DNA of 64,000 nucleotides from a virus. Lineage: Duplodnaviria > Caudoviricetes. A model generated the notes under the pieces. That model did not search any database. It was given only the letters and a program-made list of their open reading frames with translations, and was not told where the DNA came from. Below are positions 1 to 64,000 of this stretch, one piece after another. Within the stretch, counting starts at the first letter, position 1. Every line of letters begins with the position of its first letter. The stretch covers positions 296,470-360,469 of IMG/VR virus record IMGVR_UViG_3300022719_000071. One strand, written 5' to 3'. The position numbers were made by a program, and so were the translations under genes.

Positions 1-2
1 GA

Positions 3-107
3 CGCAAGGTTCTCTCCATTGTACCCACGGTCGTGAAGGAGGTCTTCTGTGTCGAAGAGCCGGTAACAACTGGATTCACATTAGCGAATGGTTTAGTGAC
101 TGGAAAC
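3..107 (+). mobile_element. C-terminal end of an intein (blocks F/G) inserted in NrdJ
   Basis: RKVLSIVPTVVKEVFCVEEPVTTGFTLANGLVTGN followed by Cys (nt 108-110); matches intein C-terminal splicing motif ending Asn|Cys. Confidence 0.8.
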
Positions 108-2114
108 TGCTCAACTTCCGCATCCAGCTTCGTGCTATTCTACCTTCTATTAAATGGTAGCGGTGTTGGTCGTTGTTACGATGATGATATGATGCTAGTG
201 AATTGGGACTATGCTCCTAATGTTCGCTGCGTAATCGATCACGAGCACAAAGACTTCGATTGGTCTGCACACGAATCTCTACGTGATGCCAAACACAAAT
301 ATGGAACCGGCAAGGATGTGATGTGGTTCGAGGTACCCGATTCTCGTGAGGGCTGGGCCAAAGCTCTTGAGATTTGGGAGAATGCTGCTTTTCAGAAAGT
401 TCACGCAAACAAGCTCCTCATCCTGGACTTCACCAAGGTGCGCTCGAAGGGATCTCCAATCGGTGGTATGCAAGATCGTCCCTCTTCCGGTCCTGTTCCG
501 TTAATGAATGCGTTCCATAAGGCCGCAACTCTGAAAGGTGCTGGTCTTGAACGCTGGCGTCAATCACTATACATCGATCATTATTTCGCAGAATGCGTGT
601 TAGTGGGTGGTGCCAGACGCAGTGCAAGAATGAGCACAAAATCATGGCGTGATACTTCAGTTCTTGATTTCATTACTGTAAAACGTCCAATCGAATATGA
701 TGGATTGAACATGGATGAGATTGTGGAACTACGTGCTGATAATCCATTTCCACCGACTGGTTTCTTATGGTCATCCAATAATAGCGTAACTGCTGATGAA
801 GAATTTTGGAAACTTGTTAATCTAAAGAGAAACGAAAAGGGTTTTCACGATGAATTGGCACAACATGCCCGTCGTGTTATGCGCAAGCTTTCTGAATCTT
901 CATATGCTGATGGCACAGGAGAACCAGGAATTATCAATGTTGATAAACTCGTTCAGAAGGAAGACGGTTGGAATACGTTGACCACTGGTGATTACGTCGG
1001 ATCGGAGAAGTATCAGCTTGAGGAGGAAACCGAGTTATACATGAGCCGATTGGCACGTAAGGCCAAGCGCAAGAAGCATCACATAATTACTAATCCTTGT
1101 GGTGAGATTGCGCTTACTATACTCGGTGGATATTGCACAATTGCTGATGTGGTTCCATTCCATGCAGACACCTTGGATGAAGCCGAGGAAGCCTTCAGAG
1201 CCGCTACACGGGCTCTCATCAGGGTAAACACCATGGACTGCCTGTACAAGAAGGAAGTCGAGCGTACGAATCGCATAGGCGTCGGTATGACCGGTGTTAT
1301 GGAATTCGCCTGGAAGTTCTTCAAGCTTGGGTTCCGTGATTTGATTGATGAGGAGAAGTCCAAGGACTTCTGGTTGACCCTGGCTCGTTTCAATCGTGCA
1401 GTCTATGAGGAGGCAGTAGCCTACTCCGAGAAGATTGGTGTATCGGTGCCTCACACTATGACTACCATTAAACCATCCGGAACGATTTCCAAGCTCTTTG
1501 GTTTGTGCGAAGGTTGGCACTTGCCTTCGATGAAGTGGTATGTGCGCTGGGTTCAGTTCCGTGATGATGATCCATTGATTGCCAAGTACCGTGCTGCCAA
1601 GTATCCAGTGCGTGAGCTAAAGCAATACCGAGGTCATGTCATCGTCGGTTTCCCAACTCAGCCAGTTGTGTCTACTATCATACCAGAAGATAAGCTGGTC
1701 ACTGCTGGTGAGGCTACTCCAGAAGAGCAGTATAAGTGGCTCATGCTTGGAGAGAAGTATTGGATTCATGGCACCGATGAGGAAGGCAATCCGGTAACTG
1801 ACCGTAACATCGGAAACCAGATTTCCTATACGCTCAAGTACAACACGGATAACGTTGACTACAAGCTCTTCAGGGAAATGCTGGTGAAGTATCAGAGCCA
1901 AATTCGTTGCTGTTCTGTAATGCCTCAATCTGATACATCTGCTTATGAGTATCAACCAGAACAGCCAGTGAACAAGGCTGAGTATGAAAAGATTGCTCAT
2001 GCTATTCAGATGGAACTGGAGGAGGATATTGGTAAGGAGCACGTTGATTGCGATTCTGGTTCTTGTCCAATTGATTTCAATACCGGAAGCAAGGACAACT
2101 CCAAGGCCGCATAA
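3..2114 (+). CDS. nrdJ: Class II (adenosylcobalamin-dependent) ribonucleotide reductase, 5'-truncated by window edge, intein-containing
   Basis: Frame open from nt 3; motifs LLNGSGVG, AECVLVGGARRSA, TNPCGEI (thiyl-radical Cys), TIKPSGT, C-terminal CDSGSCP redox pair. Confidence 0.92.
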   Translation, partial: RKVLSIVPTVVKEVFCVEEPVTTGFTLANGLVTGNCSTSASSFVLFYLLLNGSGVGRCYDDDMMLVNWDYAPNVRCVIDHEHKDFDWSAHESLRDAKHKYGTGKDVMWFEVPDSREGWAKALEIWENAAFQKVHANKLLILDFTKVRSKGSPIGGMQDRPSSGPVPLMNAFHKAATLKGAGLERWRQSLYIDHYFAECVLVGGARRSARMSTKSWRDTSVLDFITVKRPIEYDGLNMDEIVELRADNPFPPTGFLWSSNNSVTADEEFWKLVNLKRNEKGFHDELAQHARRVMRKLSESSYADGTGEPGIINVDKLVQKEDGWNTLTTGDYVGSEKYQLEEETELYMSRLARKAKRKKHHIITNPCGEIALTILGGYCTIADVVPFHADTLDEAEEAFRAATRALIRVNTMDCLYKKEVERTNRIGVGMTGVMEFAWKFFKLGFRDLIDEEKSKDFWLTLARFNRAVYEEAVAYSEKIGVSVPHTMTTIKPSGTISKLFGLCEGWHLPSMKWYVRWVQFRDDDPLIAKYRAAKYPVRELKQYRGHVIVGFPTQPVVSTIIPEDKLVTAGEATPEEQYKWLMLGEKYWIHGTDEEGNPVTDRNIGNQISYTLKYNTDNVDYKLFREMLVKYQSQIRCCSVMPQSDTSAYEYQPEQPVNKAEYEKIAHAIQMELEEDIGKEHVDCDSGSCPIDFNTGSKDNSKAA

Positions 2115-2122
2115 GCTATTGC

Positions 2123-2154
2123 GGGGGCGGGTTTACAGTTGTAAACCCGCCCCT
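2123..2154 (+). terminator. Hairpin after nrdJ, probable terminator
   Basis: GGGGCGGGTTTACA-GT-TGTAAACCCGCCCC, 14-bp perfect arms 9 nt after the stop. Confidence 0.7.
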
Positions 2155-2193
2155 TCTGCGGTAAATACTTCTTGTAACGAGAGGTATGACCAT

Positions 2194-2577
2194 ATGGCTG
2201 CACCACCAAACATCTATTCCGTTGTTGTTTTTGACCTAAAGCCAAAGGTCAAGGATTACATTGACAAACTCAATGATGCGGGTCAGATTGACTTAGACGA
2301 GAATGGTTATCCATATCTCGTGAAAGTCGAACAGCAAGGACCAAATCATGTGTGTCACATCGTACGCAATGGCAAGATGGAAAACTTCATCTTGAACACC
2401 CGACGTAAGTCCGATCCTATTACATCGTGGAATGGTGCTGACGGATACAAGCGCACTGGTGGTAAGAAAGTTGTGGTTGTTTCGACCAACTCCGAAGAAA
2501 AGCCCCGTGGTGAGAGAGCGAAGAGGCGTTCCTTCGAGTCTTTTCGTCGTTTGACCAATCAGCTTCTACAAGGATAA
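2194..2577 (+). CDS. Hypothetical protein
   Basis: ATG after GAGGT and TAAATA (2162); ORF-track start 1984 overlaps nrdJ. Confidence 0.6.
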   Translation: MAAPPNIYSVVVFDLKPKVKDYIDKLNDAGQIDLDENGYPYLVKVEQQGPNHVCHIVRNGKMENFILNTRRKSDPITSWNGADGYKRTGGKKVVVVSTNSEEKPRGERAKRRSFESFRRLTNQLLQG

Positions 2578-2581
2578 CACC

Positions 2582-2905
2582 ATGCACCCCTCCCTGGCTA
2601 ATCAAGATGAACCACGCATTTTCTTCCAGGTGATGGTTCAATACGAGAATTGCGAAGCAACCTCAGCGATTCCAGAAGAATCAAGACAGTTAGTATCGGA
2701 GGCCATCAGGGATTTGCCTAGAGCCAGTAAGGTGGCGCAACACACAATTCAGGCTATACAAATGAAGTTCCCCGGTTCAGAGCTAGTAGAGATATCACTT
2801 GACCAAGCAAAAGATGGGTATCATCTTGCTATTATAGACAATGAAAACTGTTTGGCACGAGTTGGCATCGTAGCTGTAGATTACAGCGAGGAGACTTTAC
2901 ACTAA
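2582..2905 (+). CDS. Hypothetical protein
   Basis: ORF tightly packed in operon. Confidence 0.6.
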   Translation: MHPSLANQDEPRIFFQVMVQYENCEATSAIPEESRQLVSEAIRDLPRASKVAQHTIQAIQMKFPGSELVEISLDQAKDGYHLAIIDNENCLARVGIVAVDYSEETLH

Positions 2906-3420
2906 TGGCTAAGCGTCGTAAGAAGGTATCAGAGGAGACATATAATGTCACCAAGCATCGTTCTAATGTAGGTGATATGGATACCGATTCTGAAACTGTT
3001 GATGCTGCCAATAGCGCCGAGGCTGCTGAGAAATCGATTGCGGATGATCCACGTGCTGGCCGTTACCAGAAGGTAGAGATAGAAAAGTCCAAGGGAGGAA
3101 CGAGTCGAGTTAGAACTGAACCCAGAACGACATCTGCGATTCAGTCCAAAACCGAACCTATGAATACTAGCCTGGAAAGTATTAGCTACCCGTATAACAT
3201 TGGTCTTCCGAAAGAATTCGAGCCATTGATTGAAGCTTTAACCAAAAAGACAAAGAAATCTCTTGATATTCGGGAGCGATATTCAAGACTACATATAACA
3301 GTGCCAAATGCCTTAGCAATGAAGGAATTGGTGGAAGAACTAGGCAAGAAGTCTCGTGGCCGCACCAAGGTGAAGTCTATTGCTGGTGTGATATACGAAG
3401 GCATAACTAAATCAATTTGA
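2905..3420 (+). CDS. Hypothetical protein
   Basis: Stop/start overlap with upstream gene. Confidence 0.65.
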   Translation: MAKRRKKVSEETYNVTKHRSNVGDMDTDSETVDAANSAEAAEKSIADDPRAGRYQKVEIEKSKGGTSRVRTEPRTTSAIQSKTEPMNTSLESISYPYNIGLPKEFEPLIEALTKKTKKSLDIRERYSRLHITVPNALAMKELVEELGKKSRGRTKVKSIAGVIYEGITKSI

Positions 3421-3421
3421 T

Positions 3422-4141
3422 ATGACAAACCTAACATTATCTGGATGGAAAAGGTCTGTAGCTGCGGGAGTCGTAGAGACTATCCCGTTGCAAGATTTCG
3501 AGTCTGCATTTCTTCTTGCCGAAGATTTCCTCAGCACGCAGGGAGGATGGAATCCGGATGATGCTGGGGATCCCACCGGACCCGGTGTACCGGTATCGGG
3601 GATCACTACCGAAGAAGCCATAATTCTCATTTTCCAACAACAGACCAATCGCATCTACAAGGTGGTTATTAATGGTACAATGGAGTTCAGTGTCATTCTT
3701 AACGAAAACCTTTCAATTGGTCTTTCTGACAATGATGTAATAAGCAGCGTTACCACTGTCCTGGAGGATTTTGTAGAAGCTCAGCTAGAGAACACCAATA
3801 TCGAATTGGTCAGCATCCCGAGCTTCACTGGAACAGTCACGAGCGGTCCCACAACCGCTTCTGAGCGTGTTTCTCTGCAATCCAGCATCACCGGGGGAGG
3901 TAAGTTAATCGATCCCAAGGCAATCGCCCTGGTGGCTGCACGTGCTAGGTTCAATCTTGACAATACGCACAACGTGCAATATCTATACACTGAGAGTGGA
4001 AAGGATATTTTCGTATTGGTAACTAAATATCTAACAACTCAATACACGACGATTGACACGTCTGCTGACAGTCGTTATGGAATCAAACTTGATACCGATA
4101 GTTTCCGAGTTACTACCGGTGTCACTCTCCCTAACTCGTGA
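3422..4141 (+). CDS. Hypothetical protein
   Basis: 239-aa ORF in packed operon. Confidence 0.65.
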   Translation: MTNLTLSGWKRSVAAGVVETIPLQDFESAFLLAEDFLSTQGGWNPDDAGDPTGPGVPVSGITTEEAIILIFQQQTNRIYKVVINGTMEFSVILNENLSIGLSDNDVISSVTTVLEDFVEAQLENTNIELVSIPSFTGTVTSGPTTASERVSLQSSITGGGKLIDPKAIALVAARARFNLDNTHNVQYLYTESGKDIFVLVTKYLTTQYTTIDTSADSRYGIKLDTDSFRVTTGVTLPNS

Positions 4142-4157
4142 TCTGTAGGAGTTCATA

Positions 4158-4445
4158 ATGGATTACAAGAAAATCGTTGAAGGTAAGCAGATACTGTTTC
4201 TCATTCCAGTGACCGATATCGATAACGGAAGTGTATATTTGGACGTGACCCGACTTGCTAAGAATGCAATCAACAAGGATCGTCGCAATTTCTATGACTC
4301 AGAGAATGGGCCAAACTTCTTCATTGAAATTCAACGTGCTAGTGAATACGCCGAATACATTCGGGAGTGTGGCGTCACAAGCTACAACTATCACAAGTTC
4401 AACACACGACGTGGGTACTCCCTATTCATTCAATCCGATGTATAA
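4158..4445 (+). CDS. Hypothetical protein
   Basis: AGGAG RBS upstream. Confidence 0.65.
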   Translation: MDYKKIVEGKQILFLIPVTDIDNGSVYLDVTRLAKNAINKDRRNFYDSENGPNFFIEIQRASEYAEYIRECGVTSYNYHKFNTRRGYSLFIQSDV

Positions 4446-4878
4446 CATCATCTACTCTAGTGAAGCTGATCGAAATAGATTGCAGGTATTGCAAGAACTA
4501 CTTCCTTTAGCTCAAACCGAATACGAACAGAGTAAGATTCTTCAAGAAATAGAAGAGATCAAAGGCCGTCAGAAGCCATTACACGAATGCACATTAGAGG
4601 AATGCACTGAGCTTAGGACTACCATATATAGTAAGTTCGAGAAGTTAACCCGTATTGGTAAGACTGGACATGCGATAGGTTTCAAGCGAATGATGGGCGA
4701 GATCGAACGAAGGATGGCTACGATCCAAATGGAGATGACGAAGGAAGAGTTAGAGAGGAAGAAGACCAAGGTCGAAACCAAACCTGAACAGCAGGGCAAA
4801 GATGAAACCAGCAAACGTAAATCTCCAGCACGGACAGGTTCAAGTCGTTGGACCACTGGTGTAGGAAAACTAGACTGA
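4438..4878 (+). CDS. Hypothetical helical protein
   Basis: ATG overlapping the upstream stop; start chosen inside track ORF 4255. Confidence 0.55.
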   Translation: MYNIIYSSEADRNRLQVLQELLPLAQTEYEQSKILQEIEEIKGRQKPLHECTLEECTELRTTIYSKFEKLTRIGKTGHAIGFKRMMGEIERRMATIQMEMTKEELERKKTKVETKPEQQGKDETSKRKSPARTGSSRWTTGVGKLD

Positions 4879-4947
4879 TGAAGATTCAGTTAACCTTGCT
4901 GCTTCCGAAGTTCACGATCAAGATTTCATCACACTGGATACCGTTGT

Positions 4948-5220
4948 ATGAAACTAGCAAGCATAAAGCTCCAACACGGACAGGTTCAAGTTGTTGGTCC
5001 CCCTGAATTGGTAGCTTGGATTAAGTTGTTGCAAAACACCAAGAAAACACCCGAGGATAAACAGCATATATACAATGAACAGATGGCTAATTGGTACATC
5101 ATCTGTTCAGTGACCGGTGAGCAAATCCTGCTGTGTGATCTGCACTACTGGAATGTGGAGACTGGTGCCGTGTACAAGTGTCCGCAAGTCATGCCATTGC
5201 ATGACCGATACGAAAAGTGA
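4948..5220 (+). CDS. Hypothetical protein
   Basis: 90-aa ORF with several Cys/His. Confidence 0.5.
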   Translation: MKLASIKLQHGQVQVVGPPELVAWIKLLQNTKKTPEDKQHIYNEQMANWYIICSVTGEQILLCDLHYWNVETGAVYKCPQVMPLHDRYEK

Positions 5221-5237
5221 TCACTACATGTTGTGGC

Positions 5238-5265
5238 TTGACTTCAAAGTCATACGACATATATT
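5238..5265 (+). promoter_or_regulatory. sigma70-like promoter
   Basis: TTGACT-N16-TATATT upstream of 5293. Confidence 0.5.
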
Positions 5266-5292
5266 GATTGCATCCCACGATGAGGAGATGCC

Positions 5293-6477
5293 ATGAGCAA
5301 GAATACAAAGAACATTCGACATCAGAAACCAGACATTCCAAGTTTGATCGAGTCGAAGGGTGTCGAGTACAGTGCTCAAGATTGCATCGATGAACTCATT
5401 AAACTAGCTGATGACTTCCCTGAAAGAGCTATCACCCGTGATTTCTTCCGAAGAAACTCCAACCTGCCAGAATCGGTATACACCGGATTCTTTGGTACTT
5501 TCCCCGAGTTTCTTCGTGCTGCTGGATTGCAACATTCCCGAGCAGCAAACAAGATTCGTAATCAGATCGCACGTCATGCTGCTATCGATGAACTGAAAGA
5601 GGTCAGTTATACCCGAATAGGTCTTGATGAGCTATATGTTCGTAAGGACAAGAAGCGTTTCAAGACGATGGTTGCTTGTTCTGATTTACACGATGAAGAA
5701 TGTGACCCATTTTACCTGAGAGTATTGATCGATACGATCCGAAATGTCAAACCTGATGTTGTATGTCTGAACGGTGACATCTTCGATGTTCCAGAGTTTG
5801 GCAAATACAGCATAGATCCACGTGAGTGGGATGTAGTTAGCCGCCTACAGACTGGTCTTGAAATCATTGCACAGATCCGTGAGGCAGCCGGTGAGGCACA
5901 GATTGACTTCATCGAGGGTAATCACGAAGCCCGTGTCATTCGCCATCTACTGGAGGCAGACCCTGGTTTGCGTGCGGTACTATCTGGCTTGCACGAGTTC
6001 GATCTACGGAAGCTCTTCAAGCTGGACCAGTATGAAGTCAACTACGTTGCCAACTGCGATCTGTTCACGTTCACTGATGCTCAGCAACGCAAAGAAGTTT
6101 CCAAGAACTACAAGCTGTATTGGGGATGTGTGATGGCACATCACTTCCCTCACGGGAAACAGTATGGTACTCCGGGTTTTAACGGACATCACCACAAGCA
6201 CCAGGTATGGTCTGAGCACAACATGAACTATGGTGCATACGAGTGGCATCAGACTGGTGGTGGTCATATTCGTGAGGCAAGCTATTGTGATGGTTCGAAG
6301 TGGAACAATGGTTTCCTAGTGGTAGTTGCTGATACTCAGAACAAGAGTGTTGTGTTCGATTATTCGTCAGTCGAGGACACATTTGCTATATCTGCCGGAA
6401 AGATTTACTCCCGTGAGCCAGATGAGTTCTATCCTGCCCTATCCAAAGAGCTTGATTTGCGAAAGGCTAACTCCTGA
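5293..6477 (+). CDS. Calcineurin-like metallophosphoesterase with N-terminal helical (homing-endonuclease-associated repeat-like) domain
   Basis: DLHD, NGDIFD, GNHE, HHFPH, GHHH motifs; N-terminal DCIDELIKLA...FGTFPEFLRAAGL. Confidence 0.8.
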   Translation: MSKNTKNIRHQKPDIPSLIESKGVEYSAQDCIDELIKLADDFPERAITRDFFRRNSNLPESVYTGFFGTFPEFLRAAGLQHSRAANKIRNQIARHAAIDELKEVSYTRIGLDELYVRKDKKRFKTMVACSDLHDEECDPFYLRVLIDTIRNVKPDVVCLNGDIFDVPEFGKYSIDPREWDVVSRLQTGLEIIAQIREAAGEAQIDFIEGNHEARVIRHLLEADPGLRAVLSGLHEFDLRKLFKLDQYEVNYVANCDLFTFTDAQQRKEVSKNYKLYWGCVMAHHFPHGKQYGTPGFNGHHHKHQVWSEHNMNYGAYEWHQTGGGHIREASYCDGSKWNNGFLVVVADTQNKSVVFDYSSVEDTFAISAGKIYSREPDEFYPALSKELDLRKANS

Positions 6478-6496
6478 ACCTGTCTAAATACAGGTC

Positions 6497-9124
6497 ATGA
6501 ACAAACCAAATCTGCTCTTCGAAGGGCTCAGGATCCCCAGAAAGGTGTTCGATCAGTTCCTCTCCAAAGTGGAGGATGAGAAACTATTTCGACTTGGGTT
6601 CGAGGTCGAGTTCTATGCCGATGATGATTCTCTGAGTGGTAATCAAGTTGCCGACTTAAGTGAGCTTTCCGTTCGGGAAGCCATGGAATACTTCTATGAG
6701 CACGATATCAATATAGATAAGATGTATGAGTGGGCATCCGACCATGAGGAAGAATTACTAAGAGAAGCCGGATACACCCGTGAAGAGATTGAGAAAGAAA
6801 TCATTGATGACTGGTTTGATGATAATCCCGACTGGTACCAGGAATATCTAGAAGAAGAAGGCGAGTGGGATGACGAGGAGGAAGAGCCTGCTGAGGATGC
6901 CACTGATGAAGGGACTGCCAGGGAGGAAGTAGAGCTTGATATTCGTAACGGCAGAAAGGTCTGGTCTCGATACGATAACTTCGATAGTAAAATCAATGAT
7001 AGAATTAGCGAGATTTTTGATAACGTTGATATCGCTCAGGCATGGTGGGAAGATAACCGCTGGGAACTTATGCGTGAAAATAATTGGGAGCTAAGTGACG
7101 AGTATCGCCATGATGAAGTGGACGAGGACATCATTCGTGAATATGGTGGCGGTTTAGAAGGCATCGCTAATGATCTGAATGATGTAGTAGATGGTTATGT
7201 GTCTTCGGATGAAGGAGGATACTCTTCGAGCACCGAGAATTGGGTAGTCAAACCAGACGGCTCGCTTTCTGAAAACGGTGTTGAGATCGCATCTCCGATA
7301 TTTCCATTCTTTGCTGGCATCGAAGAAATGGAGAAGGTGTTTGATTGGATTGATCGCAACAGATATTACACTGATGAATCCACGGGACTTCACGTTAGTA
7401 TGTCCTTCACCGAAGAAAAAGCATTCGATGATATCGATTGGGTGAAAGTTGCCTTGCTATCCGGTGAAGAATATATGCTTCAGTTATTCAACCGATCTAC
7501 TAATCAATATACTACGTCCCAATTAAAGAACATGCAGGTTGCTGCTAAGAAAGGCAAGTTGGGCGATTTGAATAGCATGCGTTCCTTCCAAGAACTCAAA
7601 GATAAGTTTGCTGATGGCATCGCAACCGGTGAAAAATACAGTTCGTTCAATCTATCAGACTATGGAAGCGGTGGTCGTGTGGAGTGGAGAATCATAGGTG
7701 GACATCAATACCATCAACTGTTCAATACTGTAAAGGACAATGTTTTGAAGATGGCATTCGCCATGTACATAGGTTCGGAACCCGAGTTGTTCAAAGAACA
7801 ATACTTGCGGTCATTAGGGAGACTGCTTTCTCGTGTTACGGCGACTAAAGATGATCCTTTGAAAAGTAAAAGCGAACTTCTATATGGTAATGATGAAGAG
7901 GCTGCAATCCTATCTCGCAATCCATTGTACAAGTATGCCGTCCAGCTTTTGAAAAGTGACAAATCTATGATGACCGCATACAAAAACGTTACACTGGCTG
8001 GTGAGAGAATGCGAGATGAAGATGCTAATGCAAAACAGAGATTCGAATTCACTAAAGCCATGGGTGTCTTTGCTATGCTAGTCAGTAAAGTTGAAGCTAC
8101 TGAATATACTAAGAAGCTATTCCCATACTTGCAAGAAGAAGCGTACACCGAAAACCTAACGGTCCAACGGATAAGAAAAGTAGCTAGAAGAACTGCCAAT
8201 CACTACGGTTATACTGGTGCGGACTTCAAGGATGATTTGCATGTGGATCCCGTAACTGCATTGGCAACTCATTATCCTATAGCTGATCACATATCCGGTC
8301 TTAATCTATTAACTCGTGCTGCGGTATTGTTTGCTGATATGGATGACACTCACCAGCAACGAAAGATGGAGTTCATGAAGTATGTTCCTGGACTTCGAAA
8401 GTTCACAGCACAGTCCACCACTGAACTCATTCTAGCAATTGCTCTTTCTACCAAGAAGGACCAACAAGAACCAATGGCAGGATCTATATCTGACGCTATT
8501 GTATCATCAGTTGAATCCAATAATCTGGATGAGAAGAACTTGCAATTCATCAAACAACTGATGGATGATATTGGTGTTGATGCTCAGGATGTTATGACCA
8601 ATACGAACTATGACAGAAAGAAGGAAGTTATCCGACAGGTACTAGGTTATGACATTGAGAAAGTAGCCGTCACAGCCGATAATGCATTGCAAGCGATCTC
8701 TCCTGAGTTGATTCCAGAAGTCAGTCTGGCCAAGATCATTACCGGACTTCAACATAACGATGCAGACGAACAATCGGTGGCGGCTTCATTGGCTGCTCTT
8801 TGGATTGGAAGGATCTCTGATAAATTAGAACGTGGAATATTCATCTCAAGTAGAGCCGTAAAAGGATTAAAGATATTCATAGTGACCTATAATCTAATAC
8901 AACGTTGGAACGAAGCGGGAATCTTCGATGCACCTATTGCTAAGAAAGTAATGAAAGTCCTAGATTTCGTAGACCCAGAACTAGCCATAACAGTTTCCCT
9001 ATCCAGGATTAAGGCTAGATTGGGTCCGGAGCAACCTGTTTTCCAGACCCCTCCGAGCAATCCTGTGGCCAACGTTACTGCGTGGACTCCGGAAGTGGCA
9101 GCACGTGGTACCGAAAACCCTTGA
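6497..9124 (+). CDS. Putative amidoligase (COOH-NH2 ligase type 2) with long acidic insertion
   Basis: LGFEVEF, WVVKPDGSL, GVEIASP, STGLHVSMS, KYSSFNL, RVEWRIIGG. Confidence 0.7.
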   Translation: MNKPNLLFEGLRIPRKVFDQFLSKVEDEKLFRLGFEVEFYADDDSLSGNQVADLSELSVREAMEYFYEHDINIDKMYEWASDHEEELLREAGYTREEIEKEIIDDWFDDNPDWYQEYLEEEGEWDDEEEEPAEDATDEGTAREEVELDIRNGRKVWSRYDNFDSKINDRISEIFDNVDIAQAWWEDNRWELMRENNWELSDEYRHDEVDEDIIREYGGGLEGIANDLNDVVDGYVSSDEGGYSSSTENWVVKPDGSLSENGVEIASPIFPFFAGIEEMEKVFDWIDRNRYYTDESTGLHVSMSFTEEKAFDDIDWVKVALLSGEEYMLQLFNRSTNQYTTSQLKNMQVAAKKGKLGDLNSMRSFQELKDKFADGIATGEKYSSFNLSDYGSGGRVEWRIIGGHQYHQLFNTVKDNVLKMAFAMYIGSEPELFKEQYLRSLGRLLSRVTATKDDPLKSKSELLYGNDEEAAILSRNPLYKYAVQLLKSDKSMMTAYKNVTLAGERMRDEDANAKQRFEFTKAMGVFAMLVSKVEATEYTKKLFPYLQEEAYTENLTVQRIRKVARRTANHYGYTGADFKDDLHVDPVTALATHYPIADHISGLNLLTRAAVLFADMDDTHQQRKMEFMKYVPGLRKFTAQSTTELILAIALSTKKDQQEPMAGSISDAIVSSVESNNLDEKNLQFIKQLMDDIGVDAQDVMTNTNYDRKKEVIRQVLGYDIEKVAVTADNALQAISPELIPEVSLAKIITGLQHNDADEQSVAASLAALWIGRISDKLERGIFISSRAVKGLKIFIVTYNLIQRWNEAGIFDAPIAKKVMKVLDFVDPELAITVSLSRIKARLGPEQPVFQTPPSNPVANVTAWTPEVAARGTENP

Positions 9125-9149
9125 CTAACTCTAAGTGATAGGGTACCTT
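9121..9149 (+). promoter_or_regulatory. sigma70-like promoter for clpS
   Basis: TTGACT-N17-TACCTT, 8 nt before the ATG. Confidence 0.55.
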
Positions 9150-9157
9150 ATAGACCC

Positions 9158-9496
9158 ATGAGCACTGAAAACGAAAATTTAGATGATGACGGATCCCTGG
9201 TAGTGGATCGTCCACCGGCAGAAGAGCGCAAGGATCTTGCGCCCCCGCCGAAGTACGCAGTAATGCTACTAAACGACGACTTCACTCCGATGGACTTCGT
9301 AATGGCAGTCCTCGTGAAATTCTTCTCGAAGTCTCAAGAGGAGGCTGAGAAGATCACCATGGAGGTACACGAGAAGGGGGAGGGGTTGGCCGGTATCTTC
9401 CCGAAGGATATCGCAGAGACCAAGGCGTCTCAGGTGTGTCACATTGCGCAGTCCAATGGACATCCGTTTAGGGCCGACGTGAAAGGTCTCCACTAA
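9158..9496 (+). CDS. clpS: ATP-dependent Clp protease adaptor ClpS
   Basis: PPKYAVMLLNDDFTPMDFV, TMEVHEKG, AETKASQV, GHPF. Confidence 0.95.
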   Translation: MSTENENLDDDGSLVVDRPPAEERKDLAPPPKYAVMLLNDDFTPMDFVMAVLVKFFSKSQEEAEKITMEVHEKGEGLAGIFPKDIAETKASQVCHIAQSNGHPFRADVKGLH

Positions 9497-9501
9497 ACCT
9501 A

Positions 9502-9532
9502 TTGACTTTACGGAGAACCTGCCCTATATAAT
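9502..9532 (+). promoter_or_regulatory. sigma70-like promoter driving Y-RNA-like RNAs and Ro60
   Basis: TTGACT (9502-07); TATATA at 17-nt spacing and TATAAT (9527-32) at 19-nt spacing. Confidence 0.7.
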
Positions 9533-9536
9533 ACAC

Positions 9537-9612
9537 AAGACCTGGGTCGAAGCTGTTTCGTTATCGTAATTGGTACATTAAAAGCGGAACAGCAGAACCT
9601 TATCCGGGGCTT
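9537..9612 (+). ncRNA. Y-RNA-like RNA 1
   Basis: GTCGAAG motif (9546-52); GCTGTTTCG/CGGAACAGC stem; basal stem AAGACCTGG/CCGGGGCTT; directly upstream of Ro60; ends approximate. Confidence 0.65.
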
Positions 9613-9622
9613 AATTTTTGAA

Positions 9623-9738
9623 GGCTGCGAGCCGAACGACAGATCATTATCGTTCATGTATAAACGGCGAGATGGTTCGATTCCATCATAGGTCTGGCGA
9701 CACGTTAAAATTGGTCTGGCACCAACTTGTTCGCAACC
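9623..9738 (+). ncRNA. YrlA-like Y RNA with tRNA-mimic domain
   Basis: GCCGAACG motif (9631-38); T-arm GATGG-TTCGATT-CCATC (9671-87); D-loop-like AATTGGT downstream of it; closing stem TGCGAGC/GTTCGCA; CAGATC/GGTCTG stem. Confidence 0.75.
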
Positions 9739-9744
9739 AAGAAG

Positions 9745-9786
9745 AAAAAGCCCGGAGGGGACGCCCAGCGCCCCTCCGGGCTTTTT
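9745..9786 (+). terminator. Intrinsic terminator between Y RNAs and Ro60 CDS
   Basis: AAAAAGCCCGGAGGGG...CCCCTCCGGGCTTTTT. Confidence 0.8.
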
Positions 9787-9830
9787 CGTTTCTACAACAT
9801 ACCCGATTGGACATCGGGGAGGAATACATC

Positions 9831-11615
9831 ATGGCAAACTACGCAAGAATTTCGGGCAAGACCCGTCGAAACACTCATCAGACTTCACAGACGAAGGCAA
9901 TCCCTGGTCGTGAAATCGAGATGAAGAAAAATCCGGCTGGAGGCGTGAGCTTCAAGTTGGACGACTTCGCTCGTCTACAGCGATTCATCATCCTCGGAGT
10001 TGAGGGGAACAGCTACTACCAGAGTCAGAAGACCCTGGTGAATCAGAACGTGAGTTCTCTGGAGCGCTGTCTGGACGCTGATCCGTTCCGTGTCATTGAC
10101 ATGGTTGTGGACATTAGTGTGAACGGTCGTGCCTTCAAGCAGGACGCTGGACTCTTCGTGTTAGCTGCTGCCGCTTCTTTCAAGGGTGGCGTGCGCTCCG
10201 GTCGCAAGAGCCCGCCGAACCGCAATCGATTCCAGTACGAGGAGAACTACCAGCAGGCTCTAGCCGAGTATGAGGCTTCCATCGTCATCGTGGACGAGGA
10301 GCACGCAGTCAAGGTTCGTCAGTACGCACTGGAGAAGCTGCCACAGGTGGCTCGTACCGGTACGGCGCTGTACACGTTCGCTGAGTTTGTACGTGGTCAG
10401 CGTGGATTCGGTCGCAGCCTGCGTCGTGCATTCGCAAAGTGGATGACTGACAAGCCGCTAGACAAGCTGGCCTATCAGGCATGGAAGTACAAGAGCCGTA
10501 ACGGCTGGACGTACCGTGACATCATGCGCCTCACGCACCCGGTAACAGACGAGCGTGCACGTTCAGACGTGTTCGGATATATGGTGAAGGGACAGCTACC
10601 GGAAGGTGCTGACCTGAGCAACCCGGCCCTGGCACAGATCGATGCGGCTGAAAAGCTGCTGAAGATCATGACCAACCGTACTAACGTGACCAAGCCGGTC
10701 GTCAAGGAAGCTGTCAAGCTCATCGTTGACCATCGCCTGACTCACGAGGCTGTTCCGTCCGAGCTTCGCAAGAGCCCAGAGGTTTGGGAGGCTCTGCTGG
10801 AGAACATGCCGCTTCAGGCTGCTGTCAGCAACCTGGGTGTCATGACCAGCACTGGTCTGGTCAAGCCACTGTCGAAGGCAGAGCGAAAGATCGTGGAGAT
10901 GCTTACCAACGTCGAAGCAATCAAGCGTTCTCGCATGCACCCGATGCGGTTCTACCTTGGTTCCAAGGTCTACGGCAATGGTCGTGGCGTGAAGGGTAGC
11001 CTGTCCTGGTCGCCAAGCCAGAACATCATGGACGCTCTGGATGGTGCGTACTACGCATCCTTCGGTAACGTCGAGACGACTGGCAAGACACTGGTCATCG
11101 CTGTCGATGACTCGGGTTCTATGGACTGGGCTAACACTTCGGTTCCGAACACTAGTCCATCGGAGATTGCTGCGGCAATGGCGCTGGTCACGTACCGCAC
11201 TGAGCCGAACAGCGTGCTGATCGGTTATTCTGATGGTGTTCGTGAGATGAAGGTGTCTCGTACACGTTCTCGCATCGACAGCATCATGAAGCATGTCGGT
11301 CATGGCGGTGGAACCAACACCACACTCCCGGTGCAGTACGCCTGGAACAACAAGCTGGACGTTGATGGCATCGTGTCCTACACAGACAACAACACCTGGG
11401 GCGCATGCTCTCGGGGCTGGAACAGTAATGGACATGTTACCCAGTGGGTGAATAAGTACGTGGATCGCTTCGGTCCAATGCGCTTCATCAACTGTGCGAT
11501 GGAGGCAAACAGTATCACTGATACTGATGCCAAGAATCCGTACATGTTCGAGCTTGTCGGTGTTGACGCCAATACCCCACGCATCATTAGCGAGTTCCTT
11601 GCTGGTAACCTGTAA
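9831..11615 (+). CDS. rsr: Ro60 / TROVE-vWA RNA-binding protein
   Basis: NPAGGVSF, KYKSRNGWTYRDIMRLTH, MPLQAAVSNLG, SRMHPMRF, vWA MIDAS DDSGSM, GGTNT; GGAGG RBS before ATG 9831. Confidence 0.93.
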   Translation: MANYARISGKTRRNTHQTSQTKAIPGREIEMKKNPAGGVSFKLDDFARLQRFIILGVEGNSYYQSQKTLVNQNVSSLERCLDADPFRVIDMVVDISVNGRAFKQDAGLFVLAAAASFKGGVRSGRKSPPNRNRFQYEENYQQALAEYEASIVIVDEEHAVKVRQYALEKLPQVARTGTALYTFAEFVRGQRGFGRSLRRAFAKWMTDKPLDKLAYQAWKYKSRNGWTYRDIMRLTHPVTDERARSDVFGYMVKGQLPEGADLSNPALAQIDAAEKLLKIMTNRTNVTKPVVKEAVKLIVDHRLTHEAVPSELRKSPEVWEALLENMPLQAAVSNLGVMTSTGLVKPLSKAERKIVEMLTNVEAIKRSRMHPMRFYLGSKVYGNGRGVKGSLSWSPSQNIMDALDGAYYASFGNVETTGKTLVIAVDDSGSMDWANTSVPNTSPSEIAAAMALVTYRTEPNSVLIGYSDGVREMKVSRTRSRIDSIMKHVGHGGGTNTTLPVQYAWNNKLDVDGIVSYTDNNTWGACSRGWNSNGHVTQWVNKYVDRFGPMRFINCAMEANSITDTDAKNPYMFELVGVDANTPRIISEFLAGNL

Positions 11616-11626
11616 CCAGTATCATA

Positions 11627-11659
11627 AAGTAGAGGGGTAGATTTACTACCCCTCTACTT
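11627..11659 (+). terminator. Hairpin after Ro60
   Basis: AAGTAGAGGGGTAG-ATTTA-CTACCCCTCTACTT, 14-bp stem. Confidence 0.75.
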
Positions 11660-11662
11660 GGC

Positions 11663-11691
11663 TTGATTTTCCCGAAGAGACATGATATACT
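11663..11691 (+). promoter_or_regulatory. sigma70-like promoter
   Basis: TTGATT-N17-TATACT. Confidence 0.65.
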
Positions 11692-11718
11692 ATCATTTCA
11701 TTCAGAGGAGTGAAAGGT

Positions 11719-12030
11719 ATGTCCAAGAAGACCTCGAAAGAAATTGCAGCCGAACTCAAAGCCCTTGCTACCAAGTACGGCTGGACGGTGACGGTTCGTG
11801 GTAGCATTCTCACCATTACCAAGCCAATTTCCGGAAACGATGAATTCGTTACTGCTGACATGGAGTACGGAAGCATCCTGAGCCTTCTCCCGTCAACCAG
11901 CCCTGGTAGCATCTGGGGTACAGATGGTGGCGGAGTTGGAGCACTGTCTGCGATGAAATCTGGCGTGTTCACGATGAACAAGTCGGGCGGTAGCAAGCGA
12001 GTCCTGAACGCTCTGAATGTTCTGTCATGA
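11719..12030 (+). CDS. Hypothetical protein
   Basis: ORF downstream of promoter with RBS. Confidence 0.65.
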   Translation: MSKKTSKEIAAELKALATKYGWTVTVRGSILTITKPISGNDEFVTADMEYGSILSLLPSTSPGSIWGTDGGGVGALSAMKSGVFTMNKSGGSKRVLNALNVLS

Positions 12031-12683
12031 CTAAGATGCGAAATTTCGATAGCACAGATCCATCGCTACTGGAAACAGCGGCTCACGATCACATCGTGAC
12101 TGCGTATGCCGTCGTTTACGCCATGGAGGCTAAGCTGTGGACAATAGCCCACGACTTTGATGCCTGGGAAGACCCCAACGTTCGTGTCGTTCGTGATAAG
12201 GTGGTGGCTCGGCTGAAAGCCATCCGCTCCCTCTACAACACTCGCTTTCCCTGGAAGTGCCACAGCTATAGTATTCGTGGCAACTTCAGCGAGAACTACT
12301 ACGGTGATCTACACAACCATGACGTGGACCACGCCCTTAAGAAAGAGTTTGGTGAGAGTGTGTTCTGCGACAGTGAATCCGGCTGGTTCGTGGTGGATGT
12401 GACTCCGACCAAGGTTGAAGAGGTCAAGGAGTTCATCAAGATCAACTTCCCGGACATGGAATTCACCGTGGACAAACTGGACGAGAACGAACTGAATATT
12501 CCAGGAGTCAGTAACTGGCTCAGCGCCAATCTCTGGTTAAAGGAGCGTGAAATCACGGTGGACATGGAATTTCCCAAGATTCAGCCCAAGACTGGTAAAG
12601 AGCTTGAGAAGCTTCTGATGATGGCTCGTAAGGCTCTTCACAAGACTGGTTTGCCGAAAGAGGAAGCAATCAAGCTACTCTGA
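12027..12683 (+). CDS. Hypothetical protein
   Basis: ATGA overlap with upstream gene. Confidence 0.65.
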   Translation: MTKMRNFDSTDPSLLETAAHDHIVTAYAVVYAMEAKLWTIAHDFDAWEDPNVRVVRDKVVARLKAIRSLYNTRFPWKCHSYSIRGNFSENYYGDLHNHDVDHALKKEFGESVFCDSESGWFVVDVTPTKVEEVKEFIKINFPDMEFTVDKLDENELNIPGVSNWLSANLWLKEREITVDMEFPKIQPKTGKELEKLLMMARKALHKTGLPKEEAIKLL

Positions 12684-12746
12684 GGATTTGCCCATTATAA
12701 ATGATAAATATGGGTTTAGTGTTTATCATTGTAGGGATATAACCAT

Positions 12747-13616
12747 ATGGACATAAAGGATATACGTAACCAATCAGAAAAAACTATGAGAATTCTTGTC
12801 GTTCAGGGTGGCACTAGAAGTGAGAACTCTTGTCCTGGCAGAAATACAAAAATTCGTTCTATGGTTGATTTAATATTAGAGTCTTCTCCGGATTACGTTA
12901 ATGTTGATGTTCTTGATTTAGCAGTAGAGGGTGATGGAAAAAGAATTATTCAGCCGTGTAAAGGATGCGTAGGTACAGCAGGAGGTTTTCATTGTCATTG
13001 GAAATGCACTTGTTATGGTCCCAAATCAGATAGCTCAGACCTTAATGATATAATGCACGATGATAAAGTATATGACAGATTAGAAATGTCGGATGGTATC
13101 ATGTTTATGACTCCCATTCATTGGTTTAAGCCCAGTGGTCCAATTTTAGCTATGCTTGATCGATTGGTATGTGCTAGTTTAACTATAACAAGAGAACAAG
13201 CAAAACGTCTAACTGATAACGATTTAAAAAATCCAGAAAAAACGATGGCATTGGAAAAGTCCGGCAAATACGACAATCTTAAGAAGAATCACTTAGGAGG
13301 TAAAGTAGCTGCGGTGTTTGCTCAAGGTGATGACGGTGCTGATGACTATTACAACACAATAAACAAGCCAAATACAACACCTGGAAACTTTATGGAAGAT
13401 GTATATTCTAGTCCCATAGATGCTGTTATTCCTTTGGTTAAAGCTCTAAGATTTATGGATATCGAAGTTCCTGATGATTTAATCGTAGGGGTTAACCGGG
13501 GTAAAGGAAAGGATTACGCTGTAAATGACGAAACCTATAAGTCAGCCGAAAAGTATATGGCTATTCCCGTGAACCTCTTTTTGAAATTAGTCAACAGAAT
13601 TAATGATCTTCGTTGA
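12747..13616 (+). CDS. Flavodoxin-like / NAD(P)H-dependent FMN reductase family protein with Cys cluster (iron-sulfur flavoprotein-like)
   Basis: ILVVQGGTR, PCKGC...CHWKCTC, DGIMFMTPIHWF, AMLDRL. Confidence 0.75.
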   Translation: MDIKDIRNQSEKTMRILVVQGGTRSENSCPGRNTKIRSMVDLILESSPDYVNVDVLDLAVEGDGKRIIQPCKGCVGTAGGFHCHWKCTCYGPKSDSSDLNDIMHDDKVYDRLEMSDGIMFMTPIHWFKPSGPILAMLDRLVCASLTITREQAKRLTDNDLKNPEKTMALEKSGKYDNLKKNHLGGKVAAVFAQGDDGADDYYNTINKPNTTPGNFMEDVYSSPIDAVIPLVKALRFMDIEVPDDLIVGVNRGKGKDYAVNDETYKSAEKYMAIPVNLFLKLVNRINDLR

Positions 13617-13662
13617 ATGTTAGGATATCTATAAAATCGTTGCCCGCTACCGATGATATACT

Positions 13663-13692
13663 CCTGAACCGGATAAATACTGGTTCAGGGGT
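13663..13692 (+). promoter_or_regulatory. Late-type TAAATA promoter in loop of an RBS-covering hairpin
   Basis: CCTGAACCGG-ATAAATA-CTGGTTCAGG; 3' arm overlaps AGGGGT RBS. Confidence 0.6.
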
Positions 13693-13700
13693 ATAAACGT

Positions 13701-14615
13701 ATGACAATTAGAACTTACCTACCTGCTTTTGGATTGGGCATGCTGCTCCTTACGGCTTTATCCTTAGCAACAATAGCCGCATATCAAAGTATCATAGGTC
13801 TAGCAGACCTTTTCGCTGCACGTAAAGAAGTCGTTGTAATCATGGCTGTCTTTATCGAATGGGCGAAATTGCTATTTGCCGGTTCACTTCATATGTTTTG
13901 GAATTCACTTCCCTGGTGGAAGTGGATTGGTATAGCTATTGTGGTTATCCATATGGCGGTAACCAATATCGGAATTTACTCCTACCTGTCTTCTGGCTAT
14001 CTTCTCCAGGAAGCTCCTGTAGCGGCTCTAGAGCGGCGCATCACTGGGATTGACCAGGACATCAACCAACAGAAGAAAATCGAAGAGGAAGCATCCAGGC
14101 AAATCTCAGCTATGGATACAGCCTACCAGCGGTACGTTGAGGGGCTATACATCCGTCGTGCTGAACAATACAAAGCTACTAATGCAGAATTACGTGCACA
14201 GTTGGAAAAGCAACGTGATAAGGCCAGAATGGTAATTGATGGTCTTGAAGAAAAGAAGCGTGGTCTAACAGAAATTAAGGTTGATAATGCTGCCAAGCTG
14301 GGTAGCATTGAGCACATCTCTGCTTTTATTGGGTCTGACCAAGAGAGCATCATGAAGATGGTTGTTCTGTTCACTATCTTGCTTATGATGGGTCTTGATC
14401 CTGCGGCTGTTCTGTTGGTCGTAATGTTCACTCATTTATTAAATAAATGGATGGGGGTTAAAAATCCAAAACCGGTTTTAGAAGTGGCTGAGAAGGCCAA
14501 AGAAGAGCCTAAGCCACTGGATAAAAAAGCTGAAGAGCAAGCTTACCAACAACATTTGAAGGACATTGGATACATGGAAGGATCTCCTGGGTGGTACCGT
14601 AGAAAGAAGCTATGA
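13701..14615 (+). CDS. Membrane protein with coiled coil (DUF4407-like architecture)
   Basis: Three N-terminal hydrophobic segments, coiled coil, further TM containing GLDPAAV. Confidence 0.6.
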   Translation: MTIRTYLPAFGLGMLLLTALSLATIAAYQSIIGLADLFAARKEVVVIMAVFIEWAKLLFAGSLHMFWNSLPWWKWIGIAIVVIHMAVTNIGIYSYLSSGYLLQEAPVAALERRITGIDQDINQQKKIEEEASRQISAMDTAYQRYVEGLYIRRAEQYKATNAELRAQLEKQRDKARMVIDGLEEKKRGLTEIKVDNAAKLGSIEHISAFIGSDQESIMKMVVLFTILLMMGLDPAAVLLVVMFTHLLNKWMGVKNPKPVLEVAEKAKEEPKPLDKKAEEQAYQQHLKDIGYMEGSPGWYRRKKL

Positions 14616-16327
14616 AACTAGTGCAACTGTTTGAACAAGTCAGTCTGTTTGAGGCGGCGAAGGATCGCTACATGCAGCCTTTTACTGGTCTATTGTCAAT
14701 TGCCGAACAACTAGGTTTGGATAACCTATCTGAAGGAATTGACAACGCTATATCTTGGGCAATGCGAACTTTGAAAAAGGAGGATAAGATTGTCTGGTTT
14801 CTTCGATGGATGAAGCTTGAAGCTCTTCGTATTCTCAAGCTCAATACTGAAGGTGAAGTGCGGGAACGTGTACACAAAGCATGGGACAAAGCTGCAACTA
14901 AAATATCCAAGAATTCTGGCATCTCAAAAGAACAGATCGAGTCCTATGCCAATCAATTTGTTAGTGGTGGATTCCGAACTCAGATGAATCATTACATGAG
15001 TCTCGGACTACCAGCCATTGATGACTATGTGTTTACTTGGCAGACTCCAGAGCAAATTTTTAGAGACTTTCAAGTAATTGAGCAGGAATGGCAAAAGAAA
15101 TTGCAAGAACTTGTCCCAATTGAGCGTGACGAAGTTGAAACTGTTATTAAGTTCCCTGATGGCTCGGAATGGATTAACCTCAATAAGCCGGCGTGTGATG
15201 TTGAAGCAAAAGCCATGGGTCATTGTGGGAACGCTGATACCTATCACCCCGATGATACCGTTCTATCGTATCGTACCATCGAAAAGAATAACAAGGGAGA
15301 GGAGATGTGGAAGCCACGTCTCACATTTATTTTGGATACCAAGAATGGTATGCTGGGTGAGATGAAAGGACGTGCTAATCAGAAGCCCGATGCCAAGTAT
15401 CATGGTGTAATCATAGATCTACTAAAGCACCCATTGATCAAAGGCATCAAAGGTGGAGGTTACAAGCCTGAGAACAATTTCAGCATCGATGATCTACCAA
15501 AAGAAGTTGTCGAAAAACTAATCGATATGAAACCTGGATTGGCTGACATTCGATACGATTACAATAAGCGTGGTATAACCCGTGAGTTGCTGACTAGGAT
15601 GAATCAGAAGTTTGATGATGAAACCGACGGTGCTCTTGAACTACCAGAATACGATAATAAGCGTAAAGTATTCCTCGGAGAAACCATGGAGGGTTCTGTA
15701 GACGACTTCGTTAAGGAGTATGGTGGGGATACAGCCAACTGGGTGGTCAATATTCTTTCTGGTGAAGAACACCTTGATATCTATCATACTGCTAATGACC
15801 CCGAAGACTTGTGGAATATACTACCAGACAAGATAACAACCCGAGTTGGTCATTGGTTATTGAAGAACTACTCTGATGCGGTTGAAGAATGGAAAGAAGA
15901 GAACGACGAAAACTTTGATCCATCTGACGCTAATGCTGCTTGGCACATCATTGAAGAGCATAGCATAGATGAAGTGAAGACTGCACTCAATAGTGCTATG
16001 CTGGATGCAGAGTATATTGGTACTGAAGCAGAAATGCTAAACTCCTTGAAAGATTGGCTAAAGAAACTTCCCAACCGAGATGGATTTGATATCTCCTTAT
16101 ACCCAGGACACACAAAATGGGATGCCAAGCAATACGTAGTGATATCAGAAAAATCGATGATCGATATTGTGACAGATATGATGGATCAGGTGGCTTGGCA
16201 TGGAAGCCTGATATCGTTTTTTGAGATTGAAGACCTTGAATCTCCTTATCATGGATGGCATGGGTTTGATGAACAAGTCGCCATCGAACAGGCGGAAGAA
16301 AGGCTATCCGTGGAAGGTATTCTATAA
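14612..16327 (+). CDS. Leader-bearing protein with PcfJ-like motif
   Basis: MKLVQLFE...LFE|A leader; EAKAMGHCG, EMKGRANQKP. Confidence 0.6.
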   Translation: MKLVQLFEQVSLFEAAKDRYMQPFTGLLSIAEQLGLDNLSEGIDNAISWAMRTLKKEDKIVWFLRWMKLEALRILKLNTEGEVRERVHKAWDKAATKISKNSGISKEQIESYANQFVSGGFRTQMNHYMSLGLPAIDDYVFTWQTPEQIFRDFQVIEQEWQKKLQELVPIERDEVETVIKFPDGSEWINLNKPACDVEAKAMGHCGNADTYHPDDTVLSYRTIEKNNKGEEMWKPRLTFILDTKNGMLGEMKGRANQKPDAKYHGVIIDLLKHPLIKGIKGGGYKPENNFSIDDLPKEVVEKLIDMKPGLADIRYDYNKRGITRELLTRMNQKFDDETDGALELPEYDNKRKVFLGETMEGSVDDFVKEYGGDTANWVVNILSGEEHLDIYHTANDPEDLWNILPDKITTRVGHWLLKNYSDAVEEWKEENDENFDPSDANAAWHIIEEHSIDEVKTALNSAMLDAEYIGTEAEMLNSLKDWLKKLPNRDGFDISLYPGHTKWDAKQYVVISEKSMIDIVTDMMDQVAWHGSLISFFEIEDLESPYHGWHGFDEQVAIEQAEERLSVEGIL

Positions 16328-16878
16328 TGCGCCTTCTTCAGTTTCTCGAAGCTACTAATGACCGTTGGCTGCGATATGCCAAGTCTCATGGCGAGCACAA
16401 TTTCCCTCAAGGTACTAAAGCTGAGGATTATGATTGGCAGTTTATCCCCAAGCTGATGCTCACCACCATGACTAATATCATGAACCCAGAACAATGGGTG
16501 GATTTCTTTCGTGACGAACATGATGTAGCAGTTGATGATGGACGCATGGGATATGAAGACGAACTGAAGAATCCAATACGAGAACCAGTGGTATTGGTGA
16601 AAATTGGCAAGGTGTACAATGTGGTCGATGGATGGCACAGGATTGGCGCTTCGTTTGCCGGTAATCGCAAATCAATCCCTGCCGTCATTGGTGTGCCGAA
16701 GGTTCCAATGCATACTGGCGAGACCGTTGGAGGCAACGAGGGTGAGGTAAATAGTGATGATGATACGCCACGTCCTCCACCGCAGCATGGTAACGAAGAA
16801 GGCAATGCATCCTGGGATTGGACAGATCCATACCATTCCAGTGGTGCAGAAAACGCAGTGATGAGTAGAACACCATGA
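16327..16878 (+). CDS. Leader-bearing ParB/Srx-like domain protein
   Basis: MRLLQFLE|A; EPVVLV...VVDGWHRIGA. Confidence 0.65.
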   Translation: MRLLQFLEATNDRWLRYAKSHGEHNFPQGTKAEDYDWQFIPKLMLTTMTNIMNPEQWVDFFRDEHDVAVDDGRMGYEDELKNPIREPVVLVKIGKVYNVVDGWHRIGASFAGNRKSIPAVIGVPKVPMHTGETVGGNEGEVNSDDDTPRPPPQHGNEEGNASWDWTDPYHSSGAENAVMSRTP

Positions 16879-16921
16879 AACTAATTGATTTGATGCGACA
16901 CACACGAATTGATGAGGCACC
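16875..16921 (+). repeat. 47-bp 5' cassette shared with 17729-17775
   Basis: 45/47 identical by eye. Confidence 0.9.
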
Positions 16922-17732
16922 GCCTCTAAAGCGTTTTGATGTGTTACCAGATGCATCGAAGCTCCCTGGCCCTAGCAAAAAGTTACAGCATTCTAATATA
17001 AAAAATATTCCTAAAGATTTACAAACAGTAGTTTCTCAACCATTTCAAAAAGCTCTCAAAAAGAAAATGCAGGATATTCCATATCCGATATACATCTATC
17101 AAATGGCTATTGCAATAGCAGCAGATAGTTACGACAGACATCTACTCAAATTACAACATCAATCTGTTAACCCGGAATTTTATCACATGATTGATAAAAA
17201 AGCATTAATTGAATTGTATGGGAGGGATATTGCTAACAAAATTAAACTGGATCCTGCTGGAGTAACATTGGTTTATAACTACCAAACCGCTTTTCCATCA
17301 ACTGTGTGGGGATTCATGCATGATTTTGTTCACGCCATCACCCTATCTAATATTAAAACAACCGAGGAGTTAGAAAAAGTAGATACGATAATTGAAAACA
17401 TTGTAATACATGCACAAAAGTCTTTTCCTGATTCACCTATTTTGAGAAAAGAAATAGGGAGGCATGGAATAGAGAGAGTAGCATATTCGATGCTAACAAT
17501 GAAATCTGCTAGGACAGGATTCCTATCCAACCGACCAGAAGAAGGTTCAACAGAGTTAATGACTCAATGGCTTTTCTCCAAGAAAATAGAATTCGATTGG
17601 AGCAAGATATCTAACAGCGAAAAAATGGATGAAGTGTTTTCCGAATTGGTTAATAAAGCCATTCCAAAAATTGATGCGATATTTTGGAGAATTTTAATGA
17701 GCGCAAAAGGTAAGTCATATTTCACATCATGA
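16875..17732 (+). CDS. Leader-bearing protein, zincin-like (HDFVH)
   Basis: MKLIDLMRHTRIDE|A; WGFMHDFVHA...ELMTQ; paralog of 17729. Confidence 0.55.
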   Translation: MKLIDLMRHTRIDEAPPLKRFDVLPDASKLPGPSKKLQHSNIKNIPKDLQTVVSQPFQKALKKKMQDIPYPIYIYQMAIAIAADSYDRHLLKLQHQSVNPEFYHMIDKKALIELYGRDIANKIKLDPAGVTLVYNYQTAFPSTVWGFMHDFVHAITLSNIKTTEELEKVDTIIENIVIHAQKSFPDSPILRKEIGRHGIERVAYSMLTMKSARTGFLSNRPEEGSTELMTQWLFSKKIEFDWSKISNSEKMDEVFSELVNKAIPKIDAIFWRILMSAKGKSYFTS

Positions 17733-18589
17733 AACTATTAGATTTGATGCGACACACACGAATTGATGAGGCACCACTCGGTGACTATCAGCTTGTTGGT
17801 AATTGGGGGGACAAGGAGAAGTCCCACGGATTTCGACATGCCGCTGATCGTAAGATACTTCAGAATCCCACTGCTGTTCGAATAGCTCAAAAGAGGTTTG
17901 GTAAGACCGAACATATACTCAATCTCTACTTCGTCAATCTTCCCGGAGCTTCTAAACATTCTGAAACCGGATTCATGGAGCCAGAGCAAATTGCAGCAGC
18001 AATGCCCAAGGCATGGCCAGAGATTGCAGCCCGTGCCGAGGAAGCAAATCACAGAGATGCAATCAATGTCATCTTCGTTGGAAATACTGGATTCCAACGA
18101 ATGAACATGACCCCATGGATCATGGCACATCGTATCGGTCACGCACTTCGGGCATCCGAACGATTTGGTCAGCGAGGATACTGGAGAGATTACGAGGAAG
18201 ATGCAACCGAATTCTTTTCTAACATTCTGCAAAGTGTTTACGACATGAATATCAGCCCCCGTGAGATCTGGTTCGGACAGAAAGATAAGATCATAGCCAA
18301 GTTCTTCGAAGCAATCGGTGGTATGCGTAGCGCTCGCAAGAGTAAGCTCGGTGGACGACCATACGAGTTCTTGTACGAGATGTTTGCGCAACACGTTGTT
18401 ACTGGTTCTCTAAAATTTCGTAACCTTCCACAGAGCTTCGGAATGCGCAACGGTCCCTACTATCGCATGCAGGATGAAGAGACAGCAGACATGTGGAACC
18501 ACTCACTAAACAGTGATGTTGCTGACCATCTTGGATCCCGCATTGATAATACTCTCTACAATGCAGAAGGCAAATTCTTAGTTATGTAA
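17729..18589 (+). CDS. Leader-bearing protein, zincin-like (HRIGH)
   Basis: MKLLDLMRHTRIDE|A; WIMAHRIGHA...EMFAQ. Confidence 0.55.
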   Translation: MKLLDLMRHTRIDEAPLGDYQLVGNWGDKEKSHGFRHAADRKILQNPTAVRIAQKRFGKTEHILNLYFVNLPGASKHSETGFMEPEQIAAAMPKAWPEIAARAEEANHRDAINVIFVGNTGFQRMNMTPWIMAHRIGHALRASERFGQRGYWRDYEEDATEFFSNILQSVYDMNISPREIWFGQKDKIIAKFFEAIGGMRSARKSKLGGRPYEFLYEMFAQHVVTGSLKFRNLPQSFGMRNGPYYRMQDEETADMWNHSLNSDVADHLGSRIDNTLYNAEGKFLVM

Positions 18590-18623
18590 CTTGACTTCAT
18601 TATCTTTCATGACGATATTTTAG

Positions 18624-18644
18624 AAGCCCGGACCACCGGGCTTT
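18624..18644 (+). terminator. Hairpin terminator
   Basis: AAGCCCGG-ACCA-CCGGGCTTT. Confidence 0.65.
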
Positions 18645-18747
18645 ATCGTTTCTGTGCTCATATTTTCAAGTTCGGAAACTGTACATGGAAAAACTTATAT
18701 TCCATAAATACTTCCACATCAATTTAGCAAATATAGGAGACCCGAAC

Positions 18748-19086
18748 ATGCTAAACGAAGAACAGCTTCAGGAAGAGGTTACTATCACTGGTGGAACCGC
18801 ACTTATTCTACTACAGGTTGTGGCTCGTGTAGTCAGTCTTCAGAATGGACTCAAGGACGTTGAGCTAAAGCCAGTTGGCGACGCTCGTGAGAGCGTTGTG
18901 GCTGCGCTAGAGGCTGCTACTGGCGTCAACTTCGACCGTGCTCGTGCTCAGCAGCAGGCAGAGCTACAGCAGCGTATGGCTGCCGCCCGTGCTGCTCAGG
19001 CAAGACAGGAAGATGGTGACGAGGAGACCGATCCAGCCGCCGCTGCTGAAGAGGCAGGCGATGAAGAGACCGTAACGGTTAAGTAA
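18748..19086 (+). CDS. Hypothetical protein
   Basis: TAAATA (18705) and AGGAG RBS upstream. Confidence 0.65.
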   Translation: MLNEEQLQEEVTITGGTALILLQVVARVVSLQNGLKDVELKPVGDARESVVAALEAATGVNFDRARAQQQAELQQRMAAARAAQARQEDGDEETDPAAAAEEAGDEETVTVK

Positions 19087-19113
19087 GGTTCGATAACCAA
19101 CGGAGACAAGACA

Positions 19114-19878
19114 ATGATCAATCAAATTCCGAGGCATTTCGGACAAGTACGAGGAGAGGAGATAATAATCGCTGGTTACCATCGTTCTATGAACTCCTGC
19201 CTTATTGTCCGTTTGTCAAATCTACCACAGGATGAGGCTGCTAACCTACGTCAGATCGCAATGTCCAGCACGGCACAGAACCTAGACTATTTGGTTCCCA
19301 CGCTACGAGTGGAGGCGCACAAGTCTGGACAGGACTGGTTCACCTACCTTGTGACTAGACTTCAACGTGGAGACGGTTCTGTAATGAACATGCCACTGAA
19401 GGAAATAGAGGCGATGAATGAGAGCCAGAAGAGCTTCTTCAAGGGCTATGGCGAAGGAGTCGAGCCGAAGGGCGGTCCATCTCAGCGTGTGGGTAAAGAC
19501 ACCGAGTTCCGTACTCCACTGGTTGATATCAGAGGACAGCTTGTGACTGCCGAGGAGGAAGAGCAGCGTCCGAGGGCTCCAGCCAATTTGGCAGAAGCCC
19601 AACAGATTAATACAGCACCTACACCAGCCACGGATTCCGAAATGGCTCGTATGGTTGCTCAGCAAGGCGGTGGATCCTCATCCCAAGATCAGGTGAACCT
19701 AGCAATTCTGGAGACTCTGAAGAGTTTACAGGCTGGAATGCAGGAACTGTCCGCTGAGGTAAAGAAGCGTCCACGTAAGACCATTCGTCGTAAGACTCCA
19801 GTGCGTCGTAAAGCGGCTGCTTCTTCTGAGGAAACCACATCCGAACCACTAGCTGCTTATGGGGCTGAATCTGCTTAA
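19114..19878 (+). CDS. Hypothetical protein
   Basis: GGAG RBS, 254 aa. Confidence 0.7.
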   Translation: MINQIPRHFGQVRGEEIIIAGYHRSMNSCLIVRLSNLPQDEAANLRQIAMSSTAQNLDYLVPTLRVEAHKSGQDWFTYLVTRLQRGDGSVMNMPLKEIEAMNESQKSFFKGYGEGVEPKGGPSQRVGKDTEFRTPLVDIRGQLVTAEEEEQRPRAPANLAEAQQINTAPTPATDSEMARMVAQQGGGSSSQDQVNLAILETLKSLQAGMQELSAEVKKRPRKTIRRKTPVRRKAAASSEETTSEPLAAYGAESA

Positions 19879-19889
19879 ATATGGAAATA

Positions 19890-19933
19890 TGTTGTGAATA
19901 GTGTGTTATTGTAATAACACACTATTCACAACA
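19890..19933. repeat. 44-bp near-perfect palindrome between convergent genes
   Basis: TGTTGTGAATAGTGTGTTATT-GT-AATAACACACTATTCACAACA. Confidence 0.95.
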
Positions 19934-19965
19934 ATCGAGTAAGTTCAAAAACTTATGCTTTCCAA

Positions 19966-20355
19966 TCATCGATTAATAATAGACTTGTCTAGTTGATTGA
20001 TTGTGTCAGCACCAGCAACTTGAATGCCGCTGGTCGCTTGAAGGTATGCCTTCTCGATGCCATCAACTGGCTCGTGAATACCTATCACATGACGAAGATC
20101 AAATTTGACCTCATCCTTTGGATGGCTGAACGGACCACCGTACGGTGCAGCGTTTAGCTTTTGCTGAATGGGGTTATTTGGGGAAGGTCGAGAAGTTGGA
20201 TCAGCAGGCTCTGTTACGATTTGAAAAACCACTGGTCGGCTCACACTGACCGACCTGTCATCCACGGAGTCTATCTCCGCAGTTACCTGCAAACCAGAAA
20301 CAAGATCGAGTAGAACGATCTTGCCTTCGTACTTCTTTACGTCCGATGAGTACAT
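19966..20355 (-). CDS. Hypothetical protein, possible Sm/LSm-like fold
   Basis: GKIVLLDLVSGLQVTAEIDSVD...VSVSRP beta pattern; C-terminal YLQATSGI. Confidence 0.45.
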   Translation of the reverse strand: MYSSDVKKYEGKIVLLDLVSGLQVTAEIDSVDDRSVSVSRPVVFQIVTEPADPTSRPSPNNPIQQKLNAAPYGGPFSHPKDEVKFDLRHVIGIHEPVDGIEKAYLQATSGIQVAGADTINQLDKSIINR

Positions 20356-20390
20356 GTTACTATCCTGTCAGTTAGTGGGACAGGGATAAT

Positions 20391-20798
20391 TTAGGACTTC
20401 TTGCTTTCGTTTTCAAGGCTTTTGAACAGCTTGAACATTTCTTCTTCAGGAGATTTTCCGGTATTGATTACCACGGAACGAGCTTTGTCATCCCATATTA
20501 CTTTCATATCCGGAGTTTTTCTGTTAGTGATTTCCAATCCACCTATTCCATGTTTTTCTAACCATTTAGCAATAGGAGGGATGTTTCGTGAGTCATGAGC
20601 ACGGGCAGTGAAAATTTTAACTGTTTTTCCAGCATTCAACCAATCTTTGACTTTATTCAGCATATCTGGAACTGGCTCGCCAATAAATTCAGGATCAAAA
20701 TCTTCTTCGTAATCCATGGCCAGAGTTCCATCCAGATCAACAGCGATAGATTCGTCTTCTGTGAGAGATTGTTTATGAAACTCTTTATGATGTGTCAT
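20391..20798 (-). CDS. HAD-superfamily phosphatase (PNKP phosphatase-like)
   Basis: IAVDLDGTLA, IFTAR, IWDDKA; start at MTHHKEF preferred over track start 20876. Confidence 0.75.
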   Translation of the reverse strand: MTHHKEFHKQSLTEDESIAVDLDGTLAMDYEEDFDPEFIGEPVPDMLNKVKDWLNAGKTVKIFTARAHDSRNIPPIAKWLEKHGIGGLEITNRKTPDMKVIWDDKARSVVINTGKSPEEEMFKLFKSLENESKKS

Positions 20799-20920
20799 AC
20801 AAGGTACCATTCTGTTTATAGGTTCGAGCATATAGAGGGAGATATGGCAGAAGCGGATAGCTTCAGTGACATGCACATAATGAATATCAAGTATCAGCTA
20901 CAGAGACGTTGGCTATGGTC

Positions 20921-22270
20921 TTAACGCTTTAGGCTAGGACGATACTCAGTAATCTTTTTTGCTGGGATCTTCTGACCATCAACAAATACCTGCACCAAGT
21001 CAACACCAAATCCATACTCTTCCTGGATCTTGTTGCGAACCTGACGAGCAGCCATCATTTTATCTGTTGCCTGAGTGATAATCTCTAGATCAACAATATC
21101 CTCGTTCACACGCACACGAGCGCTGCAATCAAAGAACTCAAGTTTATCGAGATACTTGTTCTCGGCTAACTTCTCAATTTTCTTGAATGCGACACCCACG
21201 GTTTGAACGAACTGCTCACGGCTTTCGTATAGGCGATTGTAGCTCTCACGGCAAAGCTTACCGAAGCGCTGCATGGCAACCTTACGAAATTTCTCTGCTA
21301 GCTTAGGAGCGTGATTGTGACGTGCGTGAATAGACTCACGCATCAAGTTGATAAACTGACGGTCGCTTTTCCAAGCAACATCAGGAGTACGAGAGAACTC
21401 GACCTTGTATCCATGCTGCTCGTAGCTCTCAGCCATCTTCTGTAGAACGGAACGGCTAACAACCTCGAAGGCTGCCTTCTTCTTGCCATTCAAGGTAACG
21501 AGAACACCGGACTCAACTCCCTCGTATACGTTGGTTGCTCCATGTGTCTCCTTCTTAAACTCATGGGATCCCCACTTCATTGCGTCCTTTGGGGAACTTT
21601 CCTTACCTGGGGTACCAATCTGTTGGACCTTCTGGGAGTCCTTATTCCTAGCACCAACTGCATTGTTATTGGTCTTTGCAGAACGCTTGCCACCAGCACG
21701 AGTTGGGCCACCGGCCATCTTATCGTATGAACGCTTCTTAGGAGCGGCATCGCCACCTTCTTCATTGGTTGTACCGCCAGCACGACCGTGCTCCATGGAG
21801 TCTGTGTATTCTTCTGCGTAGTCTGCCTGTGGAATAGTAAAGATATCCTGGTTACCATCATCCTCAGTGTTGGCAACCTTACCCCAATTGTCACCAACCT
21901 GCTTTAGCTTAGTGGTCTGATTTGGCTTCATGCCAACTGAAGATGTAATCTTTGGAGACTTCTGATTTTCACCCTTGCTACCCATACCAGCAGTCTTACC
22001 GTGTGGCATAGAGTCAGTGTACTTCTCTGCAAAGTCTGCCTGTGGGAACAGGTCGTTGTCCTTTGGAGTAGCTACATCAGCGGTAAATTTTGGATCCTGA
22101 ACAATCTGAGTGATTTGGTCATGGCGCTCGGAACGAGAAACAGCGGAAGTTGGATTCTTGATTTCCTTCTTCCCCTTGTTTCGTAGCTTGAGCTTTGCTA
22201 CAGCAGCCTTCTTGACTTCATCAGCCTCCATCAGCTTGCTTTGTACTAGTTCTACAGACAGTCGGTTCAC
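20921..22270 (-). CDS. Probable virion/head protein with internal repeat
   Basis: TAAATA on minus strand at 22318-23; LME|A and VYE|G sites; PQADFAEKYTDSMPHG / PQADYAEEYTDSMEHG repeat. Confidence 0.6.
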   Translation of the reverse strand: MNRLSVELVQSKLMEADEVKKAAVAKLKLRNKGKKEIKNPTSAVSRSERHDQITQIVQDPKFTADVATPKDNDLFPQADFAEKYTDSMPHGKTAGMGSKGENQKSPKITSSVGMKPNQTTKLKQVGDNWGKVANTEDDGNQDIFTIPQADYAEEYTDSMEHGRAGGTTNEEGGDAAPKKRSYDKMAGGPTRAGGKRSAKTNNNAVGARNKDSQKVQQIGTPGKESSPKDAMKWGSHEFKKETHGATNVYEGVESGVLVTLNGKKKAAFEVVSRSVLQKMAESYEQHGYKVEFSRTPDVAWKSDRQFINLMRESIHARHNHAPKLAEKFRKVAMQRFGKLCRESYNRLYESREQFVQTVGVAFKKIEKLAENKYLDKLEFFDCSARVRVNEDIVDLEIITQATDKMMAARQVRNKIQEEYGFGVDLVQVFVDGQKIPAKKITEYRPSLKR

Positions 22271-22351
22271 TTGGATAACTCCCGGATTCGTGCTATGTTA
22301 CAATAAGCAGTCAATCATATTTACTGCTCAGTGAATTTCGCCGGAACACCT

Positions 22352-22897
22352 ATGACTACGAAACTGTACGAACTTGAAGACCGCATCGTAACCGATAAAG
22401 GTGAAGTAGTCGCCAAGTACGAACTTTTGGTCAAGAAAGCTTTATCCGGTGAAGTATTTACGGAACTACCAGCAGCACCCCATCCGGATATTGAACGCTA
22501 CAATTTGCGTTGCCCAGACAATGCCATTCCTCTGTGGCAAGATACCGGTGAAGACACACTAGAAGGTCCAGATCCAGATACTCATGACTGGACAATTCCT
22601 CAAGAATACATGGACCTCGATATCATAGAGTTAGCATCCGCTTGTTTGATTTCCAGAAAATTGACATCGGATCAATATGTAGAGCGTCTGACATGGGAAC
22701 TCAACGAAATGGATAAGAGGGATATGTTTCCTTTCATTCGTTGTCTTTTGTATGTGACAGAAGTGTTCAGACAAAATAACATAGTGTGGGGCATTGGTCG
22801 TGGTTCTTCCTGTGCATCTTTGGTGCTATACCTGCTAGGGATCAATAGGGTAGACCCCTGTAAATACGATATACCAGCGGAGGAATTCTTCAAATGA
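22352..22897 (+). CDS. dnaE: DNA polymerase III alpha (DnaE) N-terminal catalytic-domain fragment
   Basis: YVERLTWEL, WGIGRGSSCASLVLYLLGINRVDP; ends before the PDxDxD motif. Confidence 0.8.
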   Translation: MTTKLYELEDRIVTDKGEVVAKYELLVKKALSGEVFTELPAAPHPDIERYNLRCPDNAIPLWQDTGEDTLEGPDPDTHDWTIPQEYMDLDIIELASACLISRKLTSDQYVERLTWELNEMDKRDMFPFIRCLLYVTEVFRQNNIVWGIGRGSSCASLVLYLLGINRVDPCKYDIPAEEFFK

Positions 22898-23023
22898 ATG
22901 GCCATGATTGGATGGTGCAGTTCATGAAATAACGGAGATTTTCAACGCCAGATAAAAATTACCAATCTCTGTGATGTTCCAGAGATATACATTGAAGACT
23001 TCTTAGAATATGGAGCAAAAACT

Positions 23024-23341
23024 ATGATGAGCGCAACCCAAGAAGCCAAGATGAAGGCAGCGGAGATTCTAGATAAGAACCCTGGAAAAGTCTTCCGGGT
23101 AGCAATTTCTGGAGGGGGGTGTTCCGGTTTCCGTTACGGCTTTGAACTAACAGATCGTGAGGATGATGATATCATCGTAGCTGAAGACGGTGACCATGCT
23201 ATCGTAACTGACACCATCTCCATTCTGTATCTGGAAGGTGCGGTACTTGACTTCAAGAATGACCCATTCATGGCGGCATTCACTATCAATAACCCAAACG
23301 TCACGACCACTTGCGGCTGTGGCTCTAGCTTCGGAGTATGA
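23024..23341 (+). CDS. iscA: A-type Fe-S carrier (IscA/ErpA/HesB family)
   Basis: RVAISGGGCSGFRYGF; TCGCGSSF. Confidence 0.9.
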   Translation: MMSATQEAKMKAAEILDKNPGKVFRVAISGGGCSGFRYGFELTDREDDDIIVAEDGDHAIVTDTISILYLEGAVLDFKNDPFMAAFTINNPNVTTTCGCGSSFGV

Positions 23342-23405
23342 AAATATGATTATCGGTGGATGGGAAGACTAAATAAATGGTGCATCAACTCTAGGAGTAA
23401 ATGAT

Positions 23406-23912
23406 ATGCCACAAGGTTTTGTAACAACGGCACGAGGCGAGATCCTTAACATGGATCAATTGAAGACTCAAGCCAATCAACCCCTAATCAAGAAACGTGA
23501 AAGGGGAACTACTGTAAAGAAGTCTGTCCCTCCTCGTAAGCCTATCAATGTTCGTGGTTATCAACCACAGGCTGGTGAGGCTCAAACTCCAGAAGTTTCT
23601 GATGAAATTCTTGAGGCAATGGAGAGTAGGAAGGAGAAAACACCAAGCCGTACCATTCGGGCATCGTTCCCGGAGGACGGTGAGGCGAAGAATCTTGCTG
23701 ATGTTACCGGAATCAGAGTGAACAAGCCATCGGCTGCCACAAAAGCAAAGGTCAAAGCTGCATTGGATAATAATCAGCGTCCTGCGGAAGCATCTACCGA
23801 AGCTTTGGATGAAATCCTAGGAGATTTGGAAGAGACCAATCCAAAGGTAGTAAAGGCCGCTGAGGAAGAAGCGAAGACCACGGTACGTCGCACTCGTTCC
23901 AATAGGGAATAA
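23406..23912 (+). CDS. Hypothetical protein
   Basis: TAAATA and AGGAG upstream; TARGEILNMDQL. Confidence 0.7.
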   Translation: MPQGFVTTARGEILNMDQLKTQANQPLIKKRERGTTVKKSVPPRKPINVRGYQPQAGEAQTPEVSDEILEAMESRKEKTPSRTIRASFPEDGEAKNLADVTGIRVNKPSAATKAKVKAALDNNQRPAEASTEALDEILGDLEETNPKVVKAAEEEAKTTVRRTRSNRE

Positions 23913-23914
23913 TC

Positions 23915-24166
23915 ATGAGCAATATGATATTAGCTGGTGGGGAAATAACGATGCAACCACAACAGCAGATGATTCAACAAACCGGACAGTCCCATCAGCC
24001 AATTATCATCCAGCAAGTACAAGATAATACCGTGGTTTGGGTTACCGGTGTAGTGGTACCTCTGACCATCGCCATCATCGGATGGTGGCTCCAGCACAAG
24101 TGGCGGAAGCAAAATCCTGGAATGACTTTGACCTGGAAAAACATCAAGAAGTCCAAAGAAAAGTGA
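23915..24166 (+). CDS. Small membrane protein
   Basis: Single hydrophobic segment followed by basic tail. Confidence 0.55.
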   Translation: MSNMILAGGEITMQPQQQMIQQTGQSHQPIIIQQVQDNTVVWVTGVVVPLTIAIIGWWLQHKWRKQNPGMTLTWKNIKKSKEK

Positions 24167-24202
24167 TCTAGTTCACAGTCCGTGCTTTCTTAAAGAAAAT
24201 GC

Positions 24203-24231
24203 TTGACAACCCGCTCCTGAATCTGTATACT
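24203..24231 (+). promoter_or_regulatory. sigma70-like early promoter
   Basis: TTGACA-N17-TATACT. Confidence 0.85.
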
Positions 24232-24270
24232 TGTCTTTGTCAGGTGATATAACGATTCAGGAGACTATAC

Positions 24271-25950
24271 ATGGCCCTTTCCGACGCAATGATCAAGACC
24301 CGCACGGGTCTTGCTACCGCCTCCGACTACCAGATGGATATTTTCCGTCATGGTATCGAGGCCATCGAGGCATTCACCCAGCGCAAAACCGTGACCAACG
24401 CCGTGGTCCAGGCTGTCGCCGGTTCCGGCAAGACCACCACCATCGTGGCTTTCGCTAATCTCATCCCCACTTCGATGCAAGCGATCTTTCTCGCCTTCAA
24501 CAAGTCCATTGCCACCGAGCTTCAGCAGCGTCTGCCCCGTCATGTCGGCGCTCGCACGCTGAACAGCCTGGGCTTCGGCATCCTTCGCCGCTACGTCGAG
24601 GGTCTGGAGCAGTCGGGCACCATCACCGGTCTGGAGCCGGTGCGCTCCTGGACCGATGCCCGCAAGACCTGGAAGGTCATGCGTGACCTCTTCGACAAGA
24701 AGACTCTGAAGAACCACGGCAAGGACGTTGCCTTCCTGGTCGCCAAGGCCAAGAGCCTCGGTATTGTACCGGCTGAGCTTGAGGAGGCTGGCGAGATCGA
24801 TGGCGTCGAGTACCGCTCGGCCAACGGTCTGAAGGACACGGACGCCACCTGGAAGTCCATTCTCCTGCACTTCGGCCACACTGTACAGGTGCCGGATCAG
24901 ACGACCGTCTTCGATATGGTGCGCAAGACCCTGGTCGCTTCCATTCGCATGCTGACCCTGGTGGACTTCGATGACCAGAAGTACCTTCCGGTAATCATGT
25001 TCCCTAACGGTCGTGAGATGCTGGCGAAGAAGTTCGATGGCATCATCATCGATGAGGTCCAGGACGTGAATGCGGTGGATATCCTTCTCGTCAAGCTGAG
25101 CCTCAAGAAGAACGGTGTGGTCATGGGCGTCGGTGACACCAACCAGTCCATCTACGGCTTCCGTGGCGCTTCTGTTGATGCAATCGAGAAGTTCTCCGAT
25201 GCGTTCAACTGCATCGAGCTTCCCCTGAGCATCACCTACCGTTGCGCTCGCTCCATCGTGGAGGAGGCTCGTGCGGTGTACCCGACCATCGAGGCCGCTC
25301 CCAACGCTCCCGAGGGCGAGGTCGTGTACCAGAACGACGAGTACGACGCCACCATCTTCTCGGCTCGTGATGAGGATATGATTATTTGCCGCAACAACGC
25401 CCCCATCGTGGACTTCGCCTACAAGCTCATTCGGGCTCGTGTGCCGGTCTTCGTCAAGGGCCGTGACATTGGCAAGGGTCTCATTACCCTCATCGAGTCC
25501 ATGAAGTCCGACAACGTGGTGGACCTGAGCAGCAATCTGATGCTCTGGCAGGCGCAGCAGACTCAGATCATCCTGGACAACGATCCGGATGACCAGGAGG
25601 CTGTCCAGCGCATCGATGACCGCTATGAGACCCTGATGGTCTTCATCCGGGAGAACTCGGACGGTCGTGTGGACAGCGTGGTGGCCGAGATTGAGCGTTT
25701 GTTCAACACCAATTCGAACGACTCCAAGGAGAAGTTCGACATGAAGGGCAAGGTGGTGCTCTCCACGGTCCACAAGGCCAAGGGTCTAGAGGCTCGCCGG
25801 GTCTTCTTCCTGGACAGCCACCTTCTCTTCCCCCGCTGGGTGCAGCCGGGTACGTGGCAGGAGACTCAGGAGAAGAACCTGAAGTACGTTGCCATCACCC
25901 GTGCGAAGGAGACGCTGACCTACATCAACAGCAAGGGGCTCAAGGACTGA
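24271..25950 (+). CDS. Superfamily 1 (UvrD/Rep-like) helicase
   Basis: AVAGSGKTT, IIDEVQD, VGDTNQSIYGFRGA, TYRC, STVHKAKGLE, YVAITRAK. Confidence 0.92.
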   Translation: MALSDAMIKTRTGLATASDYQMDIFRHGIEAIEAFTQRKTVTNAVVQAVAGSGKTTTIVAFANLIPTSMQAIFLAFNKSIATELQQRLPRHVGARTLNSLGFGILRRYVEGLEQSGTITGLEPVRSWTDARKTWKVMRDLFDKKTLKNHGKDVAFLVAKAKSLGIVPAELEEAGEIDGVEYRSANGLKDTDATWKSILLHFGHTVQVPDQTTVFDMVRKTLVASIRMLTLVDFDDQKYLPVIMFPNGREMLAKKFDGIIIDEVQDVNAVDILLVKLSLKKNGVVMGVGDTNQSIYGFRGASVDAIEKFSDAFNCIELPLSITYRCARSIVEEARAVYPTIEAAPNAPEGEVVYQNDEYDATIFSARDEDMIICRNNAPIVDFAYKLIRARVPVFVKGRDIGKGLITLIESMKSDNVVDLSSNLMLWQAQQTQIILDNDPDDQEAVQRIDDRYETLMVFIRENSDGRVDSVVAEIERLFNTNSNDSKEKFDMKGKVVLSTVHKAKGLEARRVFFLDSHLLFPRWVQPGTWQETQEKNLKYVAITRAKETLTYINSKGLKD

Positions 25951-26022
25951 GCCCCCAGGCTCCTCTAAAATCAACAGCAGGGGGCTCAAGGACTGAGCCC
26001 CCAGACTCCTCTAAAATCAACA
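25924..26022 (+). repeat. 46-bp tandem duplication containing hairpin, spanning the helicase stop
   Basis: ATCAACAGCA(A/G)GGGGCTCAAGGACTGAGCCCCCAG(G/A)CTCCTCTAAA x2. Confidence 0.9.
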
Positions 26023-26103
26023 CGAGGAACACTATCATGACCACGTTGACTCGTTTTACGGCACGCCGATGACGCAGACGACCTGAACACCGAGGATTAA
26101 AAT

Positions 26104-26343
26104 ATGAACTTTGAAGACAAATACATCCTGGATCTGTGCGTGAAATATGGCGGCGCCCAGATGAAGTGCCTCCGAATCGAGAGCGAGGTCAAGCGTCTGG
26201 CTGCCGAGGGTAACCACAAGAAGAAGAACAAGATCATCCATACGCAGGGTCAAACCGCCAGTACCGCCAGAAATGAAGCCCTGCGAAGGTTGGTGGAGCT
26301 ACTGGACCAAGAGGCCGAGAAAATCCTGAATCATATTTCCTGA
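26104..26343 (+). CDS. Hypothetical protein
   Basis: GAGG RBS, 79 aa. Confidence 0.55.
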   Translation: MNFEDKYILDLCVKYGGAQMKCLRIESEVKRLAAEGNHKKKNKIIHTQGQTASTARNEALRRLVELLDQEAEKILNHIS

Positions 26344-26376
26344 CCGAAGTCTCGCCTGACAACTTGACTTCGACTT

Positions 26377-26404
26377 GACGGGGCCTCACGGCCCCGTCCC
26401 TTTT
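26377..26404 (+). terminator. Intrinsic terminator
   Basis: GACGGGGCC-TCAC-GGCCCCGTC then CCTTTT. Confidence 0.75.
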
Positions 26405-26408
26405 GGTA

Positions 26409-26438
26409 TTGACTAATTATTTGTCAGAGCATATCTTC
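26409..26438 (+). promoter_or_regulatory. sigma70-like promoter
   Basis: TTGACT-N18-TATCTT. Confidence 0.5.
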
Positions 26439-26466
26439 TCCTTATCGACACCGATAAGGAGGTATC

Positions 26467-26931
26467 ATGACTGATTCACTAGTAGGCATTCGTGCCGTCC
26501 AGGATTACATTCTGGTCATCATCTATGATGATGGTAACAAGGAAATCACCCTGCCCGATGGACGTAAGCTCGTGGTCGGTCTCACCGATATCAATCTCGA
26601 CGCACACAACAGCGCCGACAGCACCCACCCCGGTCTGAGACCTCGCTGGGCGCTCGTGGCGAGCGTAAATGACCGTGCCAAGCAGTTGGGTATTGAGCTA
26701 GGAGATAAGGTGCTCTGCGAGCAGCTAGAATGGTCTCGTGGCTTCCACTTCGATATGTCTGGTCGCCGTTTGTGGAGAATCCCTGCTGATAAGATCTTGG
26801 CCATCGATAAGGACGGTCTGGATGACGATGAAGCTGAAACCGTGGGTTTGTGGTTCGCAGCCGATGAGCGATACGAGGACAAGATGCTGGAAGTTCTGGC
26901 AGAACTTGCTGAAGAAAAAAGTGATGAGTGA
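26467..26931 (+). CDS. GroES-like co-chaperonin
   Basis: IRAVQDYILV, mobile-loop-like ITLPDGRKLVVG, IELGDKVL, DKILAI. Confidence 0.65.
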   Translation: MTDSLVGIRAVQDYILVIIYDDGNKEITLPDGRKLVVGLTDINLDAHNSADSTHPGLRPRWALVASVNDRAKQLGIELGDKVLCEQLEWSRGFHFDMSGRRLWRIPADKILAIDKDGLDDDEAETVGLWFAADERYEDKMLEVLAELAEEKSDE

Positions 26932-27883
26932 CAAAGCTCTTTGGTATGAAAAGTACCGACCGCAGAAGTTAGACGAATACGTCTGGACCGATGCGGAAGT
27001 ACGTGATCGCATAAAGTTTTGGGTCAACGATCCAGACAAGATGCCTCACATGATTCTGGAGGGTCCACCGGGTACCGGTAAGACCAGTATGGCTCTACTC
27101 CTGATCTCAGAGCTTAGGCTTGACACCTACGACTACCTGTTCATCAACACGAACAAGCATTCCGGTGTTGAAGCTATTCGAGAGACCGTGACCAACTTCT
27201 GTGAGACCGGAGGTTTCTCAGGAATGAAAATCGTGGTGATTGATGAGGCTGATGGTTTGAGCATCGCTGCCCAGGACAAGCTGAGAGGCGTCATAAACGA
27301 CTATGGTGACTATGTGCGGTTCGTGTTCACTTGTAACAAGATCCGGGCTCTCAGTGACGCTCTGAAGTCCAGAGCACGGGTATTCACGCTACGTGCCCTA
27401 GACGTGGACGAGTTCATTGCCAGATTGCTCCACATTGCTCAAGCCGAGAAGGTGGTGGAAAAGGATCCCACCGAGAAGGAATTCGACGTGTTGGGTCAAA
27501 TCACTGAGGATACCTATCCAGATCTGCGTCGGGCTATAGATTTGCTTCAGGACTGCACTAGTGGTAAGGAGCTAACCTCTCCGAAGAAGGTAAACAATGA
27601 TAGTGCAGAGTGGCAGAGTTCTATGGCGAGCGTCGTTCTATCCAGTGGCGATGCAAACCAAGTGCGTGAGCTTGTTTCTTCAATGCGTAAGGATGAGATC
27701 GAGGAGGCGTATAGATACCTCTACGAAAAGTCCAACGATTTATTCGAGCAAGCAAATAAAGAACAAGCTGCGGTCATATTGGTAGCCGAGTACCTTGGTA
27801 GACATTCCACATCGGCTTTTCCTGAAATCAATCTAGCTGGGTTGTTAAACAAGCTGTCCATGTTACAGGCTATGGATAGTTGA
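26924..27883 (+). CDS. Sliding-clamp loader AAA+ subunit (RFC small / T4 gp44-like)
   Basis: LWYEKYRP, GPPGTGKTS, IDEADGLS..AQ, DLRRAI; ATG at 26924. Confidence 0.92.
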   Translation: MSDKALWYEKYRPQKLDEYVWTDAEVRDRIKFWVNDPDKMPHMILEGPPGTGKTSMALLLISELRLDTYDYLFINTNKHSGVEAIRETVTNFCETGGFSGMKIVVIDEADGLSIAAQDKLRGVINDYGDYVRFVFTCNKIRALSDALKSRARVFTLRALDVDEFIARLLHIAQAEKVVEKDPTEKEFDVLGQITEDTYPDLRRAIDLLQDCTSGKELTSPKKVNNDSAEWQSSMASVVLSSGDANQVRELVSSMRKDEIEEAYRYLYEKSNDLFEQANKEQAAVILVAEYLGRHSTSAFPEINLAGLLNKLSMLQAMDS

Positions 27884-27893
27884 GGTACGTGAT

Positions 27894-28094
27894 ATGAGCA
27901 AGCCAGGACAGAACAAGGGAGAGCATAATTTTAAGGCGAAGTTGACTGAAACTCAGGTCAAGGAAATCTTCCTTGATGATACTCACACGCAAGAGCAACT
28001 GGCGTTGAAGTACAACGTAACTCAAAGCACCATCAATCATATCAAGAAAGGGAGGACTTGGGCATGGCTAACGGCAAAAATAAAACAGTCCTAG
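27894..28094 (+). CDS. Stand-alone HTH resembling the C-terminal DNA-binding domain of HNH endonucleases
   Basis: AKLTETQVKEI...QLALKYNVTQSTINHIKKGRTW. Confidence 0.65.
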   Translation: MSKPGQNKGEHNFKAKLTETQVKEIFLDDTHTQEQLALKYNVTQSTINHIKKGRTWAWLTAKIKQS

Positions 28095-28597
28095 ATGTCA
28101 ACGTGCTAGACGATGGTAATACATTAATGGCTGATCCTACTTCATATGTACCAACCTTTACATTCTCACCACGGGATCCGTCGATAGATGATATTGTTTT
28201 CAATAACGGTAATCAGGAAATAGCACGGATCGAGCACAAGGATTACAAGCCAACCAGAATCATCCTGAATGAAGAGGTTTGTGCTAATACGACAATTCAA
28301 AGCCAGCAAGCCATTGACGTGAAAGCTGAAAAAATACCTGGTGGATACAAGATTATCAAGAAGATGCGCCGTTGGATTCCACAGGACGTGGACGTGGAGG
28401 AAGAATTCTGCCAAGGTCCACAAAATACCATCACTGAGTTCCACCAGTGGGTTGTAAATCTTAACAATGATGACCTGGAAGCTGCAATCCAGGTCTACTA
28501 TGATCGATGGAACTTCGAGAATGGTGACACAATGGATCATATGAGATATTTGATGCTGGTTGAGGAAAGGGAGTTTCGTGGTCGTGTCCGAAAATGA
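28064..28597 (+). CDS. YDxW-domain paralog 1
   Basis: WVVNLNNDDLEAAIQVYYDRWNFENG. Confidence 0.7.
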   Translation: MANGKNKTVLDVNVLDDGNTLMADPTSYVPTFTFSPRDPSIDDIVFNNGNQEIARIEHKDYKPTRIILNEEVCANTTIQSQQAIDVKAEKIPGGYKIIKKMRRWIPQDVDVEEEFCQGPQNTITEFHQWVVNLNNDDLEAAIQVYYDRWNFENGDTMDHMRYLMLVEEREFRGRVRK

Positions 28598-29099
28598 AAC
28601 AATCTACGGCGATGTCCTCCGTGATCACATTACTGATTTTGATACGGAACACCTGAAGAAGCTTGCTGTGATGTTCTATGATCGTTGGGCCTGGGAAACC
28701 GGACATCCAACAGATCGTAAGCTGATTGACACCATTGATGAAGAACTACGAAATCGTGGTGATACTTCTCCGGTGATATCGAATGGTGCTACTGGTGAAC
28801 TCATGTTCACCGCTGAGAAGATCACTATATGTCATCCATTGAATGGTCTAAATCAAGAGCTATTCTCCACTGAGTTTGGAGAGCTTGAGATTGGCGATGC
28901 TGCCAAGAGAGCTATGATTAGGGCAATCATGACCGACCTAGAGTTAGAGCATAGCGGAGTCTTTCATAACGGCAAAACTCTGAAGCAGTTGATTACCTAC
29001 ATAGTTAATCAAGCATTGAGTGTCAATATGGAGCACAGGATTAGTAATTTAGAGTTGAAAGTCGATGGCTTGGAGAAAAAGAATGAAAACCGGGATTAA
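28584..29099 (+). CDS. YDxW-domain paralog 2 (domain N-terminal; start uncertain)
   Basis: LKKLAVMFYDRWAWETG. Confidence 0.6.
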   Translation: MSENETIYGDVLRDHITDFDTEHLKKLAVMFYDRWAWETGHPTDRKLIDTIDEELRNRGDTSPVISNGATGELMFTAEKITICHPLNGLNQELFSTEFGELEIGDAAKRAMIRAIMTDLELEHSGVFHNGKTLKQLITYIVNQALSVNMEHRISNLELKVDGLEKKNENRD

Positions 29100-29619
29100 G
29101 CTCATCGATGATTTGGTAGGAGGTATTTCTCCGGATAACAAGGAACGGGTGAAAATCAGCTTGGCCCGTCTATTCCAAGATGATGCCGAGTTATATACCA
29201 CGGCTGATATTGTCCTGGAAGATGGCACGCATGTTGCTAGTGCGAAGAGAGATATTGACCCTAACGACTTTAGTCCCCGTCTTCGTATCATGGTTCCAGT
29301 AGAACATTATTCCAAGATTGAAGTGGTATGTGATGGAAATGCGCTCGATATCCACACCGAAACGATGCCTGACGGTAGATACCGAATGAAGAGGAAGCTC
29401 AGGGGATATACCCCAGCCATCACTGAAGATGAGCAGACTGTTGAAGTCAAAGAGTTCGATTCCACAAAAGCCTTTATGGAGTGGATCGAGAAACTTCCCA
29501 AAGACATGGTGGAAGCGTATCGACAAATATACTATGACAGGTGGAACTTCGGCAACGGTAATCAAAAAGACAGAATTTACTATGAGCTATTGGATGAAGA
29601 GTACAAAGGCCGAGAATAA
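29083..29619 (+). CDS. YDxW-domain paralog 3
   Basis: WIEKLPKDMVEAYRQIYYDRWNFGNG. Confidence 0.7.
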   Translation: MKTGIKLIDDLVGGISPDNKERVKISLARLFQDDAELYTTADIVLEDGTHVASAKRDIDPNDFSPRLRIMVPVEHYSKIEVVCDGNALDIHTETMPDGRYRMKRKLRGYTPAITEDEQTVEVKEFDSTKAFMEWIEKLPKDMVEAYRQIYYDRWNFGNGNQKDRIYYELLDEEYKGRE

Positions 29620-29621
29620 CA

Positions 29622-29960
29622 ATGACCATCAAGGTCTTAGAGTATGAAGGTTTATACACAGCATATCGTCTCATCATACGCCGAGGAGACGATGGGAGAC
29701 TCTTTGAATCCGTAAAACAGGTAGACATTCCGTTTCCACCAGTTGAAGGCAACTGGACTGGATGGGCCGAAAAGCTCGATCAAGACCAACTCGAAGTAGC
29801 TCTTCAAGTATACTTTGATAAGTGGAACTTCGGTAGCGGCAGCGATGGAGAACAGGTCATCTATATGGTCCTGTGTGATGAGCAAGAGAAGCGCCGTATA
29901 CTCGGTGACAAGACTGATGAAATTATCAAGCCACGCAAAAAGCAACATAAGAAGACATGA
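29622..29960 (+). CDS. YDxW-domain paralog 4
   Basis: WAEKLDQDQLEVALQVYFDKWNFGSG. Confidence 0.7.
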   Translation: MTIKVLEYEGLYTAYRLIIRRGDDGRLFESVKQVDIPFPPVEGNWTGWAEKLDQDQLEVALQVYFDKWNFGSGSDGEQVIYMVLCDEQEKRRILGDKTDEIIKPRKKQHKKT

Positions 29961-30280
29961 CATATTCCCCGGGTGATGTGACAGTAGAACACACGGCTGT
30001 AGAAGGCTGTTATGTATCATACCAAAAAATCGGTAAAGAACGTATTCCAATAAATGTAAGTTTTCCTGAAGAAAACGAGACAGCTCTTCATTGGGTTATG
30101 GAATTGGGAGATAGTGAACTGGAAGCTGCTATTCAAATATGCTATGATGCTTGGAATTTTCAAGAAAGTATGCCACGCTGTCGGGAGTTATTTGAGGCTG
30201 CGATCTACGAGAGGGACCGTAGGTCTCTCCATCCCATTTTACGTATGCACCGGGGGTATTCCTTGGTTCTCTTCGAGTAG
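29957..30280 (+). CDS. YDxW-domain paralog 5
   Basis: WVMELGDSELEAAIQICYDAWNFQES. Confidence 0.7.
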   Translation: MTYSPGDVTVEHTAVEGCYVSYQKIGKERIPINVSFPEENETALHWVMELGDSELEAAIQICYDAWNFQESMPRCRELFEAAIYERDRRSLHPILRMHRGYSLVLFE

Positions 30281-30295
30281 AAGATGATAGAATGA

Positions 30296-30757
30296 TTGCC
30301 GATGGAAGCATATCTCACCGGATATCGAATGATGGTCTTTGCAATGCTGAATGATCCAGAGAAAATTGCGTTTAAGATACTTGAGAGAGTTATCAGTCAT
30401 GATTGCGTGACCCAAACCCTCATGGATGATTCTTTTGGCGATGTCCACGTGGAGCATATCGAAGGCATGGTCTATCGTGCTTGGGTTGAAACAAAGAACG
30501 GAGCTAGAGAAGTACACGTTCCCAGGTATCGTGATAAGCCAAACAATATGCCTATTGCGAAATGGGCAAACAAGATGTCCTTCGAGGAGTTGGAAGTTGC
30601 TACCCAAGTGTACTATGATATCTGGAATTTTCAAGATGGTGCACCATTGTACAGAGAAATGCACGAAGCTTTCGATGATGCATTGAAACGTAAGCGTAGG
30701 GGGGAATATTGGTCAGATGAGACTGGTAACGGACACCATGTTGCTTCAAGTTTTTGA
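30296..30757 (+). CDS. YDxW-domain paralog 6
   Basis: WANKMSFEELEVATQVYYDIWNFQDG. Confidence 0.7.
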   Translation: MPMEAYLTGYRMMVFAMLNDPEKIAFKILERVISHDCVTQTLMDDSFGDVHVEHIEGMVYRAWVETKNGAREVHVPRYRDKPNNMPIAKWANKMSFEELEVATQVYYDIWNFQDGAPLYREMHEAFDDALKRKRRGEYWSDETGNGHHVASSF

Positions 30758-31185
30758 TGGTAAACGTTGGGTGGATATGGATGTGCCTCATACTGCTGGT
30801 ATTGGTAACGATGGTACACCACACGTAGAATTTGAATTGGAGAAAAGTACGCTACAGGTGGTCCCAGAAGGATTCTGTTTTAGATATGACGGACATCATC
30901 TTAAAAAAGATTGACGGGAAGACCCGTGCTTTCAAAGAAAAGCGTGAAATACCCATCCCTCAAGACCCCAAAGGGTCGGTATGTTTGAGTATTTGGTGCT
31001 CTACCATGAACAATGAAGTGGTGGAGGCAGCCAAAATTTTCTACTATGATCGATGGTTATGGGAGTCCGGTAATCCCCGAGATGAAGAGTTAGCAAATTT
31101 TCTTGACAAAGTAGATGCATGGCGCAAACACATGCGATTGCATCCAGAAGAGGACCAGGGCAGAGAAATCCTGAATTTCCTGTAG
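30738..31185 (+). pseudogene. YDxW-domain paralog 7, apparently split by a frameshift at the A6 run 30903-08 (ORFs 30738-30914 and 30886-31185)
   Basis: Removing one A fuses ...GHHLK to KIDGKTRAF...WCSTMNNEVVEAAKIFYYDRWLWESG. Confidence 0.5.
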
Positions 31186-31203
31186 ATCTAATCAATGACG
31201 CAT

Positions 31204-31247
31204 AACTCCTGGTCGTCGGTAAATAGAAATATAACCGACTTGGAGTT
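31204..31247 (+). promoter_or_regulatory. Late-type TAAATA promoter inside an RBS-sequestering hairpin
   Basis: AACTCC/GGAGTT and GTCGGT/ACCGAC stems around TAAATA (31220-25). Confidence 0.65.
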
Positions 31248-31252
31248 AAGAC

Positions 31253-33430
31253 ATGTCATCTTTCAAGCATTTAGTTGATTCCGTGATGAAACACGGCGAT
31301 ACCGTCATTGGCGAAAAGTCCCCACCTGGATTCAAGGGGACCGTTAAGGGCATGAAGGATGAGGGAGATATCGACAATCCGTATGCCTTGGCATGGTGGA
31401 TGAAGAACAAGGGTTACAAGAGCCACAAGAAGTCTTCTGGTGCCAACAAGAATGAGTCCATTCGTGTGTGGCATCCCACTCATGGTCAAGGCGTTGTGAA
31501 AGAGATTTCCGAATCCTATATCAACATCTCCTGGGACAATCTACAGAATCGTATGACTGCGCCGACTGTTCTTCCTTTCTCAGACGCTAAATACCTCACG
31601 TTTGTTCATGAAGAATACTCCAACAATCCATCTGACGTTGATTACGACGATGATAAGGATGCTGGAGAAAAGAAGCGTAAGCACAAGAAGAGAAAGCGCA
31701 TGAAGGAAAGCAAGAAGAAGCTTGATGAAGGCATGGTAGCAATCGGCATGGCTGGTATTGGTGGTACGCACCGCTCAAGCATAGCGGACGATTTAGATCT
31801 GGGCCATCTGACTCTAGCAGACCTAATGCTAGAGGAAGAAGACAACGAAGATAGCGATGACCGTGATAGCAAGCCAGATTGGGATCGTGGTAAGCGTTCG
31901 CATGACTCTTCTGATAAAAGTGAACTACGCAAGTCTTCAGATAAGGGTTCCGACTATGTGAACGTTCCACGTCCAGCAGACTCGGTTCTGACCAATCAGG
32001 AAGACCAGCCAAAGTATCATCCTGAGCCTTTGTCAACCATGGCTGGATATGATGAAGCTCACGACGAGATGGAGCCTGATGGTGATTACGGAGAAGACCT
32101 ACTTCCTGTTGATGCACCAGAAGTTCCCAAGGTTCGTGACATGGAAGATTCCGGTACAAGACACAACACACGTAAGTCTGGTGAGGGTGAAGACACTAAC
32201 GAGGCTGACGACAAGAACATCGATTTAGAGGGCGACAAGCCTGAAGATGAGGACAATCAAATGAAGAAGTACGAAAGCAAAAATTTCGACCTGGATGCAT
32301 CTGATCTCGGGCTTACTGAAATGGAGCATGGCGAAAGCATGAGCGGTTATGGCGAAGGCGAAGGCGAAGGATACATGGATATGCGAGAGCATGAGATGGG
32401 TGCTGGTGAGATCGCATTCACTAAGGAGTTTCTAGGAAAGCTATGTTCCGCATTGTCATCGCAGTCCCCAGACGACGACAAGTGCAAGGCACTATGTGAC
32501 GGTCTCGCTGCTGCTCAGCAGGAAAAGGGTGACATGGCTCTAGACGTAGCCGATTGGGATAACGTCAAGGCTAAGGCTGCCGAGGCATACAGCAATGGTT
32601 ACGATGGCATGGAAGGCAAGGACTACGCTGAAGAAGGCATGAAAGGCGATGACTATGACTATGATGAAGAAGGCATGAAAGGCGACGACTATGACTATGA
32701 TGAAGAAGGCATGAAAGGCGACGACTACGACAACTATGACGACTATGATTATGACTATGATGAGGATCGTGCCGAGGGTGATGGCGAAAAAGCTGGATCC
32801 GAAGGTGGCAAGGAGCACGAAGGCAAGATCAAGATGATGGACCGCAAAAGTGGTTCCAGATATCATGATAAGGGCCGTGAAGATCCAAATCGTGGCAAGG
32901 AAACTCGCATGCGCCAGCGTCGTGACAAGCGTCGTGACAAGCAGGCAGGCAAGTACGCTATGGAAGATGGCTCCGGTACTCCAGTTGGATCTGGTAGCAC
33001 GTCTGGCCCAGGTGGCGGCAGTACTAAGGATCTAAGCAAGCCTAAGAACTACAAGGGCACTGCTGTTGGTACTCAGACTGGTTCCGGTCCTGGTGGCGGA
33101 AGCACTTCAAACGATGGCCAGAAGCCAACGAAGGATGGTGGAAGCAACCTAGTTCCTGCCAACGATAAGGGTAATCAGCTTGGTGCGGCAGAGAATCCAT
33201 TCTCCAAGGGTAAGCCAAACCCACGCAACCAGAAGGCTCTAGCTGCTGAAGCTCGCAAGCGCAAATCCAGTAAAAAGAAGCTGGATGAGGCAATCATGCT
33301 TGGTATGAGTTCCATTCCACACATCGGTGGCGGTGGACGTGATGCCAAGATTCCAGATGATGCCTTCGATGACGACGATGAGTTGAAGATGATCAAGCGT
33401 CGTGCTGGTATGGACAACTGGTGGAAGTAA
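31253..33430 (+). CDS. Acidic low-complexity probable prohead core / internal head protein
   Basis: Repeated KKLDE|G and KKLDE|A sites, Asp/Glu-rich, C-terminal LKMIKRRAGM; late promoter. Confidence 0.6.
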   Translation: MSSFKHLVDSVMKHGDTVIGEKSPPGFKGTVKGMKDEGDIDNPYALAWWMKNKGYKSHKKSSGANKNESIRVWHPTHGQGVVKEISESYINISWDNLQNRMTAPTVLPFSDAKYLTFVHEEYSNNPSDVDYDDDKDAGEKKRKHKKRKRMKESKKKLDEGMVAIGMAGIGGTHRSSIADDLDLGHLTLADLMLEEEDNEDSDDRDSKPDWDRGKRSHDSSDKSELRKSSDKGSDYVNVPRPADSVLTNQEDQPKYHPEPLSTMAGYDEAHDEMEPDGDYGEDLLPVDAPEVPKVRDMEDSGTRHNTRKSGEGEDTNEADDKNIDLEGDKPEDEDNQMKKYESKNFDLDASDLGLTEMEHGESMSGYGEGEGEGYMDMREHEMGAGEIAFTKEFLGKLCSALSSQSPDDDKCKALCDGLAAAQQEKGDMALDVADWDNVKAKAAEAYSNGYDGMEGKDYAEEGMKGDDYDYDEEGMKGDDYDYDEEGMKGDDYDNYDDYDYDYDEDRAEGDGEKAGSEGGKEHEGKIKMMDRKSGSRYHDKGREDPNRGKETRMRQRRDKRRDKQAGKYAMEDGSGTPVGSGSTSGPGGGSTKDLSKPKNYKGTAVGTQTGSGPGGGSTSNDGQKPTKDGGSNLVPANDKGNQLGAAENPFSKGKPNPRNQKALAAEARKRKSSKKKLDEAIMLGMSSIPHIGGGGRDAKIPDDAFDDDDELKMIKRRAGMDNWWK
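32630..32763 (+). repeat. In-frame 36-bp tandem repeat (EEGMKGDDYDYD x~3) decaying into DY dipeptides
   Basis: GAAGAAGGCATGAAAGGCGAYGACTATGACTATGAT units. Confidence 0.9.
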
Positions 33431-33458
33431 CACTATATTCAGCTTAGGCTGAAAGCAG

Positions 33459-33487
33459 AAAGGGGGCCGATGGCCCTCTTTCTTTTT
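33459..33487 (+). terminator. Intrinsic terminator
   Basis: AAAGGGGGCC-GAT-GGCCCTCTTT followed by T-rich tail. Confidence 0.75.
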
Positions 33488-33497
33488 GGAGACCTGA

Positions 33498-34157
33498 ATG
33501 TTACCTAATCAAGTTCGTGAAATCATCGGTGAGCCACCATACATGACGGTAAGCGATGCTGAGCTTATTTTCAAGCTGATGAACAATGCTAATCCCAAGC
33601 CACGCTCTGTACTTGAGTTAGGCTTCATGTGTGGCACTAGCACATGCTATTACGCTGGCATGATGGAAGAGCTTGGTGGAGAAGTAACATCAATCGATGT
33701 TGAAGAGTCCGCAGAATATGATCCACTGTCGGAAGACCAACTGGGAAAGATTGGTCTGCGTGACAAGGTAACCATCTACCGAGAGCCCCGTTGCTATACT
33801 TGGAGGCTGATGAAGTTCCTACGCAAGCCTATTCGTCCAGTGTTCGATTGGGTGCACATCGACGGAGCACATAAATGGACCGAGGATACTGCTGCTGTTT
33901 CTCTGGTTGAAAAGCTAATGCCGATTGGTGGATACCTGCTGGTTGATAACATCAATTTCTCGTTTGGCAACTCCGCTCGAAACCCAAAACGCATCGCTCG
34001 TTGTGCTGCCAAGTACACGGAAGAAGAGATGATGACTCAACAGATGCGAGCGGTGTGGGAGCTAGTCGTCCAGGAACATCCTAACTTCGGTGAGTTCAAA
34101 GAGTATGACGTTCAGGATGGTTGGGGATACGGTATAGCCAAGAAGGTTAGCCAGTAA
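33498..34157 (+). CDS. Class I SAM-dependent methyltransferase (Methyltransf_24-like)
   Basis: VLELGFMCGTS, SIDV, FDWVHIDGAH, GGYLLVDN. Confidence 0.85.
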   Translation: MLPNQVREIIGEPPYMTVSDAELIFKLMNNANPKPRSVLELGFMCGTSTCYYAGMMEELGGEVTSIDVEESAEYDPLSEDQLGKIGLRDKVTIYREPRCYTWRLMKFLRKPIRPVFDWVHIDGAHKWTEDTAAVSLVEKLMPIGGYLLVDNINFSFGNSARNPKRIARCAAKYTEEEMMTQQMRAVWELVVQEHPNFGEFKEYDVQDGWGYGIAKKVSQ

Positions 34158-34382
34158 TCACCAACCCATGTCCTCTTCCTTGCCTTCATAGTACCCTCGT
34201 CTATAGGCAACATTCATACAGTTCCAGCAAGGATGAAACTCCAGTACGATACCTTTCTAGGGCACTTCCTGGATGTTCACACACAGTTCTTCGCCGCATG
34301 AGCATACCATGATAAACTTGGTAGCTATGTCGTCTTCTGTATCCAGGATCAGCGAGTTACCGAGAACTCTGTCAGAAGCCAT
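34158..34382 (-). pseudogene. Small Cys-rich (CxC...CxxC) gene interrupted by an in-frame TAG
   Basis: MASD...VCSCGEEL...EVP*KGIVLEFHPCWNCMNVAYRRGYYEG...GW-stop; TAG at 34257-59. Confidence 0.55.
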
Positions 34383-34857
34383 CTCTGATTGTTCGTCCTG
34401 GAAGGTAGCAGAAAAGGAACTGTCTCTTCCAAAGCTCGTTGGCATCGGTGAATTGAAATTCACCGTCAGCACGAGACGAGTTGCGGCGGTACACGTCATT
34501 GACCATGCGGACCACATCAACGTAGATATGGTGCTTAGGCTTCTCTCTCTCATATTTTTCTCTCAGAAAATCCAACTGTTCTTCCAGGGAAATCCCTTCG
34601 TCACGGTCTTCCATTGTCGTAACAGCAAGTTTGGCTTTTAGATTACAGACAGATATCCTCTTATCATCCTTGAAATGCTCCAAGAATTTCGCACGTATTT
34701 TGGGATTGGACAGGTCGAAAGATTGCTTCTTTAGAACATTGCCCTCTTTGAGATGGAAGGTGATTGGTGCCGCTCCTGAATTAGTCGCAACCAACATCAG
34801 GAGAACCATGAGCATGTAACAGGAGCGGCACCAATCTTTCATTGCACTGAACCTCAT
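34372..34857 (-). CDS. Hypothetical protein with N-terminal hydrophobic segment
   Basis: Packed behind DUF932 gene; overlaps the next start. Confidence 0.55.
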   Translation of the reverse strand: MRFSAMKDWCRSCYMLMVLLMLVATNSGAAPITFHLKEGNVLKKQSFDLSNPKIRAKFLEHFKDDKRISVCNLKAKLAVTTMEDRDEGISLEEQLDFLREKYEREKPKHHIYVDVVRMVNDVYRRNSSRADGEFQFTDANELWKRQFLFCYLPGRTIRDGF

Positions 34858-34870
34858 TTGTACTTACAGA

Positions 34871-36019
34871 TTACTCCTTTTTGCCAAGCGCATGAGCCAT
34901 GACTTCGGCAACCTGGAGGGCGCTCTGCTTGCGTTCCCGGTTCTTGCCCAGCCAGGACGACTGAATGCGGGTGTCGTCGTTGTGACCGAAGGCGTGGTCG
35001 AAGGCGTGCACCACGGTGTTGTAGTAGCCCCAGGCAGTCCCACGGCACGAGGACAGGTCCGAGCCAGGGTAATCGTCCACGAGGTCAGCAGCACGCTTCA
35101 CAACACGGTTGGCGTCGGAGGCGTTGGACAGTTCGTTCAGCGACTTGGGCAGCGGCATCTTGTCCAGCTTGCGCTTGGCGATGAGTTCCGGGTTGAAGAC
35201 CTGGACCAGATAGTGAACGCCAGCAGCCTCATCGAACGTGGTACTCGCCAGAAAGCTTGCCTTCTGCTGGAACTCATCTAGAGCTTTCTCTGCCACGCCA
35301 AGAAGCTCCTTGATCTCCTGGATGCGGTCTTCGTTGAAGTAGCGAGCGTGCGACATGGTATACGTTGCCTTGCCGCCGACACCCTTCAGGCTGATGTTTT
35401 GCACCAGGGTGTGACCGCCAGGATAGCGAACCGGAGTGAACAGTGCCTTGAGAGCGTGTCCGTAGGCGTGCGACTGAAGCAACAGGAAGTAGCCCCGAAT
35501 GACTTCACCGTTGGCAAGCTCGAAGCCCTTGCCAATGTTGGCCATGCCCCAGATGTGCTCTCCACCGCTCAGAGAGCCAGCGGTCTCCATGGTCATGCCT
35601 CCCGCCTGCACGAATTCCTGGAAGACCTCGAAGGCATCGGTGTTCTGGACGGGCTTGTAGCGGTCGCCCATGTAGGGGCTGAGCACACGAAGGTCGGTGG
35701 AGCGCACGAGACCATATGACTTGGGGTTCGGAACCCGCACGATGATCTTACCGCTATCCTCAATGTACTGCGTCTCGTAAAGGTGGGGAAGAACGACACG
35801 AATCTGCTCGAACTCCTCCACAGTCATCTCGACTTCGATGACGCTGCGAGCCTTGATGACGCTCCAGTCGAGGCCAGCCGCATCCAGAATTCCGGGAACG
35901 TCAGAACCAGAGGGAATCTTGTTGCCCAGCTTCTCCCACGGGGTTCCGACGAGGGAATCGTGCTCTACCTGAGCCATCGTTTCCACTCGATTCGGATCTA
36001 CTAGTGTTGCTACTGTCAT
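34871..36019 (-). CDS. DUF932 family (phage/plasmid TIGR03299-like) protein
   Basis: AGLDWSV, RYKPVQN..AF, ETAGSLSGG..IW, GTAWGYYNTV. Confidence 0.8.
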   Translation of the reverse strand: MTVATLVDPNRVETMAQVEHDSLVGTPWEKLGNKIPSGSDVPGILDAAGLDWSVIKARSVIEVEMTVEEFEQIRVVLPHLYETQYIEDSGKIIVRVPNPKSYGLVRSTDLRVLSPYMGDRYKPVQNTDAFEVFQEFVQAGGMTMETAGSLSGGEHIWGMANIGKGFELANGEVIRGYFLLLQSHAYGHALKALFTPVRYPGGHTLVQNISLKGVGGKATYTMSHARYFNEDRIQEIKELLGVAEKALDEFQQKASFLASTTFDEAAGVHYLVQVFNPELIAKRKLDKMPLPKSLNELSNASDANRVVKRAADLVDDYPGSDLSSCRGTAWGYYNTVVHAFDHAFGHNDDTRIQSSWLGKNRERKQSALQVAEVMAHALGKKE

Positions 36020-36035
36020 TGTGTGTCTCCTTTCC

Positions 36036-36557
36036 TTATCGAATTTGGTTCATTTGGTTGCTGCGGAAGATGAATGTGCGGCTGACAGACTTCTGCCCGC
36101 CATCGTAAAGGTACAGAAGGATCTGCACGTTGATCGTTGCAAATCCTCCGTTGTCCATGCGAAGATGCATATTGTATCGGCCATCCAAACCAGGAAGCTC
36201 TGCTATCATGACGTTATCGTTCTTGGGAGGAGAGCCGATTTCGTCTTCGTCACCGGGGGTCAGAAGATCATCCATTTTGCCGTCATTGTCCACGGCGATG
36301 CCAGTGATAGAAAGCTGAATGCTCTCGAATGCAAGAGCACCAGGGTGTTTGATGTTGGTCGTCCTACGAACATCCGTGACCATGCGATAGCTAATGTGGT
36401 TCTCGGGTGCCTCACCGCCCAGGCGACGAAACGATGAGCTTTCCACAACGAACTCGATGCTGGTTTGACCGTAGGTCCACTCGATGATTTGAGCGACTGC
36501 ACGGTTGAGTTTTGTTGGTCGAATTTCCATCGTTCTACGGTACTCTGTTTTCCTCAC
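36036..36557 (-). CDS. Hypothetical protein
   Basis: 173-aa ORF in minus-strand operon. Confidence 0.55.
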   Translation of the reverse strand: MRKTEYRRTMEIRPTKLNRAVAQIIEWTYGQTSIEFVVESSSFRRLGGEAPENHISYRMVTDVRRTTNIKHPGALAFESIQLSITGIAVDNDGKMDDLLTPGDEDEIGSPPKNDNVMIAELPGLDGRYNMHLRMDNGGFATINVQILLYLYDGGQKSVSRTFIFRSNQMNQIR

Positions 36558-36569
36558 GAAGTCAAGGGT

Positions 36570-36713
36570 TTACGGACATGCTGGAGAAAACAGGATTTCT
36601 ACGGTAGTGTTGCAGTACCAGGGCTTATCGAAATCGCTGAATATAGCATGCCCGATAGCCAGTATCAGGATGATTGCGAGGAATAAGAATACTGCTAACA
36701 AATCCGAACGCAT
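36570..36713 (-). CDS. Small single-pass membrane protein (below ORF-track cutoff)
   Basis: MRSDLLAVFLFLAIILILAIGHAIFSDFDKPWYCNTTVEILFSPACP fills the intergenic gap. Confidence 0.45.
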   Translation of the reverse strand: MRSDLLAVFLFLAIILILAIGHAIFSDFDKPWYCNTTVEILFSPACP

Positions 36714-36765
36714 GAGACTGTCTCCAGTTTGCATGAAGACATTATGACGGTCGTAACGAAAAAAG

Positions 36766-37032
36766 TCAAGAGTCTAGCAAATTCCTGACGTATTCTCTGT
36801 GTTCTTCGTCACAATACACGAAAACGTCAATTACACCATTCTCTGTGTAGCAGTTGACTTTAATTCCTGCGTCCACGAATCTTTGGAATTTGAGATGTCC
36901 AGGGGAATATTTGGTGCGAGCGTTGTTGGTAGCCCCCAGCTTGACGCCAGTAACCCTGTCATCGCTCTCAAGCCTCCTGAGCCGTCTATTAGCCTTGGGG
37001 CATGCGCTGGTGTGTCTTCCACGTTTGCTCAT
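36766..37032 (-). CDS. Hypothetical basic protein (weak DUF2103-like resemblance)
   Basis: HTSACP...RVTGVKLG...GIKVNCYTENGVIDVFV. Confidence 0.5.
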   Translation of the reverse strand: MSKRGRHTSACPKANRRLRRLESDDRVTGVKLGATNNARTKYSPGHLKFQRFVDAGIKVNCYTENGVIDVFVYCDEEHREYVRNLLDS

Positions 37033-37328
37033 GGCAGCCTCAATCTGATGAACTCTGAGCGGACGTACAGCGGACCATCCGCTATACTTACCACGCTGCT
37101 AATCTCGGTCACCACCGGTATATCAAATTCTTGGTAAGAAGTAAACTGAGATTCAGTCAGCTTGATGTATCGTGAGGGATGGATTACAACTTCGTCATCC
37201 CGCCCCTTCAGACAGAATGTGTACAAAGTGCCCTCCACATAGGAATGGCAGAAAAGGCAGACAACTTCGTTATTTATTTCTATTGCATAATATTCATACA
37301 CGATCTTTATTCCAATTTTCCTCATCAA
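37029..37328 (-). CDS. Hypothetical protein
   Basis: Overlapping operon ORF. Confidence 0.5.
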   Translation of the reverse strand: MMRKIGIKIVYEYYAIEINNEVVCLFCHSYVEGTLYTFCLKGRDDEVVIHPSRYIKLTESQFTSYQEFDIPVVTEISSVVSIADGPLYVRSEFIRLRLP

Positions 37329-37451
37329 AAAGTGTGGTCTCGGTTCTGCTTAGTTTTGGTGTGTAATAGTCGTACACTTTTTAAATACCTATGCCAGTGG
37401 GGGCAGTGCTGCCCCGCACTGCCTCCCCTTTATCTAGGAGGCTATAAGAAT

Positions 37452-38171
37452 ATGGCAAAGAGAAACAAGAAGAATCAACAGTCCTTTTCGGAAACTCGAC
37501 GTAGGGTCGAGGTTTATCCAACCACCGCAGCACAGCGAGCATACGTTCACGCAATCAAAAACAATGATATCACATTCGGAGTCGGCCCAGCAGGTACAGG
37601 AAAGACCTTTATGGCAGCTTTGATGGCGATGTACTATCAGACCGAAGGTTTGGTGGACCGCATTGTTATTGCTCGCCCAGCGGTCAATGCGGGTGGGGAG
37701 GACATCGGTTTCCTACCTGGTGGTATACAATCGAAGATGGACCCATACGTCCGACCAATCTTTGATGCGTTCCGTACCTATTGGTCTCAACAGACCATTC
37801 AGGATCTAATGGCACGTGGTATCATCGAAATTGTCCCATTGGCATTCATGCGTGGCAGAACGTTCCGAAACACATTCATTGTTGCGGATGAGATGCAAAA
37901 CGCCACTCCCGATAATCTACTGATGTTACTCACTCGCTTGGGTGAGGACTCGAAGATGGTTGTGACTGGTGACCCCGTGCAGTCTGACATCAATGGTCAC
38001 TCCTGCTTTAGAATGGCGCAGAGTTCCTTACGCCTTGTTGATGAGGTAAAGTTCGTCACCTTTACCAATTCTGATATTGTGCGTCATCCTACGGTGGAGA
38101 AGATCCTAAGTGTTTGGCAGTTCGGCAAAAACAATAACGGGGCTGAGGCTATCGCCGTTGCAGTAGCATAA
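37452..38171 (+). CDS. phoH: PhoH-like ATPase
   Basis: GVGPAGTGKT, IARPAV, IGFLPG, PLAFMRGRT, ADEMQN, TGDPVQSD, VRHP; ATG 37452 after AGGAGG. Confidence 0.95.
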   Translation: MAKRNKKNQQSFSETRRRVEVYPTTAAQRAYVHAIKNNDITFGVGPAGTGKTFMAALMAMYYQTEGLVDRIVIARPAVNAGGEDIGFLPGGIQSKMDPYVRPIFDAFRTYWSQQTIQDLMARGIIEIVPLAFMRGRTFRNTFIVADEMQNATPDNLLMLLTRLGEDSKMVVTGDPVQSDINGHSCFRMAQSSLRLVDEVKFVTFTNSDIVRHPTVEKILSVWQFGKNNNGAEAIAVAVA

Positions 38172-38203
38172 GGTGATGCTCACATAACGCATTTCGGTGC
38201 GAT

Positions 38204-38231
38204 AAAGGGGGCCTAAGCCCCCTTTTTCTTT
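38204..38231. terminator. Bidirectional terminator
   Basis: AAAGGGGGC-CTAA-GCCCCCTTTTT between convergent genes. Confidence 0.75.
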
Positions 38232-38734
38232 AGTAATTCGTGATCATGTTTTGTTAGTCCCCTATATCGATTACTGCATACTTCAGTGATTATGCATACC
38301 GTGAGGAGAAAACAAAATCCTCCCCCGGTAAGGATAGTTATGAATATTCCAACCCAATGATTGATTAGTGCATCGGCATTCTGCCAACCAATACCAGTGA
38401 ACATTATCACAATTCCCCACAGCAAGGCTGGAATCGCAAATATAGTCAGCAACTCGTAAAAGAATTCGCTATCGTAGCTTGATATCTTGCCACTGATATT
38501 TCTATAGGATACTTTCAGTTTTGGGAGGGATTTGAAAGTCAGAAGCATATCAAAGTCAGAAGCATCGATGTTTTTAAATCGATACCACTTGCGAACTTGA
38601 CCATTCGGCATGTGTATCCAATGATACCCTTTGTTATCGAAAGTTTTGGACCGGTCGATTACAACAATACCGACTTGCTCTTCAGACTCATCACTGAGCA
38701 CTAATCGATGTTCTTTCTTTTCTGAATCGTTCAT
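38213..38734 (-). CDS. Hypothetical membrane protein (two TM)
   Basis: Two C-terminal hydrophobic segments. Confidence 0.55.
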   Translation of the reverse strand: MNDSEKKEHRLVLSDESEEQVGIVVIDRSKTFDNKGYHWIHMPNGQVRKWYRFKNIDASDFDMLLTFKSLPKLKVSYRNISGKISSYDSEFFYELLTIFAIPALLWGIVIMFTGIGWQNADALINHWVGIFITILTGGGFCFLLTVCIITEVCSNRYRGLTKHDHELLKKKGA

Positions 38735-38751
38735 ATGGATGTTGAAGCTTA

Positions 38752-38770
38752 GGGGGAGCTAGGCTCCCCC
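38752..38770 (-). terminator. Hairpin after NAMPT
   Basis: GGGGGAGC-TAG-GCTCCCCC; no clear U-tract. Confidence 0.45.
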
Positions 38771-38782
38771 GTCCATTACGGC

Positions 38783-40222
38783 TCAAGCTGCACTGGAGAA
38801 TGTATCAGCCTCCGGTTCCACCGTCAAGAATTCCAGAGCACGCTCACGAACCTCGTCAAGAGTGGTCTTCATCAAAAGGTTACCGTTCATGTAAACCGTC
38901 TTGAGTTGGTTGGCACGTGAGTCTGAAAGATCTTCCTCACGAATCGTCTTGTACTCGCCATCCTTTTGGATGAGAGCCAAACGCCCACGCTTGGACTTCT
39001 TCGTGCTCTGCGTGATTGGATCCTTGTAGACATCCCTCCACTGACCATCCACCCTGGCAGCCGAAGCCTTCATGGCAAAGTTCAGTGTGTCACGATTGAC
39101 ATGTTGAAGCATGGCACCGCCCATTCCGAATGCAATGTTGTCCGTGCTCAAATTTGCAGCCTCCATGGCTTCCAGAATCTTGACGATGCTGTAGTAGTTG
39201 ATACCGTCGCCCTGGATCACACGAACGTAAGAGGGGAGTACCTTGAACCCCTTGCTGTTGTACACGAAGCCAAACTCATGCATCAACTCCTCGATGACAT
39301 CGACGACGACCTTGGGAGGATCACCCGAATCAGGGCGAACCACAAGGGTGCCGCCACCCTCAATGATCTGGTTCTTCAGGCTTCCCCACTTACGGCACGC
39401 AGCCATGATATCGTACGAGTCCGATACGGTAGCGTACAGCTTGCCCTCACCAGCGAACTTGACAATCATGTTCTCGAATGCCTTGATCTCCTGATCAGGA
39501 CCGCCCCACACCGTGATGGTGCTGTGCTCGGCAGCGGGGATGGAGAAGCCAGCCATGTCCGCACCGTAGTAAGCACGAGCATAGCGTAGCGACTCGACCG
39601 TATCCGTGCCCATAAAATGGACAAGATGCGCAAGACCACCGATACCAGCAGACTCGTTGCTGGATGTGCCACGAGCGCCGAAGTCATGCAGCTTGAACAT
39701 GGCATCCATGTTCGGGTTCTCGCTGTCAGACGTACGCTTCAGCGACTGCATGATGGCCTTCTTGATGGCCATGTCCTGCGTTGCGACTGTAGTAGGATAC
39801 CATACGGCACGCAACAGCGCCGTCTCCAGGTAGCTGGTCAGCCACGGAACCTCCGGGTCGGTGTTCTTGATCTGAACCATGACGTTACCCGTCTTGAGGC
39901 TGAATCCCTCCGGGATAGCCTGGATGCATACAGGCAGCTTACCGTCGTGCGTGTCCAGGATGTACTGCCAGCCTTCACGATTGAATGGCTCGCCGTGCGC
40001 CGTCAGGATTTCATCAGCTTCTTCGATGTCCTCCTGGGTGAATGGCTCGGACAAATACTCCATTAGGAACATCTGAAGCCCGAAGAAAGTCGTGTGCGTC
40101 CATTCCGGATATTCCGAACCACGGCTCTCAATGTAGGACGAAACGATTTCAGTACCGTGAGGGTACTGAAGGAAGTGACTCGCCTTGTACGAGTCTGTGT
40201 TAAGTAGAATATTCTTCCTCAT
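38783..40222 (-). CDS. nadV: Nicotinamide phosphoribosyltransferase (NAMPT)
   Basis: LNTDSYKASH, YIESRG, LHDFGARG, SIPAAEHST, VSDSYD, VVRPDSGDP, IQGDG, AFGMGG, KSKRG. Confidence 0.96.
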   Translation of the reverse strand: MRKNILLNTDSYKASHFLQYPHGTEIVSSYIESRGSEYPEWTHTTFFGLQMFLMEYLSEPFTQEDIEEADEILTAHGEPFNREGWQYILDTHDGKLPVCIQAIPEGFSLKTGNVMVQIKNTDPEVPWLTSYLETALLRAVWYPTTVATQDMAIKKAIMQSLKRTSDSENPNMDAMFKLHDFGARGTSSNESAGIGGLAHLVHFMGTDTVESLRYARAYYGADMAGFSIPAAEHSTITVWGGPDQEIKAFENMIVKFAGEGKLYATVSDSYDIMAACRKWGSLKNQIIEGGGTLVVRPDSGDPPKVVVDVIEELMHEFGFVYNSKGFKVLPSYVRVIQGDGINYYSIVKILEAMEAANLSTDNIAFGMGGAMLQHVNRDTLNFAMKASAARVDGQWRDVYKDPITQSTKKSKRGRLALIQKDGEYKTIREEDLSDSRANQLKTVYMNGNLLMKTTLDEVRERALEFLTVEPEADTFSSAA

Positions 40223-40239
40223 AATAGAACTCCTCTATT
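40223..40239 (-). promoter_or_regulatory. RBS pentaloop hairpin (NAMPT)
   Basis: AATAGA-GGAGT-TCTATT-ATG. Confidence 0.7.
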
Positions 40240-40461
40240 TTAAATGCCTCGGGTCTATTCCCAAGGATTGTTCTCGGGAGAGTCACACCGTTATTGGTGC
40301 AACCCTCTCATCGATTTGATGTTCCCATTTGGCTAGCTTCGTTCCAGACTATTGGTATGTCGAACGAAACCACCAGTCTTCTGTATGTCTTTAACATGTA
40401 GTACGCTGGATATATGGTTTGCATGGTTTATCCCATCGTGCTCGGACTGATTCTTTGCTCA

Positions 40462-41538
40462 TTACAGATCTCCTGTCATCTTCTTGATGATGTGATAGTG
40501 GTCCTCGAAGAACATCTCTGGCTTGATGTCCGCAAGCGGAATCCAATATGCCTTTTTGGCGTCAGATGAACCCTTGACCTTGGGCAGCCCCTTGGGATCT
40601 GGCGGCAGCACAATCAGAAATGTATAGCTGAAAATACGCCCACGTCCAGACCGGTGAGGATCATCGAATACATCACGCTTCTTGATATTTCCACGAAGCA
40701 CCGGGGAAGGAACCTTGAGCTTGGTTTCTTCACGAAGTTCACGGAGCATGCCATCTTCCAGTGTTTCCTCGGGATTGATAAATCCACCCGGCATTGCCAC
40801 CAAACCCTTGCCAGGATTGGCACCACGCTCGATCACCAGGACGTGACCAGACTGCACAATGCAAGCATCCACCGTCGTGTGTGTGGCGGTGTGATTCACG
40901 CCCCGGAAGCTGTGATCAGCACGGTATTTTATCACGTACTCATGCTCGTCACGCATGCGCTCGAAGTCCTCGGACTTCTGAAACTCTGCCAAGAAACGAA
41001 CGGTGGCATTGGGGATACCCTCTGCCAGTTCTCTGCTGATCTCTTTGTTGAAGAAAGCATTTCGGATTTCGGTGGCGTTCACCATGTGACGGTCGGTGAA
41101 CGCAGGAACGTCGATGGTTGACCAATGCGGAAACAGGGATAGGTAATAGCTGGTGTGGTCCTTGTTGTGACCAATCAGAGATACCCTGGGTGGATTATCC
41201 GTCCACCCGAATTCACGGCGGTCTACCTCGATGGCTGTCTTGACCAGCCTCTGAACCTCAGTGATCCAGCCTTGGTTGTTGTACATGTGATCCACGAGGG
41301 GAACGATGATGAGCCGGTTGGCGTCGAATTGGCTGACCTCTTCCAGCACCCAGTTATTGATGACTTGCTTACGCTCCTCGAACGTGAACGGGTTGCGCCA
41401 GCTACGTGCCGCATCAGATGAACCCACGAGGATGATTACTTTGTCGGACTGCTCAAGAGCCTTCTCGATGACTCTAGCATGTCCATAGTGAAATGGTTGA
41501 AAACGGCCAATGAAGACCGTGTAGTCGTACTTTTGCAT
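40462..41538 (-). CDS. nadM: Bifunctional NMN adenylyltransferase / Nudix hydrolase
   Basis: FIGRFQPFHYGH, NPFTFEER, GHNKD, NATEIR; Nudix box GGFINPEETLEDGMLRELREET. Confidence 0.95.
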   Translation of the reverse strand: MQKYDYTVFIGRFQPFHYGHARVIEKALEQSDKVIILVGSSDAARSWRNPFTFEERKQVINNWVLEEVSQFDANRLIIVPLVDHMYNNQGWITEVQRLVKTAIEVDRREFGWTDNPPRVSLIGHNKDHTSYYLSLFPHWSTIDVPAFTDRHMVNATEIRNAFFNKEISRELAEGIPNATVRFLAEFQKSEDFERMRDEHEYVIKYRADHSFRGVNHTATHTTVDACIVQSGHVLVIERGANPGKGLVAMPGGFINPEETLEDGMLRELREETKLKVPSPVLRGNIKKRDVFDDPHRSGRGRIFSYTFLIVLPPDPKGLPKVKGSSDAKKAYWIPLADIKPEMFFEDHYHIIKKMTGDL

Positions 41539-41555
41539 GATAAGACTCCCTTATC
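41539..41555 (-). promoter_or_regulatory. RBS pentaloop hairpin (NadM-Nudix)
   Basis: GATAAG-GGAGT-CTTATC-ATG. Confidence 0.7.
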
Positions 41556-41557
41556 TA

Positions 41558-42430
41558 TTATGCAGCTACCAATCGATTCGGTAACCTGACCTTAATCCAC
41601 TGTTCCTGAATTCTTCCTCCAGGAAAAAACTTCTGCTCTTTGACCTGTCCGGTCTTCGGGCAGTGACCCTTAGTGACAGGATACGTGGTGCTGACCTCGC
41701 CATTAGCATATAAGTTCACGCTCTCCACTGCGACGTAATGAACGTCCCACACCGTCACTCGGACTCCCCTCCAATCGTACGTAGGCATGCCCAGGATGTT
41801 CTCAACTTGCTGAGCCCTACCAGACAACGGATCACCAATGTGGGGCTGTCCGTAAGGTTCACGGAGATTGACGACCGGAATGCCAAGTTCACGTGCTGTG
41901 TCCAGTGTACGGAAAATATCACCAGAGTCAACAGTCTGAGGCGTCATGACCACGTTCAGCTTACCTGGACGCTTCTCCATTAGCTTCAGAATGGCACGAA
42001 CATCGGGTGCCTTGCCCATACCCATGGTCTCGGCGTACAACGCATCATCAAAGCTTGTAATCGACAAACTGTACTTGTCGAACAACTTCATCACATCCGG
42101 ACGCTTGAGGGCTAAAACTCCATTGGTACGGAGACCGAAACGAAGACCAGGGATGTACTTGTCCAGGTACGCACGCAGCTTGTCCATGTGAGCATACATC
42201 AATGGATCAGTGTTGGAACCAGTGACGTTGATTTCCGTGATATTATGCTTGCGGCATTCGAGCACAAAACGATGCAGATTCTGTAACGGATAGGTATTGA
42301 GATTGTTGTATGGGTCGAGTGCCATCATGTGCTGACCGATGCAGAAATAGCATGCACGGTTGCATGGCCCTGAAAGATGGATGTTGCCAAACCAATGGCT
42401 AAACTGACCCTGTGAATTCAAACAGCCCAT
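41558..42430 (-). CDS. Radical SAM protein
   Basis: CNRACYFC (CxxxCxxC), NVTGSNTDP, LRTNG. Confidence 0.85.
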   Translation of the reverse strand: MGCLNSQGQFSHWFGNIHLSGPCNRACYFCIGQHMMALDPYNNLNTYPLQNLHRFVLECRKHNITEINVTGSNTDPLMYAHMDKLRAYLDKYIPGLRFGLRTNGVLALKRPDVMKLFDKYSLSITSFDDALYAETMGMGKAPDVRAILKLMEKRPGKLNVVMTPQTVDSGDIFRTLDTARELGIPVVNLREPYGQPHIGDPLSGRAQQVENILGMPTYDWRGVRVTVWDVHYVAVESVNLYANGEVSTTYPVTKGHCPKTGQVKEQKFFPGGRIQEQWIKVRLPNRLVAA

Positions 42431-42444
42431 AGGAACCCCCTATG
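42428..42444 (-). promoter_or_regulatory. RBS pentaloop hairpin (radical SAM)
   Basis: CATAGG-GGGTT-CCTATG, with the ATG inside the stem. Confidence 0.65.
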
Positions 42445-42479
42445 TTATTGGATTGCCGTTGGTCGATCCAGCGGACCTC

Positions 42480-42511
42480 ATTTATATATATACCAAAGGT
42501 TCAAAAGTCAA
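42480..42511 (-). promoter_or_regulatory. sigma70-like promoter for radical SAM-NAD operon
   Basis: TTGACT-N17-TATATA on minus strand. Confidence 0.6.
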
Positions 42512-42553
42512 TACCCTAATAGAAACTTTAACGCCCCGTCATCAGAGGTTGGT

Positions 42554-43063
42554 CTAGTCCAGACCGTCCCGGTCGTATCGGCGAAGCTGGGGATTGATCT
42601 CAGCGTTCTTTTGTTCCTGCTGGAGCGCACCACGCCCGTCACCGAAGGGAGACCAGTAGACCTCTTCGTACATACCGTTTTCGACTCGGAACGTGAACGT
42701 TGACTTCTCGTGTTCAGCCAGCAGATACTGTTCTGCGTGCTGACCGTCACGTAAGGTCTTGGGCAGGAAGACATAGCCACCCTTGATGGTATCCAGGTCG
42801 GACAGTTTTTCAGGCGGCTCGGTACCAGGAACCCACAGATGAGAATGGAGTTCATACCGAGTGAAGTTCATCTCTTCGATCTTGACCTCGGTCGGGTTCA
42901 AAAGAACGAAGATCACCTTCTGCTCCTCGGTCGGCTTGTGAGCGTCCTCCATCGAGGATGGAATTTGCACCATGGCAATCTCGATTTGCCGCTCCAGGTC
43001 CACCAGAGAGGCATACAGAGATGATGTAGCAGTGGACTGCCCCGAAAGAATTATCTTGCTCAC
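42554..43063 (-). CDS. Hypothetical protein
   Basis: 169-aa ORF. Confidence 0.55.
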   Translation of the reverse strand: MSKIILSGQSTATSSLYASLVDLERQIEIAMVQIPSSMEDAHKPTEEQKVIFVLLNPTEVKIEEMNFTRYELHSHLWVPGTEPPEKLSDLDTIKGGYVFLPKTLRDGQHAEQYLLAEHEKSTFTFRVENGMYEEVYWSPFGDGRGALQQEQKNAEINPQLRRYDRDGLD

Positions 43064-43272
43064 TTCGGTTCTCCTATCGCTGGACGAAGTATGTTCCTAC
43101 CGAGTGCCATGTACACGAACATCGTGAGTTGATGATCCTCAGTGTTGTTGGACTTAGGCATACGAATAAACCATTCGTTATGTCTCTCAGCCATTGCCAG
43201 GAACTCAGTATACTGCAATTCCCAGTCGAACTGAATACCCTCATCCTTAAACCACTGTGGGAATGACGGCAA
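43060..43272 (-). CDS. Hypothetical protein
   Basis: Overlaps the next start. Confidence 0.45.
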   Translation of the reverse strand: MPSFPQWFKDEGIQFDWELQYTEFLAMAERHNEWFIRMPKSNNTEDHQLTMFVYMALGRNILRPAIGEPK

Positions 43273-43407
43273 TGTTCAATTGCCAACGAAATTCGCCCTT
43301 TGGCCCTTTTGTCAGGTTGAGCACCATGAAACTGGTCATCGGTATGAACCTCATTGGAAAATTTTGGCGTAAGTGCCTAAATAGAGGGTATCACAGAGGA
43401 CTCCAGA

Positions 43408-43872
43408 ATGTCAATAGACGGCTTCCGACCAATCGTAGACGCACTAATCGAGGGCGACGACGCCAAGGCCACAGATTATCTGCTCATGGAGAACAGTGAG
43501 CAGCAAATTCTACGGTCCCTAGGCGGTGACCGCATGCCCATGAACTATATGTTGAAGTTCGAGGAATATCTGGACGACCATGATATCTACCTATTTGATG
43601 GTTGGGATTCCGACGAATGCCACATCGCATACACCCCCAAGATTGACAAATTCTGGTGCACCTTTTACCTGTTCTGCCCAGAGGGCACTGACCTTCGTGG
43701 TGCATCACGTATCACAAACGATCAGGAAGGCCAGAATCAAGTGAAGGTCAAGAGGGTCGAAGGCGGCAGCATCGTCATGTTCAGGATTCTAAAGCGCTAT
43801 TTAGATCAGGTCGAAGCCAAGAACCGAGAAAAAGCAGAAGAACTTTCGAAGGAAGAAATGGAATTCATGTAA
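43408..43872 (+). CDS. Hypothetical late protein
   Basis: TAAATA at 43378 and GAGGA RBS. Confidence 0.7.
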   Translation: MSIDGFRPIVDALIEGDDAKATDYLLMENSEQQILRSLGGDRMPMNYMLKFEEYLDDHDIYLFDGWDSDECHIAYTPKIDKFWCTFYLFCPEGTDLRGASRITNDQEGQNQVKVKRVEGGSIVMFRILKRYLDQVEAKNREKAEELSKEEMEFM

Positions 43873-43885
43873 AAAACAATGACCG

Positions 43886-46213
43886 ATGCGACTATCAGAA
43901 TTTTTCGTATTATTGGAGGCTAAGGATCGATTGACATATATCGCATCGACCCTTCAGAAAAAACTCCTCAAGAAATTTCAGAATGACTATGAGGCCAAGA
44001 AGCTTCGTGGCACGTCTGTTAATACGATCTTGAAAAGCGTCAAGCAAGGCGATTTTGTAGAAGCCGCCAAGGACATGGTGGAATTTTTCGCAGCCGCAGA
44101 TCCCTCACGTAACAACAAGTTTACAGACTGGATTGTCCGTCAATGGTTAACGGACAAGGTTTTGTGGGAGGATGCTTATAAGCTGAAGGACTTGTTGGAA
44201 GAATTTGATAAGCATCGCAAAACCCTTGAAATCAAGGACATTAATGGGTTCAAGGATTATCGTGATCTGGAAGATGCTCTCAAGCCACATATTGGTAAAG
44301 CCTCTGCCGGTGTTCGTGTCAAGAACTTCATGGACAAGGACCAAACCAAGTCTCTGATGAAGAAGACTGCTCCGGATCCAGAAAGCGATGATATCAAGGT
44401 GGCATACAAAAAGAGGCAGGAAGAGTCTACCGATGTACCTCAATGGTTTTATGATGCCGAGGTTGAAAATGTCACTCACATACTGGATAATGAAACAGAT
44501 TCTGAAATCTTTTACGATGAAGCAGAGAGTTACTTAGACCCAGACGAATTCACAGATGAGGATGGTAATCGTGATGAAGAAGCTTGGGATCTAGCACTAA
44601 CAGATTATGCAGAAGATTTGAGGCAGCAGTATATCAGGAGCAAATTAGAAAATGAAATTAGTGAGCTTTGGCAGGAATATCGTGAGAAACAGGATGATGA
44701 ATTCAATCGTGAGTTAAAATACGCACCACAAGTTCCTGAGCTTGTTCCTTTCTATACAACTGATCGTCTGGCTGTCCTCATCCCGAACACCGAAGAAGCA
44801 GCTTGCTACGTAGGCTCAGGTACGCAATGGTGCACGGCTGCGACCAATGCCGAGAACTACTTTTGGGAGTACCGCCTGGATGGACCGATATACGTTGTAC
44901 TGACAGACAAGTTAGGCAAGTATCAGTTCCATTTTGAGTCCGCTCAGTACATGGATGAGAAAGATCGACAGATTGGTAATACCGGTGTCTTACAGAAGTT
45001 AGTCTCGAATTACCCAGAGCTTCAAGAAGCATTCAAGGAGAAGGCCAAGCAGTTCTACGAGCTATGGCTTATGCCAGTAGGTGAAATTACGGAAGGAATG
45101 TGGGCAACCTTGTTTCAAGCAGGATTGAATTATGAAAATGCAATAGCCCAAGTAGTTGCTGGGCGTGATGATGAATATGACTGGAATCCATCAGACACTA
45201 CTGAACTAATTGCACGTGCATATGTGGTTCACAAAGATCGCATGCCAGACAAATGGGTTGGAAGGTACAAGGACTACTTGTTGAATAGTGCTAAGAACAA
45301 AGCTTTCGAGAATGGGTGGCTAGAAAAGGATGAGTTGGACAACAACGCTCTTAATTCCATGATGAGAAACTTCCAGAACGAGTCACGAAATAACAAGGAG
45401 GAGTTTATCAAGTGGCTAGTGACCAACGGAGTCGATATCAATCGTGAGACCTGGGCATACTTGGTTAGAATGTTACCGAATACTTTGATGTTTATTCCAA
45501 ACGAATTCATTACACCAGATATGGTAGCCAGAGCACTATCAGCAAATGTAGAAGGAAGTCGTTCCATTCCAGGAGTCTATCAAGGTAAGTCCAAGATACC
45601 TTTGTTCAACCTACTGCATGAATATAAGAGTGCTCGTGATACAACAACACAAAATCCCTTTAAGCAAACTTACATTGACAATGGAAAGAAGATTATCTCC
45701 ATTGTCAATGAGCAACAGATAAAGGAAGCTATTAACGGTGAAGATGCGTTAGGGTTCTTACATTTGATGCAGGACCATTTTGGTGATTTCCCATGGGCAT
45801 ATGCCATCGAGCGTTCACCACGTGACAGCCGTGAGCTTGCGGTCATTGCACAACAGTTGGCATTCTACCTGAATCCAATGTTTAACTCTGGTATCAAAAC
45901 CAAACTGAATCGTGATCAACTCATCAATGCCATCATATCCAAGCGCCCGGATACCATTCAGGTTTTGAGTAAGTTCATAGAGACTCCTAATGCCCTTCAT
46001 GGTTTCCATGAGAGAGTCAAAGAAGCGGTATTGAATGCAGATAACTGGCGTCGTGGTGAAGCCATTTTGAATGAAGTGTCCGATTGGATCACCAAAGATC
46101 TTCATGACGAATTATGGGCTCATTTGAGACAACAACGAGATAACGAAGTGAACATTGAACTAGCAAAGAAACGTGCATACGCTGATTCCGCTGGTAACCA
46201 GCCAGAAAGATAA
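43886..46213 (+). CDS. Leader-bearing WCT-family protein 1
   Basis: MRLSEFFVLLE|A; ADPSRNNKFTDW; AACYVGSGTQWCTAA; KYQFHFES. Confidence 0.75.
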   Translation: MRLSEFFVLLEAKDRLTYIASTLQKKLLKKFQNDYEAKKLRGTSVNTILKSVKQGDFVEAAKDMVEFFAAADPSRNNKFTDWIVRQWLTDKVLWEDAYKLKDLLEEFDKHRKTLEIKDINGFKDYRDLEDALKPHIGKASAGVRVKNFMDKDQTKSLMKKTAPDPESDDIKVAYKKRQEESTDVPQWFYDAEVENVTHILDNETDSEIFYDEAESYLDPDEFTDEDGNRDEEAWDLALTDYAEDLRQQYIRSKLENEISELWQEYREKQDDEFNRELKYAPQVPELVPFYTTDRLAVLIPNTEEAACYVGSGTQWCTAATNAENYFWEYRLDGPIYVVLTDKLGKYQFHFESAQYMDEKDRQIGNTGVLQKLVSNYPELQEAFKEKAKQFYELWLMPVGEITEGMWATLFQAGLNYENAIAQVVAGRDDEYDWNPSDTTELIARAYVVHKDRMPDKWVGRYKDYLLNSAKNKAFENGWLEKDELDNNALNSMMRNFQNESRNNKEEFIKWLVTNGVDINRETWAYLVRMLPNTLMFIPNEFITPDMVARALSANVEGSRSIPGVYQGKSKIPLFNLLHEYKSARDTTTQNPFKQTYIDNGKKIISIVNEQQIKEAINGEDALGFLHLMQDHFGDFPWAYAIERSPRDSRELAVIAQQLAFYLNPMFNSGIKTKLNRDQLINAIISKRPDTIQVLSKFIETPNALHGFHERVKEAVLNADNWRRGEAILNEVSDWITKDLHDELWAHLRQQRDNEVNIELAKKRAYADSAGNQPER

Positions 46214-46221
46214 ATATAACC

Positions 46222-46365
46222 ATGAAAAGCATTGAATGATACCATGGCTAGACAACAGGAATTGCTGAGCCATTTCTAAGGCGTCATGCAGATGATTATC
46301 CTGCTGGACACCCAAGACAACAACCAAAATTAAAATCCATGAAAGACGAAGAGATACTAGGATAA
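46222..46365 (+). pseudogene. Decayed ORF remnant
   Basis: Single frame from ATG with two internal stops, behind TAAATA at 46211. Confidence 0.35.
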
Positions 46366-46369
46366 ACAC

Positions 46370-47161
46370 ATGTGGCTGCTTGAAAATCGATATCGAAAAG
46401 GCGAACGCATCTCTCGTGTATTTTCTTCAAGAAAAGATGCCGAACATCAACTAGAACGTTTGGGACCGATTATCTCTGGGCACTATCGTGTCGTTTATGA
46501 GTCAGGCGATCCAACGGTAGATCGCATGTTGACCGAAGGTTTGGTTCGAGGAGACCTGGAGAACATTCTTCTTCCACGTGTGTCCATCGATGAGTACGTT
46601 CCTGCTGACCCGGATACTGATAACGTAGTGGTGGCTTTCTTCATCAAGGGTGAGCCAAAGGCCACCATACCATTAAAGAACTTCGTAGAGCATTCTTCCG
46701 GAGTTCTTAGTACAGACTATGGTGATTCCGAGACCATCGTAAACACTCAGATTGTATACGCCGAGTTCGACCGTGAAAACCTAGAACTGGATGATATTCA
46801 TGGCTTAATGGTTCAGATAGCCATGCTATCCGGGTTGGAAGTCGATGATTTCACTATGACCTTCCCACATACCAACAAGAAGTTTCCCTACGAAATCAAT
46901 CTGATGGGCCGATACTTTCGCACTCGTAATGAGCGTAAGAACCGTGAAGCTCAAAAGCGTGCCGAGATCGAACGCCAGAAGAAGATTGACAAGGAACTTC
47001 AGAAACTCCATCAGCAGGATCAGGAACAGCCTTCGAAGCCTGAGCAAGCCCAAAACCAGGGGACAGAGCAAAGAGAGCCTCAGACGCCCGCTGAGGCTCT
47101 GGGAGAGATGCCTGTGAAGGAATCTTTGATCAATAGGCTGGCACAACTGCCAATCGTCTAA
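46370..47161 (+). CDS. Hypothetical late protein
   Basis: MWLLE|N, MLTE|G; SIDEY, VVVAFF. Confidence 0.7.
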   Translation: MWLLENRYRKGERISRVFSSRKDAEHQLERLGPIISGHYRVVYESGDPTVDRMLTEGLVRGDLENILLPRVSIDEYVPADPDTDNVVVAFFIKGEPKATIPLKNFVEHSSGVLSTDYGDSETIVNTQIVYAEFDRENLELDDIHGLMVQIAMLSGLEVDDFTMTFPHTNKKFPYEINLMGRYFRTRNERKNREAQKRAEIERQKKIDKELQKLHQQDQEQPSKPEQAQNQGTEQREPQTPAEALGEMPVKESLINRLAQLPIV

Positions 47162-47463
47162 TGCAAATCACGCTCAACAAGTCTTTGCTTCCTCACGAAG
47201 AAATGTTCATGAGGCAAGCCTTGCATAGTTTGGAATCAGACAAACGACTATCCACCGTATCTGATGTTTTGGGTCATCTTGTTTGGAGCGTGGCGAAACA
47301 TAATCGCAAACAATTGCATCACATGGTGAAAGCCGCACTCATGGACATGAAGAATGAAAATTGGATCAGAGGATATGATTACATCCGTATAGGTCCAGTT
47401 CTTGTTGTCATTGTTACAGGTATGAATGGCAAAAAACTTGCCATACGTTATCGTCTCCTATGA
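47161..47463 (+). CDS. Hypothetical protein
   Basis: Stop/start overlap. Confidence 0.55.
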   Translation: MQITLNKSLLPHEEMFMRQALHSLESDKRLSTVSDVLGHLVWSVAKHNRKQLHHMVKAALMDMKNENWIRGYDYIRIGPVLVVIVTGMNGKKLAIRYRLL

Positions 47464-47502
47464 GCTAAATACCCGACTATTCAGAGTATCTGGTTTGAGA
47501 CA

Positions 47503-47601
47503 ATGAGATTACTACAATTCTTTGGTGCTATCAGTGAGGAACGCAACATACCAGACCTAGAGGTTGGTGATGAGTTGATGAACCAGGAGAATAGTTCATG
47601 A
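47503..47601 (+). pseudogene. Leader-bearing stub
   Basis: MRLLQFFGAISEERNIPDLEVGDELMNQENSS*, after TAAATA at 47466. Confidence 0.55.
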
Positions 47602-48083
47602 GATTGTATGAATTCCTTAAACTTACTGAATCCAATATAAACCTATCTGGGTGGTACAACGCAAAAACTGGAATTTTTTTGCAATTAGATCGTGGTGAAG
47701 ATGAGATGTATCACCACTTTGATCTTGCTTTCGATAATCCAAAAGAATTTGGTGGTAAGCGTGTTCTTGGTAATGTCGTGGATACTACAGACCTGATAGC
47801 AAAGGTAGCGAAGGACGGGTGGGTGAGAACCAATCATTTCGGTGGTGTTTTATATCTAGATGTTACGCCAGAAACCGCCAAGCCTGCTGTAGCGTGGGGT
47901 GCAGAATATACTAGTAACATCGTAGTTGGTATCTGGCCGGTGGGCAAGAGCTTTGGTGAAATCAAGGAAATCAAGCTCAATAACCTCAAAGAGATTAAAG
48001 CGTTTCTGGAAAGTAAATTGACCGAAACTATCAATTCACGTTCTTTTGACACGCTGGTTATCACTGATCCATTGCCGGGATAA
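47598..48083 (+). CDS. Leader-bearing hypothetical protein
   Basis: MRLYEFLKLTE|S. Confidence 0.7.
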   Translation: MRLYEFLKLTESNINLSGWYNAKTGIFLQLDRGEDEMYHHFDLAFDNPKEFGGKRVLGNVVDTTDLIAKVAKDGWVRTNHFGGVLYLDVTPETAKPAVAWGAEYTSNIVVGIWPVGKSFGEIKEIKLNNLKEIKAFLESKLTETINSRSFDTLVITDPLPG

Positions 48084-48087
48084 GACG

Positions 48088-48840
48088 ATGAAATTACAAG
48101 AACTCATTCAGCACTCGCAGACCAAAGCCGGTAACATCACTTTGGACTACAACGAGGACGTTGAACCAGAGAACCGTGGCTTTGTGATTGATCGTATTGA
48201 TGCATATCAAGATGGTAGACACATTGGCTATCTCAAGATCTCCTACGTACCAAAAGAACTGTTCCACAAGTTCTTTCCATCTGTACTGCACTTCGAGTCA
48301 ATCCTGCACGGCAAGAATTACATCCCATACAATATCATTCGCAATGGTCCACCATTCCAGCATTGGTCAAAGTACGACGAAGAAACACAACGTCAAATGC
48401 TAGCCAGCGTTATGGTATCCCATTACTGGAGTAAACAAGGCATCGCCAAAACTCTACCAATCGATCAAGTCAGAGCCCTGATTCGAAAATTCGAGCGGGA
48501 AATGGCCAAGTCTACACGTCCAGGATCATACAGAGATTTCTATGCACACTTTGTAAACAAGCCATTCGTGGATTACATCAAGGTAGACAGCGGTGATCCA
48601 TTTGATGCCGAGTCATTTGGACGTGAGAGAGACAGCGAAGGTGAGGACATGCGTCGTAAAGGAATCGGAACTACGTTGTATAGAGCTGGTGCGCAATGGA
48701 TGAAAGAACGTGGAATGAAACTTCATGCTTCTGGTACGCAATCAGATGAAGCACAGGCAGCATGGGAGAAATTTACTCAACAAGGTAAAATTGGCAAAAC
48801 CAAATCCGGTCGTAAATACTACAAAGAACAAAGACGATGA
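48088..48840 (+). CDS. Leader-bearing GNAT-fold acetyltransferase-like protein
   Basis: MKLQEL; MRRKGIGTTLY...QSDEAQAAWEKF. Confidence 0.7.
   Translation: MKLQELIQHSQTKAGNITLDYNEDVEPENRGFVIDRIDAYQDGRHIGYLKISYVPKELFHKFFPSVLHFESILHGKNYIPYNIIRNGPPFQHWSKYDEETQRQMLASVMVSHYWSKQGIAKTLPIDQVRALIRKFEREMAKSTRPGSYRDFYAHFVNKPFVDYIKVDSGDPFDAESFGRERDSEGEDMRRKGIGTTLYRAGAQWMKERGMKLHASGTQSDEAQAAWEKFTQQGKIGKTKSGRKYYKEQRR
48674..48789 (+). repeat. 116-bp segment duplicated at 50710-50825
   Basis: 115/116 identical by eye. Confidence 0.9.
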
Positions 48841-48881
48841 AGATCCTTGAGTTCCTACAACCAGGGTACGATTACCATTAA
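48837..48881 (+). pseudogene. Leader-bearing stub MKILEFLQPGYDYH*
   Basis: ATGA overlap with GNAT stop; broken frames follow to about 49030. Confidence 0.45.
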
Positions 48882-49076
48882 AACACTTTGAGAATACTAA
48901 GTACTTTACAAAACGGTGTCTGTGGTAAATGCAGTTGAGATTGATGGATCGAATGCTCTGGAGTGGATCATGTTGGAGTCCATAGGATTCAACAACCGTT
49001 CTTATGATGAACAAGGATCCATACACTAGCAGTAACATGGAAGCACGTCTGTTGAAATTCTAATTGGACTACTCAT

Positions 49077-49313
49077 ATGAAGACAATCGTAATTAGCCCG
49101 GAAAACGTATCTCTTTTTCTTCTAGAGGATTCTGTTCAGCTTGATGTTCAGCCTGACCACATCTATTCGGCCAATCACAATGCTACGATTACGTTTCTGA
49201 ATGCATCAAACTGTGCGATACACGAAGACGTGAATGCACCAGTAGATTGGGCACCGGAAAAGTATCTGTTTGATGGAGTCACCTGGAGTGCTAATCCAGA
49301 CTACGTGGGATAA
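49077..49313 (+). CDS. Small fibre-associated protein
   Basis: C-terminal PVDWAPEKYLFDGVTWSANPDY typical of tail-fibre accessory proteins. Confidence 0.55.
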   Translation: MKTIVISPENVSLFLLEDSVQLDVQPDHIYSANHNATITFLNASNCAIHEDVNAPVDWAPEKYLFDGVTWSANPDYVG

Positions 49314-49317
49314 GAAA

Positions 49318-50586
49318 ATGACTGGAAAACTCATAATAAAAAGTGGAAGCATTATAACAGTTCAATCCGGAGGACGGGCCATCATAGGCCCAAAGGAAGT
49401 TGTTGGTTGGGCAGAATGGGATGGTAGTAGCGACAGTGTTAATCAAAGTGTTATAAGCTCTGGCATTGGCGGATATCCATTAAATGCCAATCTATACAAC
49501 ACCGATTCGATTTCTTTGCTATACCGGAATGCTTCTTTTAACTTCACTGCTACAGCGTCTACTTTGTTTCTATCTGGGAATACCATTACCCAAGGTTCGT
49601 CTGGTGAGTTTATATTCGGACCATCTCCAGGACAGAACAATTCTGACATCACTAATGTAGACAGTAATACAATCATCTTTACCAATCGTAATAACACTAC
49701 CACAACTAGCGCATGGCAAGGAACCGCATATAACATTTCTGCTGCCCCAGTAGGAACATATTCGAGTGGTTCTACACGTACGTTGTCTACTAGTGGATTT
49801 ACGCAGGGTGGTAACTATTTTCAAGTCAACCGATTTGCAGTTGGTGAAATAAGCTTTACGCAACGTCTAAAGGCAAACAACGGATCACAACAATTTGTTC
49901 GTACTGTTTCTAACAACTCGTTGAACAGTGCGAATGCGGCATCTGGTTCCGATTTTAGTGCATCGGGGAATACGTTTTTGAGAACATTCGGTGGCGGTGA
50001 CACCGGAGGACATGGAGACGTTGGAAATAGCCGTGTGGCAATCCTACGTGATGATACCGATGATGAAGAGCTATTCTTTACATCGTTTTCTAATCCTACT
50101 CTTAGTGTTGGAACATTATACAACACTAGCAGCATTGACGGGCCATCTTCTAGTTTCTACTTGCATAAAATCATTGATGAAGACCACGTTTTGGTGACAT
50201 ACTCTGATACTACCACCGGTGATCTGTCTGGTGTAGTATTGACATTGAGTGGTAACGATGTTATTGCAATCGGTACTCCATTTACTTTGCGTTCTGGAGA
50301 GGAATGGTTGACCGTGAAAATAATTTCTACTGCGGCGAATCAGGTTATGATTATTGGTGACGTGGAAGAAGATGCAGATCCAGGAAACCGAGATATCAAG
50401 GTAGCCGTTGTTACCTTCGCAGACGTAAACACTCCTACAGTAGAATCCGTAATCGATATTGATGCACTACATAGTGCTGGTGCTGGAAATGCTCATCCGC
50501 AAATACTTCCGTTAGATGCTAGCAGGATTCTGGCTCTATGGAGTGACGGTACATCCAATCTTCAAGGGCGTGTGCTCAACCTATAA
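49318..50586 (+). CDS. Beta-rich fibre / receptor-binding-like protein B
   Basis: G/S/T/N-rich beta repeats; N-terminus MTGKLIIKSGS shared with 51119. Confidence 0.6.
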   Translation: MTGKLIIKSGSIITVQSGGRAIIGPKEVVGWAEWDGSSDSVNQSVISSGIGGYPLNANLYNTDSISLLYRNASFNFTATASTLFLSGNTITQGSSGEFIFGPSPGQNNSDITNVDSNTIIFTNRNNTTTTSAWQGTAYNISAAPVGTYSSGSTRTLSTSGFTQGGNYFQVNRFAVGEISFTQRLKANNGSQQFVRTVSNNSLNSANAASGSDFSASGNTFLRTFGGGDTGGHGDVGNSRVAILRDDTDDEELFFTSFSNPTLSVGTLYNTSSIDGPSSSFYLHKIIDEDHVLVTYSDTTTGDLSGVVLTLSGNDVIAIGTPFTLRSGEEWLTVKIISTAANQVMIIGDVEEDADPGNRDIKVAVVTFADVNTPTVESVIDIDALHSAGAGNAHPQILPLDASRILALWSDGTSNLQGRVLNL

Positions 50587-50590
50587 TGGT

Positions 50591-50621
50591 TAAATACAGG
50601 GTATCTACTAGGAACCCTGTA
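50591..50621 (+). promoter_or_regulatory. TAAATA promoter with RBS hairpin (copy 1)
   Basis: TACAGGGT-N11-ACCCTGTA; stem conserved, loop different in copy 2 (52397-52427). Confidence 0.65.
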
Positions 50622-50622
50622 A

Positions 50623-50898
50623 ATGCGTCTTGTTGAATTCTTCGAGCTTCTGGAAGCCAAAGACAGACTAGAATATCTTGCTGACAAAAATGCCAGCAAG
50701 ATCTTCGCTCGTTGTATAGAGCTGGTGCGCAATGGATGAAAGAACGTGGAATGAAACTTCATGCTTCTGGTACGCAATCAGATGAAGCACAGGCAGCATG
50801 GGAGAAATTTACTCAACAGGGTAAAGTTGCCAAAGGTAAGCACGGACGACGCTATCTGGAGAAAAAGGATGAAGCTATTAGAATTTTTAGATGACTGA
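50623..50898 (+). pseudogene. Chimeric scar: 5' end of the 52429 gene joined out of frame to the 3' end of the GNAT gene, then MKLLEFLDD* stub (50869)
   Basis: Junction at CGTTG microhomology 50710-14. Confidence 0.85.
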
Positions 50899-51118
50899 TG
50901 ATTTACTGCTGTAATCCTATCTCGCAGAACAAACCAAATGCGGCATCATGAATGCTTTGATACACTTTCTTGAAGAAATAGCAAGATCCAAAAGGGAAAA
51001 AGAGGTATGAGAGATTATTCGTCAACTGGCGACCATCTTATGTCTCGATCCGCTAAATAATTTGTAATGACACCACAATCCGGATACACCGGAATCTCAG
51101 AGTAACAGGAAAAATTTA

Positions 51119-52369
51119 ATGACTGGTATAATCAATATCAAAAGCGGAAGCCTTCTTACTATCCAATCTGGTGGGGTGCTAAGCACCGGCCCATTGCCAC
51201 CACAGCCTCTTTGGGGTGGCTACGATGGCAGCAACAATGGTGCCTCTAATAACCTTGGAGCGCTTGGTACTAGTGGAATATTGAGGTTCTTTTCTCTTCC
51301 AATTATGGACACCGACAAGGTGATGCTGGGTTATTTTGGATCTGGAGAAAGTAGTTTCCCACGTGCTATAATTGCGTCCAGGAGTGGTGATACTGTTTCA
51401 GTAGGTAGCAGTCTACTGCTTAATAGTATCAACACTAGCAGTAACAGATTTGGTATTGCAGGATCGGATACCAACCGTGCTATTGCGTACTATCGAAATG
51501 GCGATGCCTCAGACGGTAAGGTTCTGACCGTATCCGGCACCACAATAAGTTCTGCTGGCACAACTTTTGGTGTCATTGGTTCTGGTCGTCCCAACAATCT
51601 AGAGATGGCACAAATCGATACAAACAGACACATCATTACATGGAACACTTCTACTGGTGGGTTTGAGACCCGTGTTCACGCTGCTACCAATACTGGTGGA
51701 ACAATTACCAGTGGTGGCACTGGTAATTTGATATTCACCAATCACGTTGCTAATGACAACTCCAGTGCTAAGTTAGACAGCACTCGTATTATCAATGCCT
51801 ATCGACAGAGCCTTAGTGGTCAACCGGACAGCAATGACATCTTTATTCAAGTACATGAGAACACTTCAGGAACCACGATATCATCCGGTACTCCTGTGAA
51901 GATTGAAGAGTCTGGTAATAACACAGAGAAAATGTTGTGTGTGATTCCAATCACCGCAAATGCGGCTGCTGTTATCTACGGCGGATCGGTTCCTGACAAA
52001 ACCTTCATTCAGTTCTACTCCATTAACGGAACCACGTTGACCGCAGAAGGTGGAGAACAGACATTGGATAATAAATTCTGGTCCGGCAAGAACCCATCCG
52101 AATCAACCTTCAATTGCACCAAGCTAACAGAGACAGAGTTCATGGTGTCCTATATTACTAATTCTGGTGGTATCTTAGACTGGGTAAGTCGTGTAATCAC
52201 CTTTCCAACGACTACTACTTTCTCATTGGGTAGTGAGGTATTGCTACTACCAAGTGGAACATTTGCAAACGAAAGAGTTATTCAAACATTGAATAGCACC
52301 ACTGTCCTGGCTTTGTACACCGAGAATACATCCACTGACACAGCACGAGCAATCGTAATCAACGTCTAA
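51119..52369 (+). CDS. Beta-rich fibre / receptor-binding-like protein B'
   Basis: MTGIINIKSGS; repeats such as VSGTTISSAGT; divergent paralog of 49318. Confidence 0.6.
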   Translation: MTGIINIKSGSLLTIQSGGVLSTGPLPPQPLWGGYDGSNNGASNNLGALGTSGILRFFSLPIMDTDKVMLGYFGSGESSFPRAIIASRSGDTVSVGSSLLLNSINTSSNRFGIAGSDTNRAIAYYRNGDASDGKVLTVSGTTISSAGTTFGVIGSGRPNNLEMAQIDTNRHIITWNTSTGGFETRVHAATNTGGTITSGGTGNLIFTNHVANDNSSAKLDSTRIINAYRQSLSGQPDSNDIFIQVHENTSGTTISSGTPVKIEESGNNTEKMLCVIPITANAAAVIYGGSVPDKTFIQFYSINGTTLTAEGGEQTLDNKFWSGKNPSESTFNCTKLTETEFMVSYITNSGGILDWVSRVITFPTTTTFSLGSEVLLLPSGTFANERVIQTLNSTTVLALYTENTSTDTARAIVINV

Positions 52370-52396
52370 GGCGTGTCCTCAACCTACTGTAACGGT

Positions 52397-52427
52397 TAAA
52401 TACAGGGTACCATCAAGGAACCCTGTA
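52397..52427 (+). promoter_or_regulatory. TAAATA promoter with RBS hairpin (copy 2)
   Basis: TACAGGGT-ACCATCAAGGA-ACCCTGTA. Confidence 0.65.
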
Positions 52428-52428
52428 A

Positions 52429-54480
52429 ATGCGTCTTGTTGAATTCTTCGAGCTTCTGGAAGCCAAAGACAGACTAGAATATCTTGCTGACAAAAATGCC
52501 AGCAAGATATTTGCTCGTTGGAAACAAAAAGTCAATGACGAGGGAATGACAGGATTACCCCAAGATTGGATCGAAGCAATAGCCGATGGCATCATCCCAG
52601 ATGCCATGACCATGGAACAATTCAAGGATTTGAATGACCTCGCACAACGTCACCAAGATATGCCAAAGTGGGTAGTAGATTTCTTCGCCCAATTCGATCC
52701 ATCCAAGAATAACAAGTATACCGATTGGATTCTACGCCAGTGGCTCTCTGACAAGCTGTGGCTAGAAGACACCTACAAGCTCACCAGCACGCTTGAAACA
52801 TTCGAGGAGCACCGCAAGAAGCTAGGTAACATGGACATCCTAGATCGTAATGGAGACCCATTAGGACCGCCCCCAGAGCGCCGTGGAGATATTAACGCCT
52901 GGAAAGACTACCGAACCCTCTTCCACGCTCTTAGGCCGCTACAAGGCACTACAGCGGCTGGTGAGAAGGTATCAAATTTCTTGGCAAAAGATAACATTCA
53001 GAAAATGATGCACATTCCTGTTCCAGATCCAGTGAGTACATTTGGTCCAAATGGTGAGCATGACATTGATGAGATCCAAAGCGATTACGCAGAATGGGCT
53101 GGAAAGGACGGTGGTGAGTTTGATACCCATGATTGGTATGACTTCGTTGGTTCGGATGAGGATACCGAATCTACCACTGAAATCAAGCCAATTTACAAGT
53201 CCGACCGTTTGGCAGTTCTTCAGCCAAACACACGACGTGCAGCTTGTGAGCTAGGACGTGGCACCGAGTGGTGCACCGCTTCTACGTCATCCCACAACCA
53301 CTTCTGGAATTATGCACCGAGTGGCCCGCTGTATGTCATATTGACTGACAAGATGGGCAAGTATCAGTTCCACTTTGATTCGGGGCAATTTGCCGATGTA
53401 CATGATAATATGCTTAGCGACGAGCAGAAAGCAGAATTGGCGAATGCATACCCCGAACTACGTAAAATTTTTGCTGATGAAGCTGTAAAGCATGGTCAAC
53501 TATGGTTGATCGATCCAGCAATGATTACTTCGGAGTATCTGGAGAACATTCAAAATGATCCAGACATCTATGGTCCTTATAGCCGGGAAGCTCGAAGTCG
53601 TTTGGAAATGCTGATGCAGAAAATTCCAAAGGCATTTGATGGCAAGGCTGATGAGAAAGCATTGCGTATGGCTGAGGAGTGGCTAAGGAAGAATAAACCA
53701 GAAGAGGCTTGGAGGTATGTACGTAAGCCAACTGAGCAAGACTTCTTGGATGGTATTCAATCCATGCCATCTGATGACATTCGTCAGGTGACCAATACTT
53801 GGAACATTATGAATTTTGCAAGGCAAAACAACATTGAACTTTCGGATGAGGTATACGAGGCTGCGGTTGCGTCTGACTCCGAATCTATTCTATCGGTCAC
53901 AGTGTCTGCTATATCCAGGAACCCACAGTGGGTTCTGGCCGCTGTTAAGGACCAGCCACGTTTCGTTGAGATGATTTATGCAACCCTATTTGGTGATTCT
54001 CAGTATGACATAGAGACAGAGCGTGCTCAGGTTATGCACCATGCACTAATGTCCCTGGATGGCGGTAAGGAGTTAATAATGAATGCACTATATAACCGTC
54101 CAACTATGGTGCGTTGGTTAGGTAATGTATTTGGTATTGACCCATGGAAGCACGCCTTCAAAATTGCACATGTAATATGGAATGATCATAGCGTAATGAA
54201 CCAATTGCGTAAGATTCTTGAGACACAGAACTTCAGTAACGAAGAACTAGTCGATTTGCTGATGTACCTGTTTGATATTAACGCAATCAATTTGTCACTG
54301 GTCAAAACAATCGAGCACAAGCTTGGTGGTTCTCTTCCATTGCAGTTACAGAAGAAGATTGTTCAAGAGAATCCACTGAACATTCAATTGATAGGAAATC
54401 CGGACCCAAATGTGCTGAAGATAGCACAAGCTATGGTCAAGGGTAATAGCGAGCTATCCTCGTTGCGCAGAGCGCAATGA
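52429..54480 (+). CDS. Leader-bearing WCT-family protein 2
   Basis: MRLVEFFELLE|A; FDPSKNNKYTDW; AACELGRGTEWCTAS; KYQFHFDS. Confidence 0.75.
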   Translation: MRLVEFFELLEAKDRLEYLADKNASKIFARWKQKVNDEGMTGLPQDWIEAIADGIIPDAMTMEQFKDLNDLAQRHQDMPKWVVDFFAQFDPSKNNKYTDWILRQWLSDKLWLEDTYKLTSTLETFEEHRKKLGNMDILDRNGDPLGPPPERRGDINAWKDYRTLFHALRPLQGTTAAGEKVSNFLAKDNIQKMMHIPVPDPVSTFGPNGEHDIDEIQSDYAEWAGKDGGEFDTHDWYDFVGSDEDTESTTEIKPIYKSDRLAVLQPNTRRAACELGRGTEWCTASTSSHNHFWNYAPSGPLYVILTDKMGKYQFHFDSGQFADVHDNMLSDEQKAELANAYPELRKIFADEAVKHGQLWLIDPAMITSEYLENIQNDPDIYGPYSREARSRLEMLMQKIPKAFDGKADEKALRMAEEWLRKNKPEEAWRYVRKPTEQDFLDGIQSMPSDDIRQVTNTWNIMNFARQNNIELSDEVYEAAVASDSESILSVTVSAISRNPQWVLAAVKDQPRFVEMIYATLFGDSQYDIETERAQVMHHALMSLDGGKELIMNALYNRPTMVRWLGNVFGIDPWKHAFKIAHVIWNDHSVMNQLRKILETQNFSNEELVDLLMYLFDINAINLSLVKTIEHKLGGSLPLQLQKKIVQENPLNIQLIGNPDPNVLKIAQAMVKGNSELSSLRRAQ

Positions 54481-54552
54481 CGTAGCACGCCACCGAAGAG
54501 GAGATGACAAACATGATAGCTGAAGTAATGGAGACATTAAAACAAAGATTAC

Positions 54553-56418
54553 ATGGTGATTAAAGCGATGATACCACTAACAGTAATCATGAACGAGGAA
54601 GAGTTGCTGGAGAATCGTTTGGAGTTTCTTCAGCAAAAGTTCGCTGAGCCTTTGGCTGCCAGAGCAGCACAAGACCCCCAGGCCAAATCTGTGGCCGGTG
54701 GGGACGTATTCACGTTCTTGGTGAATGCTGACCCGTCTCCCAACAAAAAGTTCGTCCAGTGGCTTATAGGGCTCTATCTGAAGGGAAACCTGATGCTAGA
54801 AGATGTGTACAAGGCCAATGAGTATCTTCAGTTGTTCTTGAAGAACGTGAAGAAGCTTCCTGGGCCTATGCGTGATATCAATCGTTACAAAAACATCAAT
54901 GACCTGTACGACGTGATCGAACAGTACGAGGAAGTGCAAACACAGAGTGAGATCAATCTTAAGCTTGACCAGAAGATGCATGGCCCTGAACATGTGAACA
55001 TCATCTATAACAGCCCGACGATGAAGGTGTTGCAATTGAAGAGCAAACAGGCAGCTTGCTATTTTGGCAAGAACACCAAGTGGTGTACGGCTGCACGTAA
55101 CAACAACATGTACGATACTTATGCCAAGCAAGGTCCAATCTTTATTGTCCTGGTAAAGAAAGAGAACGTGCGTTTCCAATTGCATTTCGAGTCCAATCAG
55201 TTTATGAATGAGAAGGACCAAAGTGTTGACATGATGGAGCTTGGAGACAAATACCCAGAACTCAAAAAGGCGCTTGGTTTATTGTATAACAAGGCTGTGG
55301 TCACACAAGACCCATCGAATATTTTCCAGTTGGAGAATCCAGTGGATGAGGTTGTGGAAACAGCATTCTATCGTAAACCATCGATGATTAAGAACATAAG
55401 CGATCCAAGCATGCCGATGATTATCGGTGCAATAAAAAAGGAACCTGAGATCATAATAGATTTGATCAAGACTGGTGTTGAGGTTCCGGATGAATTGCAG
55501 ACGTATGCTGTGCAGCAGAACTTTTCTTTGTCAAGAAAGATTCCGAAGTTTCAAGGGATGTATGAGCAGGCTGAGGAGATGAATAACGACCCTGATGGAT
55601 TATCATTGGAGGAGCAGGCACAGCGTGATGGGTACACGATGGAAGTGTTAATGCGTGCTGTTGAGGCTGGTGATGAACAGGGGTTGAGTCTATACGGATT
55701 TGACTCCACACATGGCTTTTTTATTAATAACTATTACAATAGGCATGAGTTTATTTCGGAATGGATTCCGGAAGATAATAGAAATAATGTTGCTCATTGG
55801 GCATCCAGCGTGTTGCACGGTGAAGGCGAAAATATTGAGATCTATGAAATTCCAAGTGATACTCCGGAAATAGTGCTAAAAGAATTACCAAAGTATCGTG
55901 CGGCTATTAGTCAGTACATTTTGAATCTCATCAACGATCCTGATAATCAAGAGTTGCTGGATACGTATGAGGACTTTGATCCAACCAATGAAAAAGAAAT
56001 CATGAGCTTCCTTTATGATGAAAAGAACTACGGAGACGCAGAGCAAATTCGAATTGCTCTTGTTAGTGCTTCTCACAGCGCCATTGAATATGGCATAGAA
56101 AATGAGATGGCTAATGATTTTTACAGGTGGTTTGATAGCTTGGAGGGTACATCACCGATTAGTGTTCATGTTGTACAAGAGAAGGGTGTAATGGTGTATG
56201 TGGATAAAGAAGAGGCTATTGACATTTTATCCAAGGGAATTAATGAGCAGTACCCTTTGATTAATGATTGGCATGAAATTGCGGAGTTTCCAAATTTCTA
56301 TCAGCCACGGTACGGTTGGGATGGGTTCAGCAAAGAGGCTGCTGAGGAAAGGCTATATGATGAGCTTCCTGTGGAAGTTAAAGAGCTACTTGACCCAAGC
56401 GTGAGAGAACCGTTCTAA
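54553..56418 (+). CDS. WCT-family protein 3 (start possibly 54589)
   Basis: ELLE|N; ADPSPNKKFVQW; AACYFGKNTKWCTAA; RFQLHFES. Confidence 0.75.
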   Translation: MVIKAMIPLTVIMNEEELLENRLEFLQQKFAEPLAARAAQDPQAKSVAGGDVFTFLVNADPSPNKKFVQWLIGLYLKGNLMLEDVYKANEYLQLFLKNVKKLPGPMRDINRYKNINDLYDVIEQYEEVQTQSEINLKLDQKMHGPEHVNIIYNSPTMKVLQLKSKQAACYFGKNTKWCTAARNNNMYDTYAKQGPIFIVLVKKENVRFQLHFESNQFMNEKDQSVDMMELGDKYPELKKALGLLYNKAVVTQDPSNIFQLENPVDEVVETAFYRKPSMIKNISDPSMPMIIGAIKKEPEIIIDLIKTGVEVPDELQTYAVQQNFSLSRKIPKFQGMYEQAEEMNNDPDGLSLEEQAQRDGYTMEVLMRAVEAGDEQGLSLYGFDSTHGFFINNYYNRHEFISEWIPEDNRNNVAHWASSVLHGEGENIEIYEIPSDTPEIVLKELPKYRAAISQYILNLINDPDNQELLDTYEDFDPTNEKEIMSFLYDEKNYGDAEQIRIALVSASHSAIEYGIENEMANDFYRWFDSLEGTSPISVHVVQEKGVMVYVDKEEAIDILSKGINEQYPLINDWHEIAEFPNFYQPRYGWDGFSKEAAEERLYDELPVEVKELLDPSVREPF

Positions 56419-57293
56419 TGAAATTGTTTGAGCTATTTCAAATCACTGAACTGTCTGGCAGCGAGCTACGTCAAATTCGTAATTTGGAGACTATTCCATC
56501 CCCTGGCGATTTGCAACAGCTTCTAATCGATCAAGGTATGGAATTAATCGCCTCTGGTTCTTATAGCCAAGTCTATGGTCATTCTGGTAGTTCATGGGTT
56601 GTCAAAGTAATTGGTCAACCCTTGAACATGTCGAATGAAAACGAGCGGTGCGGTGTACAATGGCTTCGTTATTGCAACAAGAACTGGAACACTAATACAC
56701 ACATCATGCGTGTTCCATTCGTCAGAACTATCAGGCTCTCCAATGTAAGATCGGATTCACCAGAGCGTATCTATGTGGGTGTGTTGGAGAGATTGGAGCC
56801 CATCTCCGAAAATGAAATGCGTGCTATGCCACGAATCATGTTGAAAAACGGAGAGATAGAGAAGCTAGCCGAAATAGCATATGCCGGTATCTTTAGTGGT
56901 TACATATCTGGTGTATGGGATGGATTTGCAGAACAGGTATACAAAAGGTACCCGAACGCTGTGCGTCCGTTGATTGATGGATTGTTGCAAGATTACATCA
57001 AACATCAAGACATAGATACACAGGATCCCGATGAACTCTATATCAACCCAATTCCAGAATGGCCTTATGACCCAAACGAAGTGACAGAGATTTTAGGCAC
57101 GGTTGGTGGCTTTGATATCATGAAGAGCTTGGCACGTATTTTCATTCGTGAGTCAGGCATGGACACTCCGCTCATTCAAGCAATCCGTGGGTTGAACAAA
57201 TTCTCATGTACGAAGGATTTGCATTTTCAGAACATCATGATTCGTCCAAGCACTGGTGAACTGGTAATCACTGATCCATTCGTGGATTTTTAA
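56418..57293 (+). CDS. Leader-bearing protein-kinase-like protein
   Basis: MKLFELFQITE; ASGSYSQVY...VVKV; DLHFQN; VITDP. Confidence 0.75.
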   Translation: MKLFELFQITELSGSELRQIRNLETIPSPGDLQQLLIDQGMELIASGSYSQVYGHSGSSWVVKVIGQPLNMSNENERCGVQWLRYCNKNWNTNTHIMRVPFVRTIRLSNVRSDSPERIYVGVLERLEPISENEMRAMPRIMLKNGEIEKLAEIAYAGIFSGYISGVWDGFAEQVYKRYPNAVRPLIDGLLQDYIKHQDIDTQDPDELYINPIPEWPYDPNEVTEILGTVGGFDIMKSLARIFIRESGMDTPLIQAIRGLNKFSCTKDLHFQNIMIRPSTGELVITDPFVDF

Positions 57294-57307
57294 TAGAGGA
57301 TAGCCCC

Positions 57308-57448
57308 ATGAGGTTGTATGAATTCTTAAAACTAACCGAGTCACGAAAAATTAGCTGGTTAGCTGATGTCATCTATGACCAACTGGTGCATGGTGATTGG
57401 ACCGATGAAAGCGGGTATCAATTATCACCAAGATCTTTCCAAAAGTAG
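57308..57448 (+). pseudogene. Leader-bearing stub truncated by a convergent gene
   Basis: MRLYEFLKLTESRK...; first 12 aa identical to 47598. Confidence 0.55.
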
Positions 57449-57921
57449 TCTTCTTCGATCTGTTCCTTGTTGAGTTGGATGGAAAGTATAAATTTTGTTT
57501 CTTTCTCATGGATGGTGATGTCTCCATTACTACAACTACCTTTGATATGGCGTGGGTCTTTGCTTTCTTCGAAATGTATGTTATCGAAGAGTTCAGCTAC
57601 ATGCGTGGGAATTACCGAGAGAAGCTGTCGCCTTCTCTTGCGCATTTGGTGGATTTGGTTGACACGCTCATTGTAAGGGAGAATTTCCCCCTTCACAATT
57701 TTATTGTGTAACCGGGAAATGTAATTCTCAGCTTCCTGGAGGTTGCAGAAGAAAAAAGGGGATTTATAAACGTATTCAAGGGACACCCAGGAGTCATCCA
57801 GGTGAATCTTGGGAAACCAGTTTCTAATTTTTCCGGTGAGCCTGATAACACCGTACGTGTGCAGGCAACGAGCTTGGTACAATCCTTTCCTGAGCTTTTG
57901 AAGATGTTTCTGAGTATTCAT
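57418..57921 (-). CDS. Hypothetical protein with its own sigma70-like promoter
   Basis: TTGACA-N16-TATCAT and GGTGA RBS before MNTQKHL. Confidence 0.55.
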   Translation of the reverse strand: MNTQKHLQKLRKGLYQARCLHTYGVIRLTGKIRNWFPKIHLDDSWVSLEYVYKSPFFFCNLQEAENYISRLHNKIVKGEILPYNERVNQIHQMRKRRRQLLSVIPTHVAELFDNIHFEESKDPRHIKGSCSNGDITIHEKETKFILSIQLNKEQIEEDYFWKDLGDN

Positions 57922-58006
57922 AATCACCATGATATCCGTTTCCTGACAAATGTCAATAGTATGGTGGTATGAGTAAATATGAACAAGAGGAAGACCACAA
58001 TAAACC

Positions 58007-58300
58007 ATGAGAGCTTATACTTTTGAACAGTTTGCCAAGGAGCATGGTGTATCTGTGAAAAAGATCGATGCTGAGCTACCAAACTACTACACGAGGATAG
58101 AGAAGATGAAAGAGTCAGAGGTTGAGAAGATTTGTCGTTTAGCTGGATTAAACGAAATGGATGAACAAGGTGGTGGGGTAGACCAGAAGAAGCTAGTCAA
58201 CGGTTTGAAGAAGATTAGGGGTCATCTGATTGCTGGTCAAACCGAATCTGCTCTGACTATCGTGAATATGATACTACGTAGTTTGAAGTCTCAATCCTGA
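58007..58300 (+). CDS. Probable head-associated protein
   Basis: MRAYTFEQF; ICRLAGLNE; TAAATA upstream. Confidence 0.55.
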   Translation: MRAYTFEQFAKEHGVSVKKIDAELPNYYTRIEKMKESEVEKICRLAGLNEMDEQGGGVDQKKLVNGLKKIRGHLIAGQTESALTIVNMILRSLKSQS

Positions 58301-58372
58301 GCCAAGTCCCCCGACGGTTTTATAGTGCTAAATATAGCATAACTGTTAGCAACAAAAACAGAGAGTTCCTTA

Positions 58373-59989
58373 ATGGCTCAGTTTAGAGATCACTTCTCGG
58401 GCACTGTCCGTACGACAAAAGACGACCTACGTTATGGTCCATTGAAGTGGAGACGTGTCAATACGCTTCCCGCTGATACATTTGGACGTAATGGCGATTT
58501 TGTCATTGTGGACAATACCGCTATATCAAGCGAAGAAACCGCTATAACAGCGACTCCGGTCGATGTATCCTTGTGTCAGAAGATCCCGTTTGTTGTTACT
58601 GGCGGCACATTCACCATTACCGCAGCCTCTGGTGTCTATGTCATTACCATCGCCACGATGAATGACTTCGTTGATCAGGTCAATCGAGCCAATATTCCAG
58701 AACTTCGAGTTGAATACTCCAATCCTAAAACCCCTGATGGTGGTAACAACTTCATTCTTCACGCAAACTCGGTAACGTTTGCTGACGGCACATCTGACTT
58801 ACCGAGCGTGTTGGGTATTGCTGGTTTACAAGTTGGCGATGTAGTTGTAGCTACCGGAACATGGGAATGTTTCACGGTAGGAACCACGGCGGTTGATGTT
58901 TTGTTTGGTGGTGTACCGGTAATAGGAGCACCATTCACTGATTTGAATTTTACTGGTACTGGTGTCACATCGGTAGTCGATGCTGGTTCAGGCAGAGTTG
59001 ATATAACGATTTCTGGCGGCGGTGGTCCTGCTTATGGTGTGATCATTGGAGACACGGGCACGGCGACTGCTACCGTGGCTTCAGAGACCATCACATTTGG
59101 TGGTATTGGTATTGATGTGGTAGCGACCGATGCTGGTGCTGGATTGGACACGATCTTGTTCAATTTGGACATTTCGGATTTGCCCGCTGGTGGTGGTACT
59201 CCGGTCGGAACGGACACAATTGCTATCAATGATGGTGGTACCACGGTTTCATATCCATTGTCAAGTTTGGCTGGTTTGTTTGGTGGAGTTGGATACGGTT
59301 CTATTGCTGGTGGTGATGGTGGCACAGCTACAGCCACTACGGCATCTGAACTGATTACGTTCAATGGTACTGGTATCAACATCACATCCATGGATGTTGG
59401 CGCTGGTGCTGATACGACTAACTTTGTTCTAGACATTGAGGACTTGCCCGATGGTGTTGGTCCGCTTACAAGCACCGATGAGATCGCTGTAGACGATGGC
59501 GGTACGACCCAGAGATTTACTCTTGAGGAAGTCAAGGAGGCTGTGCTTCCTGGCATAACCATCACGTTCATCAATGGTCAGCCAATGCTGACTTTGGAGG
59601 ACACGACCCGAGGCGACAAGATTTTGAGTGTTGCTGAACAGTCAATGATATTTTCGGATGCTCAATTGAGTCATTTGAAGTGGTTGGAAATTGGTGATGC
59701 CAATGATGGTGACTCTGGATACATCATGGATTTCGATGGGACGTTAGTGTATGCCACAGGTCATTGTGAGAACACCGCAGCGAATAGCAAGGATATTCAT
59801 TTATTCATTAATGGGGTGGACAATGGAAGCTTGGGAACGCTGTCTGGAGGAGCCAACTCCACATTTACTGATGTCACTTTGGACATTGATTTCAACCAAG
59901 GTGACAAAATTAGATTACAAGCGCAGGGTTCCGGAACCGGATCAATTGAAGATACAGTTGTGAAGATTACCGTAAAATGGCGTGGATGA
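58373..59989 (+). CDS. Fibre-like structural protein with two ~85-aa repeats
   Basis: GDTGTATA..ETITFGG repeats; C-terminal domain shared with 60062; TAAATA at 58329. Confidence 0.7.
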   Translation: MAQFRDHFSGTVRTTKDDLRYGPLKWRRVNTLPADTFGRNGDFVIVDNTAISSEETAITATPVDVSLCQKIPFVVTGGTFTITAASGVYVITIATMNDFVDQVNRANIPELRVEYSNPKTPDGGNNFILHANSVTFADGTSDLPSVLGIAGLQVGDVVVATGTWECFTVGTTAVDVLFGGVPVIGAPFTDLNFTGTGVTSVVDAGSGRVDITISGGGGPAYGVIIGDTGTATATVASETITFGGIGIDVVATDAGAGLDTILFNLDISDLPAGGGTPVGTDTIAINDGGTTVSYPLSSLAGLFGGVGYGSIAGGDGGTATATTASELITFNGTGINITSMDVGAGADTTNFVLDIEDLPDGVGPLTSTDEIAVDDGGTTQRFTLEEVKEAVLPGITITFINGQPMLTLEDTTRGDKILSVAEQSMIFSDAQLSHLKWLEIGDANDGDSGYIMDFDGTLVYATGHCENTAANSKDIHLFINGVDNGSLGTLSGGANSTFTDVTLDIDFNQGDKIRLQAQGSGTGSIEDTVVKITVKWRG

Positions 59990-60061
59990 TGAACAATGAA
60001 GAGAGGCGGGCTAAATACAAATGCTCGTTTCTATAAGAAGAATAATTGGAGATAACTAAAC

Positions 60062-63000
60062 ATGTCTGGTTTTAAGGTAGAACTACAAACAGCAGGTCCG
60101 CACGTTGTTACCGATTTGGGATTGACGCTTAATGGTGCAATTGGCACCGTTGTGGATTTGACTGCTGAGGAACCAAATAATATTGCTCGAAGTGCGGACC
60201 TCGAAGCTTTGGTAACTAGCGGTGACATTCTAGTAGTAGATGCTAGAGACGACACCGACACTACGATCATGACTTTAGCGAATTCCCTGGAGGCAATTCG
60301 CAATCATAACGACACCCACTTTGGTATCACTGGCGGACGATTTGGTGGTGTTGATGATCCAACGGTTACTCCAACGGACGGTTTCATTATCCAATATGAC
60401 TCTGGTGGTGATACCGTTGAATATATTGACCCTGCCACTCTGGTAACTCAGGCTCCAGTTCAGGAAGCCATCGAGGATATCGTTGGTGGTATGGGTATCG
60501 ACGGTACGGATACTACCTTCACGTATGTTGACGGCGCTGGAACCATTCAGTGGAACGTAGATGACGTATTCCTGCGCAACACTGGCGACACTCTTGATTC
60601 CGGTACTTTTACAATTGCTTCCGGTGCTACGGTTGATTTCCCAACAGGTTCTAATCTCACCATAGCTGGTGATGTCTCTTCTGCTACCATCGAGACTCCA
60701 GTAGGTGGATTCGTTAATGACAATGACCTTATCAACAAGTTATATGTTGATCAAGTTGCTTCTGGTTTAGACTGGAAGGAATCTGCACGAGCATCCACCA
60801 CGATTGCTGATGGTGATATCACAGGTGGATCGTTTGGTGGTACCTATACTGCTGGTGGTGGTCCAAACGCCTCCGGTGAGTTCACAGGTGTTGATCTGTC
60901 TGCTGGTACTGGCGGTACGATTGATGGTATCAATTTTACAGGTACATCTTCAACTGGTTTCGTAGTTGGTGACCGTATTGTCATCAAGAATCAGACTGAC
61001 AAAACTCAAAACGGTATCTACGAGATTACGGCTGCTCCAACGGATGATAATGTAACACTGACTCGTGCCGGAGACCACGATGGTACTCCAACGTCTGAGA
61101 TATCCGGTGGTAACACGATTTTCATCGAAGACACGACAGCTATTAATGCTACGTCTGTTAATTCCAACACGGCTTGGTCCGTAATCTTTGATGGCGAGGT
61201 CACGCTGAATACGGATGATATTGAGTGGACACAAATTTCTGGTCCTGGATCGTTCATCGCTCGTTATGGTTTGTCCCGTGATGGTGTCATCATTGACTTG
61301 GATTTGGACGACCTGTCTACTGCTACCATTACTGCATCGGATGAAATTGGATTCCACGATGCCGATGGTACTGCCAACTCCTCTGGTTCGCAGACTCGTA
61401 AGACGACGATGCAGAGTCTTATGGACGATCTTGAAATCGTTAATGCTGTTGGTACTGGGACCGGTATCATCGTTAAGACTGCTGATGGTCCACCTGACAC
61501 GTACACAACCCGTGCTATCGAAGTAGAGGGTGTTGGAGATCTAGATGGTTTGGCCATCACCGATGGCGATGGTGTTACTGGTAACCCAACTTTGGGACTG
61601 GACATTGAGGGATTGCCTGTTCGTTCTGACGCAATAGACGGTACTGATCGTGTTCCTGTTTGGAACTCGTCCATTGATGCAAATGAATACTACACGATTT
61701 CTGAGATTGCTAGTGTTGTTGGTGTTCCCGACTCGTTTTCTACCTGGGCACGTGCTGGTAACGGTACTGGTGCTGATGTAATTGCTGATAGCTCTGCTGA
61801 CACTGTTACTATCACCGGTGGTATCGGTATTGACATTAATACGGTACCTGCTACTGATACGGTAACCTGGAACTTCACCAATTCTGGTATGGCTAACACA
61901 GCTATCGCCACGACTGATGCAATTCCATTTTTTGATGCATCTAACTCTGATGAAGCTGAATTTCGTACAGTATCCGATTTGATTACCGATCTGGGTCTGT
62001 TGACCTCTGGTAACCAAATGGTATTCACATCCGTAACGGGTGACACTGGAACGGCAACGGCTGATACAAACTCTGATACTATCTCTCTGGTGGGTGCTAC
62101 TAGCGGTGGTATTACCACAATTGCAACGGATGGTCCGGAAAGTGTATTGTTTAGCATTACACCAATTGATTTGGTTACTGGTACTGCTACGTTGGCTCTT
62201 AATGACTTTATCATTGTCAGTGACTCTACTGATACGGCAACGACCATTGCACAGAAGTACACCTTCACTGATGTAATTGATGATCTTGGCATTCTGACTT
62301 CTGGTAACAGCCTGTATTGGGAGGATGTCGCAATTGGTGGTAACCAGCTTGGTGACGCCACGGTATCTCCTGCAACGGCTGCTGACACGCTCACACTGGC
62401 TGGTGGTACAGGTATCACTGCAAGTGGTTCTGATGCTTCTGATACCATCACGTTTGCATTCGCCCGTGTAGGACTTGCTGACACTGCGATTACTGGTGCT
62501 GATACGGTTCCGTTCTTTGATGCTTCTAATGCAAACGATCCTGAATATCGTTCGTGGTCGAATATCATCACTGACCTTGGTCTGAACACCACGGGTAACA
62601 CGTTCTTCTGGGGTAATATTAACACTACTGGTAACACAGTTGGTGATACTACTCCTGCTGCTAATCCGGATGCTTCTAATGACACGTTAACCTTCAACGC
62701 TGGTATCGGTATTACGTTGACTGGTACGGCTGTCTCGGACACGTTGTCCTGGGCATTCAGTCGTGCTGGCATGGCCGACACGGCTGTGGTGGCTGCTGAC
62801 ACGATTCCATTTTTTGATTCGTCCAACACGAACGAGCCAGAGTTTCGTTCGTTCTCTGATGTCTTCGATGACTTGGATGTACCAAATGGTATTGGTACGA
62901 ACGGAATTATCGTACGAACGGCTGCTGACACCTACGCATCTCGTACCATTGTGGCATCTGCTGATGAAGATGAGCTAGGAGCAACAGTCACGAATGGTGA

Positions 63001-63625
63001 CGGTGTTGCTGGTAACCCAACCATCGGCGTTGACATCGTTGGTCAGACTGATCCAGACGATGATATGGCTGCTGCGGATGAATTCCTGGTTCATGATAAG
63101 TCGGAAGGAACTGCTGGTGCCAACCGCAAGATCACAGGTCAGAATATTGCTGACGGTGTTGCTACTATTCTTGGCTTGGACAATGATCTCGCATTCAGCA
63201 CGATTAACGGTCAGGAAATTCTTACCTTCACCGATCCAAATCGTTCCAAGACTCTATCCATCGATTCACACACGTATCAGTACAGCGATGACTCTTTGGA
63301 TGATGGTTCTTGGATTGAGATTGGTAACGCAATTGACACGGATGTTGGTCACATTATGCCATTTAATGGAACGCTTGTTGGTATTACGGCTATGTCTGAG
63401 AATCCAGGCGGCAACACATTCGAGATTGATCTGTTCATCAACGGTGCACTGAGCACGGCTGGTATTGCAACTCTTACGGGAACCGGTGTTGATATTGATG
63501 TAGATATGACATTGGATATCAACTTCTCTCAGGGTGATCGTCTACGACTACAGGTTGATCGTACCGCTGGTACTGGAACCATGGGTGATACGGTTGTTAA
63601 TCTGATTGTTCGCTGGAGAGCATAA
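60062..63625 (+). CDS. Long fibre-like structural protein with four ~95-aa repeats
   Basis: NKLYVD..ASGLDWKESARA; IKNQTDKTQNGIY; DTIPFFD repeats; TAAATA at 60012. Confidence 0.75.
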   Translation: MSGFKVELQTAGPHVVTDLGLTLNGAIGTVVDLTAEEPNNIARSADLEALVTSGDILVVDARDDTDTTIMTLANSLEAIRNHNDTHFGITGGRFGGVDDPTVTPTDGFIIQYDSGGDTVEYIDPATLVTQAPVQEAIEDIVGGMGIDGTDTTFTYVDGAGTIQWNVDDVFLRNTGDTLDSGTFTIASGATVDFPTGSNLTIAGDVSSATIETPVGGFVNDNDLINKLYVDQVASGLDWKESARASTTIADGDITGGSFGGTYTAGGGPNASGEFTGVDLSAGTGGTIDGINFTGTSSTGFVVGDRIVIKNQTDKTQNGIYEITAAPTDDNVTLTRAGDHDGTPTSEISGGNTIFIEDTTAINATSVNSNTAWSVIFDGEVTLNTDDIEWTQISGPGSFIARYGLSRDGVIIDLDLDDLSTATITASDEIGFHDADGTANSSGSQTRKTTMQSLMDDLEIVNAVGTGTGIIVKTADGPPDTYTTRAIEVEGVGDLDGLAITDGDGVTGNPTLGLDIEGLPVRSDAIDGTDRVPVWNSSIDANEYYTISEIASVVGVPDSFSTWARAGNGTGADVIADSSADTVTITGGIGIDINTVPATDTVTWNFTNSGMANTAIATTDAIPFFDASNSDEAEFRTVSDLITDLGLLTSGNQMVFTSVTGDTGTATADTNSDTISLVGATSGGITTIATDGPESVLFSITPIDLVTGTATLALNDFIIVSDSTDTATTIAQKYTFTDVIDDLGILTSGNSLYWEDVAIGGNQLGDATVSPATAADTLTLAGGTGITASGSDASDTITFAFARVGLADTAITGADTVPFFDASNANDPEYRSWSNIITDLGLNTTGNTFFWGNINTTGNTVGDTTPAANPDASNDTLTFNAGIGITLTGTAVSDTLSWAFSRAGMADTAVVAADTIPFFDSSNTNEPEFRSFSDVFDDLDVPNGIGTNGIIVRTAADTYASRTIVASADEDELGATVTNGDGVAGNPTIGVDIVGQTDPDDDMAAADEFLVHDKSEGTAGANRKITGQNIADGVATILGLDNDLAFSTINGQEILTFTDPNRSKTLSIDSHTYQYSDDSLDDGSWIEIGNAIDTDVGHIMPFNGTLVGITAMSENPGGNTFEIDLFINGALSTAGIATLTGTGVDIDVDMTLDINFSQGDRLRLQVDRTAGTGTMGDTVVNLIVRWRA

Positions 63626-63643
63626 GCATAGCGAGACTAATAC

Positions 63644-64000
63644 ATGGCACTCAACATTGAGAATACAAGTGGATCACCACTGGCGATTAACGACTTGGGT
63701 ATTGAATTATCGGTTGGTCAAATTGTTGACCTATCGTTGGTCGAGAACCCATTCATCATTGCGAATAGTGCCAATGGTGGAGACCTTGATGCGTTAATCA
63801 CTGCTCCTTCTATCAGCGTCAAAGATCCAATTGACGGCATTACAGCTTTGTCTGTAGCTGATGGTTTGGAAGCAGTTAGAACCATGAATGAGACCCACTG
63901 GCGTATGCCAACTGGTTCTCGCATTGGTGATATCTCTGATGTTGACATTTCTAGTGCTTCTCCGGGTGACGTTCTGCGCTTGGGTAGTAGTGGTGGTTGG
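63644..64000 (+). CDS. Structural protein, 3'-truncated by window edge; N-terminus paralogous to 60062
   Basis: MALNIENTSGSPLAINDLGIEL...VDL...EAVRTMNETHW vs VVTDLGLTL...VDL...EAIRNHNDTHF. Confidence 0.7.
   Translation, partial: MALNIENTSGSPLAINDLGIELSVGQIVDLSLVENPFIIANSANGGDLDALITAPSISVKDPIDGITALSVADGLEAVRTMNETHWRMPTGSRIGDISDVDISSASPGDVLRLGSSGGW

Follow-up and report, generated by a model that had tools for sequence, protein, structure and literature searches.

Bacteriophage T4 directs proteins into its head with a capsid-targeting sequence (CTS) of 10 residues, which is sufficient for targeting; processing is stopped by an Asp at the cut position (PMC9026906). T4 also carries a large enzyme in the head, the Alt ADP-ribosyltransferase, from which gp21 removes an N-terminal propeptide of 7 residues and which is injected with the DNA (PMC9026906, PMC5512222). 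As far as the cited accounts go, jumbo phage heads of the phiKZ/SPN3US type contain many internal proteins with propeptides cut by the prohead protease, and paralog families are typical of them (PMC5694885, PMC7411985). Polyvalent proteins and MuF/portal-fused effectors, with ParB-like, PcfJ, zincin-like MPTase, ART-PolyVal, GNAT and amidoligase domains, are predicted to enter the head and to be delivered into the cell together with the DNA (PMC5512222). The P1 Dar system (DarA, DarB, Hdf, Ddr) is described, within the range of the sources cited, as a set of head-internal anti-restriction proteins that are loaded at assembly, some of them being processed (PMC9024508, PMC12810830, PMC5512222).

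We analysed a stretch of 64,000 nucleotides (the window; positions 296,470 to 360,469) from a 360,469-bp IMG/VR phage, for which the original prediction had proposed a portable, T4-CTS-like leader in front of unrelated enzymes. All 17 starts listed there, 14 with the strict motif M[KR][LI]x[EQD][FL] and looser variants at 6497, 46370 and 54589, were present at the positions given and read as described. Among the 461 called genes of the phage, 13 started with the strict motif as compared to 0.2-0.4 expected from position-wise N-terminal frequencies. Genome-wide the motif followed 24 of 14,587 ATGs, with 14 of the 24 inside the window (18% of the genome), and only 4 of 2,423 internal Met residues were followed by it. 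The tag was found on 3% of the genes of this genome, as compared to 50%, 84% and 56% of the members of three unrelated cargo families among metagenomic homologs. Leaders were acidic and amphipathic, 5-14 residues long, with residue 1 always being the start, also in multidomain relatives. Nearly all leaders had the predicted (L/I)xE site inside the first 14 residues; in 48088 the sole site is LQE at residues 3-5.

The tagged genes and their unit neighbours, stubs, repeat copy and TAAATA elements given below all lie on the plus strand (a slash marks the putative cut). The first, 6497..9124, encodes an 875-aa protein with the loose leader MNKPNLLFE/G and a borderline Amidoligase_2 match at residues 219-313 (PF12224; 23.2 bits, cut-off 22; profile positions 15-128 of 245 covered). 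A late-promoter-like TAAATA (6485..6490) stands 12 nt before its ATG, within the hairpin ACCTGT-CTAAATA-CAGGT. Another TAAATA (13674..13679) heads the putative late operon 13701-18589, of which the first gene (13701..14615, 304 aa) has a hydrophobic N-terminus, is without leader and is syntenic in the relative L015. It is followed by a 571-aa cargo (14612..16327, MKLVQLFE/QVSLFE/AA) whose C-terminus is common to 54589. A PcfJ-like lead at residues 165-380 of this protein came from an Atlas structure row (TM 0.81 by row; 21% of the cluster members carry PcfJ), and Pfam gave no match to PF14284 (PcfJ). The 183-aa cargo at 16327..16878 (MRLLQFLE/A) has a DGWHRIGA motif and a ParB_N-like lead, from an Atlas cluster (score 0.90) of which 63% of the members carry ParB_N; PDB ParB rows appeared only at E about 2, and Pfam gave no hit.

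The operon ends with two remote paralogs, a 285-aa cargo at 16875..17732 (MKLIDLMRHTRIDE/AP) and a 286-aa cargo at 17729..18589 (MKLLDLMRHTRIDE/AP). The latter belongs to a widespread family with an invariant HRxxH (no Glu in the motif), E213 and E217. The best whole-domain PDB rows for 16875/17729 include zincins, yet only at Z 3.1-3.5, and Foldseek gave no match below E 0.2. An E/[ATSV]P[LIV] junction was present in 80 of 104 homologs of the family, 75 of these 80 having V, L or I at P3, and leader length ranged from 8 to 14 residues with both ends kept. Metagenomic relatives join this domain to ART-PolyVal (P0064, P0068, P0070) or to GNAT (P0121, P0124), and in these fusions the tag precedes whichever domain is first, always at the extreme N-terminus. 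The leader of 17729 is disordered in its model; leaders were of low confidence or disordered in both AF2 models, and an AFDB relative begins at model residue 16, without the tag.

A third unit, 43408-47161, is headed by TAAATA at 43378..43383. It starts with a 154-aa protein (43408..43872, LIE at residues 13-15), which hits a family that PHROG labels 'virion structural protein'. The 775-aa cargo that follows (43886..46213, MRLSEFFVLLE/AKDRL) is homologous in its N-terminal half to the PA5oct virion protein EST35_0205, and a 263-aa protein with the loose leader MWLLE/N (46370..47161) belongs to PHROG 13138, 'virion structural protein'. Further on, a TAAATA (47466-47471) and a leader-only mini-ORF of 32 aa (47503-47601) together span 47466..47601, and the mini-ORF overlaps the next start as ATGA. 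That start opens a 161-aa cargo (47598..48083, MRLYEFLKLTE/S), followed by a 250-aa GNAT acetyltransferase (48088..48840, MKLQE/L) matching Pfam Acetyltransf_1 at residues 186-227 only (31.3 bits, cut-off 20.7).

The unit 52429-57448, with TAAATA at 52397..52402, begins with a 683-aa paralog of 43886 (52429..54480, MRLVEFFELLE/AKDRL). Next comes a 609-aa paralog with the decayed leader MNEEELLE/N (54589..56418), its N-terminus like 43886 and its C-terminus like 14612, and then a 291-aa protein-kinase-like cargo (56418..57293, MKLFELFQITE/L). In the family of this kinase-like protein K63 and N272 do not vary, and conservation reaches at least 90% at D267 and D286 and also at M1 and the leader Glu (E11), at a mean column identity of 19%. 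The best 50 PDB rows of the structure search were all kinases or aminoglycoside phosphotransferases (E about 1e-3; probability 0.77-1.0, all but two at least 0.9), the N-lobe aligning best. This confirms a bilobal, protein-kinase-like fold with its catalytic residues (beta3 Lys, catalytic-loop D..N, Mg-binding Asp) intact. The unit closes with a 46-aa 5' remnant (57308..57448, MRLYEFLKLTE/S...) from a gene like metagenomic P0194, which has a leader, an N-domain and a kinase.

Of the 14 strict starts five, at 47503, 48837, 50623, 50869 and 57308, are stubs of 32, 14, 38, 9 and 46 aa and not full genes. The stub at 48837..48881 (MKILEFLQ...) comes after the repeat copy 48674-48798, and the one at 50869..50898 (MKLLEFLDD, then two stops) after the repeat copy 50710-50834. 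A further repeat copy (50581..50739), 94% identical to 52387-52520, carries TAAATA at 50591 and the stub 50623-50739, in which the 5' end of 52429 is repeated. This lies within a segmental duplication, 48674-50714 / 50710-52520, and all five stubs (9-46 aa) are remnants of duplication or recombination. Leader-plus-promoter cassettes stand at the duplication or recombination joints, and cargo genes have therefore been swapped between close relatives.

Such a locus raises the question of whether the common N-terminus is a by-product of shared descent, tandem duplication and gene conversion in a hyperplastic region, or of an optimum for translation initiation, with no targeting role. The segmental duplication and its stubs are in line with this, as is the paralogy of 43886, 52429 and 54589, and bacterial genes often have Lys as their second residue. 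In the other paralog group, the leaders of 16875 and 17729 are identical at 33 of 36 nt, whereas the two proteins are 21% identical; this near-identity is due to DNA-level conversion and not to independent selection. However, the tag stands on seven unrelated families, is tied to late units and to PA5oct virion proteins, and hardly occurs on the remaining 448 genes, which likewise need efficient initiation. Tag and Glu were also kept across about 100 distant homologs despite varying length. Since many different codons encode the conserved residues (AAA, AAG, CGC, CGA, CGT, AGA and AGG at position 2; CTA, CTT, TTA, TTG and ATC at position 3), leader conservation acts at the protein level, and the five changes between the 47598 and 57308 leaders were all synonymous. 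We consider a mere by-product very unlikely.

Some features of the motif count against reading it as a CTS. A number of leaders have D or Q at position 5, and in T4 an Asp where the cut is made prevents processing; 48088 has its sole LQE at residues 3-5; and (L/I/V)xE is short enough that 16% of random 13-aa windows contain one. The (L/I/V)xE sites after the leader were kept across about 100 homologs. Strict tag enrichment was not found in CBB, a relative that bears the S77 protease, and therefore the tag is lineage-specific and not universal.

That most tagged genes lie in units preceded by TAAATA held up when counted. TAAATA is depleted genome-wide (147 sites, about 260 expected), and half of the sites stand no further than 80 nt in front of a gene; among the genes so preceded are those for portal, capsid and tail. 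TAAATA-headed units contained 11 of the 13 leader genes as compared to 142 of the 448 other genes (Fisher p = 1.7e-4), and [LIV]xE within residues 3-15 was present in 31% of late-unit genes and 11% of the others. From this promoter motif, the leader genes would be expressed late, together with the head genes.

The same genome encodes a T4 gp21-type Peptidase_S77 prohead protease (PF03420, 88 bits; genome 165788-166438) and a gp23 capsid protein (PF07068, 283 bits), with scaffold and portal genes adjacent. The capsid protein has its own L-x-E site, which is kept in five related phages, and for the capsid protein of 121Q masses of 42.2 kDa (predicted) and 37 kDa (the second listed value) were given (PMC5646251). 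S77 proteases are also encoded by PA5oct, SCTP-2, Phosso and Vibrio 2.275.O. In the related phage PA5oct the tag was found on EST35_0150, _0205, _0349 and _0381, and all four are flagged as virion proteins by ESI-MS/MS, as compared to 93 of 461 CDS that are virion-associated; the PA5oct list includes some 'virion-unrelated enzymes', so that MS detection is not fully specific. On a distant 155-kb contig 8-9 of 20 genes were tagged, one of them with an HD_4 domain.

The virion data also bear on the idea that the tag is some other N-terminal signal, either a degron or adaptor signal for phage-encoded Clp machinery or a membrane or secretion signal. ClpS, ClpX, ClpP and ClpA/ClpB-like genes are present in relatives, and a ClpS-like gene lies at 9158-9496 of the window. 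If 56418 were cut after ITE, its new N-terminus would be Leu, a classical ClpS N-degron residue. However, the presence of tagged proteins in PA5oct virions is at odds with a degradation tag, the acidic and amphipathic character of the leader does not suit a signal peptide, and the leader ends in an S77-type cleavage motif. A signal of this kind seems extremely unlikely.

The description of the cargo as unrelated enzymes stands in part. The kinase-like fold and the GNAT domain (above the Pfam cut-off) support it and the amidoligase is borderline, whereas the ParB-like and PcfJ-like assignments are language-model or structure leads and the zincin-like one is likewise a lead; the two paralog groups and the five stubs reduce the number of independent cases. 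The largest tagged proteins, 43886, 52429 and 54589, form a family without enzyme signature, like the paralog sets of inner bodies. Tagged proteins could thus be packaged and processed and yet be mostly structural parts of an inner body or core, of the kind in phiKZ and 121Q, which give order to the DNA or the prohead, instead of enzymes for the next host. A bubblegram of the inner-body type is shown by 121Q, which belongs to the same supergroup (PMC5646251), two members of the locus carry the PHROG structural label, and PA5oct and Vibrio 2.275.O have a small tagged protein inside the head module. On the other side, the kinase family retains its full catalytic residues, GNAT, HD_4 and ART-PolyVal domains are found behind the same tag, and swapping of cargo between close relatives suits accessory functions better than core structure. 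We regard a mainly structural role as unlikely.

The reading we favour, and consider probable, is that the tag is a T4-like capsid-targeting propeptide that loads unrelated late proteins into the head. The portable leader of the original prediction is supported along several independent lines, namely the S77 protease and gp23, the conserved (L/I/V)xE, the N-terminal place, the late units and the virion MS of PA5oct; for this phage we infer that tagged proteins are directed into the head, cleaved and injected, and may act as effectors. TAAATA promoters would drive their synthesis late in infection, for the most part from translationally coupled operons, and the tag would draw them into the assembling prohead core. 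The gp21-type protease would then cut after the Glu of (L/I/V)xE, the capsid protein being cut in the same manner at its conserved LxE site, and the mature proteins would remain in the head until infection, when they would exit along with the DNA. The cargo would be modular, with at least seven unrelated families: protein-kinase-like, GNAT, amidoligase-like, PcfJ-like and ParB-like candidates, HRxxH, and PA5oct-gp205-like.

Compared with described systems, the T4 internal proteins resemble this set in their short N-terminal M-K tag with a hydrophobic/E-F core and an (L/I)xE end, and also in being late genes of a hyperplastic locus, served by a gp21/S77 protease, with cargo unrelated save for the tag. 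In the T4 record ipII and ipIII start with MKTYQEFIAE/A and ipI with MKTFKEF...ITE/A. Before E-F the consensus of this phage has one residue fewer than the T4 CTS, and after E-F it mostly has more (MRLVEFFELLE/); the metagenomic relatives with M[KR]xxEF[IL]xE/ (e.g. MRANEFIIE) are offset from MKTYQEFIAE/ by one residue. A leader matrix from this phage scored the T4 CTS poorly, at 0.9 as compared to 11-19 for its own leaders, so that the two are not established as homologous. The cargo also differs, with 160-875 aa and enzymes included, whereas that of T4 is basic and of 8-20 kDa, and there are at least 12 tagged genes plus stubs as compared to three IPs. In relation to Alt, the enzymes here are others (kinase-like, GNAT etc.), ART-PolyVal being found behind the tag only in metagenomic relatives.

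phiKZ and SPN3US are of a separate phage lineage; their proteases cut at S/A/G-x-E, and to our knowledge a shared short N-terminal tag has never been described for them. In P1, Dar proteins are loaded through a hierarchy of partners and not by means of a shared short tag, and we know of no S77 protease in this phage. With polyvalent proteins the tagged cargo shares the domain vocabulary and the predicted logic. However, here most of the domains are encoded by genes of their own, every one of which has a leader, and not by one giant polypeptide, and the loading signal is a putative cleavable tag instead of a MuF/portal fusion. Window genes were mostly single-domain or of unknown composition, while P0064, P0068, P0070, P0121 and P0124 fit the polyvalent type. 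The locus would thus represent a known mechanism, T4-type head loading, in a new variant, with the tag placed on varied late proteins of an uncultured 360-kb jumbo phage of the Rak2 supergroup.

The leader pattern M[KR][LI]x[EQD][FL] was found after 24 ATGs in the whole genome, and 14 of these lie in the window. All the starts listed in the original prediction exist and read as stated. The motif forms the start of 13 of the 461 called genes, as compared to 0.2-0.4 expected from N-terminal residue frequencies, and it follows only four of the 2,423 internal methionines. The leader is conserved at the protein level and not at the DNA level. K/R at position 2 is encoded by seven different codons and L/I at position 3 by five, and all five nucleotide changes between the leaders of 47598 and 57308 (genes are named by their start position in the window) are synonymous. 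An RNA-level or translation-initiation motif was rejected in view of this codon diversity. A signal peptide was also rejected, as the sequences, read directly, showed the tag to be acidic and amphipathic.

TAAATA is rarer than expected genome-wide (147 sites versus about 260), and in half of the cases a gene starts at most 80 nt downstream; the genes preceded in this way include those for portal, capsid and tail. Judged by this placement the motif behaves as a T4-like late promoter would, and a similar motif has been reported in CBB and GAP32 (PMC5259590). Units headed by TAAATA hold 11 of the 13 leader genes, in comparison to 142 of the 448 other genes (p = 1.7e-4), and a twelfth leader gene, 47598, lies behind the promoter of 47503, a stub (leader-only short ORF). 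The start codon of many leader genes overlaps with the stop codon before it (ATGA or TAATG), and these genes are therefore probably translationally coupled. An [LIV]xE site was present in residues 3-15 of 31% of the late-unit genes, 11% of the other genes and 16% of random internal windows. Late units elsewhere in the genome also contained leader-type N-termini (a slash marks the putative cut after Glu): MKLLEFLDIIRE/DD in a 584-aa protein that has a domain in common with 14612 (genome 60576-58822, minus strand), MLKLHEFITLTE/K in a 176-aa protein (283602-283072, minus strand) and MKLYEIKAASFAKLLE/Q in a 223-aa protein (236261-236932).

In the genome-wide list, nine TAAATA sites stand exactly 11-12 nt before a start codon (e.g. 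window 6485-6499), and late mRNAs made from them would be leaderless or almost so. The motif was also seen in or beside hairpins at window 6476-6496, 50591-50622 and 52397-52428, with the sequences ACCTGT-CTAAATA-CAGGT and TAAATACAGGGTAyC...GGAACCCTGTAA. The sequence TAAATACAGG occurs five times on the plus strand, as compared to 0.4 expected. By analogy with the PeSLs of T4-type phages (PMC2839356), these could be promoter/stem-loop cassettes with a role as recombination joints.

Families among the leader-bearing proteins (cargo) were counted with BLAST after the first 20 residues had been removed. The proteins 43886, 52429 and 54589 were interlinked, the C-terminus of 14612 matched 54589, and 14612 was linked to the minus-strand leader protein at 60576. 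By profile comparison 16875 and 17729 are distant paralogs (93% probability, 21% identity). They agree in 33 of the first 36 nt, which indicates local gene conversion. The cargo had been predicted to be unrelated, and this held for at least seven families, but 43886/52429/54589 and 16875/17729 are paralogs. Stubs of 9-46 aa account for 5 of the 14 strict sites in the window. Three of them (48837, 50623 and 50869) are due to a segmental duplication (48674-50714 versus 50710-52520), and 57308 is what remains of the 5' end of a gene similar to the metagenomic homolog P0194, in which a leader is followed by an N-domain and a kinase domain.

The copies of this tandem duplication (48674-52520) are 94-98% identical at both ends and enclose two divergent proteins of 438 aa (49270-50586) and 416 aa (51119-52369) without a family match. 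The C-terminus of 47598 (...LVITDPLPG, 48040-48083) is similar to that of 56418 (...LVITDPFVDF, 57250-57293), which is conserved in the kinase family, and a leader gene begins directly after both. Based on this likeness, a remnant of a kinase may be present in 47598, or the gene may mark where recombination took place.

The kinase assignment of 56418 was borne out by a protein-kinase-like fold, with kinases or aminoglycoside phosphotransferases as all of the best 50 PDB matches. Across its family K63 and N272 do not vary, and D267 and D286 reach at least 90% conservation. A sequence search of PDB with 56418 gave nothing, and tblastn against cultured phages gave a single match, a 'kinase protein' of Stenotrophomonas phage DLP_6. 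The predicted GNAT domain of 48088 scored above the Pfam cut-off. The Amidoligase_2 match of 6497 was borderline, 14612 gave a PcfJ-like lead only, and 16327 gave a ParB_N-like lead with a DGWHRIGA motif, for which PDB sequence search returned only ParB rows at E ~2. The model of 17729 was of high confidence (pLDDT 91.5), and no clear PDB fold was found for it with Foldseek and VIA-align. The invariant motif of the 17729 family is HRxxH and not the HExxH of zincins, so that a zincin-like assignment is tentative. A tblastn search with 17729 against cultured phages gave no match. The sequence search of PDB with 43886 gave noise only, and the ten unassigned leader proteins had nothing usable in Pfam at E up to 5. 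Both 43408 and 46370 matched PHROG families labelled 'virion structural protein'.

Next to the window's own genes, the leader was followed in relatives. Metagenomic homologs of 43886 start with MRLQEFFILLE, MRLLELFTLLE, MRYREFLLE or MRAQEFLVE. In the 17729 family an E/[ATSV]P[LIV] junction was found in 80 of 104 homologs, V, L or I precedes the Glu by two residues in 75 of these 80, and the leader is 8-14 residues long. Where a 17729-like domain is fused with ART-PolyVal or GNAT, the leader stands before the first domain and not before the 17729-like domain, and an AlphaFold-DB relative begins at model residue 16, without leader. Conservation in the kinase family reaches at least 90% for M1 and the leader Glu, as compared to a mean column identity of 19%, and the shortest leaders are M-[KR]-[LIV]-x-E only. 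In these three families 50%, 84% and 56% of members have a strict-type leader, versus 3% of the genes of the present genome. In a distant contig of 155 kb, 8-9 of 20 genes are leader genes and one of these has an HD_4 domain, and a 77%-identical relative has kept the operon with other genes in place of 16327 and 16875. Five relatives were scanned with an IUPAC pattern that was too loose for direct counts, and the hits were judged by eye. By this measure Phosso (~13) and SCTP-2 (~17) were enriched for leaders and CBB was not.

Other genes of the window include a 112-aa ORF (9158-9496) similar to a gene for which Pfam gave a ClpS hit in a relative (L015:3724-4059); genes for ClpS, ClpX, ClpP and ClpA-like proteins are present in related jumbo phages. 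A PHROG 'RNA-binding protein' gene lies at 9618-11615 and an NAD salvage pair, nicotinamide phosphoribosyltransferase and cytidyltransferase + Nudix, at 38783-41538 (minus strand).

A link to virions was provided by PA5oct, a jumbo phage that has its own S77 (gp21-type) prohead protease and for which the products of 93 of 461 CDS are listed in a published virion proteome (PMC7318152). Its annotated genes were scored against a leader matrix made from the present phage, and the top three, EST35_0349 (MHLFELFDQIE/K), EST35_0205 (MKLFEVFTLYE/D, a homolog of 43886) and EST35_0381 (MKILEFNLTE/K), are all flagged as structural proteins by ESI-MS/MS. A fourth, the 73-aa EST35_0150 (MKINDIITE/G; L009:32921-33142), directly follows the portal gene and was also detected in virions. 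With 20% of CDS detected, the chance of finding four out of four tagged proteins in virions is ~0.002. The shared N-terminus might also be explained by paralogy alone or by translation signals. This explanation is weak, as the codon diversity of the leaders, their conservation across families and their tie to late units and virions argue against it.

The window (296,470-360,469) is the final 64 kb of a single 360,469-bp IMG/VR record, estimated as 91% complete and with 46.7% G+C; comparison of 35 kb of it with 50,697 phage records by megablast gave no DNA-level match to cultured phages. The same genome encodes a T4-type prohead protease (Peptidase_S77 in Pfam, 88 bits, genome 165788-166438) and a gp23-type major capsid protein (283 bits), adjoined by scaffold-like and portal-like genes assigned from position and size only. 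The capsid protein is nearest to that of Sinorhizobium phage Phosso (62%), followed by the Rak2-like jumbo phages CBB, GAP32 and BF (56%). An L-x-E/[NST]A site near residue ~50 is common to the capsid proteins of the present phage, CBB, Phosso, Vibrio 2.275.O and PA5oct. This agrees with the listing of the 121Q capsid protein at two masses, 42.2 and 37 kDa (PMC5646251). Complex prediction of the scaffold-like protein with the first 40 residues of 52429, run without controls, scored 0.00, which speaks neither for nor against binding.

Taken together, we consider the leader to be probably a capsid-targeting propeptide of modular, often exchanged late proteins. It would bring these into the head and be cut off by the S77 protease; T4 Alt, the IPs and the polyvalent-protein concept (PMC5512222) suggest by analogy that the cargo would then be injected and serve as effectors. 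In the main rival reading many tagged proteins would be inner-body or core components and not effectors, which we regard as unlikely. The 121Q bubblegram is of the inner-body type (PMC5646251). EST35_0150 and its leader-bearing 80-aa homolog in Vibrio 2.275.O (NVP2275O_441, L007:13-255), also directly after the portal gene, share the gene position of T4 gp67/gp68, and no homolog of them was found in the present genome. A 333-aa protein directly upstream of the S77 protease (genome 164756-165757; L001:424-1425) starts with MSRYQNLMTE/ILDSIFE/G, is nearer to the T4 capsid-targeting sequence MKTYQEFIAE than the window leaders are, and may be a core or internal protein.

More tentatively, the tag of this putative propeptide might be a general, sequence-readable packaging code common to a wide range of mostly uncultured S77-protease jumbo and T4-superfamily phages. 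If so, each M[KR]h-x-[EDQ]-h...(L/I/V)xE protein in such genomes would belong to an injected arsenal spanning kinase, GNAT, ART, HD/ppGpp-hydrolase-like, ParB-like and PcfJ-like proteins. Effector repertoires could be read straight from metagenomes, and the late-promoter and leader cassette would be a recombination joint for cargo exchange between phages. Should the tag work as in T4, it would give a simple sequence rule for proteins that enter the cell ahead of phage gene expression, a class of host-takeover and anti-defence factors otherwise known only via virion proteomics of cultured phages. The T4 targeting principle, there used for three small internal proteins, would then also apply to a dozen large ones, several of them enzymes, in a distant jumbo lineage, and a ready-made packaging tag would be at hand for engineering jumbo-phage heads.

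In T4 the first 10 residues are sufficient for capsid targeting, with residues 4 and 7 serving in targeting and 8 and 10 in gp21 processing, and the IPs have only the tag in common (PMC9026906; PMC3012670). The T4 record gives MKTYQEFIAE/A for ipII and ipIII and MKTFKEF...ITE/A for ipI. The leader is built like this tag: M is followed by a basic residue, an acidic residue is flanked by hydrophobic positions spaced three apart, and (L/I/V)xE forms the end. Compared to the T4 tag, MRANEFIIE/ and MKATEFINE/ of some relatives mainly lack one residue. Common descent stays only plausible, because the matrix from the present phage's leaders scores the T4 tag poorly. No description of such a leader outside T-even phages was found in the literature searched, and its absence there does not prove novelty. 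The principle is that of T4; no account of the present consensus, scale, enzyme cargo or jumbo-phage setting was found in that literature.

Follow-up and report, generated by a model that had tools for sequence, protein, structure and literature searches.

Most studies of Ro60–Y RNA particles deal with animals, with regard to autoimmunity and RNA quality control, and a few bacteria have been examined as well. The use of such particles by phages is little covered beyond one 2025 study. In the genome of the 360-kb uncultured phage described here, a Ro60 gene (rsr) with two conserved Y RNAs just upstream is separated from clpS by a gap of 334 nt, in which the two structured RNAs lie between a promoter and a terminator. 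The question raised by this arrangement is what the two RNAs are, how they relate to known Y RNAs and what the phage may use them for. We consider it likely, with a probability of roughly 0.8, that the clpS–rsr gap is a small RNA operon whose two Y RNAs dock on the phage Ro60 and whose tops act as effector modules. A previous sequence-only reading of the window, i.e. of the entire 64-kb stretch of phage DNA analysed, had proposed a true Ro60 directly behind two Y-RNA-like RNAs under one promoter, and this proposal was supported: the promoter, the Ro-binding motifs, TTATCGT, the T arm and the Ro60 motifs were all located where they had been placed. Phage Ro60 genes with upstream Y RNAs have been published before, with Y RNAs described in 22 phages (Chen et al. 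2014, PMC4201824) and with the Ro60 of Thermus phage phiLo binding two upstream Yrl RNAs and forming complexes with host PNPase (NAR 2025, PMC12135203). The present locus adds a giant-phage Ro60 clade whose partner RNAs escape the Rfam models.

The Ro60 gene and the unit upstream of it

The product of the gene at 9831–11615 (plus strand, 594 aa) is, as judged from its sequence, securely identified as Ro60 (Rsr). In Pfam, a TROVE domain (PF05731, E 2e-27), which forms the HEAT-repeat ring, was followed by a vWA domain (vWA_Ro60, PF25045, E 1.4e-27), and the protein matched Deinococcus Rsr (PDB 2NVO, 8.8e-76), human Ro60 (1.3e-70) and Xenopus Ro60 (1e-67), with full-length matches to 2NVO, 9NEN and 1YVP. 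The MIDAS motif reads DDSGS, and its residues D426, S428 and S430 do not vary among 36 clade members. Within the segment WKYKSRNGW...RLTH, K219, R223 and H236 align with K170, R174 and H187 of Xenopus Ro60, which we take to be residues with RNA-binding roles.

The upstream unit starts with a promoter at 9502–9532 (plus strand) that was read from the sequence and consists of TTGACT (9502–9507), a 17-nt spacer and TATATAAT (9525–9532). A consensus promoter scan missed this element due to its second hexamer, which lacks T at position 6, and its 17-nt spacer. The promoter is kept in all relatives, and its class, TTGAC(T/A)-N17-TATA(A/T)AT, is shared with the tRNA operons of this phage. Y RNA 1 (9538–9612) and Y RNA 2 (9622–9740) follow on the plus strand, separated by the A/U-rich spacer UAAUUUUUG (9613–9621). 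Six clade members have an A/U-rich spacer of 8–14 nt at the equivalent place, and we regard the spacer as a likely candidate for a processing site. The unit is closed by an intrinsic terminator (9744–9790, plus strand), a 20-bp G+C-rich hairpin followed by UUUUUCGUUU, with a fold energy of −39.6 kcal/mol (z −6.5), and the relatives also have a terminator hairpin at this place. Y RNA 2, which shares the strand of the Ro60 gene, ends 91 nt upstream of its start codon, and behind this gene the terminator scan detected a further terminator (11627–11659, plus strand) with a 14-bp stem and a T-rich tail. The same succession of promoter, Y RNA 1, Y RNA 2 and terminator was found upstream of Ro60 in eight related metagenomic contigs (L127–L131, L048, L049 and L059), whose Ro60 proteins are roughly 50–80% identical to that of the window.

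As checks on the RNAs, the sequence-only reading had named a search with the Rfam YrlA and Y RNA models and an analysis of covariation across related phages. The former returned nothing: Rfam gave no match in the whole window at the gathering threshold, YrlA, Y_RNA and sbRNA included, and no match to YrlA, Y_RNA, sbRNA or tRNA at E ≤ 10 on 9480–9850. Matches to the Thr and His leaders at E ≤ 10 in the latter region were terminator look-alikes and were rejected as artefacts of the terminator hairpin. Neither tRNAs nor tmRNAs were predicted by ARAGORN anywhere in the window, and blastn against GenBank phages gave no match for the locus. The public sequencing runs listed are three, all of DNA and from one study. 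On the conserved downstream genes (11710–14612), Pfam and PHROGs were uninformative apart from a weak match to FMN_red.

Structure and conservation of the two RNAs

Both Y RNAs are conserved and structured, are strictly linked to Ro60 and are oriented as the Ro60 gene. Y RNA 1 is of the hairpin type, as delineated by the covariance models R1 and R3, covariation and folding. Its lower stem, CCUGGGU/AUCCGGG, has a bulged C (C9548) and includes the Ro-binding motif GTCGAAG (GUCGAAG in the RNA, 9546–9552); it is followed by an upper stem at 9552–9560/9583–9591 (GCUGUUUCG/CGGAACAGC), by TTATCGT at 9561–9567 (UUAUC at 9561–9565) and by a small apical stem, GUA/UAC. The search with R1, on which Y RNA 1 scores 79.3 bits, covered both strands of 100 sources (99 Ro60-bearing loci and the window; 619 kb) and resulted in 68 matches, all on the Ro60 strand, 56 of them lying upstream of Ro60 (median distance to the start codon 215 nt) and the other 12 shortly behind the gene. 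Spread over 46 of the 100 sources, these matches delimit a compact handle, composed of a bulged-C helix, an upper stem and UUAUC, that recurs beside Ro60. The R1-type hairpin is the commonest RNA type beside the phage Ro60 genes in the loci searched. As suggested in the sequence-only reading, the first RNA does form a class of its own, with shorter RNAs, but this class is neither odd nor divergent.

Y RNA 2 was delineated using R1, R2, covariation and an element-by-element comparison in nine clade contigs. Its Ro-binding motif GCCGAACG (9631–9638) has a bulged C (C9633) and lies in a stem whose pairs covary, and the upper stem CAGAUCA/UGGUCUG (9640–9646/9712–9718) again leads directly to TTATCGT (9647–9653; UUAUC at 9647–9651). 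The upper stem opens into a multiloop with a V hairpin (9651–9666), a T arm (9671–9687; GATGG-TTCGATT-CCATC) with the canonical loop UUCGAUU, and a hairpin with a GG-containing loop (9692–9701; GUC-UGGC-GAC) that we regard as a D-like element, with a stem of 3 bp and a 4-nt UGGC loop. A GG-containing mini hairpin is present at this position in all nine clade contigs, with differing stem sequences. An acceptor-like stem of 6–8 bp is found in five of the nine clade members (L049, L059, L129, L130 and L131) and is absent from the Y RNA 2 of the window, L127, L128 and L048. Y RNA 2 scores 120 bits on R2, of which it is a seed member, and 42 bits on R1 (E 2.5e-8). In single-sequence folding, it did not outperform shuffled sequences (z −0.6), and the comparative structure was not the fold of lowest energy.

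The covariation analysis, in turn, supported the structures of both RNAs. On alignments fitted to the models, a procedure that favours the structure, 93.5% of the cells of R1 paired, compared to 65% in shuffles and 36–45% when the partners were slid, and 97.2% of those of R2 did so, with slid partners giving 36–46% over both models. Compensatory changes were detected in 19 of the 21 pairs of R1 and in 19 of the 23 pairs of R2, the latter including all five T-stem pairs and all seven upper-stem pairs. R3, a covariance model derived from distant phage loci only, with the window and its clade excluded, had Y RNA 1 as its sole match in the 64-kb window (9537–9613; 45.4 bits, E 1.1e-8); it is mostly a sequence model, since RNAalifold, applied to a MAFFT alignment of 30 distant hairpins, gave the lower stem only. 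Of the 54 distinct family members, 40 have UUAUC and 53 have UUAYY; the UUAUC frequency is inflated, as this sequence is part of the models used to select the matches.

The claim of a tRNA mimic with permuted order has to be modified in the light of these structures. The T arm does precede the putative D-like element, as in YrlA, but the sequence proposed as D loop, AATTGGT, was the wrong one: in Y RNA 1 it is part of a non-conserved apical loop, in Y RNA 2 it corresponds to the 3' strand (UGGUCUG, 9712–9718) of the covarying upper stem, and it is common to both units in this phage only and not kept in the relatives. A reading of GUC-UGGC-GAC as acceptor stem and of UUGGU..ACCAA as D arm was likewise rejected, as the latter hairpin is not conserved in the relatives and as CAGAUCA and UGGUCUG form a helix in each of them. 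With a T arm and a D-like hairpin, but lacking an acceptor-like stem and a YrlA match even at E ≤ 10, Y RNA 2 displays at most a tRNA 'elbow' and is not a tRNA mimic of YrlA grade. It illustrates how far the tRNA-like top of such RNAs can be reduced, here to a T arm plus a GG hairpin.

Relation to bacterial, phage and animal Y RNAs

A close layout is that of bacterial and mycobacteriophage YrlA and YrlB with Rsr (PMC4201824, RF02553), where the RNAs likewise lie less than 4 kb from the Ro60 gene and on its strand, and where one tRNA-like RNA, with the T arm before the D-like element, is accompanied by one plain hairpin RNA. In Mycobacterium smegmatis, a single transcription unit upstream of rsr contains both RNAs, as in the present phage, and they are cut from one precursor (PMC4201824). 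Y RNA 2 also resembles YrlA in that GNCGAAN0-1G is placed near its 5' end, within the stem in which the two termini of the RNA pair. In contrast to YrlA, however, the RNAs of this phage do not match RF02553 (gathering threshold 69 bits; other phage loci reach 28–46 bits), Y RNA 2 of this phage has no acceptor-like stem, and the YrlA D arm (GCUCA..GGUAGAGC type) is reduced to the 3-bp stem with the UGGC loop. The Rfam YrlA consensus, for its part, lacks the upper stem and the UUAUC of the phage handle, and the order of the RNAs differs from that of YrlA/YrlB, with the hairpin RNA first and the tRNA-like RNA second. The locus of phiLo (PDB 9KOP, 9L5Y) is similar in that a phage Ro60 gene is preceded by two Y-RNA-like genes, Yrl1 and Yrl2, which were identified through their CGAA motifs (PMC12135203). 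As far as the proteins, which alone were compared, are concerned, phiLo Ro60 is only remotely related, with an E value of 1e-4 versus 1e-67 to 1e-76 for the Deinococcus, human and Xenopus proteins.

The handle of the phage RNAs also bears a likeness to metazoan Y RNAs (RF00019) and nematode stem-bulge RNAs (sbRNAs, RF01656; Kowalski and Krude 2015, PMC4726728), with which it shares the terminal stem, the bulged C in G-N-C-G-A, the 3' strand (A)ACUUGYCC and, in both phage units, UUAUC directly after the upper stem. Two members of the Y RNA 1 family pass the gathering threshold of the sbRNA model (38 bits) with 47.4 bits (L074) and 40.8 bits (L066), and on Y_RNA, where 38 bits are likewise required, RNAs of this type attain 29.9 bits. 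The RNAs of the window, on the other hand, are reported by neither model, the upper stems of both lack the GUG-CAC motif of metazoan Y RNAs, and their promoter and terminator are of bacterial and not of Pol III type. It is conceivable, though on balance we would not favour it, that the Y RNA hairpins found next to phage Ro60 genes (including Y RNA 1 and the handle of Y RNA 2) share true homology with animal Y RNAs and sbRNAs, down to UUAUC; the likeness could stem from common descent or from a shared Ro60 surface. To our knowledge, the one role described for UUAUC so far is in animal systems, where DNA-replication activity requires it, and in case of homology it would belong to an ancient Ro60–Y RNA module. 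The published statement that Y RNAs of bacterial type are 'not homologous' to vertebrate ones (PMC4726728) would then have to be revised. The animal-like handle provides a concrete connection between the Y RNAs of phages and metazoans that can be put to the test.

Proposed function and alternative explanations

From the elements described above, we infer the transcription start, the processing, the binding to Ro60 and all downstream functions as follows. Transcription would start near 9538, from a promoter of the class used for the tRNA operons, and most transcripts would end at the strong terminator near 9790, giving a precursor of ~250 nt. Cutting of this precursor in the A/U-rich spacer would release Y RNAs of ~75 and ~119 nt, each of which is predicted to dock on the phage Ro60 ring via the common handle, i.e. 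the terminal stem with G-N-C-G-A-A and its bulged C in the 5' strand, the upper stem and the single-stranded UUAUC. The variable tops, an A/U-rich loop in Y RNA 1 and the pair of hairpins resembling a tRNA elbow in Y RNA 2, may then serve as effector modules. By analogy to the Rsr–Y RNA–PNPase assemblies of Deinococcus and Salmonella and to phiLo, the Y RNAs could direct Ro60 to host enzymes by tethering or gating. Since the phage encodes no PNPase (neither RNase PH/PNPase nor RtcB was found in its genome), host PNPase is one candidate partner, besides enzymes recognizing the tRNA elbow. In this way, the decay or repair of structured RNA might be steered during infection. The template for Ro60 translation is probably supplied by transcripts that read through the terminator, so that the Y RNAs would be made in excess.

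Neither the promoter scan nor inspection by eye revealed a separate Ro60 promoter in the 40-nt stretch that separates the start codon from the terminator; the RNA region could therefore also act as a leader. A small hairpin (9802–9823, plus strand; CCCGAU/AUCGGG; fold z only −1.4) abuts the Ro60 Shine-Dalgarno sequence GGAGGA (9818–9823), and the relatives have a hairpin of other sequence (ACUUCU..GGAAGU) at this place that encloses the Shine-Dalgarno sequence. Ro60 might thus bind its own mRNA leader in cis and control either read-through of the terminator at 9744–9790 or access to the ribosome-binding site, with no stable trans-acting RNAs being made. We judge this improbable, as R1-type RNAs lie downstream of Ro60 in other phages (L018 and L028) and as the experimentally studied homologous Ro60 loci yield stable RNAs (PMC4201824). 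In addition, the phage has a third Y RNA copy within its tRNA array (genome positions 277488–277620), far from Ro60, and the only R1 match of Sinorhizobium phage Phosso lies inside a tRNA array, with none adjoining its Ro60 gene; Y RNAs hidden inside such arrays cannot be leaders there. A leader role and a role as trans-acting Y RNAs are compatible and do not exclude each other.

The sequence-only reading had also suggested a tRNA decoy against anticodon nucleases; as such a decoy, Y RNA 2 would shield tRNAs of the phage or the host from these nucleases or from other tRNA-targeting defences. The T arm with its canonical loop and the GG-loop hairpin would suit such a role, and so would the richness of the phage in tRNAs (42) and RNA ligases (three) and its CCA-adding-type enzyme. 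We nevertheless regard it as highly improbable, since it has no structural basis: the Ro-binding stem occupies the position of the anticodon arm, so that a nuclease reading the anticodon loop would have nothing to bind, the acceptor-like stem is missing as well, and neither ARAGORN nor the Rfam tRNA model detects the RNA. The reading of the T arm and hairpins as decaying remnants of a tRNA gene, with motifs arising by chance, agrees with the insignificant single-sequence fold of Y RNA 2 and the lack of Rfam matches, but is effectively refuted by the compensatory changes in every helix across the relatives, the architecture kept in nine contigs, the match of the independent model R3 at E 1e-8 and the location of 68 of 68 R1 matches on the Ro60 strand. 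A practical product of this analysis is two covariance models; R2 also matches L007 at 1717–1859, a stretch that the Rfam YrlA model scores with 46.5 bits.

Ro60 protein and genomic setting of the RNA unit

The Ro60 ORF (window 9831-11615) encodes a protein of 594 amino acids, P0001, which matches the Pfam domains TROVE (2e-27) and vWA_Ro60 (1.4e-27) and aligns along its entire length to Deinococcus Rsr (2NVO, 8.8e-76), human Ro60 (1.3e-70) and Xenopus Ro60 (1e-67), whereas the Ro60 of Thermus phage phiLo is only a remote match (1e-4). By alignment, K219, R223 and H236 of P0001 correspond to Xenopus K170, R174 and H187, and these residues as well as the MIDAS residues D426, S428 and S430 are unchanged throughout the clade alignment (36 members), in agreement with the sequence-only reading, which had recognised a full Ro60 with RNA-contact motif and vWA MIDAS. 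The nearest homologues (72-78% identity by BLASTP) originate from metagenome contigs; among GenBank phages, 365 records contain a Ro60 homologue, mostly from actinophages and annotated as 'Ro-like RNA binding protein', and all of these are less than 35% identical to P0001. Between two stretches aligning to Deinococcus Rsr, P0001 carries some 45 inserted residues (about 117-162, window about 10179-10316; KGGVRSGRKSPPNRNRFQYEENYQQALAEYEAS...).

The virus record, which ends with the 64-kb window, comprises 360,469 bp and is 91% complete according to CheckV; thus, the virus is a jumbo phage. TROVE proteins were reported for some jumbo phages (Iyer et al. 2021). The genome codes for 42 tRNAs, a nucleotidyltransferase of the CCA-adding type, and three RNA ligases (one of Rnl1 type, two of Rnl2 type); RtcB and RNase PH/PNPase were not found in it.

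The gap of 334 nt between Ro60 and clpS, the ClpS adaptor gene directly upstream of the RNA unit (9158-9496), contains five parts: a promoter-like site, TTGACT-17 nt-TATATAAT (9502-9532), unit 1 (9538-9612), an A/U-rich spacer, unit 2 (9622-9740) and a very strong terminator hairpin (9744-9790; -39.6 kcal/mol, z -6.5). When we compared the upstream DNA of the nearest Ro60 homologues and of clade members taken from scans of metagenomes, the same layout was present in loci L127, L128, L129, L130, L131, L048 (duplicate L054), L049 and L059. The promoter class TTGAC(T/A)-N17-TATA(A/T)AT(A) occurs in 26 copies genome-wide, within the window at 9502 and 42511 (minus strand), and many copies lie immediately 5' of ORF-free structured RNAs, including several tRNA operons. 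With this promoter class in common, the unit looks like one more stable-RNA operon of the phage.

Outside the window, a candidate permuted tmRNA-like gene predicted by ARAGORN (genome 78941-79376, minus strand) lies directly behind a TTGACT-N17-TATAAATA promoter. Farther upstream than clpS, which is found near Ro60 also on the contig of another Ro60 protein (P0006), the window encodes a protein of 875 aa that has an amidoligase-like domain (6497-9124). A small hairpin touching or enclosing the Ro60 Shine-Dalgarno sequence (9802-9823; CCCGAU/AUCGGG) has counterparts at the same site in L047, L048, L049, L059, L128, L130 and L131, with ACUUCU-GUGGGA-GGAAGU in most relatives; it may control Ro60 translation, and its fold in the window is weak (z -1.4).

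Covariation of the two RNAs and linkage to Ro60

By eye and pair listing, the order of elements in unit 1 (5' to 3') is: the lower stem CCUGGGU/AUCCGGG, GUCGAAG with its bulged C, an internal loop, an upper stem of 9 bp, and UUAUC, after which comes a small apical stem. A covariance model built from six clade sequences (R1) was searched against the window and 99 Ro60-bearing loci (619 kb, both strands). Matches with E<=1 were obtained in 46 of these sources; all 68 were on the Ro60 strand, 56 of them located upstream of Ro60, with a median distance of 215 nt from RNA end to start codon, and 12 just downstream. In the alignment of 54 distinct sequences, 93.5% of cells were paired, compared to 65% upon shuffling and 36-45% with partners slid, a margin that is large even though fitting the alignment to the model favours the structure; both sides changed at 19 of the 21 pairs. 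An independent model (R3), trained on 30 hairpins, all from distant phages (Ro60 identity mostly 32-37%), with window and clade left out, had its sole match in the window at 9537-9613 (45.4 bits, E 1.1e-8) and also recovered unit 1 in 8/8 relatives.

Unit 2, too, was matched by R1 from end to end (42 bits, E 2.5e-8), its central part being taken as an insertion, and a single handle is therefore common to both units. In unit 2, this handle is composed of AGG..GCGA/UCGC..CC, the helix in which A-G-C-[C]-G-A faces U-U-G-U-U, the upper stem CAGAUCA/UGGUCUG (9640-9646 pairing with 9712-9718) and UUAUC (9647-9651). The model for unit 2 (R2) gave 33 matches, again all on the Ro60 strand, with 97.2% of cells paired and compensatory changes at 19 of 23 pairs, including every T-stem and upper-stem pair, so that the covariation across related phages suggested as a check was found for both units.

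For 254 bacteria and 22 phages, YrlA-like RNAs were described in the vicinity of Ro60; a second hairpin Y RNA, YrlB, also carries GNCGAAN0-1G, and in M. smegmatis both are processed from one precursor upstream of rsr (Chen et al. 2014, PMC4201824). The Ro60 of phiLo binds two upstream Yrl RNAs and forms complexes with host PNPase (2025 study, PMC12135203). Conserved layout, covarying helices and Ro60-strand linkage argue that the proposed Ro60-Y RNA module is real and of this known kind, and judging from sequence we consider the RNAs of units 1 and 2 to be probable Ro60 partners (probability about 0.8), with putative transcript ends, processing and Ro60 binding. Among the public sequencing runs listed as containing this DNA, three DNA runs from a single study, none was an RNA run. 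By analogy, the function of the two RNAs may be to direct Ro60, by tethering or gating, to host PNPase or to enzymes reading the tRNA elbow. New here are RNAs outside the Rfam models, a pared-down tRNA-like top and an animal-like handle.

tRNA-like elements of unit 2

The multiloop of unit 2 holds a small V hairpin (9651-9666), a T arm, GAUGG-UUCGAUU-CCAUC (9671-9687), and a hairpin, GUC-UGGC-GAC (9692-9701). We compared these elements one by one across nine clade members. The T loop is UUCGAUU, UUCGAAU or UUCGACU, on stems of differing sequence (GGUGG/CCACC, UGGGG/CCUCA, GUUGG/CCAAU, GUAAG/CUUAU), and the D position is occupied in 9/9 by a 2-5-bp hairpin with GG in the loop and a variable stem (GAUC/GAUC, GUCC/GGGC, UGUC/GACA, GCCC/GGGC). 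An acceptor-like stem of 6-8 bp between T and D elements is present in five of the nine and absent from unit 2 of the window, L127, L128 and L048. Of the permuted tRNA mimic suggested from sequence, the T arm stands, with a GG-loop hairpin at the D position; the tRNA likeness here does not go beyond a possible T-loop/GG-loop 'elbow'. A role as decoy for anticodon nucleases is unlikely because unit 2 lacks an anticodon arm and, in this phage, also an acceptor stem. AATTGGT was ruled out as D loop, as it is not conserved and in unit 2 belongs to the 3' strand of the upper stem.

Rfam, including the YrlA model (RF02553), reported nothing for the Y RNA units in the window. R2 matched positions 1717-1859 of the Ro60-bearing locus L007, the stretch scored by Rfam as YrlA (46.5 bits), and this connects unit 2 with the YrlA lineage.

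Likeness to animal Y RNAs and further copies

The consensus of 54 family members is cGGGyCGaAg....gGUUAUC....ca..aacUUGuCCg, in which the frequency of UUAUC is inflated because the search models include it. The helix of vertebrate Y RNAs is GGUC[C]GA/UUGACU, and the bulged helix of unit 2 has the same layout. With the nematode sbRNA model RF01656 (gathering score 38), phage members scored 47.4 (L074), 40.8 (L066), 37.0 (L023), 35.5 (L090) and 28.8 bits (L010), and with the vertebrate Y_RNA model up to 29.9 bits, under the threshold of 38. UUAUC was described as a loop motif conserved in sbRNAs and vertebrate Y RNAs and required for DNA-replication activity, and the same review termed bacterial Y RNAs 'not homologous' to those of the vertebrate clades (PMC4726728). 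The canonical Rfam YrlA consensus differs in lacking UUAUC, and we found no mention of the motif for bacterial or phage Y RNAs within the literature searched. The handles could be alike either by common descent or because both converged on the same surface of Ro60.

A third R1 match in the genome (277488-277620, L134:1501-1633; 34.6 bits, E 1.7e-6) lies some 18.9 kb ahead of the window and combines the same handle, UUAUC included, with a hairpin resembling a T arm (loop UUAGAGU) and an acceptor-like stem of 7 bp. Its position exactly between tRNA-Phe and tRNA-Lys of the phage tRNA array suggests that the enzymes processing the tRNAs would also release this RNA. The cultured Sinorhizobium phage Phosso (PV764938.1, 469 kb) carries, far from its Ro60 gene, an unannotated hairpin member of the family, GCGAGCCGAUA..GGUUAUC..CCACUUGCUCGC, between tRNA-Arg and tRNA-Leu (420661-420739, L142:1501-1579); possessing both Ro60 gene and hairpin Y RNA, it could be used as experimental system. 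On an unrelated metagenome contig with a Ro60 gene of its own, a GOLLD RNA match just under threshold (144.6 bits, gathering 150) lies about 1 kb downstream of that gene (L074:5225-5711).
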